NCBI RefSeq assembly: GCF_006345805.1
Contig: NW_021834183.1
Location: 1 to 49,767 of the forward strand
Length of the DNA: 49,767 nucleotides
Reading direction: 5' to 3'
Origin: Octopus sinensis
Lineage: Eukaryota
The position numbers and the translations under genes are program-made. Every line of letters begins with the position of its first letter. Within the stretch, counting starts at the first letter, position 1. Positions 1 to 49,767 of the stretch are shown piece by piece. Below the pieces are notes generated by a model, which did no database searches, had not been told where the DNA came from, and worked only from the letters and a program-made list of their open reading frames with translations.

Positions 1-446
1 TAGAAATGTCATTTCTTCCAATTTGCCCATCTTCATCAAAATCTGGACTAATTTATTGGCAAAAAACCATTTAAACGAAAAATTAAATTGGCTTTGACCG
101 ACTGATCAGCCCTAGGTGACAGAAGAGAGTATAAATTGACATAATCATCAAAATCCATAAGAGATTTGTCTTCAGTAATGACTTTGAAGATCCTCTCAAC
201 ATAAGGATTAGACTGCCTTCAGAAAACGCGATACCTCAAACTCTGGCAGAGCAGCGAACTGTTCGAAGGTGATTGAGGGATTGCCAGTTTCTTCATTGAT
301 GACGACATCGTTTTTGCCAAATTTTTTAAAAAGACGTAAAATCTCTTCACGATGTAAATAGGTTAGTTCCTGGAGAATAGAAAAAAGGCAGGAACAGTGT
401 ATTCGTTCATTCTTTCCTCGGAAATAGTGCTTTGTTTATTGCCCAT
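1..446 (-). CDS. CIB-family (calcium- and integrin-binding) EF-hand protein, 5' part; gene runs off the window start
   Basis: Manual translation MGNKQSTISEERMNEYT/ELTYLHREEILRLFKKF...LPEFE/SNPYVERIF...FRLN/DFDEDGQIGRNDIS matches the CIB1/CIB2 pattern; GT-AG introns at 370-395 (26 nt), 213-234 (22 nt) and 43-67 (25 nt) restore the frame. Confidence 0.85.
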
Positions 447-664
447 AAAATGCTTAGCAACGACCTGGTCAATCCAAATGGATTAATTTAATAGTTCAAA
501 TTAAAAAATAAACAATTTTTTAAAGTATATTTTTAATTATAAAATTAGTCTTTGTACTTTTATAAATTTCATCGATTTCAGATAGCTCTAGATCTACAAG
601 ATTGATTGATGGTATTTAAATAATAGCAAATATGCAATTTTTTATTTCTAAACATTATTTAATG

Positions 665-1193
665 CAGTGATTCTCAACCGTGGTGCATGGAAAAAAAATT
701 GATACATGCTATTATTTTTATGTTGGGACATAATCCATCTGAAATTTTACAAGTAATGTGACCATTTTTATGTTCCTAGAATTTACCTTTGAGTAATGAT
801 ACGATTTCAAGATTGATTTCAGAAAATGAGAAATATTAAATTGGATTTTTGCTAAATTTAATGAAATTTCCTTTAAATTGCAGGGAAATTTTGTAACTAT
901 GTTTGACGTCAGAGTTACAATAATTGCATTTATTGAGCGATCAACGTAACAAGCTTGATACCTGCTCGCGAGCAGATGTTAGATTATTTTTAATACGCTT
1001 AAACACTGATATTCAGAAACTATTTAAAATGCATGAAAACGAAGGCTCCCATTAAATACTTAGAAAAATATTTTAAGTCTCTAAATTTAATTAAAAGAAA
1101 TAAATAAGTCTGTTTTTTTGGTACACGAAATAACTTGGTTTCGTACATTGACTTTTCTTTTTGGGACACCAAAAAAAAGGTTGAGAATCACTG
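665..1193. mobile_element. hAT-superfamily MITE (529 bp)
   Basis: Perfect 15-bp TIRs CAGTGATTCTCAACC (665-679) / GGTTGAGAATCACTG (1179-1193); perfect 8-bp TSD ATTTAATG (657-664, 1194-1201); no ORF. Confidence 0.93.
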
Positions 1194-1502
1194 ATTTAAT
1201 GGTTATAACCCTTGTTTACAAAAACATCTATCAACAAATCCAAAAAAATCAAAAATGTCCAAAAATTTATCCTTAAAAAATAATTAAAAATTCTTTGTAA
1301 ATATCATTTCAATCTGAGTTGAAAAACCTGGTGAATCAAATAATAGCTTATTTATTCGAATTTTTAAAAATTTTTTGTTATTGAGGTAGTCTCGCCTATT
1401 ATTCGTTGGTAAAAATGCTGAACTAATAAAAAGATAAATTATGTGTATATAACGATCCTTTACACTTTCGCGAAATGATTTTTTCTTCCAATAAATAAAA
1501 AA

Positions 1503-2014
1503 ATGAATTATTTGGTCAATTTTATTAGTTTCCTTTGGATTATTTACTTAATCTATGACAAAATAAAGCAGGAAATTGTTTCAATCGAGATGGGTATTAT
1601 ATCACAAGACCGCCTCAAACAAGTCGAAATCGACAATTTTCACATATAGGATTTACTGGCAAATGAACTTTTGATACTCTATGAAGCGCAGGTGAAAACT
1701 ATTCCGGTGGTTCTGACGTGGGACGGAGATGTCTCCAAATGATCTAAATATTATATGGATAAAATAACAATTAAAAAAGCAACGAGAACTTACATCCAAT
1801 CCGTTGTACTGAAAAGAATTCTCGAAAGTATGTTAATTGAACACAAGCATTGGATGAGGGTATCTGCTACCGACCAAATGTGAAACCGGCATGCTGCCGG
1901 GACACGTCAATTAAAGCTATAACAACTTTGTCTAACGAAGAGATAGAGAGCGAGGAACTAGCAGCAAATTCTCCCCATAAAAAGAAGAGAAAGATCTTCA
2001 ACAATAAAGAGTGA
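1503..2014 (+). pseudogene. Disrupted member of an unnamed ORF family (RTYIQSVxLKRxLESMxIEHK motif)
   Basis: Homologous to ORF 18858-19181; premature TAG at 1647-1649, further stop/frameshift downstream, 18-bp deletion relative to the A' copy. Confidence 0.55.
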
Positions 2015-2159
2015 AAACCTTAATTAAATATTGTAACCTAATTAGTATTTGTCTATTTTTTTTATAAATGGTTTATTTAATTGTAATTCTATCTATCTGA
2101 GTTATTCTCAAATTGTAATTAGAATAAAAGTTTCCATAGTGAGAAGGAAAATATCTAAG

Positions 2160-4196
2160 ATGGAAATAACATATGTCTACACCAAGACACGAGCTGAATT
2201 CGGGAAACAATGTATATTTACAGACAAGAACCCGGAATTGATCGTCGACATTAAACCTAAACCAGAAGACAAAGAAAACTTCATAGAATTCAACTATTGC
2301 GATAAAGAAGTGAACCATATTCCAGAAATATCAGAACACGAAGTATATTTTGCTATTTTTACTGATTTGAAATATTTATTCAAAACAAATCATTTAGGTT
2401 AATACCGAGTCGTTCAGGACGAATAACACCGGAATTAATCACGTTGAGGGTGGCTGGCCAAAGGACATCAATTGTGAGGATGTCGACCAAATACAACGAT
2501 TTAGAAAAAAGGTTGAGAAAGACGACGTTTATATTACATCAGTCCGCAACCTTTCAATTGTATAGTTCTGATTTGAACGTATAGATTATTGAACGACAAA
2601 TAATGAGAAACAATGCCATCGACATTTACGAAGAATATTTTGATGAGTTTGATGGCGATTCTTTCGACGCTCAGCCAGCCGCCAAAATAACAAACTATTT
2701 TCGAGATCCCAATGGAAAGGACCGAGTCGTATCCTCAATTTCCTGGAATCCCACCGATTCTAAAAAAATCGTTGCTGCGTATAGTTTTTTGAGCCCTTCA
2801 TTTACTGCCCCAGTTGCCAATTACGACTCATACGTCTGGGATTTATGTTTTTTTATGTTTTTATTAGATTAGCTTTTCCTAACAACCCGGAGTTTATTCT
2901 CCATACAATATCTCCAATTTTGACGAGTTCCTACTCCCCAAAAGACTCACACGTGATTCTCGGAGGTTGTTATAACGGACAGATTGGTTGTTTATTAAAT
3001 TGACATTAACTAGGATTTTGGGATACCCGAAAAGGGACAACTGCTGTGGACTATACACGGGTAGAAGTGTCGCACAAGGATCCAGTCTATGGGGCAATCT
3101 GGATAAATTCAAAATCCGGAAGCGAGTTTTTCACAGCTTCCACGGATGGATGTGTTTATTGGTGGGACACAAGAAAACTAACGGACCCCGTGGATATAAT
3201 ATATCTTGACACTACTAAAAAACAAGACCCGACGAAAGCTATAGGAGCCACCTGCCTGGAATATGAACCGACTATTGTATAATTTATAAACATTTCAGCC
3301 AACTAAATTTATGGCGGGTTCTGAGATGGGTTCAGTAATTCTCTGCAATCGGAAAGGGAAGACAAACGCAGAAAAAGTCGTCTCCGTGTTTAATGGACAT
3401 AAGGGACCGATTTATTCAGTGAAAAGAAATCCGTTCTATCCCAAACAATTCCTCACTGTGGGCGATTGGACTGCAAGGGTAAAATTCTGAATTGGTTAGA
3501 TGGCAGATATGGTCAGAGGATATCAAGGATTCATCGATCATGTGGACTCAGTATGAATCTAATTAATATGTTAGTAATCACATGAACTTCCTGACAGACG
3601 CCGCATGGAGTCCTACAAGACCGGGAGTTTTCTTTACAACGAGAGTGGACGGTGTCCTTGATGTTTGGGATCTTTGTTTTAATCATTCCAATTGTGCTTT
3701 ATCCATCAAAGTTTTATTTTTACAACAATTTAAAGCTGGACGAGTCGGCTCTGCATAGTTTACAAATAAACGAAACAGGGAAATGTGCTGTTTCAGGATC
3801 GGCTTCGGGAAATATAGCATTTTTGGAGTTTTCAGATTCAATCTACGCACTCCAAAAATCAGAAAAAAATACAGTTTCATCCGTAATCATTGTTTGAACC
3901 CAATCCCGGTAGATATTTGAACGGGAGACAAAACGCATGAAAATATATGAATCCCGGCAAAAAGAACTGAGATTCCGTGCCAAGTCACCTCATTCGACTA
4001 ATCCAGTACATATTTAAATTTTAGTATTTGATAGGATGAGGATATGGCTCAAAATGATGAAGCTGAAGAAATCGACGTGAAAGGCGAATTTTTCAAGTTT
4101 ATAGAATCTGAAAAAAAAATTCGGAACGAAATTGAATCCAAAAAACCACCAAAAATTCGATTTTCCATGGTTTTTAGGTATAGGCGTCATTGTTAG
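2160..4196 (+). CDS. DNAI2: Axonemal dynein intermediate chain 2 (WD40), 11 exons
   Basis: [64 protein letters not shown] motifs; introns 2343-2397, 2560-2584, 2847-2872, 2987-3013, 3277-3298, 3479-3506, 3551-3574, 3711-3735, 3883-3912, 4006-4034. The exact 3' end is less certain. Confidence 0.93.
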
Positions 4197-4735
4197 CACA
4201 CCAATGGGGGCACCAGTACTCGGCCTAGTCAATTCTCAATTGGAGAAAATCACGAAAATAATCCTTAAATAATTAATTCAAATTAATTACTATTAACACT
4301 AGTAATTTAAAATTAAACCGAATTTAAACACATACACTCTGACGTTGTTATGACTCACAACGTGGCTTAAAAACTGCAATTGTATCAATGAGTCATCTCT
4401 TTTCCTAAAATTGTTTTTTCTCTTTGATTTGCTGTTATTGTTCTAAAAAGTTCGTAATAATCGATAAATAATTTGGGTGTCTGCCTTGATACTGTTTCTT
4501 TGATTTTACTAATAACTTTCAGCCGGTCTTTAATTTCTGGTAATCTGGCCTATTATAAAAAGTTGTTTCTTCTTCAATTACTTTTTGTTAAAAAACTTCA
4601 TCGAATTCCTCTGCATATTAATTTTTTTCGGATATTTGGAAGATATTGTGGATTTTTAATTCTTTCAGAATTTATCTCTGGTACAATCCCACCTTTCGCA
4701 AGGGATTTACTTTTTATGTCAACCTGACGGCTCTA

Positions 4736-4976
4736 AACAAATGTGATGGTGGAATACGGCCCAATGCTGTTGGGAGCGTCTTTTGAGGCCTGGCGGACAA
4801 AATTATTTGCCGTTCGGTTCTTCCCGAAGCAAGTATACTTTTAATACCGACCCAACTGGGTGTGGGTGTGAATGGAGCCTGCGAAGTACCCGCTCATAGC
4901 ATATGGCAGTTGCCTTTTTCGGAAAATAATAAAATCCCCTTCTTCCTTATAACTTGATGTCAAAAACGACTTCAAT
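4736..4976 (+). mobile_element. Degenerate CRE-clade-like non-LTR reverse transcriptase fragment (N-terminal RT motifs)
   Basis: Translation KCDGGIRPNAVGSVF*GLADKIICRSVLPEASILLIPTQLGVGVNGACE then, after a frameshift, LDVKNDFN; this resembles the DGGIRPIAVG / QLGVG / DFKNAFN motifs. Confidence 0.7.
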
Positions 4977-5863
4977 TAATTCCTTTTCCTGAACAGTGTG
5001 CGTTGTCGGAATATGCTGCAGGTGCCAACGAATGGATTTCTCGTAGATTTCTCATTGAACTAACATAAGGTGCACTTGTAACTGAAAAATTCTGAAACTA
5101 TGCAGGTTCGCTTAACATCAGTGACAGAACACATATATACATACAATTTCTTACAAAAACAGAGTTGAACCGTGGGAAGGAGTCTTGAACTAGACAAAAA
5201 ATATATGATTATCAAATAAGTGTGGCTAAAACATTGCCAGTGCCTGTCAGCACCTCGAAAGGAAAGAAGCGTGTTTGCCTACATAAATCACTTTGCAAAT
5301 AGAAGAAATAACGACAAGATAAAAAAGATTATTTAGTTAATTGGCACGGATTAAATAATGCCCCAAGTTTGATAATACCCCCATAAAATGTACTAAAATC
5401 AAATTAAAATAACCTGATAATTAATAAAAAAATCTGATAATGGAACTAAGTCGATTTATTCTATTTTGGTAACCAAATTGATGCATTTAGGCTGCAGACA
5501 AACATATTATTATTATTAACCCCCAAGCTTGCATAGCAAACCCAGCACAAACAGTCATAGCTAAATAATCGAATGAAGAAGCCAAAGAAGAAGGAACTGT
5601 CCGTGCTGATCAGTATTAGCCTCCAAATCTTCAATACAGCCTTCCGGATCCACAAAAGGTGGAAAATATCTGGTTCGCCCAGTTCTCATTTGTCAGCCTC
5701 CTACTGTCGCTCATCGCACGTCATTTGTTTTCGGAAGGGTTTTACATGATTAAGATTTTTTCATTGATAATATGATCAGACAAACATAGGTAAAAGATAG
5801 TTTATTTATGATACGTATTTAAAAATAAACAAAACAAAAGGCAATCAGGGACGATCCGCAGAT

Positions 5864-5949
5864 AGAATTGAGAAACTGTTCCCCCTGAGAACGGCTATTG
5901 AGACACGCTCAAAGAGCCGGCTAAGCTCTAGGGGGTTGTTTCTAATTCT
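5864..5949. other. 86-nt imperfect long hairpin in a GC-rich island upstream of MECR (candidate structured RNA)
   Basis: 31 Watson-Crick pairs by eye: AGAATT/AATTCT, AGAAAC/GTTTCT, CCCCCT/AGGGGG, GAG/CTC, CGGCT/AGCCG, TTGAG/CTCAA, loop ACACG. Confidence 0.55.
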
Positions 5950-6069
5950 TCCGAGGTGGCGGCCTCTCTTGGTGAGAAAACAAAGAGTTGATGGTCGAAG
6001 CGTTTATATATAATAGTTCTAATAAATTTTTTGTCCTATTTAAATAATTAGATAAATATATATCACGTG

Positions 6070-7143
6070 ATGGGCATTAGATACTACACCGCACGTTTAT
6101 TCAATAATTTTCTGAGAAATCTCTCCAATGATTCCCGAGCAATTGTTTACCATTCGAGAGGTGACCCCATCAAAGTTACTCAAATCGATAAAATAACTCT
6201 TCCACAAATTGCTCCTGATGAACTCCGTCTGAGAGTGTTGATGGCACCAATCAACCCCTCGGATATAAACATGATTCAGGGACGCTACGGATATCTTCCC
6301 TCCCTTCCGGCGGTGGGCGGAAATGAGTGTGTTGCCGAGATCCAACAGATTGGATCGAATGTAAAAAATTTTAAAATCGGAGACCGAGTCTTTCCTGCTG
6401 AGCCAGGGAATGGGACGTGGTGTGAAAATTGTAATGTAAAGGCCAATGAAATGATCAAACTTCCTGTCGACGTTCCTTCTGTAGTTGGGGCGTCTATTGT
6501 TGTGAATCCATGCAGTGCGTATAGAATGGTCAAGGACTACGGAGCACAACCAGGGGACTATATCATCCAAAATGGAGCAACCTCCGGAGTGGGAGAGGCT
6601 GTTATTCAGTTTGCCAAGATATTCGGAATTCGAACCATTAATGTTGTCCGAGAATCCACTTCTGATGACATTAAGCAGTATCTAACTGATTTGGGTGCCG
6701 ATTATGTAATCACCGACAAGTTTCTCCAGTCGGCAAGTATGAAGAATCTTATCAAAGATGTTGGAGCACCCAAATTGGCCCTGAATTGTGTCGGGGGGCA
6801 GTCGGCCACTGAATTGTTTCGTAATTTGGGTCAAGATGGAGTTATGGTCACTTTTGGTGCCATGGCACGGGATCCTCCAAAAATTCCAATGGGGAAATTC
6901 ATCTTTCTCAATTTGAAGATTGTCGGCTTTTGGCTGACTCAGTGGAAAGCCAAGAATTCAAATAACGAGGCTTATCAGCTTATGTTAGATGATATTTTCA
7001 AGTTCTCCGTTGAAGGCAAGTTCAAGGCTCCTAGATTTAAGTTTTTCGATTTCGACGATTTCAAGACTCCTCTTGAGCAGATTGCAGCTCCTGGCGTCTC
7101 TAAAGGCAAGTCTATGCTTGTCATGGATCGTTCGTACATTTAG
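6070..7143 (+). CDS. MECR: Mitochondrial trans-2-enoyl-CoA/ACP reductase (MDR family), intronless
   Basis: APINPSDINMIQGRYG, VGGNE, VNPCSAYRM, IQNGATSGVG, LALNCVGG motifs; basic N-terminal presequence-like region; ATG at 6070. Confidence 0.93.
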   Translation: MGIRYYTARLFNNFLRNLSNDSRAIVYHSRGDPIKVTQIDKITLPQIAPDELRLRVLMAPINPSDINMIQGRYGYLPSLPAVGGNECVAEIQQIGSNVKNFKIGDRVFPAEPGNGTWCENCNVKANEMIKLPVDVPSVVGASIVVNPCSAYRMVKDYGAQPGDYIIQNGATSGVGEAVIQFAKIFGIRTINVVRESTSDDIKQYLTDLGADYVITDKFLQSASMKNLIKDVGAPKLALNCVGGQSATELFRNLGQDGVMVTFGAMARDPPKIPMGKFIFLNLKIVGFWLTQWKAKNSNNEAYQLMLDDIFKFSVEGKFKAPRFKFFDFDDFKTPLEQIAAPGVSKGKSMLVMDRSYI

Positions 7144-7756
7144 AATTGTTTCTTTTTTACGGACTTTTTGTTTTTATTTTTTAGATATTGAAAATTAAAT
7201 GGGTTTCTCTTATTTATAAATGAACAAAAATAATTAGTTTTATAAAAAAATTATGTCGTTTATAGCTAATATAATTGATTCGATTTTTGATTTCTAAAAT
7301 TTTGGTCTGAAGTTTTCTTTGATTTTATTTGGTCAGCTTTGATCAATCTTTTCAATGTTTATTATAAACGAGTGTCGATAACCCTGAAAGTTGCAATCAC
7401 CATTGTTAAATTTTTGGAACCACTGTGAAAAAATGTATTTTAGTCGATTTTAAATAATAGATATTATTGAAGGTTCCATGCATCGAATATGCAAACCAGA
7501 TTGACAAGTGACGCCGTCATCAGTGAGTGATCTCACTGAGGAACCTGATGTCTTCATCGGCCACACTACAAAAAAAGGGGGACAGGATGGACCAGAGACA
7601 TGTGTCTTCGTTTGGATTAGTTAGTTTGTTGGTAACATTTTCTCATTCTGTCTTGGTCTTTATAAAAAAAATGAAAAATAAAGTGTGGCCGGCCTAAGCG
7701 AGATGTCAACATGTCGTTTACAACTTGCGGTAGGGCTATTTACGATATTGATATTA

Positions 7757-8663
7757 TGTCACATGGGTGATCAGACCCCTATGGGCAACCTGGCCTTTAC
7801 GTGTTTCCATGGCAACTACATAGCAAATATTTACTAAAAGGCCAACTAAAATAAAGGCAATCGATCCGAACTAATGATTGAACTTTAAATTTTTGAGAAA
7901 ATGATGTTTTATATTTGAACCATGCTTGCTTTAAAATAATAAAATTCTTTACAACATTAGCAAATTATAACGTGAATTATTTTTATTTTTGATAATATAA
8001 ATTGCAACATTAGCAAATTATAATTTACATCAAATTTTTTGCAAAGTTTGTAACAACTTTAACTCTAACCTTAACCCAAACCCTAACGTTGGCAAGTGCC
8101 AACATAAATATTCAAAATCTAAACCTAACCTTAACCCAAACCCTAACGTTGGCAAGTGACAACATAAAATTCAAAATCTAAACCCTAACCTTAACCCAAA
8201 CCCTAACGTTGGCAGTGACAACATAAATATTCAAAATCTAACCCTGACCTTAACCCAAACCCTAACTCGAAATTAAATGATGTTTCTGCTGACGATTCTT
8301 CAGACATTTTTTACAAAAATTGGAAGCCTTTTTGGCCAACCGGTGTTTGCTTCGAGCATTCATATCCTCCGGGAATATCCCGATTAACGCTTCCTTAATT
8401 TGATTGTATTCGTTAATATTTCTGACGTAACCCTTAAACCCAGACATCACAAAGTGTGAGTAACCACGCTGTTAAAATTAATATACTTTTGGGTAAGCCA
8501 TTTTTAAAAGATAATTCAAATGTAATTTTAAATTAGAATAATTGATTAATCTACACTCTTCCATATATAAATTGCTATATTCAATATTTAATACCTTCTG
8601 CGGTTTCCATAGAAACACGTAAAAGGACTGGCTGCCCATAGCGACATAGTCGCCCATGTGACA
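7757..8663. mobile_element. Non-autonomous Ginger-like DNA transposon (907 bp, internally deleted)
   Basis: TGTCACATGGG...CCCATGTGACA termini with about 60-bp imperfect TIRs; 5-bp TSD TATTA (7752-7756, 8664-8668); 8275-8590 is homologous to two separated parts (about 20009-20030 and 20934-21117) of the integrase-bearing copy. Confidence 0.85.
8065..8266 (+). repeat. 60-bp minisatellite (about 3.3 units) with telomere-like hexamers and a palindrome
   Basis: Units start at 8065, 8125, 8185, 8244: CTAACCTTAACCCAAACCCTAAC-GTTGGCAAGTG(C/A)CAAC-ATAAATATTCAAAATCTAAAC. Confidence 0.9.
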
Positions 8664-9276
8664 TATTAATACCTGTTCCAATTTTAAACTGGAAAAATAT
8701 TAGAATTGAATTATTATGCCATATCTTCGATCATTACTAAAAAATTTTAAATTGATTACCTAAATTTCATTATTATTTCATTTATTTTCAATACAATCAT
8801 AAGCTTTTCTCAAATTCACTCCAAGAGAAAAACATAGAGACTGCTAATCGCCAAAATTTTCATGTGTTTCAATTATTATTTTTTGTATCGTCACAGTATT
8901 TGCGATATATTGTTTTTCAGTCATCTAAAACAATTTTCGATGTATTTTGACGAAAAATTTTTTATATGCAACATTGACTTTCGTAATTACAAATTATAAG
9001 TTTGTATGTGACATTTTAAGGAGGTATTTTGGTCTTGACATCCAATATTTCGCTGTGGACGTTCTAATTCTTTCATTGTCTTACTTATTTTTGGAAATTT
9101 TACATATAGTGGATAATAAAAAATCTTTCTTTTAATTTACAAAAATTTTGGGAAAACTTCTAAAGAATGGTTCTGTTCATTATCTGAGAGACCGCTTGAT
9201 GGTGCCTTTTTAATCTATTAAAATAATATTTTTTTAATTCTCAAATAAAAAATTTTGCGATCAAAAAATTAAGAAT

Positions 9277-10651
9277 TTAAAGCCACGGATGAACGTTCCA
9301 TTTATTATTTTTAGTGTAAATAAGAAATCCTTTGATAGTAAAAAACATGTACGCCCAATTTTTTACCATCTTTATCTATTTATATTAAATTGTGTCTTTA
9401 CCCTTTTACTTCCTCTGGCAAATCTGAGACATAAGTTATCTTTGGTGATACAAATTTTTCGAATTTCCTCAAAAGTGTAATTCCAAAGAATCATCTCGTT
9501 GTTTAATTTAAATGAAATTCCATTATTTCGACTAACCACAAGCCTTCCAACTCTATTCTCAGTCCAAATTTCTATTCGTGAATATAACCAATAAATCTAC
9601 CCCAGCAATAAGAATATTCCATATTTATAGCCCCAGTAACCGCCTTTATAAAACCAGAAATTATTTGTTTTTTCTCATTCGCATCGATCGCTAGTAATTC
9701 GGTGCGCTTTATTCCCAAGATTGAAGCTTGCTTCATCACAATGCACAAAGAGCTAGACCGTTTAGATGTTAAACTGAATTTGTAATTGTGAATATACCTG
9801 CAATTGATAACAGAGTTACAATTTGTAATCTCATTTGATAAATCTTCAATCTTATGAATGTTGTCGTTAACGTAAACATTTTTATCTGTGACCACAAAAG
9901 AAACAGGTTTCTTAACCACTCCAGCGGGGGTGGCCACTTTCATGTAAAGCCACGTGAGAATATATATTGAAGAGTTGTGAGATAATTGGTTTTTTGAAGA
10001 CTCGATGGAACATATTTTATTATAGAGTTGTGTTTTCGAAGACTCAAAAATGATTCCATGTACCCATTTCGTACAAACTATGGCAAAAGGAAATTTTATC
10101 GTAAGATTTTTTTTTGATTGGGAACTTTCAATAACCAAAACGTTGTCGTGATGGTCAATCACTCGGCACCCAGATAAAGATATTGAAAATTCATTATTTT
10201 TCGCGACTGGAAATTGAGATAAATTCCAGAACAAAACGTTGAAAGCGCGATTTCTTTTTTCCCAGTTCAAATATCTTATGCTCATCACATCAATAATCAC
10301 AAATGTTTTGCAAGCTTTAATGCAGGAAACGGCATCACTGTGGATGCTGTCCTCGATATTGTTTCCATTTACGGAAAGAATCACATCACCAACTTGTAGT
10401 TCTCCTTTTTTTGCAAAGACGCTATTTTTGAAAATTTGGGTGACGATGAGCGGGAAATTTGATTTCGAGCCTCCCTTCACGACAATTCCCAATCCATAAA
10501 ATTTGTCAGGGATAGCGTAAATTTTGCGAATAATAGGTCTGCTCTTTTTGCAAGTCCATTGTAGAGATAATGTCGAATCATGTAACTCGGCATAAGAAAT
10601 TGTCGACTTTGGAAACGCAGACACGATAACTTTACTTTTTAGACAAGTCAT
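9277..10651 (-). CDS. Syntrophin (gamma-like): PDZ, PH-like middle region, C-terminal SU domain; 3 exons
   Basis: PDZ GLGIVVKGG...LQVGDVILSVNG...HSDAV. The ORF-track stop at 9572 is the AG of a 29-nt intron (9572-9600); a 26-nt intron (9376-9401) follows. The spliced tail CWEIWTENRVGRLVV...ILWNYTFEEIR...LCLRF...MFFTIKGFL resembles the SU domain; TAA at 9277-9279. Confidence 0.78.
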
Positions 10652-11310
10652 GTTTTACGATAAAATTCAACAGACGCATTTAAATATGCGAAAAATTAAA
10701 TCAATGGCGATTAACATTGAATAACGTTTTTCATCTAAAGAATGTGATTAGAGAATTACAACAGAACATTAATGGGAATCATGATTCTTTAGAACTGCGA
10801 CATTATTTTTAAACTCGACATTTTTTGATTTTACAATCAATTACCTTTATAATAACCACAAATAATTTAGTGAGACCATTTACTACATTTTAAATACAAT
10901 TTATTGATCAAAGAGTATTTATAGCAATCTTTCAAGGTAACTCGCTTGCTATCCGCGGTGTGGCCACTGGCGAATCCTAATTTCGATAAACACACTTCAA
11001 TAAAACAGAACCTACATCAGTATAAATTACAATTTTTAAATTACGAAATAGTTTGTAGACGATATTTATCACGTGATTTTGAAATTAATGAAATAATCTC
11101 GAAAAGCTCATATTTTTCTTATTTTATTAGATAATAGTTCCTACCATTTGATCAGGCTCTGATGACCTTTGAATGAAATTAAAACATTGAGTTATATTTA
11201 CACAGAAATATGTTTATGCTATTTTATAAGTGCATATTTACAAATCCATCTAGTTGCTGAAAATTTTAAATGTTAGCAAACATTATATTAGATTAGATTT
11301 AAACAATTAA

Positions 11311-12551
11311 TTAATTTTCAAACTGATTTTTGAGACGACGAACACAGAAATCTTTAGAAAAGTTTTCATGCAAATTTTTTGTTCTACGACTCGATTCCAA
11401 ATAGTTTGTCCAGCATGCATTAAGTATATCATCGACAGTAATATTATCCACGTTATGTCCAATCATTCTGATTATAAAGAATCCATCATTTTTTAGATAT
11501 TTCGAGACAAAGTCCGAGACATTGGTCTTCTCCTTGCCTGTTATTTTTACATATTTAGTGACATATGACAGTCTTGCAGGAAAATAGAGAAAATAGTAGA
11601 TCCAATTGAAAAAATAGTAGCACGAGTATATCCCAGCTAAACAATAGAAAAACCAAACAAGGAGGAATATTTTTTCCAAAAATAAATTTACTTGGAGCAC
11701 ACATTGCAGTGTGTATCTGTATTCCTGGTTTACTTCTCGTATTGTGAAGTCGCAATATGTCACTCGAGGAAAGTAAGATGACTCGTTAAGTTCTCTGCCA
11801 TGGAAATACTCGTTAATCAGAACGGGCCCGTATGTTTGAAATTGAAAACCCAAGAAAACGTTAAACAGAACAAGCTGGAGAAAAATATTTGCAAGAAACA
11901 GTAGTTTGGTGACGAAGTAGGCAATGGTTAAATAGTTCCCCTTTCGACGTCCTCCAATCATCATAACCGTTTTTATAAAATACAAAATGTAGGTGAGGAT
12001 AGAGACTGGAGGGTCACGATCGGTCACATAGTCGTTGATTTCACTGGAAACCGATTTGGCAAGACGTGTTTTGTCTGCAACTTTAACTGAATCTCTCGCC
12101 TTGATGCATGTTTCTATTATCTTTGAAAGATTTATTCCAGAATTAGAAGAATAGGTACGCCAAATAACAATTGGGACATAGAAAAGGAATGCCATGAACA
12201 TGAATATAAATTGAATCCATTGATAGTAAGGAAGAGTTGTTTTCTGCTGCTCGGCATTCGACTCAGGAAGTCTTTTTCCTAGTGGGGCGAAATAGGTGCC
12301 TTTCACCCAACAAATCGAGTGGGCGTAATCCGTGTAGGCGGCTAAAAATATATAAATAACTACAAACATGTGAATATAGGAGGACACCAGCATTGAATCG
12401 GAGTTCCAACATAGTTACGTGTCAAAATAATCAAGCCAAATGCAAATAATAATGTAGCACCATATCGGTAACTCAGTCTATCGGCTCGGTCGTCATCTTT
12501 TCTTGACTTTGAGTCGACAACAGCTCTCGAGAAAAAACGTACAAACTGCAT
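11311..12551 (-). CDS. inx: Innexin (gap junction protein), 2 exons, about 404 aa
   Basis: DDDRADRLSYRY, YVGTPIQCWCPP, CWVKGTY, YYQWI, FPRVTYCDF, CVLQVNLFLEKIF motifs; the 26-nt intron 12342-12367 joins ORFs 12360-12551 and 11311-12393. Confidence 0.95.
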
Positions 12552-13130
12552 TCTTAGAGATTAATGAAACTAAATATCCTATTTAATATCTATTTGAATC
12601 TTCAATATTAGCCGATTTTTGATAATCCGACCATTTTCCGAGTCCATTAATTATAATTACAACAATTTCTATATAATATTAAAGGTTTTCAGTAACATAT
12701 ATCTCTTTCATTTTAAAAATTTTCCTCATTTTTTATGAGAGTTTTTCCATAAAAAACAAGTTTAAGAAAAGTCTTTAATAACAAAAATACCAATACAATT
12801 AATTAAAACATAACTAACGACAGATCTCAAGCGTACGAAATTTTGCGAAACAATTGTCAGTTCACAGGTGACAAAGATCAAACGACAACGAAATCTTAAA
12901 ATAAGAGATCTTAAAACGAAATCTTAAAATATAATAAAAATGTAATTTAGAGTTAAGATGAACATATAGTGTCTTTGGTGTTACAATATGTTTTTTAATT
13001 AAACAAAAATAATTTTCGTTAAATTTAGATTAACGAATTTTTTTTTATAAAGTACTAAAAATCCTGAAAAAATCAATTTTTAAGGAAAATTTTATTAACG
13101 AAAACGATTTTTTGAATTCTCACTCATGAG

Positions 13131-14264
13131 TAGGGCGAACTAAGTTAAAAAAGTTAAAATTTAATAATAGTAAATAAATAATAATTTGAATGATTTTTTA
13201 ACTATATTTTATTATAAATAAATGCATATTGATGCCAAAACCCAAGTGTTCGTTGCTTAAGAAAGCCAAGCGTATAGTCTCAGAATTCAAAGATGAGTTC
13301 TGTATTGCTGACGATGGCCTTCTATTTTGTTCTCTTTGTTTATCCAAAGTCAATTGTGCAAAAAAATTTTCAGTCGATTTTCATCGTTCTTCTTTAAAAC
13401 ATCAGAACAATATGCGTATAAATGTAATACAATTGTAGGTCATTCATGTGATTCAGTTCAAACAACATTAACTGAATCAATCAAAGTAGATTCGGTTAAA
13501 GAAACGGTCACGGAAGCTTTTGTACAAGCAAACATCCCGCTATACAAATTAAAAAATGATTCGATCAAAAAAATGTTTAAAACATTTAACATTAACACTC
13601 CGTCCGAATTTTCATGCAGAACTACGGTTAAATTTCTTGCACAAAAAAAGATAAATGAGTTGACAAAATTATTAACGTATTAAAGTTTATTTTTTAACTT
13701 TTAGAAACGAAAAGATTTTTATAATGATTGATGAAACAGATATCCGAAGGAAAAGTTTTGTAGTGATTCTAATTGGAAGCATTCGCTTTCCAACAAAATC
13801 CTATTTGGTTGAATGCAAACCACTGGAAAATCATGCCAATGCTGCTATCATCTGCCAAATAATAGATGACGTCATTAGAGAAATGAAGATTATTTGTGAC
13901 AATTTTTATCTGTTAATCTCAGATGCCGCTCCTTATATGATTTCTGGTGATATAAAAGTATCTAAATAAATAGGCGGTAAAACTTTAATGGTCATGTATA
14001 ACAACATGCATCATGTGACTTGTGTTTCTCATTTGTTACACAATACGGTTTTACGTATAAAGTCTGCATATCCGGAAATAGATGGCTTAATTGCAAGCAT
14101 TAAAGCTGCCACAGTAAAAAACCGAAGACGTCGTAATTTGTTCAAGGATGTTGAATACCCACCTGATGTCGTAATTACTAGGTATTCTTTTTCTTAATTT
14201 ATGCAGATGGGGAAGTTGGTTTAAAGCAGCGAAATATTATTTCACGAATTTTGAAAAAATATAC
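13131..14264 (+). mobile_element. hAT-related (CGGBP-like) transposase with mini-introns, 3'-truncated
   Basis: TAGGG-type end at 13131; ATG 13232; N-terminal zinc finger LFCSLC...H...KH; IDET, SDAAPYM, HVTCVSHLLH, PPDVVITRWGSW motifs; introns 13416-13438, 13677-13704, 13947-13973, 14182-14206. Confidence 0.8.
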
Positions 14265-15438
14265 TGACTGACTGACTTTGCCTCCCCTCTCCCCGACAGG
14301 CTCTTCAGTTGTTTCCAGAAGTCCGGAAAGCGCGGGTCCACTCTTTGGCAGGCCCGCTCCCACCGTGAACTTTCGTGTTCACGGATTTCCCTCCGGATCT
14401 CCCTCTGAAGCCGGCTGATCCAGCCGCAAAACCAGACACGGTTCTCCTGGTAGACGCATTTGTCCCGCAGTCTGGACAGCCGGCGCTTGAATCTAATTTT
14501 ATTTAGCACCCTGTACGGGAGCGTGGAATGTGCCTGGCCCTGTACTGGGTTCTGTTTGAAATTATCTCGCATATAATCAGACAGGGCAGCATTGATTCCA
14601 TTATCTAACGCCTCCAACTCTCGTATGTTGGCGCAGGTATTCCCCACCAGGAGTGAGGGCAACCTGCTGGCCATGAACCTCTCCAGGTTGGCCCAGGAAC
14701 CGGACCGGAGGTCAAAGTATCCTGGGGCCCTTTGAGGAACTGGCTCACGGAGTTCGTGCAATAGAGGCAGATGGTCGCTCCCATATCAGGCAATAAGATT
14801 GTGTTACTAACCCAATTTAGCATCCCGGGGCTGACCAGAGCAAGGCCTAGCCAGTCTTGTCCTCCCCGCGAATCGATGTGGTTTGGCTCGCTTGAAGATC
14901 TGATTTCCAACCCGAGGTCTTCAACCAGCGTCTTTAGAGCCAAACCATGCGCGTTGGTTACCCTGAAACCGAGCTCTTGGTGCTTGGCATTCAGGTCCCC
15001 AACGACCATCGCCTTCGGATGCTTTCCAAAGAACTCCCGTACGTGCCAAGAACACGCCGTAAAGTTCTTCGAATACATCGCCCCTAGGTAAAATGTTAAA
15101 TTACCTATGCGAATCCTCACTTGGAGGAATTCACATAGGCTACAAGAACATAAACCTGAGCTCCGGAGAGCAAGGTACGGCTTGTAGAAGAGGCTAGTTC
15201 CAGTGCCACATGTTGACCCCTGTTTCCAGGGTATGTGACAGCAGTTGTAGCCATCAACTACGTACCGATCCTGCTTTAACTTTGTTTCGTTGACCACCAG
15301 GATGTCCGCACTAGTGGTGGCCAACATCCTCCGAATCGCGTCTCCTTTGCCTGACAAGGAGCGCGCGTTCACCGATATGATGTTGAGCTGGATGAGTGTG
15401 CCTGAGCCCAGTGGGAGCAGGTCATTGGTTGCGAACAT
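14265..15438 (-). mobile_element. LINE ORF2 N-terminal block: apurinic-like endonuclease plus linker, 3'-truncated
   Basis: SVNARSL, DILVVNETKL, VVGDLNAKH, and SDH (in frame in the B' copy); GC-rich relative to flanks; 1-nt frameshift near 14783. Confidence 0.88.
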
Positions 15439-15854
15439 CTCATGAGCTGATGCTCAGCGAATAGAAAAGCTAAATAGAACAAAAATTAAAAAGGGGAATT
15501 TTAGTTAACTTAAATTAACCCCAGAAGCGACAAAAATTATAAATTTTCTAAAATATTCGCATCATATTTAAATTTAAAAATAGATGTACATTTTCTCTTT
15601 AAAACGCGAGATTTTTACTGATTCTCTAACTAAACATAATTATAAACCGATTCAAAAAAGTAAACTATTAGAAAAAAATTAATTTTTCAAAAGATATAAC
15701 TCTACTTTACTCTATAAATATACTTTTTGTTTTTTCTAGAATATTTCTTACCGATTAAAAAAGCAATCGTAGTATTTCACCATCGTTTTTTAGTTAGTAT
15801 ATTTATGAAATTGCTAATTTTTTATCAATGTATTTTATTAAAAAAATTAATAAT

Positions 15855-16163
15855 TTATCCACCAAATCCATAAATTGTCCTACCTTGACGTTTCAAGGCA
15901 TTAACAACGTCCATTGCGATAACAGTTTTTCTTTTGGCATGTTCAGTGTAAGAAATACAATCACGAACAGTTTGCTCAATAAAAATTTTAAGGACAGAAC
16001 GTGTCTCCTCGTAAATTTTTCCAGAAATTCTTCGAACACCTCCTCTTCGACATAGTCTTCTTATTGCTGGCTTAGTAATTCCTTGTATATTGTCAATTAA
16101 TATCTTTCGAAATCGTTTTGCACCACTCTTTCCTCCTTTGCCACCTTTACCACGTCCAGACAT
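15855..16163 (-). CDS. H4: Histone H4, highly divergent
   Basis: 102-aa [13 protein letters not shown]...[14 protein letters not shown]...TIYGFGG. Confidence 0.97.
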
Positions 16164-16177
16164 TATTCTTAAGGAGG

Positions 16178-17235
16178 AAAAATTTATTAGTTAAGGGAGG
16201 CAGTTAAAAACTAACTAAGTAGACCTTCGGCATCGCTGCCTTTTCAGTCTCCATCACACACACGCCTCCCTACACACAACCACAAGTTAAGACTTACCGC
16301 CTTACCTGCCATCCAGAAATAATCTTCTCTAGGACCTCAGAGAGGCCTTTGAGGGATGATTCCTGGGCGTCGGAGAGCTCAGTCCGGAATCCTAAGCCAT
16401 AGGCTAGCCTTATGGCTCGTCTTCTTACTTTTTTAAGCACGTCAACATGCTTATCCCTGTCCTCATAGAGGTACCAAGCGTGGACGCCATAGGTCAAGAC
16501 GGGTAACACCATGGCGTTAAACACGCGGAACCAGGCACCTCTGCTCAAGCGGAAAGCACGCAACGCACCTAATCGCTGCATTGCACGCATTTTCGTACGT
16601 GCAATGTGATCATCAAACTTACCGGACGGCTTAAAGAGCACGCCCAAATAAGTCATCCGATCAACTGCAGCGATTGCTGACCCCTCAGCAATAACCTAGG
16701 AACAAAATTAGTGTAACCCCTCGTCCTTTTACAGGCTTTAAGGACACTGCACTTGTCCGCGCACATTCTCAGACCCCTACTCCCACACCAGTTTGCAAGT
16801 CCATCCACAGCAACCTGAAGCCTACGACACGCACACTCCGGTTTCATTGAGTGATCCCAGAGGATAATGTCGTCTGCATAGATTACCATTTCAGTACGAG
16901 CATTGACTGGCATAGGCGCAGTGGCCATAAACACATTGAATAGTGTCGGACTGAGCACAGAGCCCTGAGGGACCCCGCGAAGGACTGTTGCGACTTTAGA
17001 AAAGACCCCCTGATGCCGCACGACCTGTCTGCGAGATTCAAGAAACCCCGACAGCCAGCGCCTTAGACACGGAGAAACCCCGCACGTGGCAAGGGAACTC
17101 CGGAGGCCGTCGTGCCACACCGAGTCGAAGGCCTTTTCAATGTCGAGACTAACTAAAATACCGCATTCCCTTTTCTGGAGGGCGCTCTTCATACTAGACG
17201 ACACCTTGTGAAGGCAGTCCCCGCATGAGCGGCCC
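16178..17235 (-). mobile_element. Jockey/I-group LINE 3' block: RT core, C-terminus and 3' UTR
   Basis: GRSCGD...LDIEKAFDSVWHDGL, GVPQGSVLSPTLF, YADD, YLGV motifs; one 1-nt frameshift near 16683; ends AATAAATTTTT on the minus strand. Confidence 0.92.
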
Positions 17236-17936
17236 TTGTGAAGACAGTCAACTTTGAGACCGATACGTAGACAGATACCAACTCGCAGTGTGTCAGAATC
17301 CAAGAGAGTCCCCAAGCTTTCGATCGGGAAGGCTTCTAACCATTCTCCACTCCCCGTGGACCTCCCGGCAAGCAAGCATGCTCTACGGTGTTGATTCGAT
17401 GTCTTTAGGAGACTCTCGAACCAACCTTCGCACACAATCTTGTCATAACTCTTCTGCAAGGAGAAGTCCGACGGCAGCTTCGATTCGTTTGCGCTCCAAC
17501 TGTCAAAGTAGGCAGTCATCTTAGGTAATGAAGATTCGGGGAGGAGATGGAGAATCTTCCAAACCAGAGTTTGACTGCTGTACAGTGAAGGCAGGAATGC
17601 GGGGCGGGACACATCGATAGGAGTTCGGATGCCAAGACCTCCAAAGGAGACAGGAAGGGAAGCTTGTTTCCAGCCTTGATCGTCGAATTTGATGTTTATG
17701 ATGCGTTCGGTTGTTTTCCGGAAAAGGACATTAATAGAATGAAGTTGATCATTTTCTAAGAAGCAGGGTGACCCTCGTAGCACATGATTTAATTTTTGGA
17801 TGCCAAGGGCATTTTTGAGCAAGAAGAAGGCTGTATGTGGGTCCAACAAATTAAGACGAACAAAAATCTTTTCCAGTAGCATTTCCTTAGTTTCAAGAGC
17901 GTCCTTGATTCCACCATCTGTCAATGGGCAAGAGAG
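17236..17936 (-). mobile_element. CRE-clade-like non-LTR element, post-RT region, fused in frame to the Jockey-type RT
   Basis: QASLPVSFGGLGIR, AFLPSL, SGEWLEAFPIESLGTLL, LRVGICLRIGL motifs typical of CRE-like REL-endonuclease elements. Confidence 0.72.
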
Positions 17937-17940
17937 ATAG

Positions 17941-18110
17941 GTAATATATTATGCAATTTGGTAATTTACTAAAAGTGAGGTGGGTGTAGTTGAGATTATA
18001 TAATGAATTGTGTAATATATTATGCAATTTAGGGAGGTCCCGAATTGTTACGATATAGGAGTACTTAAAATTATGTAATAAATTGCGTAATATATTATGC
18101 AATTTTGGGA
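17941..18110 (+). repeat. Degenerate tandem repeat, about 71-75-bp period, 3 cores
   Basis: Core GTAATATATTATGCAATTT at 17941, 18012 and 18087. Confidence 0.8.
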
Positions 18111-18189
18111 AGTTCCTAAATGTTAAGATATGTGGGTAATTTTTTTTACAACTTTATGAATAGTGAATGGAAGTGAAAAGATAGCTAAG

Positions 18190-18340
18190 CTAATTACTGG
18201 CCTCACGAGACACCCGGCCAGCCTCTCGAATGGCGAAGCCGTTCCCTCGGATCACAGCAATCGACAGAATAAAAAGAGTTAACTCAGAAAGCTATTATTT
18301 CATCTGGCGGATTTATGATTCGAAAGACTACAGAAACTCC
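18190..18340 (-). mobile_element. CRE-like ORF C-terminal remnant
   Basis: Translation ILSIAVIRGNGFAIREAG...* resembles the terminal SIAxQRGNA motif of CRE-like elements. Confidence 0.5.
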
Positions 18341-18857
18341 TAAACCAACTTCTTAACTCTAAATTAATTATTTGAATAATGCACTGTTATTTTGTAATGT
18401 TGTTTTCGAAGTAAATTAGATCAACGGTTAAGTTAAGTTCCTTTAACCTATTTCGAAATAATTTCAAATACAATTTACACGTTTAAAAGTAATTTTAGAT
18501 AAAATATCACAATACTGTGTTATTTTATCATTGGCAAAATATTTTACCTGTCCAATATAATTTACTTATTATGCTAAATTATCCCAAAAAATAGTAAATA
18601 TATACAGTGAACAAAAATAAAAACTGAAAAAGCATTTTCTCACGAATTTACTATGAAAAAATATCTAAAAATAACTTCTATTGATTTAAAACATTAAATA
18701 AAGTATTTTTTAGTTTTTTAAAAAAATATTATATTTTGTGACATGGGTAATCAGGCCCCTATAGGCAACCTGTTCTTTACGTGTTACTGTGGCAACTACT
18801 TAACAAATTAATACTAAAAAATTTTTTAAAACAAGTCAAACACTAATAAATTAATAG

Positions 18858-19620
18858 TTAATCAGAAACTAAGCAGATCTCACTCCAGCTCGCTGATATC
18901 CACCAGCTGATATCTCCTTCTCTGGAAGAAGAGCCTACTTCCAGCTGCCTTTTACTCCTCATTACCACATCTGATTTAACCATTGCATCCTCTTTAGAAT
19001 TCATTGGGTCGTCTTCATTTTTGCATGCCATCTCCACATACCGGTTGCAAGCAGAAGCGTAATCTTCACCAGATACCTTCATTCCGCGCTTGTGTTCGAT
19101 CATCATACTCTCGAGCGTTCTTTTCAGTAAAACGGATTGGATGTATGTCCTCGTTCCTGCCTCAATAGATAGTTTTTTCATTTATTTAAAGACCAAACAC
19201 GGGTAAGCCAGTTAATTATTATAATCCCCCTGGTCCCCGATTCAAGCGAGGGAGATCCTACTGAAAGGTTCGATCCTGCCCACATGAACCGGCCTGAGAC
19301 GACGATGTCCCAGGGTCAGAGTTCTAGAAATCCTTTTTCGGTAGGCATTAAGTGCCTCCTGAGCGTTTCCATATCCGATTGGAAATTCCAACTGACATGG
19401 TGGACCCCATAACGCCACGCTAAGACCGGAAGGAAGGTAAGAGATCCCCATTTCCAACTGTGTCGTGCCAGAAGTACTCGTTGCCTCACGGGCAGGGGAA
19501 CGATAACGAGAATTGACCCCAGGATGAAACTAGCCTCCTTCGGAATCGAACTCACGACTGTCCAAATCCATTATCCATAGCTTAGTCTTCAGCCAAGATA
19601 GTTTCTTCATATAATTTTTG
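18858..19620 (-). pseudogene. Cargo ORF(s) of unknown function inside the Ginger-like element
   Basis: ORF 18858-19181 (MKKLSIEAGTRTYIQSVLLKRTLESMMIEHK...) plus disrupted upstream frames sharing EMGI and LT(W)D with ORF 40076-40315. Confidence 0.55.
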
Positions 19621-19719
19621 AAGCATTTTGAATTAATACTAATAACTTTAAAAACTAATTAATAGATATTTAATAGTTATTTTTTTAAACGCCACATCAA
19701 CACCGATTTTTTCTCACTA

Positions 19720-21030
19720 TTTGAAAATTCGACCTAACCATGAATTTCGACCTATACCTCTACGCGTGAATTGGACAAAATTGTGCGTATTTCACTAGTA
19801 TCGGAATACTTGGATTCGAATTTATCCAACATTAAAGCTGGATTCGTCCCGTAATCCTTTGCAATCCGAACCTTAATAAGATTCAAAAACAATTTACAAC
19901 TTTGTCCCCTATGGCATAATTGTATTTACTACAATGCACGCCCATTTTCCTATTTATCCTCTTGTAGTATTGATCATCTCCACCGATCGGATGTATTTAG
20001 AAATTAAAAGATGTTTCTGCTGACGATTCTTGAGGTTACTTAAAATATGCCACCTTCTACAGATTCGATGATCGGTAACAGATTTGTTCCTAGAATTTCT
20101 CGATAACGCTTGAATGAGGTCTCATTCGAAAATGAATGCATCGTTGTATTGTAGCAATACACCGAATATCTGAGAATGGAGACCCATTTATTTTCATTAG
20201 GATACTTCAACTTCGATAGTGATCTCGTAATTGTCTGATTAAAGCGTTCGACTATACCTTACAAAATAATGTATTCCATAAGGTAACCTGTGATCTAGGG
20301 TTATTAGGTCTGCCGTGTATATGTTGAAATTTGAACTTTTCGAAGAGAACCCGAATGTCAATATTTTTGAATTCTGTCCTATTGTCGGATTGTAGAATCT
20401 GACAGGGACCATTCAGATAAAATAGGGACTCGAGATTTTTTGAAACCTCGACTCATGAGTCATGACTTATTCATTAGTGGCCTAGCAAAAGCAAAACTAT
20501 GATAATTATAATCATAAAACCGACTATAGACGTCAATAACGGATAAAATCCATTTGTATTCTCCGTTAACGTTTTCAAACCTTTTCAGATCAATATGATC
20601 AATTTGAAACCGCTTATTAGGAGCAAAAGCAAAAACATGTTAGTTTCATCCACGGTCTAAATTATTACTAAAACAGACTTAACTTTAAGTGGAAGAGAAA
20701 GACATCGCAATCTAATATGACTTTTCTTATGACCTCACTTTTCACGATAAAGTAATGCCTGCGACAGAGAAATTCAATTTTGTTGAGGCCTCCGTGAGAC
20801 ATCAAGTGTAGAGAACGAGCATGGATCTCCATCTCTGCTAGACAGTCCAAAGGAATTGGTAATTTTTCAATTTCCCCTTTCAAATAAAGTCTTTAAATTA
20901 AAGTCTTTAATTAATACTTATCAATTTTTTAACAAAAATTTGAAGCTTTTTTGGCCAACCGGCGTTTGCTTCGGGCATTCATATCCTCCGGGAATATCCC
21001 GATTAACGCTTCCTTAATTTGATTGTATTC
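19720..21030 (-). pseudogene. Retroviral-type (rve) DDE integrase/transposase, degenerate, with mini-introns
   Basis: HHCC region HLMSHGG...VILDC; core RFQIDHID...WILSVIDVYSRF, QSDNRTEF, HGRPNNPRSQ/GIVERFNQT, YNTTMHS; C-terminal GDKVRIAKD restored by a 29-nt GT-AG intron. Confidence 0.82.
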
Positions 21031-21119
21031 GTTAATATGGGTAAGCCATTTTTAAAAGATAATTCAAATGCAATTTTAATTAGAATAATTGATTAATCTA
21101 CACTCTTCCATATATAAGT

Positions 21120-21420
21120 GGTATTTCTTATTGCTTGAGCTGTTACTGATTTCCCTTCTTTTTCTGTAAATGTTTTGGTAAATTTAAAACAGTTAAAATT
21201 GACATCCAATTTTCAAGCATCTTTAATTTAAAATATTTCTTGACGATTGAGCAACGATGGTCGACCAGACCCGACTTTTTTGTCCGTCGAGCACTTATTT
21301 AAATAGCTTCTGATAATTTGCGATATCGTGCCGAGCAATCATTAAGTGATATCTTGTATATCTCTGTATTTTTTTCCAGATTTATACATGGCAATTATGC
21401 TGCCCTTTTCTTTAGATGTT
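21120..21420 (-). mobile_element. Tc1-like transposase N-terminal (HTH) fragment
   Basis: KGSIIAMYKSGKKYRDI...KKVGSGRPSLL with stops; GRP motif. Confidence 0.6.
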
Positions 21421-21551
21421 CAATGATTGCCTATGTAGAGAGATTAGAAATGATTGAATTTGAACGAATTAATAAAAATAAACCTTTTCTTTGATATATT
21501 TAAGTAATTTGAATTTGTTCAGCATTTTTGTGGTTTTAAATTTCCGATATA

Positions 21552-22997
21552 CAGTAGACTATTCATTTAACGAAAATGAAAATTGAGCATTCGTTAAATG
21601 AATTTAACGAAAAAATTGTTTAATTAAAAATGTGTCATGTAATCGGTAATTTTAGGTTCTTTCTTTTTAATTTTTGCCAATTATTTCTCAATTTGTAATT
21701 AGGTGAATATGTTCACCAGATTCTTGCAAAAAATATTTTTCAATATTTTCCAAATATTTAAGTGCATCTGCATAACCAATGGGATTGTCACTTTTATTAT
21801 CTCTAATTGTAAGGTGATTTAAATTTAATACCTTTTCGTCAGTGGATTCTTCAAGTATTTTTTCATCTATCTTCGCCCAATTATTTAATGCCTTGTTAAA
21901 GCAATTTTTGATAGTGTCCACTGTGACTTCGTTCCAAGCCTCAATAATTAAAGGTAGAGCATTCACTAATTTGAATTTGGTAAGTTCATCTGTATATGAC
22001 AATGTTCCTATATTTGTTCCCATACTCAAATTTCTAGTCATTCCTTTTTTATACAACGATTTAAATGAATGCACAATCCCTTGATCAATTGGTTGAATCT
22101 TAGATGTTGTCTTTGGAGGAAGAAAATACAATTCGATATTACTGAATTCGCCATCAAAATAGTGAACTGGCGCATTATATAAAAGAAGCAAAATCTTTCT
22201 ATTTTCCACACTCATTTTGGAATTTAACCGTTCAACCCAGTTTTTAAAAATTAAACTGGTCATCCAAGATTTATTGCTATTTGCATATTGAATCCCAAGA
22301 TTATTCATATTAATATTTTTAAAACCATGAGGATTTTTGAATTTTCCGATTACCAACGGATGCTCTTTATCTCCTTCCATACTCTTCCTTAAAGCGTGAA
22401 ATCCATGGGTGAGATGCTTTGAAATTTTCAATATAAAATCGTTGAGCAATTTTGAGTGCCATTTCGCGTACCATTTCATTAGTTATGGTGTGATTACAGA
22501 AACGTTTGTTCTGAATCCATGCATATAGTGGTTCATATATCTTATCAGTACAACTTTTAAATGTAATATTCTTTTTTTGTTTGTGACGCCTTGATCCATA
22601 CAATTGCATTTTCTTCAACGTTGAATTGATCACACCAATAGGCATATTAACCGCTGAGCCAAATTTTCTTGAGTAACAGCAGGATTATTCTTCTTGAAAT
22701 CAATAACTTCCAGTTTTTGTTGAATTTGATAAGTTTTTTTTTTTTTCTTCATATTGTTCACCCTTGTACACATGGTTTACTACAAAGAAATAGCGAGGAA
22801 AAATTATTTTAAAATTTTATCAAAAATTTTAATTTTCGTTATTTAAATATTCGTTAAATATATTTAAATATTCACTAATACAAAGAAAAAAAATTTTTAT
22901 TTTTGAATTTATCTAAGGAAAAACGTAAAAAATATTTTGACTTTCGTAAAATGAATATTTTCGTTAAATTTTTTTTCGTTAAATGGATAGTCTACTG
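21552..22997 (-). mobile_element. pogo/Tigger-like DNA transposon, internally deleted (1446 bp)
   Basis: 25-bp TIRs CAGTAGACTAT(T/C)CATTTAACGAAAA with one mismatch; TA TSDs; CENP-B-type HTH (FKASHPWISRFK) and DDE_1 region (LLLLYNAPVH, PPKTTSKIQPIDQGI). Confidence 0.92.
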
Positions 22998-23347
22998 TAT
23001 TTATTAAAAAAACTAAAAAATGTAAATTACTTTAATCTATGTTAAGAATAAATTTGAGACATATTTGCAATATTGTCCCATAGTAAATTTATAAGAAAAA
23101 ACATGTTCAGTTTTATTTTTGTTTACTGTAGCTTGTTCATGGTTATAGGTTTTCGTTTGTTTTCCTCATTTATATTAATTATCAAACAAATCCGTATTAA
23201 ACGATTTGAATTATATTTTTTTACGATACACAACTAGTATCCTCTATTTATCTAAACGAGGTGCATTTTCTACAAACTTCAACAAAAAATTTAAAAATTG
23301 TCTCAGAATTATACAAACAATAAATCATTTTTTTATAAAAAAACAAG

Positions 23348-23758
23348 TTATGTTTTTTCACCTCGAATTCTTCTCGATAAATGCATATCGTTTGGCATTA
23401 TAGTTACTCTTTTTCCGTGAATTGCGCACAAATTACTGTCTTCAAAAATTCCAACAAGGTAACTCTCTGCCGCTTCTTGGAGAGCGACAATCGCTGACGA
23501 TTGAAAACGCAAATCAGTTTTGATAAACTGAGCGGTTTCTCTCACGAGTCTCTGGAATGGAAGTTTTCGTAGTAACAAATCAGTGCTCTTTTGATATCGT
23601 CTAATTTCTCGCATTGCAACAACTCCAGGTCGAAATCGATGAGGTTTCTTTACCCCTCCAAATTGTGAAACAGACTTGCGAGCAGATTTTGCAGACAACT
23701 GTTTCCTTGGTACTTTTGCACCAGTAGATTTTCGAGCTGTTTGTTTTGTTCTAGCCAT
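23348..23758 (-). CDS. H3: Histone H3, highly divergent
   Basis: 136-aa [16 protein letters not shown]...[10 protein letters not shown]...RRIRGEKT. Confidence 0.97.
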
Positions 23759-23783
23759 ATTTTATTATTTCAGACAAGGGGGG

Positions 23784-24790
23784 AAAAATTTATTAGTTAA
23801 GGGAGGCAGTTAAAAACTAACTAAGTAGACCTTCGGCATCGCTGCCTTTTCAGTCTCCATCACACACACGCCTCCCTACACACAACCACAAGTTAAGACT
23901 TACCGCCTTACCTGCCATCCAGAAATAATCTTCTCTAGGACCTCAGAGAGGCCTTTGAGGGATGATTCCTGGGCGTCGGAGAGCTCAGTCCGGAATCCTA
24001 AGCCATAGGCTAGCCTTATGGCTCGTCTTCTTACTTTTTTAAGCACGTCAACATGCTTATCCCTGTCCTCATAGAGGTACCAAGCGTGGACGCCATAGGT
24101 CAAGACGGGTAACACCATGGCGTTAAACACGCGGAACCAGGCACCTCTGCTCAAGCGGAAAGCACGCAACGCACCTAATCGCTGCATTGCACGCATTTTC
24201 GTACGTGCAATGTGATCATCAAACTTACCGGACGGCTTAAAGAGCACGCCCAAATAAGTCATCCGATCAACTGCAGCGATTGCTGACCCGCTCAGCAATA
24301 ACCTAGGAACAAAATTAGTGTAACCCCTCGTCCTTTTACAGGCTTTAAGGACACTGCACTTGTCCGCGCACATTCTCAGACCCCTACTCCCACACCAGTT
24401 TGCAAGTCCATCCACAGCAACCTGAAGCCTACGACACGCACACTCCGGTTTCATTGAGTGATCCCAGAGGATAATGTCGTCTGCATAGATTACCATTTCA
24501 GTACGAGCATTGACTGGCATAGGCGCAGTGGCCATAAACACATTGAATAGTGTCGGACTGAGCACAGAGCCCTGAGGGACCCCGCGAAGGACTGTTGCGA
24601 CTTTAGAAAAGACCCCCTGATGCCGCACGACTGTCTGCGAGATTCAAGAAACCCCGACAGCCAGCGCCTTAGACACGGAGAAACCCCACACGTGGCAAGG
24701 GAACTCCGGAGGCCGTCGTGCCACACCGAGTCGAAGGCCTTTTCAATGTCGAGACTAACTAAAATACCGCATTCCCTTTTCTGGAGGGCG
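23784..24790 (-). mobile_element. Jockey/I-group LINE 3' block (5'-truncated at about 24790)
   Basis: Nearly identical to 16178-17190; ORF 23900-24628 has PQG and YADD; same AATAAATTTTT 3' end. Confidence 0.93.
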
Positions 24791-24878
24791 GACAATGCCA
24801 GTATAGTAAAAAAGACTCATTCCGAATTTTTTTCAAAAAGTATTATTCCGAAAATTTTTGGTTAATTACTCATTGGAA

Positions 24879-27103
24879 TTTTTTTATTAATAATTAATTA
24901 GAGAGGCTGTTAGTGAGGTAACATAAGGAGACCTTCGGCATTCCTGCCTTTTCGGTCCAGCACACACGCTCGCCTCTCTACACAACCACAGGTTAGGACT
25001 TACCGTCTTACCTGCCACCCAGTCATTATCTTCTCTAGGACCTCAGGGAGGCCTTTGAGGGACAATTCCTGGGCGTTGGAGAGCTCATCACGCCATCCTA
25101 AGCCGTAGGCTAGCCGGATGGCTCGTCTTCTTACTTTCTTAAGCGCGTCAACGTGCTTTTTCCCTGTCCTCGCAGAAGTGCCAAGCGTGCACGCCATAGG
25201 TTAACACGGGTAACACCATGGCGTTGAACACACGGAACCAGGCACCTCTCCTCAAGTGGAAAGCACGCAACGCGCCTAATCGCTGCATCGTTCTTCGCCA
25301 AGGATCTTCTTGGCCTCGGCAACGTTGCAGTGTAGCATTTCATCTACACTGCAATTCATCTCCTACAAAATTTTAATAGGGAAACGCATAATTGCACCGC
25401 AGGACTAATACTGTCCTGCGGTACACGCTCGCCAGGGGCTGAGTGCAATGGCATCTCCACGTATGGAGGACGCCTTTTCAGCCCCACGTTGTGCCGGACG
25501 GTGCCGCCGTTAGCCGCCTCGGAAGGCATTGCCGGCTTAGGCAACCAAGCGGACTCGGAAGCTTTCGCCTGCTTTGCCAACTTTGTCGGCGAAGGCTGCA
25601 CCGACCCACACGCAGCATGGCTCACAGGTTCCACTGGCTTCGCCACCCTAGCGGATTTGGAAGGTTTGGCCAGTATCGCCTGCTTGTCAGGTTTTGGGGC
25701 AGGGGGCGCGACGCGAGGCGGGCGCCTTACCTTTGGGATTACATCCCCACCTACCTTTCGGGTTGCCTCCTTAAACTTGGGGCAACCTCTGAAGTTGGCA
25801 GTGTGTCCTAACTTACCGCAATTGACACACTGCCTCTCCTTGGATGGTGAGGGGCACGTCTTGCGACCATGCTCTCCACCGCAGATAAGGCACTTAGCCT
25901 TATCCGGGCACTTCGTAGAGATGTGCCCGAACCCCTGACACCGAAAGCATTGGGTTGCTTTCGGGCGGGGCCAGGCAGCTCGGATCCTAATGTAGCCGAT
26001 CCTGGTACCAAGAAGTACCAGGCGCTCGGCTTCTGCAGGAGACCCAGTGTTAGCTCCGCCACTTCAAGAGGGCGATTACCCTGCTTGAAGCGTGCAATGG
26101 CAGAGGCACTGGGGTACTCCTGCTGCAGGTGATCTAGGAGGTCATTATCCTCGAAGTCCCGAGGAACCCGAGGAGGAGGACACTTACCTTTCTTACCTTA
26201 CGTTCGATCCTGACTAGGCGATGCATGCCAGGACCGAACGGATTTGACTTCTCCAACTCCCCTTGAAGTGGAGAAGTCATCCTCCTTCTCCCAACCAAGC
26301 AGGAATTGGGTGGGCTCCCTCTTCAGGACTCTATACAGCTTTGAAGGCTGGATAGAGTCCAAGGTACCTAGGATCTTTACGACCGAGGCCTTCCACTTGT
26401 AGGGAGGACCTCAAGTCGTGCCACAGCACCAAAGGTAATTCTACCCCCGGCGCCAGTGGTCTTCTTTGGGTGTGCATCCACCTGAGCGGACGCACACCCA
26501 GTACCTAAAACATTAGGGGTTGGACGGCCAGCAACACGTTTCGGCTTCCCCACCGTGTGCCAATCGTCCTCGGGGGGAACCTTATTTCCTGCCGGACCCA
26601 CCGGAGCGGGCCCAGGAGACGACACCCTGTTAGCATTAAATGACTTAAGTTGGCTGGGTTTGGCACCACTAGACAAACCGCAAACACGTGGCGAACCAGC
26701 ATGCTGTGCGGTTGTCGTGGCTACCAAACAATTAGTACCTGTTGCAGCTGCTGCTCCCCCGACACCAGCCAAAGGGGAGCAGAGGGAGAAGAGTCTCCAG
26801 TGAGTGCTGAACCCATCTGGGAGGGTCCAGGCTTCGACCTCCTGCTTTGACCTAAAGAATTAAAAACACCACTAGAATAGCCGGAAGCACGTGGCGGTGA
26901 ACCACGGCTCCGGCAGTTCATCGTAGTGGCACACTGAACCGTCTTGTCCTCCGGGGAGTGCGAAGCGGGAACGCCTCCACTTCGACATAGCCTTCTTAGT
27001 GCAGACAGTTGTCTCTTTGTAGCGACGGAAACATTTTTTGTTTTAATGGGAGCTCTTTTTTGTCCTTTTGTGCTAACTTTAGGTGCTATAATTAACAAAA
27101 TTT
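24879..27103 (-). mobile_element. Internally deleted LINE of a related subfamily: ORF1 (three CCHC knuckles) joined to the last about 400 nt and a short poly(A)
   Basis: CFRCQGFGHISTKC, CLICGGEHGRKTC, CVNCGKLGHTANFRGC at about 25780-25950; junction gaagaa|cgatgcagcg near 25290 into a diverged RT C-terminus; ends AAT(A)7. Confidence 0.85.
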
Positions 27104-27143
27104 TGTTAGCAAACATTATATTAGATTAGATTTAAACAATTAA

Positions 27144-28384
27144 TTAATTTTCAAACTGATTTTTGAGACGACGAACACAGAAATCTTTAGAAAAGTTTTC
27201 ATGCAAATTTTTTGTTCTACGACTCGATTCCAAATAGTTTGTCCAGCATGCATTAAGTATATCATCGACAGTAATATTATCCACGTTATGTCCAATCATT
27301 CTGATTATAAAGAATCCATCATTTTTTAGATATTTCGAGACAAAGTCCGAGACATTGGTCTTCTCCTTGCCTGTTATTTTTACATATTTAGTGACATATG
27401 ACAGTCTTGCAGGAAAATAGAGAAAATAGTAGATCCAATTGAAAAAATAGTAGCACGAGTATATCCCAGCTAAACAATAGAAAAACCAAACAAGGAGGAA
27501 TATTTTTTCCAAAAATAAATTTACTTGGAGCACACATTGCAGTGTGTATCTGTATTCCTGGTTTACTTCTCGTATTGTGAAGTCGCAATATGTCACTCGA
27601 GGAAAGTAAGATGACTCGTTAAGTTCTCTGCCATGGAAATACTCGTTAATCAGAACGGGCCCGTATGTTTGAAATTGAAAACCCAAGAAAACGTTAAACA
27701 GAACAAGCTGGAGAAAAATATTTGCAAGAAACAGTAGTTTGGTGACGAAGTAGGCAATGGTTAAATAGTTCCCCTTTCGACGTCCTCCAATCATCATAAC
27801 CGTTTTTATAAAATACAAAATGTAGGTGAGGATAGAGACTGGAGGGTCACGATCGGTCACATAGTCGTTGATTTCACTGGAAACCGATTTGGCAAGACGT
27901 GTTTTGTCTGCAACTTTAACTGAATCTCTCGCCTTGATGCATGTTTCTATTATCTTTGAAAGATTTATTCCAGAATTAGAAGAATAGGTACGCCAAATAA
28001 CAATTGGGACATAGAAAAGGAATGCCATGAACATGAATATAAATTGAATCCATTGATAGTAAGGAAGAGTTGTTTTCTGCTGCTCGGCATTCGACTCAGG
28101 AAGTCTTTTTCCTAGTGGGGCGAAATAGGTGCCTTTCACCCAACAAATCGAGTGGGCGTAATCCGTGTAGGCGGCTAAAAATATATAAATAACTACAAAC
28201 ATGTGAATATAGGAGGACACCAGCATTGAATCGGAGTTCCAACATAGTTACGTGTCAAAATAATCAAGCCAAATGCAAATAATAATGTAGCACCATATCG
28301 GTAACTCAGTCTATCGGCTCGGTCGTCATCTTTTCTTGACTTTGAGTCGACAACAGCTCTCGAGAAAAAACGTACAAACTGCAT
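27144..28384 (-). CDS. inx: Innexin, duplicate copy
   Basis: Same translation as 11311-12551; intron 28175-28200. Confidence 0.93.
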
Positions 28385-28963
28385 TCTTAGAGATTAATGA
28401 AACTAAATATCCTATTTAATATCTATTTGAATCTTCAATATTAGCCGATTTTTGATAATCCGACCATTTTCCGAGTCCATTAATTATAATTACAACAATT
28501 TCTATATAATATTAAAGGTTTTCAGTAACATATATCTCTTTCATTTTAAAAATTTTCCTCATTTTTTATGAGAGTTTTTCCATAAAAAACAAGTTTAAGA
28601 AAAGTCTTTAATAACAAAAATACCAATACAATTAATTAAAACATAACTAACGACAGATCTCAAGCGTACGAAATTTTGCGAAACAATTGTCAGTTCACAG
28701 GTGACAAAGATCAAACGACAACGAAATCTTAAAATAAGAGATCTTAAAACGAAATCTTAAAATATAATAAAAATGTAATTTAGAGTTAAGATGAACATAT
28801 AGTGTCTTTGGTGTTACAATATGTTTTTTAATTAAACAAAAATAATTTTCGTTAAATTTAGATTAACGAATTTTTTTTTATAAAGTACTAAAAATCCTGA
28901 AAAAATCAATTTTTAAGGAAAATTTTATTAACGAAAACGATTTTTTGAATTCTCACTCATGAG

Positions 28964-30097
28964 TAGGGCGAACTAAGTTAAAAAAGTTAAAATTTAATAA
29001 TAGTAAATAAATAATAATTTGAATGATTTTTTAACTATATTTTATTATAAATAAATGCATATTGATGCCAAAACCCAAGTGTTCGTTGCTTAAGAAAGCC
29101 AAGCGTATAGTCTCAGAATTCAAAGATGAGTTCTGTATTGCTGACGATGGCCTTCTATTTTGTTCTCTTTGTTTATCCAAAGTCAATTGTGCAAAAAAAT
29201 TTTCAGTCGATTTTCATCGTTCTTCTTTAAAACATCAGAACAATATGCGTATAAATGTAATACAATTGTAGGTCATTCATGTGATTCAGTTCAAACAACA
29301 TTAACTGAATCAATCAAAGTAGATTCGGTTAAAGAAACGGTCACGGAAGCTTTTGTACAAGCAAACATCCCGCTATACAAATTAAAAAATGATTCGATCA
29401 AAAAAATGTTTAAAACATTTAACATTAACACTCCGTCCGAATTTTCATGCAGAACTACGGTTAAATTTCTTGCACAAAAAAAGATAAATGAGTTGACAAA
29501 ATTATTAACGTATTAAAGTTTATTTTTTAACTTTTAGAAACGAAAAGATTTTTATAATGATTGATGAAACAGATATCCGAAGGAAAAGTTTTGTAGTGAT
29601 TCTAATTGGAAGCATTCGCTTTCCAACAAAATCCTATTTGGTTGAATGCAAACCACTGGAAAATCATGCCAATGCTGCTATCATCTGCCAAATAATAGAT
29701 GACGTCATTAGAGAAATGAAGATTATTTGTGACAATTTTTATCTGTTAATCTCAGATGCCGCTCCTTATATGATTTCTGGTGATATAAAAGTATCTAAAT
29801 AAATAGGCGGTAAAACTTTAATGGTCATGTATAACAACATGCATCATGTGACTTGTGTTTCTCATTTGTTACACAATACGGTTTTACGTATAAAGTCTGC
29901 ATATCCGGAAATAGATGGCTTAATTGCAAGCATTAAAGCTGCCACAGTAAAAAACCGAAGACGTCGTAATTTGTTCAAGGATGTTGAATACCCACCTGAT
30001 GTCGTAATTACTAGGTATTCTTTTTCTTAATTTATGCAGATGGGGAAGTTGGTTTAAAGCAGCGAAATATTATTTCACGAATTTTGAAAAAATATAC
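28964..30097 (+). mobile_element. CGGBP/hAT-like transposase, duplicate truncated copy
   Basis: Same ORF fragments as 13131-14264. Confidence 0.8.
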
Positions 30098-31271
30098 TGA
30101 CTGACTGACTTTGCCTCCCCTCTCCCCGACAGGCTCTTCAGTTGTTTCCAGAAGTCCGGAAAGCGCGGGTCCACTCTTTGGCAGGCCCGCTCCCACCGTG
30201 AACTTTCGTGTTCACGGATTTCCCTCCGGATCTCCCTCTGAAGCCGGCTGATCCAGCCGCGAAACCAGACACGGTTCTCCTGGTAGACGCATTTGTCCCG
30301 CAGTCTGGACAGCCGGCGCTTGAATCTAATTTTATTTAGCACCCTGTACGGGAGCGTGGAATGTGCCTGGCCCTGTACTGGGTTCTGTTTGAAATTATCT
30401 CGCATATAATCAGACAGGGCAGCATTGATTCCATTATCTAACGCCTCCAACTCTCGTATGTTGGCGCAGGTATTCCCCACCAGGAGTGAGGGCAACCTGC
30501 TGGCCATGAACCTCTCCAGGTTGGCCCAGGAACCGGACCGGAGGTCAAAGTATCCTGGGGCCTTTTGAGGAACTGGCTCACGGAGTTCGTGCAATAGAGG
30601 CAGATGGTCGCTCCCAATATCAGGCAATAAGATTGTGTTACTAACCCAATTTAGCATCCCGGGGCTGACCAGAGCAAGGCCTAGCCAGTCTTGTCCTCCC
30701 CGCGAATCGATGTGGTTTGGCTCGCTTGAAGATCTGATTTCCAACCCGAGGTCTTCAACCAGCGTCTTTAGAGCCAAACCATGCGCGTTGGTTACCCTGA
30801 AACCGAGCTCTTGGTGCTTGGCATTCAGGTCCCCAACGACCATCGCCTTCGGATGCTTTCCAAAGAACTCCCGTACGTGCCAAGAACACGCCGTAAAGTT
30901 CTTCGAATACATCGCCCCTAGGTAAAATGTTAAATTACCTATGCGAATCCTCACTTGGAGGAATTCACATAGGCTACAAGAACATAAACCTGAGCTCCGG
31001 AGCAAGGTACGGCTTGTAGAAGAGGCTAGTTCCAGTGCCACATGTTGACCCCTTGTTTCCAGGGTATGTGACAGCAGTTGTAGCCATCAACTACGTACCG
31101 ATCCTGCTTTAAAACTTGTTTCGTTGACCACCAGGATGTCCGCACTAGTGGTGGCCAACATCCTCCGAATCGCGTCTCCTTTGCCTGACAAGGAGCGCGC
31201 GTTCACCGATATGATGTTGAGCTGGATGAGTGTGCCTGAGCCCAGTGGGAGCAGGTCATGGTTGCGAACAT
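30098..31271 (-). mobile_element. LINE endonuclease block, duplicate copy
   Basis: ORF 30070-31041 contains GDLNAKH and PDIGSDHLP in one frame; indels near 31000-31120. Confidence 0.88.
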
Positions 31272-31689
31272 CTCATGAGCTGATGCTCAGCGAATAGAAA
31301 AGCTAAATAGAACAAAAATTAAAAAGGGGAATTTTAGTTAACTTAAATTAACCCCAGAAGCGACAAAAATTATAAATTTTCTAAAATATTCGCATCATAT
31401 TTAAATTTAAAAATAGATGTACATTTTCTCTTTAAAACGCGAGATTTTTACTGATTCTCTAACTAAACATAATTATAAACCGATTCAAAAAAGTAAACTA
31501 TTAGAAAAAAATTAATTTTTCAAAAGATATAACTCTACTTTACTCTATAAATATACTTTTTGTTTTTTCTAGAATATTTCTTACCGATTAAAAAAGCAAT
31601 CGTAGTATTTCACCATCGTTTGTTAGTTAGTATATTTATGAAATTGCTAATTTTTTATCAATGTATTTTATTAAAAAAATATTTATAAT

Positions 31690-31998
31690 TTATCCACCAA
31701 ATCCATAAATTGTCCTACCTTGACGTTTCAAGGCATTAACAACGTCCATTGCGATAACAGTTTTTCTTTTGGCATGTTCAGTGTAAGAAATACAATCACG
31801 AACAGTTTGCTCAATAAAAATTTTAAGGACAGAACGTGTCTCCTCGTAAATTTTTCCAGAAATTCTTCGAACACCTCCTCTTCGACATAGTCTTCTTATT
31901 GCTGGCTTAGTAATTCCTTGTATATTGTCAATTAATATCTTTCGAAATCGTTTTGCACCACTCTTTCCTCCTTTGCCACCTTTACCACGTCCAGACAT
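31690..31998 (-). CDS. H4: Histone H4, duplicate copy
   Basis: Same protein as 15855-16163. Confidence 0.96.
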
Positions 31999-32012
31999 TA
32001 TTCTTAAGGAGG

Positions 32013-33770
32013 AAAAATTTATTAGTTAAGGGAGGCAGTTAAAAACTAACTAAGTGACCTTCGGCATCGCTGCCTTTTCAGTCTCCATCACACACACGCC
32101 TCCCTACACACAACCACAAGTTAAGACTTACCGCCTTACCTGCCATCCAGAAATAATCTTCTCTAGGACCTCAGAGAGGCCTTTGAGGGATGATTCCTGG
32201 GCGTCGGAGAGCTCAGTCCGGAATCCTAAGCCATAGGCTAGCCTTATGGCTCGTCTTCTTACTTTTTTAAGCACGTCAACATGCTTATCCCTGTCCTCAT
32301 AGAGGTACCAAGCGTGGACGCCATAGGTCAAGACGGGTAACACCATGGCGTTAAACACGCGGAACCAGGCACCTCTGCTCAAGCGGAAAGCACGCAACGC
32401 ACCTAATCGCTGCATTGCACGCATTTTCGTACGTGCAATGTGATCATCAAACTTACCGGACGGCTTAAGAGCACGCCCAAATAAGTCATCCGATCAACTG
32501 CAGCGATTGCTGACCCGCTCAGCAATAACCTAGGAACAAAATTAGTGTAACCCCTCGTCCTTTTACAGGCTTTAAGGACACTGCACTTGTCCGCGCACAT
32601 TCTCAGACCCCTACTCCCACACCAGTTTGCAAGTCCATCCACAGCAACCTGAAGCCTACGACACGCACACTCCGGTTTCATTGAGTGATCCCAGAGGATA
32701 ATGTCGTCTGCATAGATTACCATTTCAGTACGAGCATTGACTGGCATAGGCGCAGTGGCCATAACACATTGAATAGTGTCGGACTGAACACAGAGCCCTG
32801 AGGGACCCCGCGAAGGACTGTTGCGACTTTAGAAAAGACCCCCTGATGCCGCACGACCTGTCTGCGAGATTCAAGAAACCCCGACAGCCAGCGCCTTAGA
32901 CACGGAGAAACCCCGCACGTGGCAAGGGAACTCCGGAGGCCGTCGTGCCACACCCGTCGAAGGCCTTTTCAATGTCGAGACTAACTAAAATACCGCATTC
33001 CCTTTTCTGGAGGGCGCTCTTCATACTAGACGACACCTTGTGAAGGCAGTCCCCGCATGAGCGGCCCTTGTGAAGACAGTCAACTTTGAGACCGATACGT
33101 AGACAGATACCAACTCGCAGTGTGTCAGAATCCAAGAGAGTCCCCAAGCTTTCGATCGGGAAGGCTTCTAACCATTCTCCACTCCCCGTGGACCTCCCGG
33201 CAAGCAAGCATGCTCTACGGTGTTGATTCGATGTCTTTAGGAGACTCTCGAACCAACCTTCGCACACAATCTTGTCATAACTCTTCTGCAAGGAGAAGTC
33301 CGACGGCAGCTTCGATTCGTTTGCGCTCCAACTGTCAAGTAGGCAGTCATCTTAGGTAATGAAGATTCGGGGAGGAGATGGAGAATCTTCCAAACCAGAG
33401 TTTGACTGCTGTACAGTGAAGGCAGGAATGCGGGGCGGACACATCGATAGGAGTTCGGATGCCAGACCTCCAAAGGAGACAGGAAGGAAGCTTGTTTCCA
33501 GCCTTGATCGTCGAATTTGATGTTTATGATGCGTTCGGTTGTTTTCCGGAAAAGGACATTAATAGAATGAAGTTGATCATTTTCTAAGAAGCAGGGTGAC
33601 CCTCGTAGCACATGATTTAATTTTTGGATGCCAAGGGCATTTTTGAGCAAGAAGAAGGCTGTATGTGGGTCCAACAAATTAAGACGAACAAAAATCTTTT
33701 CCAGTAGCATTTCCTTAGTTTCAAGAGCGTCCTTGATTCCACCATCTGTCAATGGGCAAGAGAGATAAGG
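32013..33770 (-). mobile_element. Duplicate LINE RT block plus CRE-like block, multiple frameshifts
   Basis: Copy of 16178-17936. Confidence 0.88.
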
Positions 33771-34560
33771 TAATATATTATGCAATTTGGTAATTTACTA
33801 AAAGTGAGGTGGGTGTAGTTGAGATTATATAATGAATTGTGTAATATATTATGCAATTTAGGGAGGTCCCGAATTGTTACGATATAGGAGTACTTAAAAT
33901 TATGTAATAAATTGCGTAATATATTATGCAATTTTGGGAAGTTCCTAAATGTTAAGATATGTGGGTAATTTTTTTTACAACTTTATGAATAGTGAATGGA
34001 AGTGAAAAGATAGCTAAGCTAATTACTGGCCTCACGAGACACCCGGCCAGCCTCTCGAATGGCGAAGCCGTTCCCTCGATCACAGCAATCGACAGAATAA
34101 AAAGAGTTAACTCAGAAAGCTATTATTTCATCTGGCGGATTTATGATTCGAAAGACTACAGAAACTCCTAAACCAACTTCTTAACTCTAAATTAATTATT
34201 TGAATAATGCACTGTTATTTTGTAATGTTGTTTTTGAAGTAAATTAGATCAACGTTAAGTTAGTTCCTTTAACCTATTTCGAAATAATTTCAAATACAAT
34301 TTACACGTTTAAAAGTAATTTTAGATAAAATATCACAATACTGTGTTATTTTATCATTGGCAAAATATTTTACCTGTCCAATATAATTTACTTATTATGC
34401 TAATTATCCCAAAAATAGTAAATATATACAGTGAACAAAAATAAAAACTGAAAAAGCATTTTCTCACGAATTTACTATGAAAAAATATCTAAAAATAACT
34501 TCTATTGATTTAAAACATTAAATAAAGTATTTTTTAGTTTTTTAAAAAAATATTATATTT

Positions 34561-36799
34561 TGTGACATGGGTAATCAGGCCCCTATAGGCAACCTGTTCT
34601 TTACGTGTTACTGTGGCAACTACTTAACAAATTAATACTAAAAAAATTTTTTAAAACAAGTCAAACACTAATAAATTAATAGTTAATCAGAAACTAAGCA
34701 GATCTCACTCCAGCTCGCTGATATCCACCAGCTGATATCTCCTTCTCTTGGAAGAAGAGCCTACTTCCAGCTGCCTTTTACTCCTCATTACCACATCTGA
34801 TTTAACCATTGCATCCTCTTTAGAATTCATTGGGTCGTCTTCATTTTTGCATGCCATCTCCACATACCGGTTGCAAGCAGAAGCGTAATCTTCACCAGAT
34901 ACCTTCATTCCGCGCTTGTGTTCGATCATCATACTCTCGAGCGTTCTTTTCAGTAAAACGGATTGGATGTATGTCCTCGTTCCTGCCTCAATAGATAGTT
35001 TTTTTCATTTATTTAAAGACCAAACACGGGTAAGCCAGTTAATTATTATAATCCCCCTGGTCCCCGATTCAAGCGAGGGAGATCCTACTGAAAGGTTCGA
35101 TCCTGCCCACATGAACCGGCCTGAGACGACGATGTCCCAGGGTCAGAGTTCTAGAAATCCTTTTTCGGTAGGCATTAAGTGCCTCCTGAGCGTTTCCATA
35201 TCCGATTGGAAATTCCAACTGACATGGTGGACCCCATAACGCCACGCTAAGACCGGAAGGAAGGTAAGAGATCCCCATTTCCAACTGTGTCGTGCCAGAA
35301 GTACTCGTTGCCTCACGGGCAGGGGAACGATAACGAGAATTGACCCCAGGATGAAACTAGCCTCCTTCGGAATCGAACTCACGACTGTCCAAATCCATTA
35401 TCCATAGCTTAGTCTTCAGCCAAGATAGTTTCTTCATATAATTTTTGAAGCATTTTGAAATTAATACTAATAACTTTAAAAACTAATTAATAGATATTTA
35501 ATAGTTATTTTTTTAAACGCCACATCAACACCGATTTTTTCTCACTATTTGAAAATTCGACCTAACCATGAATTTCGACCTATACCTCTACGCGTGAATT
35601 GGACAAAATTGTGCGTATTTCACTAGTATCGGAATACTTGGATTCGAATTTATCCAACATTAAAGCTGGATTCGTCCCGTAATCCTTTGCAATCCGAACC
35701 TTAATAAGATTCAAAAACAATTTACAACTTTGTCCCCTATGGCATAATTGTATTACTACAATGCACGCCCATTTTCCTATTTATCCTCTTGTAGTATTGA
35801 TCATCCCACCGATCGGATGTATTTAGAAATTAAAAGATGTTTCTGCTGACGATTCTTGAGGTTACTTAAAATATGCCACCTTCTACAGATTCGATGATCG
35901 GTAACAGATTTGTTCCTAGAATTTCTCGATAACGCTTGAATGAGGTCTCATTCGAAAATGAATGCATCGTTGTATTGTAGCAATACACCGAATATCTGAG
36001 AATGGAGACCCATTTATTTTCATTAGGATACTTCAACTTCGATAGTGATCTCGTAATTGTCTGATTAAAGCGTTCGACTATACCTTACAAAATAATGTAT
36101 TCCATAAGGTAACCTGTGATCTAGGGTTATTAGGTCTGCCGTGTATATGTTGAAATTTGAACTTTTCGAAGAGAACCCGAATGTCAATATTTTTGAATTC
36201 TGTCCTATTGTCGGATTGTAGAATCTGACAGGGACCATTCAGATAAAATAGGGACTCGAGATTTTTTGAAACCTCGACTCATGAGTCATGACTTATTCAT
36301 TAGTGGCCTAGCAAAAGCAAAACTATGATAATTATAATCATAAAACCGACTATACGTCAATAACGGATAAAATCCATTTGTATTCTCCGTTAACGTTTTC
36401 AAACCTTTTCAGATCAATATGATAAATTTGAAACCGCTTATTAGAGCAAAGCAAAAACATGTTAGTTTCATCCACGGTCTAAATTATTACTAAAACAGAC
36501 TTAACTTTAAGTGGAAGAGAAAGACATCGCAATCTAATATGACTTTTCTTATGACCTCACTTTTCACGATAAAGTATGCCTGCGACAGAGAAATTCAATT
36601 TTGTTGAGGCCTCCGTGAGACATCAGTGTAGAGAACGAGCATGGATCTCCATCTCTGCTAGACAGTCCAAAGGAATTGGTAATTTTTCAATTTCCCCTTT
36701 CAAATAAAGTCTTTAATTAAAGTCTTTAATTAATACTTATCAATTTTTTAACAAAAATTTGAAGCTTTTTTGGCCAACCGGCGTTTGCTTCGGGCATTC
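34561..36799 (-). mobile_element. Ginger-like element, duplicate copy truncated inside the integrase 5' region
   Basis: TGTGACATGGG at 34561; identity to the first copy ends at 36799. Confidence 0.78.
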
Positions 36800-37309
36800 T
36801 TTCTGATTTTTCCCATGAAATCGCATGCAAAGCAGGGATAATGTCCAAAGCGAGGTCTTGCGAAAGTCACACGTTCCTTTCTTGGCAGTAGTGATTCTGA
36901 TTCATCGATTTCCGAGAAGGTTCTTGGAGTATTTGGTTCGGTGATATTCTCCAGAGGGGCCTCGTAGAGATACAGTATTAGAGCCGATCTTCTTTTCTGT
37001 TTCCCAAAGGGGATTTTTAACAGAGTTTTTTTCCGGGTTAGCACAGGTAGCACGTATTTGCCTTTTGTTGGCAGATTTGCGAAGTTTGTGTGCCGGGTGG
37101 TAAGCAGCCGTGGAGTCCGCCATTTCGAGATGGTCAGTTTTGTTTCCCAGTGTAGGTGATCGATAGGGGAAGATTTTAAACATCCAGGTTATATCTTTGG
37201 AGAGAGGACTTATTCTGGTTTCTTTTAAGAGTGAACTGATAAGTTTGAAAAGGCAGTCGACAGTATGTTTACGGAGGACGGGAATTCTGCGAGTGTTTTA
37301 AACAAATAA

Positions 37310-37570
37310 ATGAGTTTGCTACAATTGCAGGATTTCTTGCCTGAATGTATGCAACTCTCGACGAAGAATATGGATTTTTGGCTCATCAAAGCTGCTCAAA
37401 GAAAATATTTGTTTAAGAACATTAATTTTAAAGTGCTACATTCGGCGTTCTTCAAATGTAAGGAAAAACAAAATGTTGACCCAGCCACGACTTCAGAGTG
37501 GTTATCTAAAGGAAACAACGGTCTACGAAGTGTGGCATTGTACTGTTTTTTGCAGGACAGGAATTTAATT
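37310..37570 (+). mobile_element. Non-LTR retroelement post-RT fragment (R4-like)
   Basis: KVLHSAFF...VDPATTSEWLSKGN...ALYCFLQDRN resembles the LH..F...D...S.WL..G...QD motif. Confidence 0.5.
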
Positions 37571-37580
37571 CACTTTAGAT

Positions 37581-37603
37581 TAGGGGTGTCAAACATGCGG
37601 CCC
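37581..37603 (+). mobile_element. Solo hAT (Buster/Charlie-like) terminus
   Basis: TAGGGGTGTCAAACATGCGGCCC resembles common hAT termini; no partner end found. Confidence 0.45.
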
Positions 37604-38345
37604 TCAAAAGGCATAGGTGCGGCCAATAGCGTACTTTGGCAAACATAAGTGCGGTCTGATCTAATCATCTATCATACAATTATTTCGAAGGTATTAAGTT
37701 GCTTATTAACCAAGAAGGTTCAATGCGTGTTTCAAAGCTAAATGAATTGCGAAAAAATTTATCTGCGTTACAGACTCATTTCACAAAAAGTCAGAAATCG
37801 TGAATTCATTGTTAAATTCTGGTATAATATCACTGACATGAAAAATTCAGCCCCCAAAGGACTAAATTCTTCCCTGGCGTATGAGTTTTTGGCATTTTTG
37901 ATCAGCTCGCAGATTTGGCAAGAGGGAATAAATCTGACTGTTTTTTTATTGTCCAAGAAGGTTACGGTTATCTTTGTTCATGTTAATTTGATTAATTTTC
38001 GTGTAGTGGTTAATGAGAGTGTTCGCTTTTTCGAGTAATGTCTTGTCCGAAATAGTTATGACAATATTATATTTTTGTAATATATCCCTAGTCAAATAAA
38101 AGCTGCATAACTTGTCTTACAATGGGTCTTTTGATAATAAAAAAAGTGTTAATTTTATGTAAAACGGTTTTTTGAAACTTTTCTTGTTTTACAAAATTTT
38201 AAACAAAGAACACGTCAAAGTTGTACAAAATAACCAGGAAAGTGAACACAAAAACTTAAACTGAAAACTTAATTTGAAATCTTGCATTTTAAAACACATA
38301 AATCAATGATATGATTAGAAATATTAATAAGTATTATTTTTAAAT

Positions 38346-39019
38346 TTACGCAAATAAGATGTATGCACTATACATAAATAAAAACAGATACTTTTTGAAC
38401 GTAGCAATCTTCTCCATCCCAACAACGACTCCTCTTGTCCCACAAAACCATCGCGATAAGATCAAGCTCAATCAATATCTAAAAACTCAGTTCATCAAAA
38501 AACATTATCAACGACCCCCTCAATTTGCCTATCGGTGAGGGTTTGATCCCCAAGAAGTAACTCGATAGTCTTAGAAATGTCATTTCTTCCAATTTGCCCA
38601 TCTTCATCAAAAGGCAAATCTGGCTAATTTATTGCAAAAACCATTTAAACGAAAAATTAAATTGGCTTTGACCGACTGATCAGCCCTAGGTGACAGAAGA
38701 GAGATTAAATTGACATAATCATCAAATCCATAAGAGATTTGTCTTCAGTAATGACTTTGAAGATCCTCTCAACATAAGGATTAGACTGCCTTCAGAAAAC
38801 GCGATACCTCAAACTCTGGCAGAGCAGCGAACTGTTCGAAGGTGATTGAGGGATTGCCAGTTTCTTCATTGATGACGACATCGTTTTTGCCAAATTTTTT
38901 AAAAAGACGTAAAATCTCTTCACGATGTAAATAGGTTAGTTCCTGGAGAATAGAAAAAAGGCAGGAACAGTGTATTCGTTCATTCTTTCCTCGGAAATAG
39001 TGCTTTGTTTATTGCCCAT
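38346..39019 (-). CDS. CIB-family EF-hand gene, full-length span but with several indels
   Basis: Continues ...TIELLLGDQTLTDRQIEGVVDN/ILIELDL.RDGFVG.EE with mini-introns; indels at about 38430-38730 are absent where the first copy overlaps. Confidence 0.72.
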
Positions 39020-39237
39020 AAAATGCTTAGCAACGACCTGGTCAATCCAAATGGATTAATTTAATAGTTCAAATTAAAAAATAAACAATTTTTTAAAGTA
39101 TATTTTTAATTATAAAATTAGTCTTTGTACTTTTATAAATTTCATCGATTTCAGATAGCTCTAGATCTACAAGATTGATTGATGGTATTTAAATAATAGC
39201 AAATATGCAATTTTTTATTTCTAAACATTATTTAATG

Positions 39238-39766
39238 CAGTGATTCTCAACCGTGGTGCATGGAAAAAAAATTGATACATGCTATTATTTTTATGTTGGG
39301 ACATAATCCATCTGAAATTTTACAAGTAATGTGACCATTTTTATGTTCCTAGAATTTACCTTTGAGTAATGATACGATTTCAAGATTGATTTCAGAAAAT
39401 GAGAAATATTAAATTGGATTTTTGCTAAATTTAATGAAATTTCCTTTAAATTGCAGGGAAATTTTGTAACTATGTTTGACGTCAGAGTTACAATAATTGC
39501 ATTTATTGAGCGATCAACGTAACAAGCTTGATACCTGCTCGCGAGCAGATGTTAGATTATTTTTAATACGCTTAAACACTGATATTCAGAAACTATTTAA
39601 AATGCATGAAAACGAAGGCTCCCATTAAATACTTAGAAAAATATTTTAAGTCTCTAAATTTAATTAAAAGAAATAAATAAGTCTGTTTTTTTGGTACACG
39701 AAATAACTTGGTTTCGTACATTGACTTTTCTTTTTGGGACACCAAAAAAAAGGTTGAGAATCACTG
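39238..39766. mobile_element. hAT MITE, duplicate
   Basis: Same TIRs and ATTTAATG TSD as 665-1193. Confidence 0.92.
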
Positions 39767-40075
39767 ATTTAATGGTTATAACCCTTGTTTACAAAAACAT
39801 CTATCAACAAATCCAAAAAAATCAAAAATGTCCAAAAATTTATCCTTAAAAAATAATTAAAAATTCTTTGTAAATATCATTTCAATCTGAGTTGAAAAAC
39901 CTGGTGAATCAAATAATAGCTTATTTATTCGAATTTTTAAAAATTTTTTGTTATTGAAATAGTCTCGTCCATTATTCGTTGGTAAAAATGCTGAACTAAT
40001 AAAAAGATAAATTATGTGTATATAACGATCCTTTACACTTTCGCGAAATGATTTTTTCTTCCAATAAATAAAAAA

Positions 40076-40614
40076 ATGAATTATTTGGTCAATTTTATTA
40101 GTTTCCTATGGATTATTTACTTAATCTATGACAAAATAAAGCAGGAAATTGTTTCAATCGAGATGGGTATTATATCACAAGACCGGCTCAAACAAGTCGA
40201 AATCGACAATTTCCACAAATATGATTTACTGGCAAATGAACTTTTGATACTCTATGAAGCGCAGGTAAAAAATATTCCGGTGGTTCTGACGTGGGACAGA
40301 AATGTCTCCAAATGATCTAAATATTATATGGATAAAATAATCATTGAAAAAGCAACGAGAACCTACATCCAATCCGTTGTACTAAAAAGAATTCTCGAAA
40401 GTATGTTAACTGAACACAAGCATTGGATGAGGGTATCTGGTGACGAATACGCCTCTGCTACCGACCAAATGTGAAACCGGCATGCTGTCGGGACACGTCA
40501 ATTAAAGCTATAACAACTTTGTCTGATGGAGAGATAGAGAGGGAGGAGAGCGAGGAACTAGCAGCAAATTCTCCCCCTAAAAAGAAGAGAAAGATCTTCA
40601 ACAATAAGGAGTGA
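40076..40614 (+). pseudogene. Unnamed ORF family member (less decayed allele/paralog)
   Basis: 79-aa ORF 40076-40315 is open, followed by ...RTYIQSVVLKRILESMLTEHKHWMRVSGDEYASA and a shifted acidic tail ending SPPKKKRKIFNNKE*. Confidence 0.55.
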
Positions 40615-40759
40615 AAACCTTAACTAAATAGTGTAACCTAATTAGTATTTGTCTATTTTTTTATAAATGATTTATTTAATTGTAATTCGATCTATCTGAG
40701 TTATTCTCAAATTGTAATTAGAATAGAAGTTTCCATAGTGAGAAGAAGAAATATCTAAA

Positions 40760-42796
40760 ATGGAAATAACATATGTCTACACCAAGACACGAGCTGAATT
40801 CGGGAAACAGTGTATATTTACAGACAAGAACCCGGAATTGATTGTCGACATTAAACCTAAACCAGAAGACAAAGAAAACTTCATAGAATTCAACTATTGC
40901 GATAAAGAAGTGAACCATATTCCAGAAATATCAGAACACGAAGTATATTTTGCTATTTTTACTGATTTGAAATATTTATTCAAAACAAATCATTTAGGTT
41001 AATACCGAGTCGTTCAGGACGAATAACACCGGAATTAATCACGTTGAGGGTGGCTGGCCAAAGGACATCAATTGTGAGGATGTCGACCAAATACAACGAT
41101 TTAGAAAAAAGGTTGAGAAAGACGACGTTTATATTACATCAGTCCGCAACCTTTCAATTGTATAGTTCTGATTTGAACGTATAGATTATTGAACGACAAA
41201 TAATGAGAAACAATGCCATCGACATTTACGAAGAATATTTTGATGAGTTTGATGGCGATTCTTTCGACGCTCAGCCAGCCGCCAAAATAACAAACTATTT
41301 TCGAGATCCCAATGGAAAGGACCGAGTCGTATCCTCAATTTCCTGGAATCCCACCGATTCTAAAAAAATCGTTGCTGCGTATAGTTTTTTGAGCCCTTCA
41401 TTTACTGCCCCAGTTGCCAATTACGACTCATACGTCTGGGATTTATGTTTTTTTATGTTTTTATTAGATTAGCTTTTCCTAACAACCCGGAGTTTATTCT
41501 CCATACAATATCTCCAATTTTGACGAGTTCCTACTCCCCAAAAGACTCACACGTGATTCTCGGAGGTTGTTATAACGGACAGATTGGTTGTTTATTAAAT
41601 TGACATTAACTAGGATTTTGGGATACCCGAAAAGGGACAACTGCTGTGGACTATACACGGGTAGAAGTGTCGCACAAGGATCCAGTCTATGGGGCAATCT
41701 GGATAAATTCAAAATCCGGAAGCGAGTTTTTCACAGCTTCCACGGATGGATGTGTTTATTGGTGGGACACAAGAAAACTAACGGACCCCGTGGATATAAT
41801 ATATCTTGACACTACTAAAAAACAAGACCCGACGAAAGCTATAGGAGCCACCTGCCTGGAATATGAACCGACTATTGTATAATTTATAAACATTTCAGCC
41901 AACTAAATTTATGGCGGGTTCTGAGATGGGTTCAGTAATTCTCTGCAATCGGAAAGGGAAGACAAACGCAGAAAAAGTCGTCTCCGTGTTTAATGGACAT
42001 AAGGGACCGATTTATTCAGTGAAAAGAAATCCGTTCTATCCCAAACAATTCCTCACTGTGGGCGATTGGACTGCAAGGGTAAAATTCTGAATTGGTTAGA
42101 TGGCAGATATGGTCAGAGGATATCAAGGATTCATCGATCATGTGGACTCAGTATGAATCTAATTAATATGTTAGTAATCACATGAACTTCCTGACAGACG
42201 CCGCATGGAGTCCTACAAGACCGGGAGTTTTCTTTACAACGAGAGTGGACGGTGTCCTTGATGTTTGGGATCTTTGTTTTAATCATTCCAATTGTGCTTT
42301 ATCCATCAAAGTTTTATTTTTACAACAATTTAAAGCTGGACGAGTCGGCTCTGCATAGTTTACAAATAAACGAAACAGGGAAATGTGCTGTTTCAGGATC
42401 GGCTTCGGGAAATATAGCATTTTTGGAGTTTTCAGATTCAATCTACGCACTCCAAAAATCAGAAAAAAATACAGTTTCATCCGTAATCATTGTTTGAACC
42501 CAATCCCGGTAGATATTTGAACGGGAGACAAAACGCATGAAAATATATGAATCCCGGCAAAAAGAACTGAGATTCCGTGCCAAGTCACCTCATTCGACTA
42601 ATCCAGTACATATTTAAATTTTAGTATTTGATAGGATGAGGATATGGCTCAAAATGATGAAGCTGAAGAAATCGACGTGAAAGGCGAATTTTTCAAGTTT
42701 ATAGAATCTGAAAAAAAAATTCGGAACGAAATTGAATCCAAAAAACCACCAAAAATTCGATTTTCCATGGTTTTTAGGTATAGGCGTCATTGTTAG
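40760..42796 (+). CDS. DNAI2: Axonemal dynein intermediate chain 2, duplicate
   Basis: Copy of 2160-4196 at offset 38600. Confidence 0.92.
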
Positions 42797-43335
42797 CACA
42801 CCAATGGGGGCACCAGTACTCGGCCTAGTCAATTCTCAATTGGAGAAAATCACGAAAATAATCCTTAAATAATTAATTCAAATTAATTACTATTAACACT
42901 AGTAATTTAAAATTAAACCGAATTTAAACACATACACTCTGACGTTGTTATGACTCACAACGTGGCTTAAAAACTGCAATTGTATCAATGAGTCATCTCT
43001 TTTCCTAAAATTGTTTTTTCTCTTTGATTTGCTGTTATTGTTCTAAAAAGTTCGTAATAATCGATAAATAATTTGGGTGTCTGCCTTGATACTGTTTCTT
43101 TGATTTTACTAATAACTTTCAGCCGGTCTTTAATTTCTGGTAATCTGGCCTATTATAAAAAGTTGTTTCTTCTTCAATTACTTTTTGTTAAAAAACTTCA
43201 TCGAATTCCTCTGCATATTAATTTTTTTCGGATATTTGGAAGATATTGTGGATTTTTAATTCTTTCAGAATTTATCTCTGGTACAATCCCACCTTTCGCA
43301 AGGGATTTACTTTTTATGTCAACCTGACGGCTCTA

Positions 43336-43576
43336 AACAAATGTGATGGTGGAATACGGCCCAATGCTGTTGGGAGCGTCTTTTGAGGCCTGGCGGACAA
43401 AATTATTTGCCGTTCGGTTCTTCCCGAAGCAAGTATACTTTTAATACCGACCCAACTGGGTGTGGGTGTGAATGGAGCCTGCGAAGTACCCGCTCATAGC
43501 ATATGGCAGTTGCCTTTTTCGGAAAATAATAAAATCCCCTTCTTCCTTATAACTTGATGTCAAAAACGACTTCAAT
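43336..43576 (+). mobile_element. CRE-like RT remnant, duplicate
   Basis: Copy of 4736-4976. Confidence 0.68.
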
Positions 43577-44463
43577 TAATTCCTTTTCCTGAACAGTGTG
43601 CGTTGTCGGAATATGCTGCAGGTGCCAACGAATGGATTTCTCGTAGATTTCTCATTGAACTAACATAAGGTGCACTTGTAACTGAAAAATTCTGAAACTA
43701 TGCAGGTTCGCTTAACATCAGTGACAGAACACATATATACATACAATTTCTTACAAAAACAGAGTTGAACCGTGGGAAGGAGTCTTGAACTAGACAAAAA
43801 ATATATGATTATCAAATAAGTGTGGCTAAAACATTGCCAGTGCCTGTCAGCACCTCGAAAGGAAAGAAGCGTGTTTGCCTACATAAATCACTTTGCAAAT
43901 AGAAGAAATAACGACAAGATAAAAAAGATTATTTAGTTAATTGGCACGGATTAAATAATGCCCCAAGTTTGATAATACCCCCATAAAATGTACTAAAATC
44001 AAATTAAAATAACCTGATAATTAATAAAAAAATCTGATAATGGAACTAAGTCGATTTATTCTATTTTGGTAACCAAATTGATGCATTTAGGCTGCAGACA
44101 AACATATTATTATTATTAACCCCCAAGCTTGCATAGCAAACCCAGCACAAACAGTCATAGCTAAATAATCGAATGAAGAAGCCAAAGAAGAAGGAACTGT
44201 CCGTGCTGATCAGTATTAGCCTCCAAATCTTCAATACAGCCTTCCGGATCCACAAAAGGTGGAAAATATCTGGTTCGCCCAGTTCTCATTTGTCAGCCTC
44301 CTACTGTCGCTCATCGCACGTCATTTGTTTTCGGAAGGGTTTTACATGATTAAGATTTTTTCATTGATAATATGATCAGACAAACATAGGTAAAAGATAG
44401 TTTATTTATGATACGTATTTAAAAATAAACAAAACAAAAGGCAATCAGGGACGATCCGCAGAT

Positions 44464-44549
44464 AGAATTGAGAAACTGTTCCCCCTGAGAACGGCTATTG
44501 AGACACGCTCAAAGAGCCGGCTAAGCTCTAGGGGGTTGTTTCTAATTCT
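44464..44549. other. Long hairpin, duplicate
   Basis: Copy of 5864-5949. Confidence 0.55.
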
Positions 44550-44669
44550 TCCGAGGTGGCGGCCTCTCTTGGTGAGAAAACAAAGAGTTGATGGTCGAAG
44601 CGTTTATATATAATAGTTCTAATAAATTTTTTGTCCTATTTAAATAATTAGATAAATATATATCACGTG

Positions 44670-45743
44670 ATGGGCATTAGATACTACACCGCACGTTTAT
44701 TCAATAATTTTCTGAGAAATCTCTCCAATGATTCCCGAGCAATTGTTTACCATTCGAGAGGTGACCCCATCAAAGTTACTCAAATCGATAAAATAACTCT
44801 TCCACAAATTGCTCCTGATGAACTCCGTCTGAGAGTGTTGATGGCACCAATCAACCCCTCGGATATAAACATGATTCAGGGACGCTACGGATATCTTCCC
44901 TCCCTTCCGGCGGTGGGCGGAAATGAGTGTGTTGCCGAGATCCAACAGATTGGATCGAATGTAAAAAATTTTAAAATCGGAGACCGAGTCTTTCCTGCTG
45001 AGCCAGGGAATGGGACGTGGTGTGAAAATTGTAATGTAAAGGCCAATGAAATGATCAAACTTCCTGTCGACGTTCCTTCTGTAGTTGGGGCGTCTATTGT
45101 TGTGAATCCATGCAGTGCGTATAGAATGGTCAAGGACTACGGAGCACAACCAGGGGACTATATCATCCAAAATGGAGCAACCTCCGGAGTGGGAGAGGCT
45201 GTTATTCAGTTTGCCAAGATATTCGGAATTCGAACCATTAATGTTGTCCGAGAATCCACTTCTGATGACATTAAGCAGTATCTAACTGATTTGGGTGCCG
45301 ATTATGTAATCACCGACAAGTTTCTCCAGTCGGCAAGTATGAAGAATCTTATCAAAGATGTTGGAGCACCCAAATTGGCCCTGAATTGTGTCGGGGGGCA
45401 GTCGGCCACTGAATTGTTTCGTAATTTGGGTCAAGATGGAGTTATGGTCACTTTTGGTGCCATGGCACGGGATCCTCCAAAAATTCCAATGGGGAAATTC
45501 ATCTTTCTCAATTTGAAGATTGTCGGCTTTTGGCTGACTCAGTGGAAAGCCAAGAATTCAAATAACGAGGCTTATCAGCTTATGTTAGATGATATTTTCA
45601 AGTTCTCCGTTGAAGGCAAGTTCAAGGCTCCTAGATTTAAGTTTTTCGATTTCGACGATTTCAAGACTCCTCTTGAGCAGATTGCAGCTCCTGGCGTCTC
45701 TAAAGGCAAGTCTATGCTTGTCATGGATCGTTCGTACATTTAG
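44670..45743 (+). CDS. MECR: Mitochondrial trans-2-enoyl-CoA reductase, duplicate
   Basis: Same protein as 6070-7143. Confidence 0.93.
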   Translation: MGIRYYTARLFNNFLRNLSNDSRAIVYHSRGDPIKVTQIDKITLPQIAPDELRLRVLMAPINPSDINMIQGRYGYLPSLPAVGGNECVAEIQQIGSNVKNFKIGDRVFPAEPGNGTWCENCNVKANEMIKLPVDVPSVVGASIVVNPCSAYRMVKDYGAQPGDYIIQNGATSGVGEAVIQFAKIFGIRTINVVRESTSDDIKQYLTDLGADYVITDKFLQSASMKNLIKDVGAPKLALNCVGGQSATELFRNLGQDGVMVTFGAMARDPPKIPMGKFIFLNLKIVGFWLTQWKAKNSNNEAYQLMLDDIFKFSVEGKFKAPRFKFFDFDDFKTPLEQIAAPGVSKGKSMLVMDRSYI

Positions 45744-46364
45744 AATTGTTTCTTTTTTACGGACTTTTTGTTTTTATTTTTTAGATATTGAAAATTAAAT
45801 GGGTTTCTCTTATTTATAAATGAACAAAAATAATTAGTTTTATAAAAAAATTATGTCGTTTATAGCTAATATAATTGATTCGATTTTTGATTTCTAAAAT
45901 TTTGGTCTGAAGTTTTCTTTGATTTTATTTGGTCAGCTTTGATCAATCTTTTCAATGTTTATTATAAACGAGTGTCGATAACCCTGAAAGTTGCAATCAC
46001 CATTGTTAAATTTTTGGAACCACTGTGAAAAAATGTATTTTAGTCGATTTTAAATAATAGATATTATTGAAGGTTCCATGCATCGAATATGCAAACCAGA
46101 TTGACAAGTGACGCCGTCATCAGTGAGTGATCTCACTGAGGAACCTGATGTCTTCATCGGCCACACTACAAAAAAAGGGGGACAGGATGGACCAGAGACA
46201 TGTGTCTTCGTTTGGATTAGTTAGTTTGTTGGTAACATTTTCTCATTCTGTCTTGGTCTTTATAAAAAAAATAAAAAAATGAAAAATAAAGTGTGGCCGG
46301 CCTAAGCGAGATGTCAACATGTCGTTTACAACTTGCGGTAGGGCTATTTACGATATTGATATTA

Positions 46365-47271
46365 TGTCACATGGGTGATCAGACCCCTATGGGCAACCTG
46401 GCCTTTACGTGTTTCCATGGCAACTACATAGCAAATATTTACTAAAAGGCCAACTAAAATAAAGGCAATCGATCCGAACTAATGATTGAACTTTAAATTT
46501 TTGAGAAAATGATGTTTTATATTTGAACCATGCTTGCTTTAAAATAATAAAATTCTTTACAACATTAGCAAATTATAACGTGAATTATTTTTATTTTTGA
46601 TAATATAAATTGCAACATTAGCAAATTATAATTTACATCAAATTTTTTGCAAAGTTTGTAACAACTTTAACTCTAACCTTAACCCAAACCCTAACGTTGG
46701 CAAGTGCCAACATAAATATTCAAAATCTAAACCTAACCTTAACCCAAACCCTAACGTTGGCAAGTGACAACATAAAATTCAAAATCTAAACCCTAACCTT
46801 AACCCAAACCCTAACGTTGGCAGTGACAACATAAATATTCAAAATCTAACCCTGACCTTAACCCAAACCCTAACTCGAAATTAAATGATGTTTCTGCTGA
46901 CGATTCTTCAGACATTTTTTACAAAAATTGGAAGCCTTTTTGGCCAACCGGTGTTTGCTTCGAGCATTCATATCCTCCGGGAATATCCCGATTAACGCTT
47001 CCTTAATTTGATTGTATTCGTTAATATTTCTGACGTAACCCTTAAACCCAGACATCACAAAGTGTGAGTAACCACGCTGTTAAAATTAATATACTTTTGG
47101 GTAAGCCATTTTTAAAAGATAATTCAAATGTAATTTTAAATTAGAATAATTGATTAATCTACACTCTTCCATATATAAATTGCTATATTCAATATTTAAT
47201 ACCTTCTGCGGTTTCCATAGAAACACGTAAAAGGACTGGCTGCCCATAGCGACATAGTCGCCCATGTGACA
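46365..47271. mobile_element. Non-autonomous Ginger-like element with minisatellite, duplicate
   Basis: Same termini and TATTA TSD as 7757-8663; minisatellite at about 46673-46874. Confidence 0.85.
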
Positions 47272-47884
47272 TATTAATACCTGTTCCAATTTTAAACTGG
47301 AAAAATATTAGAATTGAATTATTATGCCATATCTTCGATCATTACTAAAAAATTTTAAATTGATTACCTAAATTTCATTATTATTTCATTTATTTTCAAT
47401 ACAATCATAAGCTTTTCTCAAATTCACTCCAAGAGAAAAACATAGAGACTGCTAATCGCCAAAATTTTCATGTGTTTCAATTATTATTTTTTGTATCGTC
47501 ACAGTATTTGCGATATATTGTTTTTCAGTCATCTAAAACAATTTTCGATGTATTTTGACGAAAAATTTTTTATATGCAACATTGACTTTCGTAATTACAA
47601 ATTATAAGTTTGTATGTGACATTTTAAGGAGGTATTTTGGTCTTGACATCCAATATTTCGCTGTGGACGTTCTAATTCTTTCATTGTCTTACTTATTTTT
47701 GGAAATTTTACATATAGTGGATAATAAAAAATCTTTCTTTTAATTTACAAAAATTTTGGGAAAACTTCTAAAGAATGGTTCTGTTCATTATCTGAGAGAC
47801 CGCTTGATGGTGCCTTTTTAATCTATTAAAATAATATTTTTTTAATTCTCAAATAAAAAATTTTGCGATCAAAAAATTAAGAAT

Positions 47885-49259
47885 TTAAAGCCACGGATGA
47901 ACGTTCCATTTATTATTTTTAGTGTAAATAAGAAATCCTTTGATAGTAAAAAACATGTACGCCCAATTTTTTACCATCTTTATCTATTTATATTAAATTG
48001 TGTCTTTACCCTTTTACTTCCTCTGGCAAATCTGAGACATAAGTTATCTTTGGTGATACAAATTTTTCGAATTTCCTCAAAAGTGTAATTCCAAAGAATC
48101 ATCTCGTTGTTTAATTTAAATGAAATTCCATTATTTCGACTAACCACAAGCCTTCCAACTCTATTCTCAGTCCAAATTTCTATTCGTGAATATAACCAAT
48201 AAATCTACCCCAGCAATAAGAATATTCCATATTTATAGCCCCAGTAACCGCCTTTATAAAACCAGAAATTATTTGTTTTTTCTCATTCGCATCGATCGCT
48301 AGTAATTCGGTGCGCTTTATTCCCAAGATTGAAGCTTGCTTCATCACAATGCACAAAGAGCTAGACCGTTTAGATGTTAAACTGAATTTGTAATTGTGAA
48401 TATACCTGCAATTGATAACAGAGTTACAATTTGTAATCTCATTTGATAAATCTTCAATCTTATGAATGTTGTCGTTAACGTAAACATTTTTATCTGTGAC
48501 CACAAAAGAAACAGGTTTCTTAACCACTCCAGCGGGGGTGGCCACTTTCATGTAAAGCCACGTGAGAATATATATTGAAGAGTTGTGAGATAATTGGTTT
48601 TTTGAAGACTCGATGGAACATATTTTATTATAGAGTTGTGTTTTCGAAGACTCAAAAATGATTCCATGTACCCATTTCGTACAAACTATGGCAAAAGGAA
48701 ATTTTATCGTAAGATTTTTTTTTGATTGGGAACTTTCAATAACCAAAACGTTGTCGTGATGGTCAATCACTCGGCACCCAGATAAAGATATTGAAAATTC
48801 ATTATTTTTCGCGACTGGAAATTGAGATAAATTCCAGAACAAAACGTTGAAAGCGCGATTTCTTTTTTCCCAGTTCAAATATCTTATGCTCATCACATCA
48901 ATAATCACAAATGTTTTGCAAGCTTTAATGCAGGAAACGGCATCACTGTGGATGCTGTCCTCGATATTGTTTCCATTTACGGAAAGAATCACATCACCAA
49001 CTTGTAGTTCTCCTTTTTTTGCAAAGACGCTATTTTTGAAAATTTGGGTGACGATGAGCGGGAAATTTGATTTCGAGCCTCCCTTCACGACAATTCCCAA
49101 TCCATAAAATTTGTCAGGGATAGCGTAAATTTTGCGAATAATAGGTCTGCTCTTTTTGCAAGTCCATTGTAGAGATAATGTCGAATCATGTAACTCGGCA
49201 TAAGAAATTGTCGACTTTGGAAACGCAGACACGATAACTTTACTTTTTAGACAAGTCAT
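47885..49259 (-). CDS. Syntrophin, duplicate
   Basis: Copy of 9277-10651 at offset 38608; introns 48180-48208 and 47984-48009. Confidence 0.78.
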
Positions 49260-49767
49260 GTTTTACGATAAAATTCAACAGACGCATTTAAATATGCGAA
49301 AAATTAAATCAATGGCGATTAACATTGAATAACGTTTTTCATCTAAAGAATGTGATTAGAGAATTACAACAGAACATTAATGGGAATCATGATTCTTTAG
49401 AACTGCGACATTATTTTTAAACTCGACATTTTTTGATTTTACAATCAATTACCTTTATAATAACCACAAATAATTTAGTGAGACCATTTACTACATTTTA
49501 AATACAATTTATTGATCAAAGAGTATTTATAGCAATCTTTCAAGGTAACTCGCTTGCTATCCGCGGTGTGGCCACTGGCGAATCCTAATTTCGATAAACA
49601 CACTTCAATAAAACAGAACCTACATCAGTATAAATTACAATTTTTAAATTACGAAATAGTTTGTAGACGATATTTATCACGTGATTTTGAAATTAATGAA
49701 ATAATCTCGAAAAGCTCATATTTTTCTTATTTTATTAGATAATAGTTCCTACCATTTGATCAGGCTC

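What the first reader, a model, noticed from the sequence alone, without database searches (positions are those of the whole stretch)
1..49767. 11.2-kb terminal direct repeat: a 38.6-kb circular molecule or a tandem array
Seen: the window start (mid-CIB gene) recurs at 38572 and the last base matches 11159, so the sequence can be closed into a circle of about 38.6 kb on which the CIB gene is complete. Known: untrimmed long-read assemblies of circular DNA show such end overlaps, and developmentally formed extrachromosomal circular DNA has been reported in Dicyema. Inference: this may be a gene-bearing circle (CIB, DNAI2, MECR, syntrophin, innexin, H3, H4), a chromosomal tandem duplication, or two haplotypes concatenated by the assembler.
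Basis: partly seen in the sequence, partly recalled or inferred. Interest (0 to 1): 0.7.

Follow-up and report, generated by a model that had tools for sequence, protein, structure and literature searches.

The report
Looped parasite contig, probably not circular
The 11-kb repeat at both ends of this contig is real, but the contig is a thinly supported second assembly of a chromosomal region of a dicyemid parasite hidden in an octopus genome assembly, so it more likely reflects a local head-to-tail duplication or an assembly loop joining two alleles than a free circular DNA.

Summary
Bases 1-11159 recur at 38572-49767 (99.27%), and the window is a whole record: VCDQ01013488.1, 49,767 bp, in the Octopus sinensis PacBio assembly GCA_006345805.1. 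The DNA is dicyemid, not octopus.

The structure is nested: A-j-B-C-B'-D-A'. B and B' (9.7 kb: innexin, LINE pieces, H4) differ only by consensus-type errors.

The block D-A-j-innexin (14.6 kb) also lies inside a 300-kb linear contig of the same assembly, with unrelated flanks on both sides. The three assembled copies show only two sequence versions. A carries version a. A' equals the 300-kb contig (version b), with 2 differences in 11 kb.

Versions a and b are joined through an error-rich tract (30.2-38.7 kb). That tract contains a head-to-tail junction B'->D with 7-of-8 microhomology (chance about 7e-4).

My ranking:
- Chromosomal head-to-tail duplication on a poorly covered haplotype, unit 38.6 or 22.8 kb: about 0.45.
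- False assembly loop through near-identical LINE/histone repeats: about 0.35.
- Extrachromosomal circle: about 0.1. Published Dicyema circles are sub-kb to kb and non-coding.

Read-level data are needed to decide.

The parts
1..11159 (.). A: left copy of the terminal repeat, sequence version 'a'. It holds the 5' part of CIB (1-~484, minus strand), DNAI2 (2160-4017, plus), MECR-like (6070-7143, plus) and the PDZ/syntrophin-like gene (9572-10651, minus).
1385..2243 (.). Divergent patch between CIB and DNAI2. A differs here from both A' (39958-40843) and the 300-kb contig by 34 substitutions plus 18-, 9- and 1-bp indels. This is a real variant, not error.
11160..11270 (.). j: 111-bp continuation of the shared block between A and the innexin 3' flank. 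It is also present in the 300-kb contig.
11271..20980 (.). B: 9.7-kb repeat copy 1. It holds innexin (11311-12393, minus), the LINE endonuclease part (14237-15438, minus), H4 (15855-16163, minus), the LINE RT part (16173-17924, minus), an H2A/H2B-like remnant (18262-18736), and the start of element E (20924-20980).
20981..27103 (.). C: spacer between B and B'. It holds the rest of element E, a pogo/Tc5 transposase (21688-22645, minus), H3 (23348-23758, minus), a 1-kb 5'-truncated LINE (23779-24790), and a 2.2-kb internally deleted LINE whose 5' end is at 27103. The stretch 22998-27103 is dispersed repeat, 94-99.5% identical to copies on other contigs.
27104..36799 (.). B': 9.7-kb repeat copy 2. 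It is identical to B for the first 3.1 kb and then differs almost only by single missing bases. It is the poorer copy. It ends inside element E at E position 57.
30261..38724 (.). Error-rich tract with 2-10 indel events per kb, bracketed by clean sequence. It spans the rest of B', all of D and the first 150 bp of A', which indicates a thinly supported bridge.
36792..36799 (.). Head-to-tail junction B'->D. GGGCATTC (end of the E fragment) is joined to TTTCTGATT (start of D). The 300-kb contig reads GGGCTTTC|TTTCTGATT at the same place, giving 7-of-8 microhomology.
36800..38571 (.). D: 1.8 kb present once in the window and also in the 300-kb contig. It holds the 3' part of CIB. The window copy carries about 12 one-base indels relative to the 300-kb contig.
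38572..49767 (.). A': right copy of the terminal repeat, sequence version 'b'. From 38725 onward it differs from the 300-kb contig at only 2 positions in 11 kb. Genes as in A (CIB complete across D/A', DNAI2 from 40760, MECR 44670-45743, PDZ 48180-49259).
27097..27104 (.). Junction C->B'. The 5' end of a LINE copy abuts the innexin 3' flank, with AAAATTT-type microhomology to the j->B junction.
12807..12808 (.). Right-hand breakpoint of collinearity with the 300-kb contig. Beyond it the 300-kb contig carries a different LINE and Tc1/mariner copies.

Best explanation
The contig is chromosomal DNA of a dicyemid parasite that was co-sequenced with its octopus host. It is a second, poorly covered assembly path through a locus that is also present in a 300-kb contig. 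The path loops back on itself because some molecules carry a head-to-tail junction: the end of a 9.7-kb innexin/LINE/histone segment (B') is joined by microhomology to the start of D, upstream of the CIB-DNAI2-MECR-syntrophin block. The most likely origin is a replication- or repair-based tandem-type segmental duplication in transposon-rich DNA, on a minor or poorly covered haplotype (version a). The unit is D-A-j-B-C-B' (38.6 kb) or, if the assembler mispaired the two indistinguishable B copies, D-A-j-B (22.8 kb). After the junction the assembler continued with reads of the commoner version b. That is why the right-hand copy A' is identical to the 300-kb contig while the left-hand copy A is version a. 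Shown directly: the repeats, the two versions, the chromosomal context, the error-rich bridge and the microhomology. Inferred: that the junction is a tandem duplication rather than a circle, and that the change from a to b is an assembler hop.
For: The window is a whole contig. The block D-A-j-innexin (14.6 kb) lies at about 260.2-274.9 kb of the 300,011-bp contig VCDQ01006889.1, with unrelated flanks on both sides. Only two sequence versions occur among the three assembled copies: A, I and I' are version a, and A' and the 300-kb contig are version b. B and B' differ only by singleton missing bases when judged against five other copies. The error-rich tract 30.2-38.7 kb is bracketed by clean sequence. 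The B'->D junction has 7-of-8 microhomology with the sequence that precedes D in the 300-kb contig, with a simulated chance of 7e-4. This is the expected signature of a head-to-tail junction made on a chromosome that had the 300-kb contig's arrangement upstream of D. The D. japonicum genome is 49% repeats, rich in LINE ORF2 copies, 1.24% heterozygous, and needed removal of allelic scaffolds (PMC6736024).
Against: No read-level or independent-assembly evidence for any of the four window-specific junctions could be obtained. A duplication on haplotype a predicts an a-type second copy, but A' is b-type, so an assembler hop or an inter-homologue event must be assumed. The contig never leaves the repeat into unique flanks, so a tandem array cannot be told apart from a circle. 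The link C->B' runs through 3-4 kb of dispersed repeat at 98.6-99.5% identity, which could be a false join.
Confidence: 0.45

Rival explanations
1. This is an assembly artefact. A is single-copy in the genome, and its two copies in the contig are simply the two alleles. The loop was created by a false join inside near-identical LINE/histone repeats (22998-27103), or by mis-threading the 9.7-kb B repeat, at low parasite coverage. The end of the contig was then extended with reads that also built the 300-kb contig. B may still be truly duplicated on either side of D-A-j.
For: There are two versions among three copies, and A' equals the 300-kb contig. The bridge 30.2-38.7 kb is error-rich, B' is poorer than B, and D is poorer than its copy in the 300-kb contig. 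The bridge ends at A coordinate ~150, next to where the contig itself starts, as expected for two sides of a coverage gap in one linear haplotype. Repeats of 3-5 kb at 97-99.7% identity are common in and between the parasite contigs. The contig is unplaced and redundant with a larger contig.
Against: The B'->D junction has non-random microhomology, so at least that join exists in real molecules. Together with the confirmed j->B join, it already places B-type sequence on both sides of D-A-j. A false join needs a second copy of the same LINE subfamily exactly at the left edge of B', and also a lack of spanning reads.
Confidence: 0.35
2. This is an extrachromosomal circular DNA of 38.6 kb (or 22.8 kb). 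It was excised from the chromosome and closed by microhomology-mediated joining of the E fragment at the end of B' to the start of D. It carries CIB, DNAI2, MECR, syntrophin-like, innexin and histone genes.
For: The sequence closes into a circle with the CIB gene intact. The closing junction has microhomology, as circle junctions often do. Its apparent low support fits a minority molecule. Dicyemids are reported to make circular DNAs during development (PMC6543705).
Against: The same block is chromosomal in a 300-kb contig. The two end copies are different versions, which an untrimmed overlap of one circle would not give. Reported Dicyema circles have a median length of 702 bp, contain no conserved domains other than mitochondrial ones, and are not tens of kb with nuclear genes. 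Nothing in the sequence separates a circle from a tandem repeat.
Confidence: 0.1
3. These are two paralogous chromosomal loci. The 14.6-kb block was copied to a second locus (dispersed segmental duplication), and the window mixes these loci.
For: The window and the 300-kb contig have different flanks on both sides of the shared block.
Against: A' and the 300-kb contig differ at 2 positions in 11 kb, and only two versions exist in all. That fits alleles plus redundancy better than three independent copies.
Confidence: 0.05

Closest known systems
Microhomology-mediated tandem segmental duplication (replication-based template switching, or end joining; from general knowledge)
   Same: Direct orientation, a head-to-tail junction with a few bases of microhomology to the sequence upstream of the duplicated segment, nested duplications, and a transposon-rich setting.
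   Different: Copy number, depth and unique flanks were not seen. The second copy carries the other allele's sequence.
False duplications and retained haplotigs in noisy long-read assemblies of heterozygous genomes (from general knowledge; allelic-scaffold removal was needed for D. japonicum, PMC6736024)
   Same: A small unplaced contig redundant with a larger one, copies corresponding to two alleles, and a low-quality joining stretch.
   Different: The copies are joined through 27 kb of other sequence and a junction with non-random microhomology, not simply placed side by side.
Untrimmed end overlap of a circular long-read contig (organelle, plasmid, virus)
   Same: The repeat reaches both contig ends, and one period gives a closed sequence with an intact gene across the join.
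   Different: The ends are not the same sequence (a 4% patch). The content is nuclear genes that are also found in a 300-kb linear contig.
Dicyema extrachromosomal circular DNAs (Noto et al. 2003 as cited in, and 'circular contigs' of, Zverkov et al. 2019, PMC6543705)
   Same: Same animal group, and inferred from end-overlapping contigs.
   Different: Those are about 0.3-2 kb (median 702 bp above 500 bp) and non-coding or mitochondrial. This would be 20-40 kb with seven nuclear genes and transposons.

Membership tests
Dicyema extrachromosomal circular DNA | Size in the sub-kb to few-kb range | tested here: not met
   The period is 38,571 bp (or 22,752 bp), against a median of 702 bp in PMC6543705.
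Dicyema extrachromosomal circular DNA | Non-coding or mitochondrial content | tested here: not met
   It holds CIB, DNAI2, MECR-like, PDZ, innexin, H3, H4 and transposons.
Dicyema extrachromosomal circular DNA | Physical circularity (reads that wrap around, exonuclease resistance) | not testable with these tools
Untrimmed circular contig | The two end copies are the same sequence apart from random errors | tested here: not met
   34 substitutions and 3 indels are clustered in 860 bp. A is version a and A' is version b.
Untrimmed circular contig | The sequence is not embedded in linear flanks elsewhere | tested here: not met
   The 14.6-kb block lies inside the 300,011-bp contig VCDQ01006889.1, with other flanks.
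Tandem segmental duplication | Direct repeats joined by a head-to-tail junction | tested here: met
   A/A' and B/B' are direct repeats. The B'->D junction joins a downstream point back to an upstream one with 7-of-8 microhomology, P about 7e-4.
Tandem segmental duplication | Array bounded by unique flanks, with doubled depth | not testable with these tools
   The contig ends inside the repeat, and no reads are available.
False duplication / haplotig | Copies correspond to the alleles of one locus, one of them identical to the primary contig | tested here: met
   There are two versions among three copies. A' differs from the 300-kb contig at 2 positions in 11 kb.
False duplication / haplotig | The join is weakly supported or passes through repeats | tested here: inconclusive
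   An error-rich tract at 30.2-38.7 kb and a 3-4-kb dispersed repeat at C->B' fit this feature. The B'->D junction, however, looks like a real DNA join.
Dicyemid genome (origin of the contig) | Closest relatives are dicyemid; compact genes with very short introns; about 37% G+C; host is Octopus sinensis | tested here: met
   The innexin's best named hit is Dicyema koshidai Innexin1 (53%, E 3e-111), and no other cephalopod orthologues appear. G+C is 36.9% against 36.7% for D. japonicum, which was collected from O. sinensis. A 55-nt intron is present in DNAI2 and MECR is intronless.

The most novel reading that the evidence does not exclude
A dicyemid makes a large (22.8- or 38.6-kb) gene-bearing extrachromosomal circle from a transposon- and histone-rich chromosomal region, closed by microhomology. 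This would extend the reported developmental circle formation from sub-kb non-coding pieces to multi-gene segments.
Probability: 0.08. Interest if true: 0.75.

Novelty: new member of a known kind. Interest (0 to 1): 0.25.

Why it matters
For the finding itself, the value is mainly cautionary. End-overlapping contigs are used to call circular DNA in dicyemids, and this case shows that such an overlap can arise from chromosomal duplications and allelic redundancy. If the head-to-tail junction proves real, it is a concrete example of microhomology-mediated rearrangement in the LINE- and histone-rich DNA of a dicyemid. It would also be a defined target (one junction, one PCR) for asking whether large circles exist in these animals. 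There is a practical consequence too. The public Octopus sinensis assembly contains parasite contigs hundreds of kb long, and their genes are annotated as octopus genes.

Tried and rejected
1. Exact-product look-ups for the innexin ORF and the long pogo ORF found nothing. The pogo gene as called occurs only on this contig.

2. I tried to extend the view of the 300-kb contig further left of D through the spliced 116-aa DNAI2 fragment. So I could see only 2.1 kb to the left and 7.8 kb to the right of the shared block.

3. I tested the idea that the sequence left of D in the 300-kb contig is a simple LINE insertion with a target-site duplication, beyond which B' would resume. There is no second copy of the 8-mer and no B'-like sequence within 2.1 kb, and the stretch is a mosaic of transposon fragments. 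This remains unresolved.

4. I first took the exact coincidence between the end of homology to the 300-kb contig and the B'->D junction as support for the junction. I rejected this as circular, because homology would end there whether or not the junction is real.

5. I first read the messy bases at 1-150 as a poor contig start. The three-way alignment shows the errors are in the A' copy (38611-38724).

6. A search of the large protein collection with the ORF that crosses the B'->D junction gave no hit, so no independent data set could be brought in.

7. I tested whether another parasite contig (VCDQ01011424.1) is a large palindrome, as a sign of assembly artefacts. It is not.

8. The right-hand breakpoint at 12807 shows no clean insertion signature. 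The 92-bp shared piece is a LINE-end fragment.

9. Rfam and tRNA scans of the window found nothing.

10. The assembly's methods paper is not held in the library.
Full report
**Observation**

A self-comparison of the window confirms the terminal direct repeat. Bases 1-11159 (A) match 38572-49767 (A') at 99.27% over 11,201 columns, a period of 38,571 bp. The window is a complete public record: VCDQ01013488.1, contig length 49,767, in assembly GCA_006345805.1. That assembly is the PacBio + Hi-C assembly of Octopus sinensis (Li et al. 2020, as cited in bioRxiv 10.1101/2023.05.16.540928). The repeat therefore truly reaches both ends of a contig.

- CIB on the minus strand across the D/A' boundary (E 2e-19 to CIB1)
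- DNAI2 (E 2e-36)
- an MECR-type enoyl reductase, a PDZ protein, innexin, H4 and H3

**Origin**

The DNA is not octopus.
- The innexin's best named relative is Dicyema koshidai Innexin1 (53% identity, E 3e-111).
- The only other strong hits are two proteins labelled Octopus sinensis on other contigs. No orthologue from any other cephalopod appears.
- G+C is 36.9%, against 36.7% for Dicyema japonicum, which was collected from O. sinensis (PMC6736024).
- Genes are tightly packed. MECR is intronless and DNAI2 has a 55-nt intron.

The contig is parasite DNA carried into the host assembly.

**Anatomy**

The window is not just a terminal repeat. Its layout is A(1-11159) - j(111 bp) - B(11271-20980) - C(20981-27103) - B'(27104-36799) - D(36800-38571) - A'(38572-49767).
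- B and B' (9.7 kb) hold innexin, a LINE endonuclease part, H4, a LINE RT part and a histone remnant.
- C holds a pogo/Tc5 transposase, H3, a 1-kb truncated LINE and a 2.2-kb internally deleted LINE.

**What the differences between copies say**

B and B' are identical for 3.1 kb. After that they differ by 34 indels, nearly all of one base, and about 11 substitutions. In the 1-kb LINE piece, five other copies can serve as outgroups. There, every B/B' difference is a singleton, mostly a missing base: five in B' and one in B. These are long-read consensus errors, so B and B' are effectively the same sequence and B' is the poorer copy.

A and A' behave differently. They are identical over 2244-11159 except for one 8-bp unit. 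In 1385-2243 they differ by 34 substitutions and by 18-, 9- and 1-bp indels. That is a real variant.

**The same locus in a 300-kb contig**

Contig VCDQ01006889.1 (300,011 bp) carries D-A-j and the first 1,537 bp of B (innexin). This block is collinear for 14.6 kb, at about 260.2-274.9 kb of that record. On the left of D and on the right of window position 12807, that contig holds unrelated, transposon-rich sequence. It includes a LINE with a 749-aa RT ORF and Tc1/mariner copies. The genes of the terminal repeat are therefore chromosomal.

A three-way alignment shows only two sequence versions among the three assembled copies.
- Version a is found in A and in both window copies of the innexin region. 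Those two copies are identical to each other and differ from the 300-kb contig at seven substitutions.
- Version b is found in A' and the 300-kb contig. From 38725 to 49767 they differ at 2 positions in 11 kb.

**A thin bridge**

I scored each part of the right half of the window against its best reference. Error-like events form one continuous tract from about 30.2 to 38.7 kb, at 2-10 indel events per kb. There are none in 27.1-30.2 kb and almost none in 38.7-49.8 kb. The tract covers the repeat-rich part of B'. It also covers D and the first 150 bp of A', which are not repetitive and are clean in the 300-kb contig. A frameshift at 37026 splits an ORF that is intact there.

I infer that few reads support this stretch. 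It is the stretch that links version-a sequence to version-b sequence. It ends at A coordinate ~150, next to the point where the contig itself begins.

**Junctions**

Four joins are specific to the window:
- innexin->rest of B (12807|12808)
- B->C (20980|20981)
- C->B' (27103|27104)
- B'->D (36799|36800)

B->C is simply a short repeated element (E, also at 8306-8570) running on. B' is cut at E position 57 and joined to D. The last eight bases before the join (GGGCATTC) match the eight bases that precede D in the 300-kb contig (GGGCTTTC) at 7 of 8 positions. For random joins between these sequences that has a probability of about 7e-4. This is the signature of a head-to-tail junction made by microhomology on a chromosome that had the 300-kb contig's arrangement upstream of D. 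It argues that this join exists in real molecules and is not a ligation chimera.

C->B' is the 5' end of a LINE copy abutting the innexin 3' flank. The 3-4 kb to its left (H3 module, 1-kb LINE, 2.2-kb LINE) is 98.6-99.5% identical to copies on other contigs. Such 3-5-kb modules are common in the parasite contigs. A false join there is possible.

One earlier argument of mine must be withdrawn. Homology to the 300-kb contig ends exactly at B'->D, but that carries no weight, because it would end there whether or not the junction is real.

**Interpretation**

Taken at face value, the four junctions force a cyclic order (D A j B C B'). That means a tandem array, a circle, or an assembly loop.

I rank a chromosomal head-to-tail duplication on a poorly covered haplotype first (about 0.45). 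It uses every junction as real, explains the microhomology, and fits a transposon-rich, heterozygous genome (49% repeats, 1.24% heterozygosity, allelic scaffolds had to be removed). It requires the assembler to have continued past the junction with the commoner version-b reads. The unit size is uncertain. B is 9.7 kb and its copies cannot be told apart, so the junction could close D-A-j-B (22.8 kb) rather than the full 38.6 kb.

Second is a false loop (about 0.35). In this reading A is single-copy, its two copies are the two alleles, and the path was closed wrongly inside the LINE/histone block or by mis-threading B at low coverage.

A circle (about 0.1) is not excluded by sequence, but several points count against it:
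- The block is chromosomal.
- The two ends are different versions.
- The circular DNAs described for Dicyema are small (median 702 bp for those above 500 bp) and contain no conserved domains other than mitochondrial ones (PMC6543705).

**Limits**

I could not reach reads or an independent assembly. Exact-product look-ups found these genes only in this assembly. A search with the ORF crossing the junction found nothing. The tool that fetches contigs does not accept spliced products, so only 2.1 kb to the left and 7.8 kb to the right of the shared block could be seen in the 300-kb contig.

**Verdict**

This is an ordinary kind of feature (duplication and/or assembly redundancy in a contaminant contig), with a small chance of being something unusual. 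Mapping the existing long reads would settle it.

Noticed in passing
whole window; loci L003/L012 (VCDQ01006889.1, 300 kb), L008 (VCDQ01013128.1, 428 kb), L010 (164 kb), L006/L007 (100 kb): The public Octopus sinensis assembly (GenBank and RefSeq copies) contains dicyemid parasite contigs up to hundreds of kb. Proteins named 'innexin unc-9-like' and 'innexin unc-7-like [Octopus sinensis]' have a Dicyema innexin as nearest named relative and no other cephalopod orthologue in the hit list, so they are probably parasite genes annotated as octopus.
   Followed up: partly
window 16163-16173, 31998-32008, 23758-23779; L006 ~9940-10001; L002 ~629-756: The same LINE 3' end (...CTTAACTAATAAATTTTTCC) lies 10 nt upstream of the H4 start codon and 20 nt upstream of the H3 start codon. 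It also lies next to H3 or H4 on two other contigs. The identical H3 protein occurs on 8 contigs. This suggests a histone-associated LINE family, either through site-specific insertion or through histone genes carried along by 3' transduction.
   Followed up: partly
window 15705-15854 and 23198-23347 (3' flanks of H4 and H3, minus strand): No canonical histone 3' stem-loop is present (Rfam gave no hit, and no GC-rich 6-bp hairpin was found). The flanks are AT-rich with AATAAA-like signals, so these histone mRNAs may be polyadenylated.
   Followed up: partly
window 11311-16512 (and the B' equivalent): The public gene models fuse H4 with innexin into one 509-aa product, and make a 175-aa H4-containing product in B'. 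These are likely mis-annotations of compact parasite genes by a pipeline tuned to the host.
   Followed up: no
window 8061-8266 and 8306-8570; 20924-21117; 36743-36799: A ~61-bp tandem repeat (about 3.4 copies) lies next to a ~265-bp element E. A second E copy with a 70-bp deletion spans the B/C boundary, and a 57-bp stub ends B' at the junction with D.
   Followed up: partly
window 49688 (A coordinate 11080): At this one site A' agrees with A and not with the 300-kb contig, just 79 bp before the contig end and just before the next a/b differences (in j and in innexin). It could be an error in the 300-kb contig or a hint of a recombinant.
   Followed up: no
window 24874-27103; L002 1-629; L011 967-2011; L005 2430-4173: A 2.2-kb internally deleted LINE derivative (5' region joined directly to the last ~400 bp) recurs on several contigs at 93-99% identity, as if it were a mobilised non-autonomous subfamily.
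   Followed up: no
window 1781-1866 / 40351-40459 versus 19050-19179 / 34876-35011 (inverted): The divergent a/b patch contains a short repeat that is about 82-84% similar, in inverted orientation, to a piece of B and B'.
   Followed up: no

Follow-up and report, generated by a model that had tools for sequence, protein, structure and literature searches.

Histone units and LINE fragments in the window

The window, that is, the whole stretch of 49,767 nucleotides that was analysed (contig VCDQ01013488.1 of the Octopus sinensis assembly), contains an H4 and an H3 gene, both of which are directly preceded on the minus strand by the 3' end of the same LINE (Table 1). The genes of the window are dicyemid-like, and the contig looks like DNA of a dicyemid parasite within the octopus assembly. 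Since public databases annotate such dicyemid-looking contigs as Octopus sinensis genes, this is also a practical caution. At the H4 gene, the LINE ends with ...CCCTTAACTAATAAATTTTTCCTCC at 16173 and is followed by TTAAGAATA (16172-16164) and the ATG at 16163. At the H3 gene, the LINE end at 23778 reads ...AAATTTTTCCCCCC; TTGTCTGAAATAATAAAAT (23777-23759) comes next, and the ATG lies at 23758. The original prediction placed the same LINE 14 and 25 nt upstream of the two ATGs, which was confirmed when the distances were counted from the T-run. Its description of the 3' ends as near-identical was also accurate; the pieces at 16173-17184 and 23779-24790 were 99.6% identical over 1013 bp, and the H4-linked copy recurred at 32007-33068 within a 9.7-kb segmental duplication. 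The 5' ends of the two copies differed, as had been described, with the H4 copy beginning at 17236 (position 3372 of the 4435-nt reference LINE1, on which all of the LINE coordinates are given) and the H3 copy being truncated at 24790 (position 3424).

Table 1. Features of the H4 and H3 units and their surroundings in the window
Feature	Position	Strand	Remarks
LINE1-like endonuclease-region fragment	14271..15388	-	89% identical to reference 1712-2826; about 470 bp downstream of H4
H4 gene	15855..16163	-	intact, 102 aa
H4 leader	16164..16172	-	9 nt, between LINE tail and ATG
LINE1 3' fragment	16173..17236	-	reference 3372-4435: RT C-terminal part, 3' UTR, tail TTTTTCCTCC; adjoins H4 leader
LINE-X C-terminal fragment	17237..17924	-	different, dispersed LINE family
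H2A remnant	18262..18353	+	divergently oriented, codons about 89-119
Tc5/pogo-like DNA transposon	21550..22998	-	HTH_Tnp_Tc5 and DDE_1 ORFs; inserted in H3-H2A spacer
H3 gene	23348..23758	-	intact, 136 aa
H3 leader	23759..23777	-	19 nt, begins at inferred transcription start
LINE1 3' fragment	23778..24790	-	between -24 and -19 of H3; reference 3424-4428 and tail TTTTTCCCCCC
H3 promoter, type A	24791..24879	-	two TTCGGAAT boxes; severed from gene by LINE1
Internally deleted LINE	24880..27011	-	reference 1-1706 joined to 3' end 87% like LINE1; tail AATAAAAAAA
H2B-type leader and H2B codons 1-27	27009..27112	-	5' end of internally deleted LINE copy, in frame with ORF1
Duplicate of H4 and LINE1 junction	31690..33068	-	within 27104-36799, copy of 11271-20980

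The protein encoded by the window H4 gene was identical to the H4 of LINE-free units, and more than 330 bp of its 3' flank was homologous to the cluster units. On the other side, the LINE1 fragment was joined in frame to the LINE-X fragment at a GACTGYCTTCACAAGG microhomology, and LINE sequence replaced H2A codons 1-89 together with the H2A-H4 promoter (about 405 bp). At the H3 gene, the promoter was intact to -24 and the leader resumed at -19, with 4 bp lost; the severed promoter matched the empty sites in loci L017, L018 and L021. The internally deleted LINE further upstream stopped about 130 nt from H3, and the unit retained the gene order of the cluster, H2B-H3-H2A/H4. For both copies, the LINE 3' UTR now occupies the former position of the promoter, as originally stated.

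The elements and the distribution of their tails

The elements are non-LTR (LINE) retrotransposons of the APE type; they have a reverse transcriptase and an endonuclease, show 5' truncation and lack LTRs. The RVT_1 domain was matched at E 5.5e-26 in the window and 3.8e-32 in LINE3, with the R2 and LINE-1 ORF2 proteins as the best solved-structure matches, and Exo_endo_phos and Exo_endo_phos_2 matched the N terminus of ORF2 in the window fragment, LINE1 and LINE3. ORF1 carries CCHC knuckles, and the tails are not poly(A). No targeting protein or domain was identified in the elements. The lineages were LINE1, LINE2 (an 87% variant of LINE1), LINE3 and LINE3b, and both LINE1 and LINE3 showed the start-site behaviour described below even though their ORF2 identity was only 32%. 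Copies started at reference positions 3372, 3424, 3510, 3342, 3651, 4322, 4009, 815 or 1 and had a common 3' tail.

The 5' end of the full-length copies lay at the same nucleotide. It consisted of a leader from H3 or H2B with the ATG, and the 27-28 histone codons that followed were in frame with ORF1; the LINE 5' ends carried 80-100 nt of H3 or H2B sequence. Full-length LINE1 copies began at the nucleotide that the LINE3 tail abuts (TGAAACTGTCC...), and other full-length copies began at -17 to -21 of an H3 leader. Both H3(1-28)::LINE1 at L020:19323 and H2B(1-27)::LINE1 at L021:981 had native promoters. Older layers of H3 and H4 codons were stacked behind the newer histone-derived 5' ends. The distance at which the LINE 5' end was joined upstream varied between 0-4 bp and about 1.2 kb, and the promoter or part of the neighbouring gene was often lost as a result.

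In the window and 11 related loci (255 kb in total, a small sample that was mostly fetched via histone genes), there were 21 distinct LINE 3' tails from the four related lineages, 13 of which were followed, 5-35 nt further on and on the same strand, by a histone-type ATG, while two more preceded a bare H2B leader. By chance, 0.35-0.44% of the oriented positions qualify (P about 1e-26, stated also as P<1e-25); hence, within this histone-biased sample, histone adjacency exceeded chance, as the original prediction implied. After the duplicates were removed, at least 14 different junction sequences remained, with differing 5' truncation points and from four lineages. Cases at H2A and H2B were found as well, and thus all four core histone genes are affected. 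Among the exceptions were three tails at -57 to about -130, a tail about 950 nt from the closest histone ATG and, in L012, a full-length LINE1 whose 3' flank was not histone. LINE1 and LINE3 were absent from the control, two loci of 41.6 kb in total that were fetched via innexin genes.

Junction geometry and its probable explanation

Empty sites were found for H3, H4, H2A and H2B, and homology to the unoccupied gene began at a single position in each of H4, H2A, H2B, H3-A and H3-B. The junction lay 9-30 nt from the ATG, yet it was constantly 41-45 nt downstream of the proximal promoter box TTCGGAATG in six promoter types. The bases around the junctions of these five targets had no consensus; the distance to the promoter element was thus fixed independently of the local sequence. 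Judging from the LINE 5' ends and the promoter spacing, the histone transcription start probably coincides with the junction. Two filled/empty pairs were plain in-situ insertions, namely the window H3 and locus L020, in which a 3970-nt LINE3 with an intact 945-aa ORF2 lies in an H3-B' allele with a 0-2 bp duplication and a promoter that is intact up to the junction. An intact promoter directly upstream was found in only two of about 15 start-site insertions; the rest had deletions or nested elements.

We consider it probable (roughly 0.6) that a small clade of APE-type LINEs inhabits the dicyemid tandem core-histone cluster, inserts by position-specific target priming at histone transcription start sites and is expressed from histone promoters. 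Target-primed reverse transcription would start where the template strand is nicked, no more than about 2 nt from the transcription start, and the LINE tail would therefore lie directly against +1 of H4, H3, H2A or H2B in the orientation of the gene. Promoter geometry, rather than the surrounding sequence, would determine the site; the element might contact, for instance, the histone promoter complex or a structural feature of the start site. Such insertions would account for the window promoters being severed (H3) or deleted (H4). The copies with a native promoter and an in-frame 5' junction in the first 27-28 codons of H3 or H2B may be the source copies; these would use the histone start site for transcription and the histone ATG for translation, and their progeny would consequently begin with a histone leader and N-terminal codons. 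Of the two explanations offered in the original prediction, the targeting of histone leaders or promoters therefore stands insofar as the insertions are in situ, recurrent and present at all four core histone genes. It does not stand as a sequence preference; the aim appears to be positional, at the transcription start 41-45 nt past the promoter box. The CC(Y)CC run that was read as a pyrimidine motif of the flank belongs to the LINE 3' tail and is present in every copy, including the one in L012 without a histone flank.

A more far-reaching version, which we put forward tentatively, is a closed cycle in which the elements are obligate residents of the cluster. They would integrate at +1 via the promoter complex, and their only expression would be from histone promoters, as histone::ORF1 fusions in frame; expression would thereby be tied to the S phase, and the ORF1 protein would bear the true N-terminal tail of H3 or H2B. 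The histone-derived 5' module would help to put new copies back under a histone promoter. The LINE tails have TAATAAAT or AATAAA 17-28 nt before the junction, while the native TATA-like distance is 18-23 nt; a tail might thus supply a TATA-like element at the native distance, and the downstream gene may remain usable.

The junction could instead be defined by the mRNA in cis, which we consider rather unlikely. A nick within the histone gene would be extended on the gene's own, abundant mRNA to its capped 5' end, followed by a jump to the 3' end of the LINE RNA; if the top strand were cut at the resulting branch point, the LINE would seem to be inserted exactly at +1. This would explain, without any targeting factor, the sense-strand junctions at +1 of four genes with unrelated leaders in four lineages, and the head-to-tail LINE1-LINE1 and LINE1-LINE3 junctions in L015 resemble such end-to-end jumps. 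In addition, GG, GGA or AGGA was found between the tail and +1 in seven of the 13 distinct LINE1 junctions and was missing from the two without an adjoining histone leader (L012 and H3 -57). Such extra nucleotides might not belong to the tail but stem from a template jump, as a trace of the cap or of non-templated addition. However, GGA has the same form at different targets and hence may simply be tail. Nicks inside genes should also produce intragenic tails by direct priming, but none of the 21 tails fell in a histone coding region, where at least five LINE 5' junctions do lie, and the +1..X segment of the same histone was present in no left flank. The LINE2 tail at H4 is shortened and has ATTT in common with the target, which fits annealing to the target better than an end-to-end jump. 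Together with the variable number of TTCG repeats among the LINE3b tails, this is as expected for priming on a repeat tail.

Capture without the endonuclease is less probable still. Histone genes are strongly transcribed in the S phase, and R-loops or transcription-replication collisions would cause breaks or nicks at their start sites, where LINE cDNA would be primed or captured; a fragile locus, and not the element, would account for the specificity. The lack of a junction consensus, the large and frequent upstream deletions, the rearranged mosaics that are common at the 5' junctions and the participation of several lineages would all agree with it. The uniform strand polarity, the junctions that lie within about 2 nt and the intact APE domains of the elements do not, and the dispersed LINE-X of the same genome was not found tail-to-start in these loci.

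For some junctions, duplication or recombination at the DNA level, without a new insertion, may account for the spread. As a general explanation, a few founding junctions would have been multiplied by unequal crossing-over in the array and by recombination of the histone-derived 5' modules of the LINEs with histone genes, which we regard as quite improbable. Identical junctions do occur where segments are duplicated or inverted (window 16173 and 32007; L015 7546 and 19823), two L020 units have a common 5' flank, and the histone sequence at the LINE 5' ends could recombine with the genes. Nevertheless, the at least 14 different junctions are not duplicates, their truncation points and lineages differ, and no LINE 5' end with an H4 or H2A leader is known. 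Recombination also cannot yield the left junction of the window H3, promoter against truncated LINE, or the LINE3 insertion in L020.

The second explanation in the original prediction, dispersed retro-chimeras in which the reverse transcriptase completes a histone mRNA, jumps to LINE RNA and inserts the product elsewhere, agrees with junctions at the inferred mRNA 5' ends but is very improbable because the H3 promoter, with only 4 bp missing, adjoins the 5' end of the truncated LINE and the DNA downstream of H3 and H4 remains cluster-like for more than 330 bp, beyond the AATAAA signals, with the cluster gene order retained. The flanks and the promoter likewise contradict, for the window H3 and H4, a LINE-mRNA chimeric retrocopy, whose cellular part would end at the mRNA 3' end in unrelated DNA.

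Relation to known systems and significance

R1 and R2 are autonomous LINEs of the tandem rDNA array, which occupy part of the units, are frequently 5' truncated and depend on host transcription; the R1 endonuclease is of the APE type. The histone-start LINEs resemble them as elements of a tandem host gene array with only some units occupied, in their common 5' truncation and in their proposed dependence on host transcription, and R1 also in its endonuclease. However, R1 and R2 use one conserved 28S sequence, whereas here at least five unrelated sequences in four protein-coding genes are used, all at corresponding points of the promoter. These host genes are transcribed by Pol II, and their ATG and N-terminal codons are taken over by the element. 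A single conserved target sequence, which characterises the sequence-specific LINEs of multicopy genes (R1, R2, Tx1-type, SLACS/CRE/NeSL), was thus not found. SLACS, CRE1, CZAR and NeSL-1 insert a few nucleotides past the start site of the tandem, Pol II-transcribed spliced-leader genes; because of this site, they are transcribed from the host promoter and have the first host nucleotides at their 5' end. They are the closest functional analogue, but they have a restriction-like endonuclease, which is limited to the R2, CRE and NeSL groups, and a single sequence-specific site, in contrast to the APE-type Exo_endo_phos domain and the histone genes here.

In the head-to-tail arrays of the LINEs HeT-A and TART, each unit has the 3' end of the preceding element where its promoter should be. 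The LINE 3' end at the promoter position, with its TATA-like motif near the native distance and a putative promoter role, is similar, but the targets here are genes and not chromosome ends. U6-L1 and other template-switch chimeras also join a LINE to the end of a cellular RNA. In these chimeras, the cellular RNA is 5' of the L1 part, and the units are dispersed and have target-site duplications, whereas the histone genes here lie 3' of the LINE and remain in their own genomic flanks, and a promoter survives upstream. Ty3 and the Dictyostelium TRE5-A and TRE3 integrate at a fixed distance from the promoter or start, which probably involves contact with the transcription complex (see PMC5006619, PMC6101501 and PMC5911963). 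The fixed distance whatever the local sequence is shared with the histone-start LINEs; however, Ty3 belongs to the LTR elements and all of them use Pol III genes, while the targets here are core histone genes, where contact with a transcription complex is proposed.

In literature searches and full-text checks, no report of core histone genes as a LINE target was found; to our knowledge, the targets of such LINEs are simple repeats, rDNA and the genes of snRNA, spliced leaders or tRNA. If confirmed, position-specific insertion at histone start sites would mean that the safe havens of LINEs include a family of protein-coding Pol II genes. It would also provide a LINE counterpart of the start-site integration of Ty3 and describe an element without a promoter or start codon of its own, both of which are borrowed in frame from a host gene. 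Should the closed cycle prove true, this would be the first LINE lineage that is specialised on protein-coding Pol II genes. In this compact system, it would be possible to test how an APE-type LINE can aim by position and not by sequence, how its 5' end is renewed and whether the occupied histone units are still expressed.

Origin of the contig and the histone loci sampled

The window is the complete contig VCDQ01013488.1 of GCA_006345805.1, and its proteins are named in the databases as those of Octopus sinensis. The GC content outside the LINEs was 30-35%, and long uninterrupted ORFs were found for an innexin, a PDZ protein and an enoyl-reductase-like protein. Both the H3 and the H4 of the window are divergent; in the H4 homologue search, no close relative was found and the only matches were ordinary H4 proteins, to which it was approximately 79% identical. 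The best named relative of the innexin was Dicyema koshidai innexin1 (53%), and the only mollusc innexins among the matches were those from the same assembly. Dicyemids live as parasites in the cephalopod renal organ. In D. japonicum, the genome has 36.7% GC and 49% repeats and is rich in LINEs (PMC6736024). Because of its GC content, uninterrupted ORFs, divergent H4 and innexin affinity, considered together with the biology of dicyemids and the genome features of D. japonicum, the contig was treated as dicyemid DNA within the Octopus sinensis assembly, with moderate-to-high confidence. Two direct duplications, 1-11159 vs 38572-49767 (99.3%) and 11271-20980 vs 27104-36799 (99.5%), give the contig the order A-B-C-B'-D-A', and could represent real segmental duplication or two haplotypes that were assembled together. 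The B' boundary (27104) and a LINE 5' end are no more than approximately 10 nt apart.

Exact-protein look-ups with the window H3 and H4, one LINE protein and two innexins yielded 11 non-redundant related loci (denoted by L-numbers), which with the window made up 255 kb, a small sample that was selected through histone genes and in which individual junctions are affected by nested rearrangements and possible assembly errors. The ordinary unit consists of H2B(+), ~530 bp, H3(+), ~1.95 kb, H2A(-), 155 bp, H4(+) and ~1.05 kb before the next H2B; its gene order is preserved on the minus strand of the window, but with many insertions. An Rfam scan of the window and L022 gave no match at the family gathering score, and the histone 3' stem-loop was likewise undetected. 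AATAAA signals are present near the stop codons of H3 and H4 in the window and L022, and the mRNAs of these genes may be polyadenylated.

Four related LINE lineages of the APE type, LINE1, LINE2, LINE3 and LINE3b, occupy the histone cluster. LINE1 encodes CCHC knuckles in ORF1 and an APE endonuclease and a reverse transcriptase in ORF2; the latter ORF is intact (896 aa) in one L020 copy. The LINE3 and LINE1 ORF2 are only 32% identical, LINE3b is ~54% identical to LINE3, and the LINE2 3' end is 87% like that of LINE1. The tails, i.e., the LINE 3' termini, are TTTTTCCCCCC or TTTTTCCTCC in LINE1, AAAAAAATTTCCATTTCC in LINE2, (TTCCA)n in LINE3 and (TTCG)n in LINE3b. A homologue search with the LINE reverse transcriptase matched only two proteins, both from the same assembly.

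Junctions between LINE tails and histone leaders

The original prediction that the same LINE ends just upstream of the ATGs of H4 and H3 was borne out. On the minus strand, the LINE (...CCCTTAACTAATAAATTTTT and a C-rich run) stops at 16173, 9 nt before the H4 ATG, and the same end stops at 23778, 19 nt before the H3 ATG; the two pieces, which had been described as near-identical, share 99.6% identity over 1013 bp. A second copy of the H4 arrangement does exist, at 31690-33068, because segment 11271-20980 recurs at 27104-36799. The CCYCC..TT motif that had been put forward as a target sequence was ruled out, since every such run is the LINE's own tail. An in-frame joint between LINE1 and LINE-X, an unrelated dispersed family with relatives in L013 and L016, was found at a repeated GACTGYCTTCACAAGG (window 17185-17260) and resembles the product of a template switch from one LINE RNA to another. 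A public 175-aa 'histone H4-like' protein model, named as Octopus sinensis, is the LINE1 C-terminus joined to H4.

Across the 255 kb, 13 of the 21 distinct tails have a same-strand histone-type ATG 5-35 nt downstream, and two more are followed by an H2B leader whose coding region was lost; qualifying oriented positions make up 0.35-0.44% of this histone-selected sample (P<1e-25). The targets were H4 (window, L015, L016, L022), H3 (window, L020, L022), H2A (L016) and H2B or its variant (L020 twice, L016, L017, L021); in L015, H3-type and H2B-type leaders at the 5' ends of other LINE copies were targets as well. Once the duplicated segments were removed, at least 14 different junction sequences remained, differing in LINE lineage and truncation point, and they represent repeated events. 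The exceptional tails have a non-histone flank (L012), lie at -57 and ~-130 of histone genes, or are ~950 nt away. Survival of only those insertions that fell at start sites was rejected as an explanation, because an insertion in the spacer, which amounts to 3.7 kb per unit, should do no more harm. In L016:12471-12514 (L005:7471-7514), two outward-facing LINE1 3' ends replace the H2A-H4 promoter, a 30-nt tail piece adjoining H2A and a 1.09-kb piece adjoining H4, with an identical 34-nt end, AGGA included, common to both. In L022, a DNA transposon of ~3.7 kb (~8866-12600; L001:5450-9185; TIRs GTCACCGGTTG...), located 140 bp downstream of H4, severs a LINE2 copy and leaves just the last ~20 nt of its tail against the next H4 leader.

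Comparison with empty sites, i.e., the same genes without the LINE, revealed one junction position per gene.

Histone genes, LINE copies and junction sequences (a slash marks the junction, placed by comparison with unoccupied genes)
Feature	Location	Strand	Junction sequence	Remark
H4 gene	15855-16163	-		intact
H3 gene	23348-23758	-		intact
LINE1 reference	L012:6307-10741			4435 nt
LINE3	L020:6003-9972			intact 945-aa ORF2
H4 junction			GTGTTC/ATTTAGAG	
H2A junction			TAGTTAG/CAGAGTATA	
H2B junction			CACTCC/AAAACTTG	
H3-A junction			CATTG/TTGTCTG	
H3-B junction			AACTAG/GTCTG	

There is no consensus among these five junction sequences, and the distance from junction to ATG varies from 9 to 30 nt, while that from the proximal promoter box TTCGGAATG to the junction stays within 41-45 nt in each of the six promoter types. 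Moreover, the 5' ends of full-length LINE1 copies coincide with the same points: two L020 copies begin at TGAAACTGTCC, the exact nucleotide where the LINE3 tail adjoins the H3-B' allele, and in others the first nucleotide lies between -17 and -21 in an H3 leader. The junction thus behaves like a transcription start and is taken as the putative +1. Copies of a TTCGGAATGATAC-like box occur in every core histone promoter (e.g., window 24791-24879, L022:8263-8417), and the proximal one, 41-45 nt ahead of the putative start, is probably bound by a histone-specific factor. H3-B' (L020:19227-19322) carries 14 nt (CCTGAAACTGTCCT) that H3-B (L022:5463-5543) lacks; they sit precisely at the insertion hotspot and may have been left there by a previous insertion that was aborted or deleted.

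Insertion into resident genes

The sequence directly 5' of the truncated LINE at the window H3 (24791-24879) corresponds to the H3 promoter as far as -24; beyond the LINE, the leader continues from -19, so that only ATTG is missing compared with the empty sites in L017, L018 and L021. In L020, a complete LINE3 lies within an H3-B' allele with a 0-2 bp duplication, and a LINE3-free H3-B' allele is found 9 kb away. The 3' flanks of the window H3 and H4 match ordinary units for more than 330 bp. Genomic flanks on both sides and at least 14 different junctions contradict the earlier proposal of LINE-histone retro-chimeras and also rule out simple 3' transduction; these flanks indicate that the window H3 and H4 and the L020 cases are insertions into resident genes and not dispersed LINE-mRNA chimeras. 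The left junction at the window H4 falls within codon 89 of the adjacent H2A gene, and ~405 bp including the shared promoter were replaced by the LINE1 piece and other sequence, partly a fragment of an unrelated LINE; upstream deletions at other start-site insertions range from 120 bp to ~1.2 kb. A long target duplication from +1 to codon 28 was looked for and was not found; L021 has H2B(1-27)::LINE1 at the left and merely a variant H2B leader at the right.

The best reading is target-primed insertion, which would be primed at a nick made in the template strand where histone transcription starts; the nick may be aimed by the promoter complex or by a structure at this site, both of which are guesses. 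Target-primed insertion is favoured because the filled and empty pairs are clean, because the LINE2 tail is shortened, with ATTT microhomology, and because no tails lie inside histone coding regions compared with at least five LINE 5' junctions that do. Its main rival, in which extension first uses the mRNA of the same histone gene and then jumps to LINE RNA, accounts for the precision and polarity of the junctions and for the GG or GGA that is additionally present at seven LINE1 junctions, but predicts tails inside genes, where none was seen. The GG might be a product of cap copying, but GGA may instead be part of the tail, since it is found unchanged at different targets, one of them L015:8557, where just 10 nt of H2B leader remain. 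Two weaker alternatives to target-primed insertion are capture at lesions and spread through recombination.

Histone sequence at the LINE 5' ends

In full-length LINE1 copies (L012, L015, L017, L020), ORF1 is preceded in frame by the ATG and H3 codons 1-28, with an H3 leader at the very 5' end; in a second form (window 27112-27009; L021), an H2B leader and H2B codons 1-27 take their place, likewise in frame. Next in the LINE1 stack are a piece of only 12 nt that looks H3-derived (QLSA) and H4 nucleotides 96-130 (30/34 identical; shuffled maximum score 12), while the LINE3 5' end comprises an H2B-variant N-terminus, H3 nucleotides 40-70 (27/30 identical) and the same H4 piece. The ORF1 N-termini at window 27112-26940, L012:6227-6400 and L015:18680-18300 (minus) are in-frame histone stacks in the order H3 1-28 or H2B 1-27, the short H3-like piece and H4 codons 33-44. 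The derived change CRSGG (instead of CRRGG) is common to LINE1 and LINE3 although their ORF2 identity is so low, which suggests that 5' modules were exchanged between the lineages. Two copies, L020:19323 (H3) and L021:981 (H2B), kept native promoters and look like source copies, whose transcription and translation would both rely on histone signals.

Of the known systems, R1/R2 and the spliced-leader LINEs (SLACS, CRE and NeSL) come closest, as do Ty3 and TRE5-A with respect to positional aiming. Unlike the site-specific LINEs, those at histone starts have no single target sequence, and, unlike the position-specific elements, they are not aimed at Pol III genes. No report of a LINE that targets histone genes was found in the literature searched. 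These elements are best called LINEs that are aimed at histone start sites and that borrow histone leaders and N-terminal codons.
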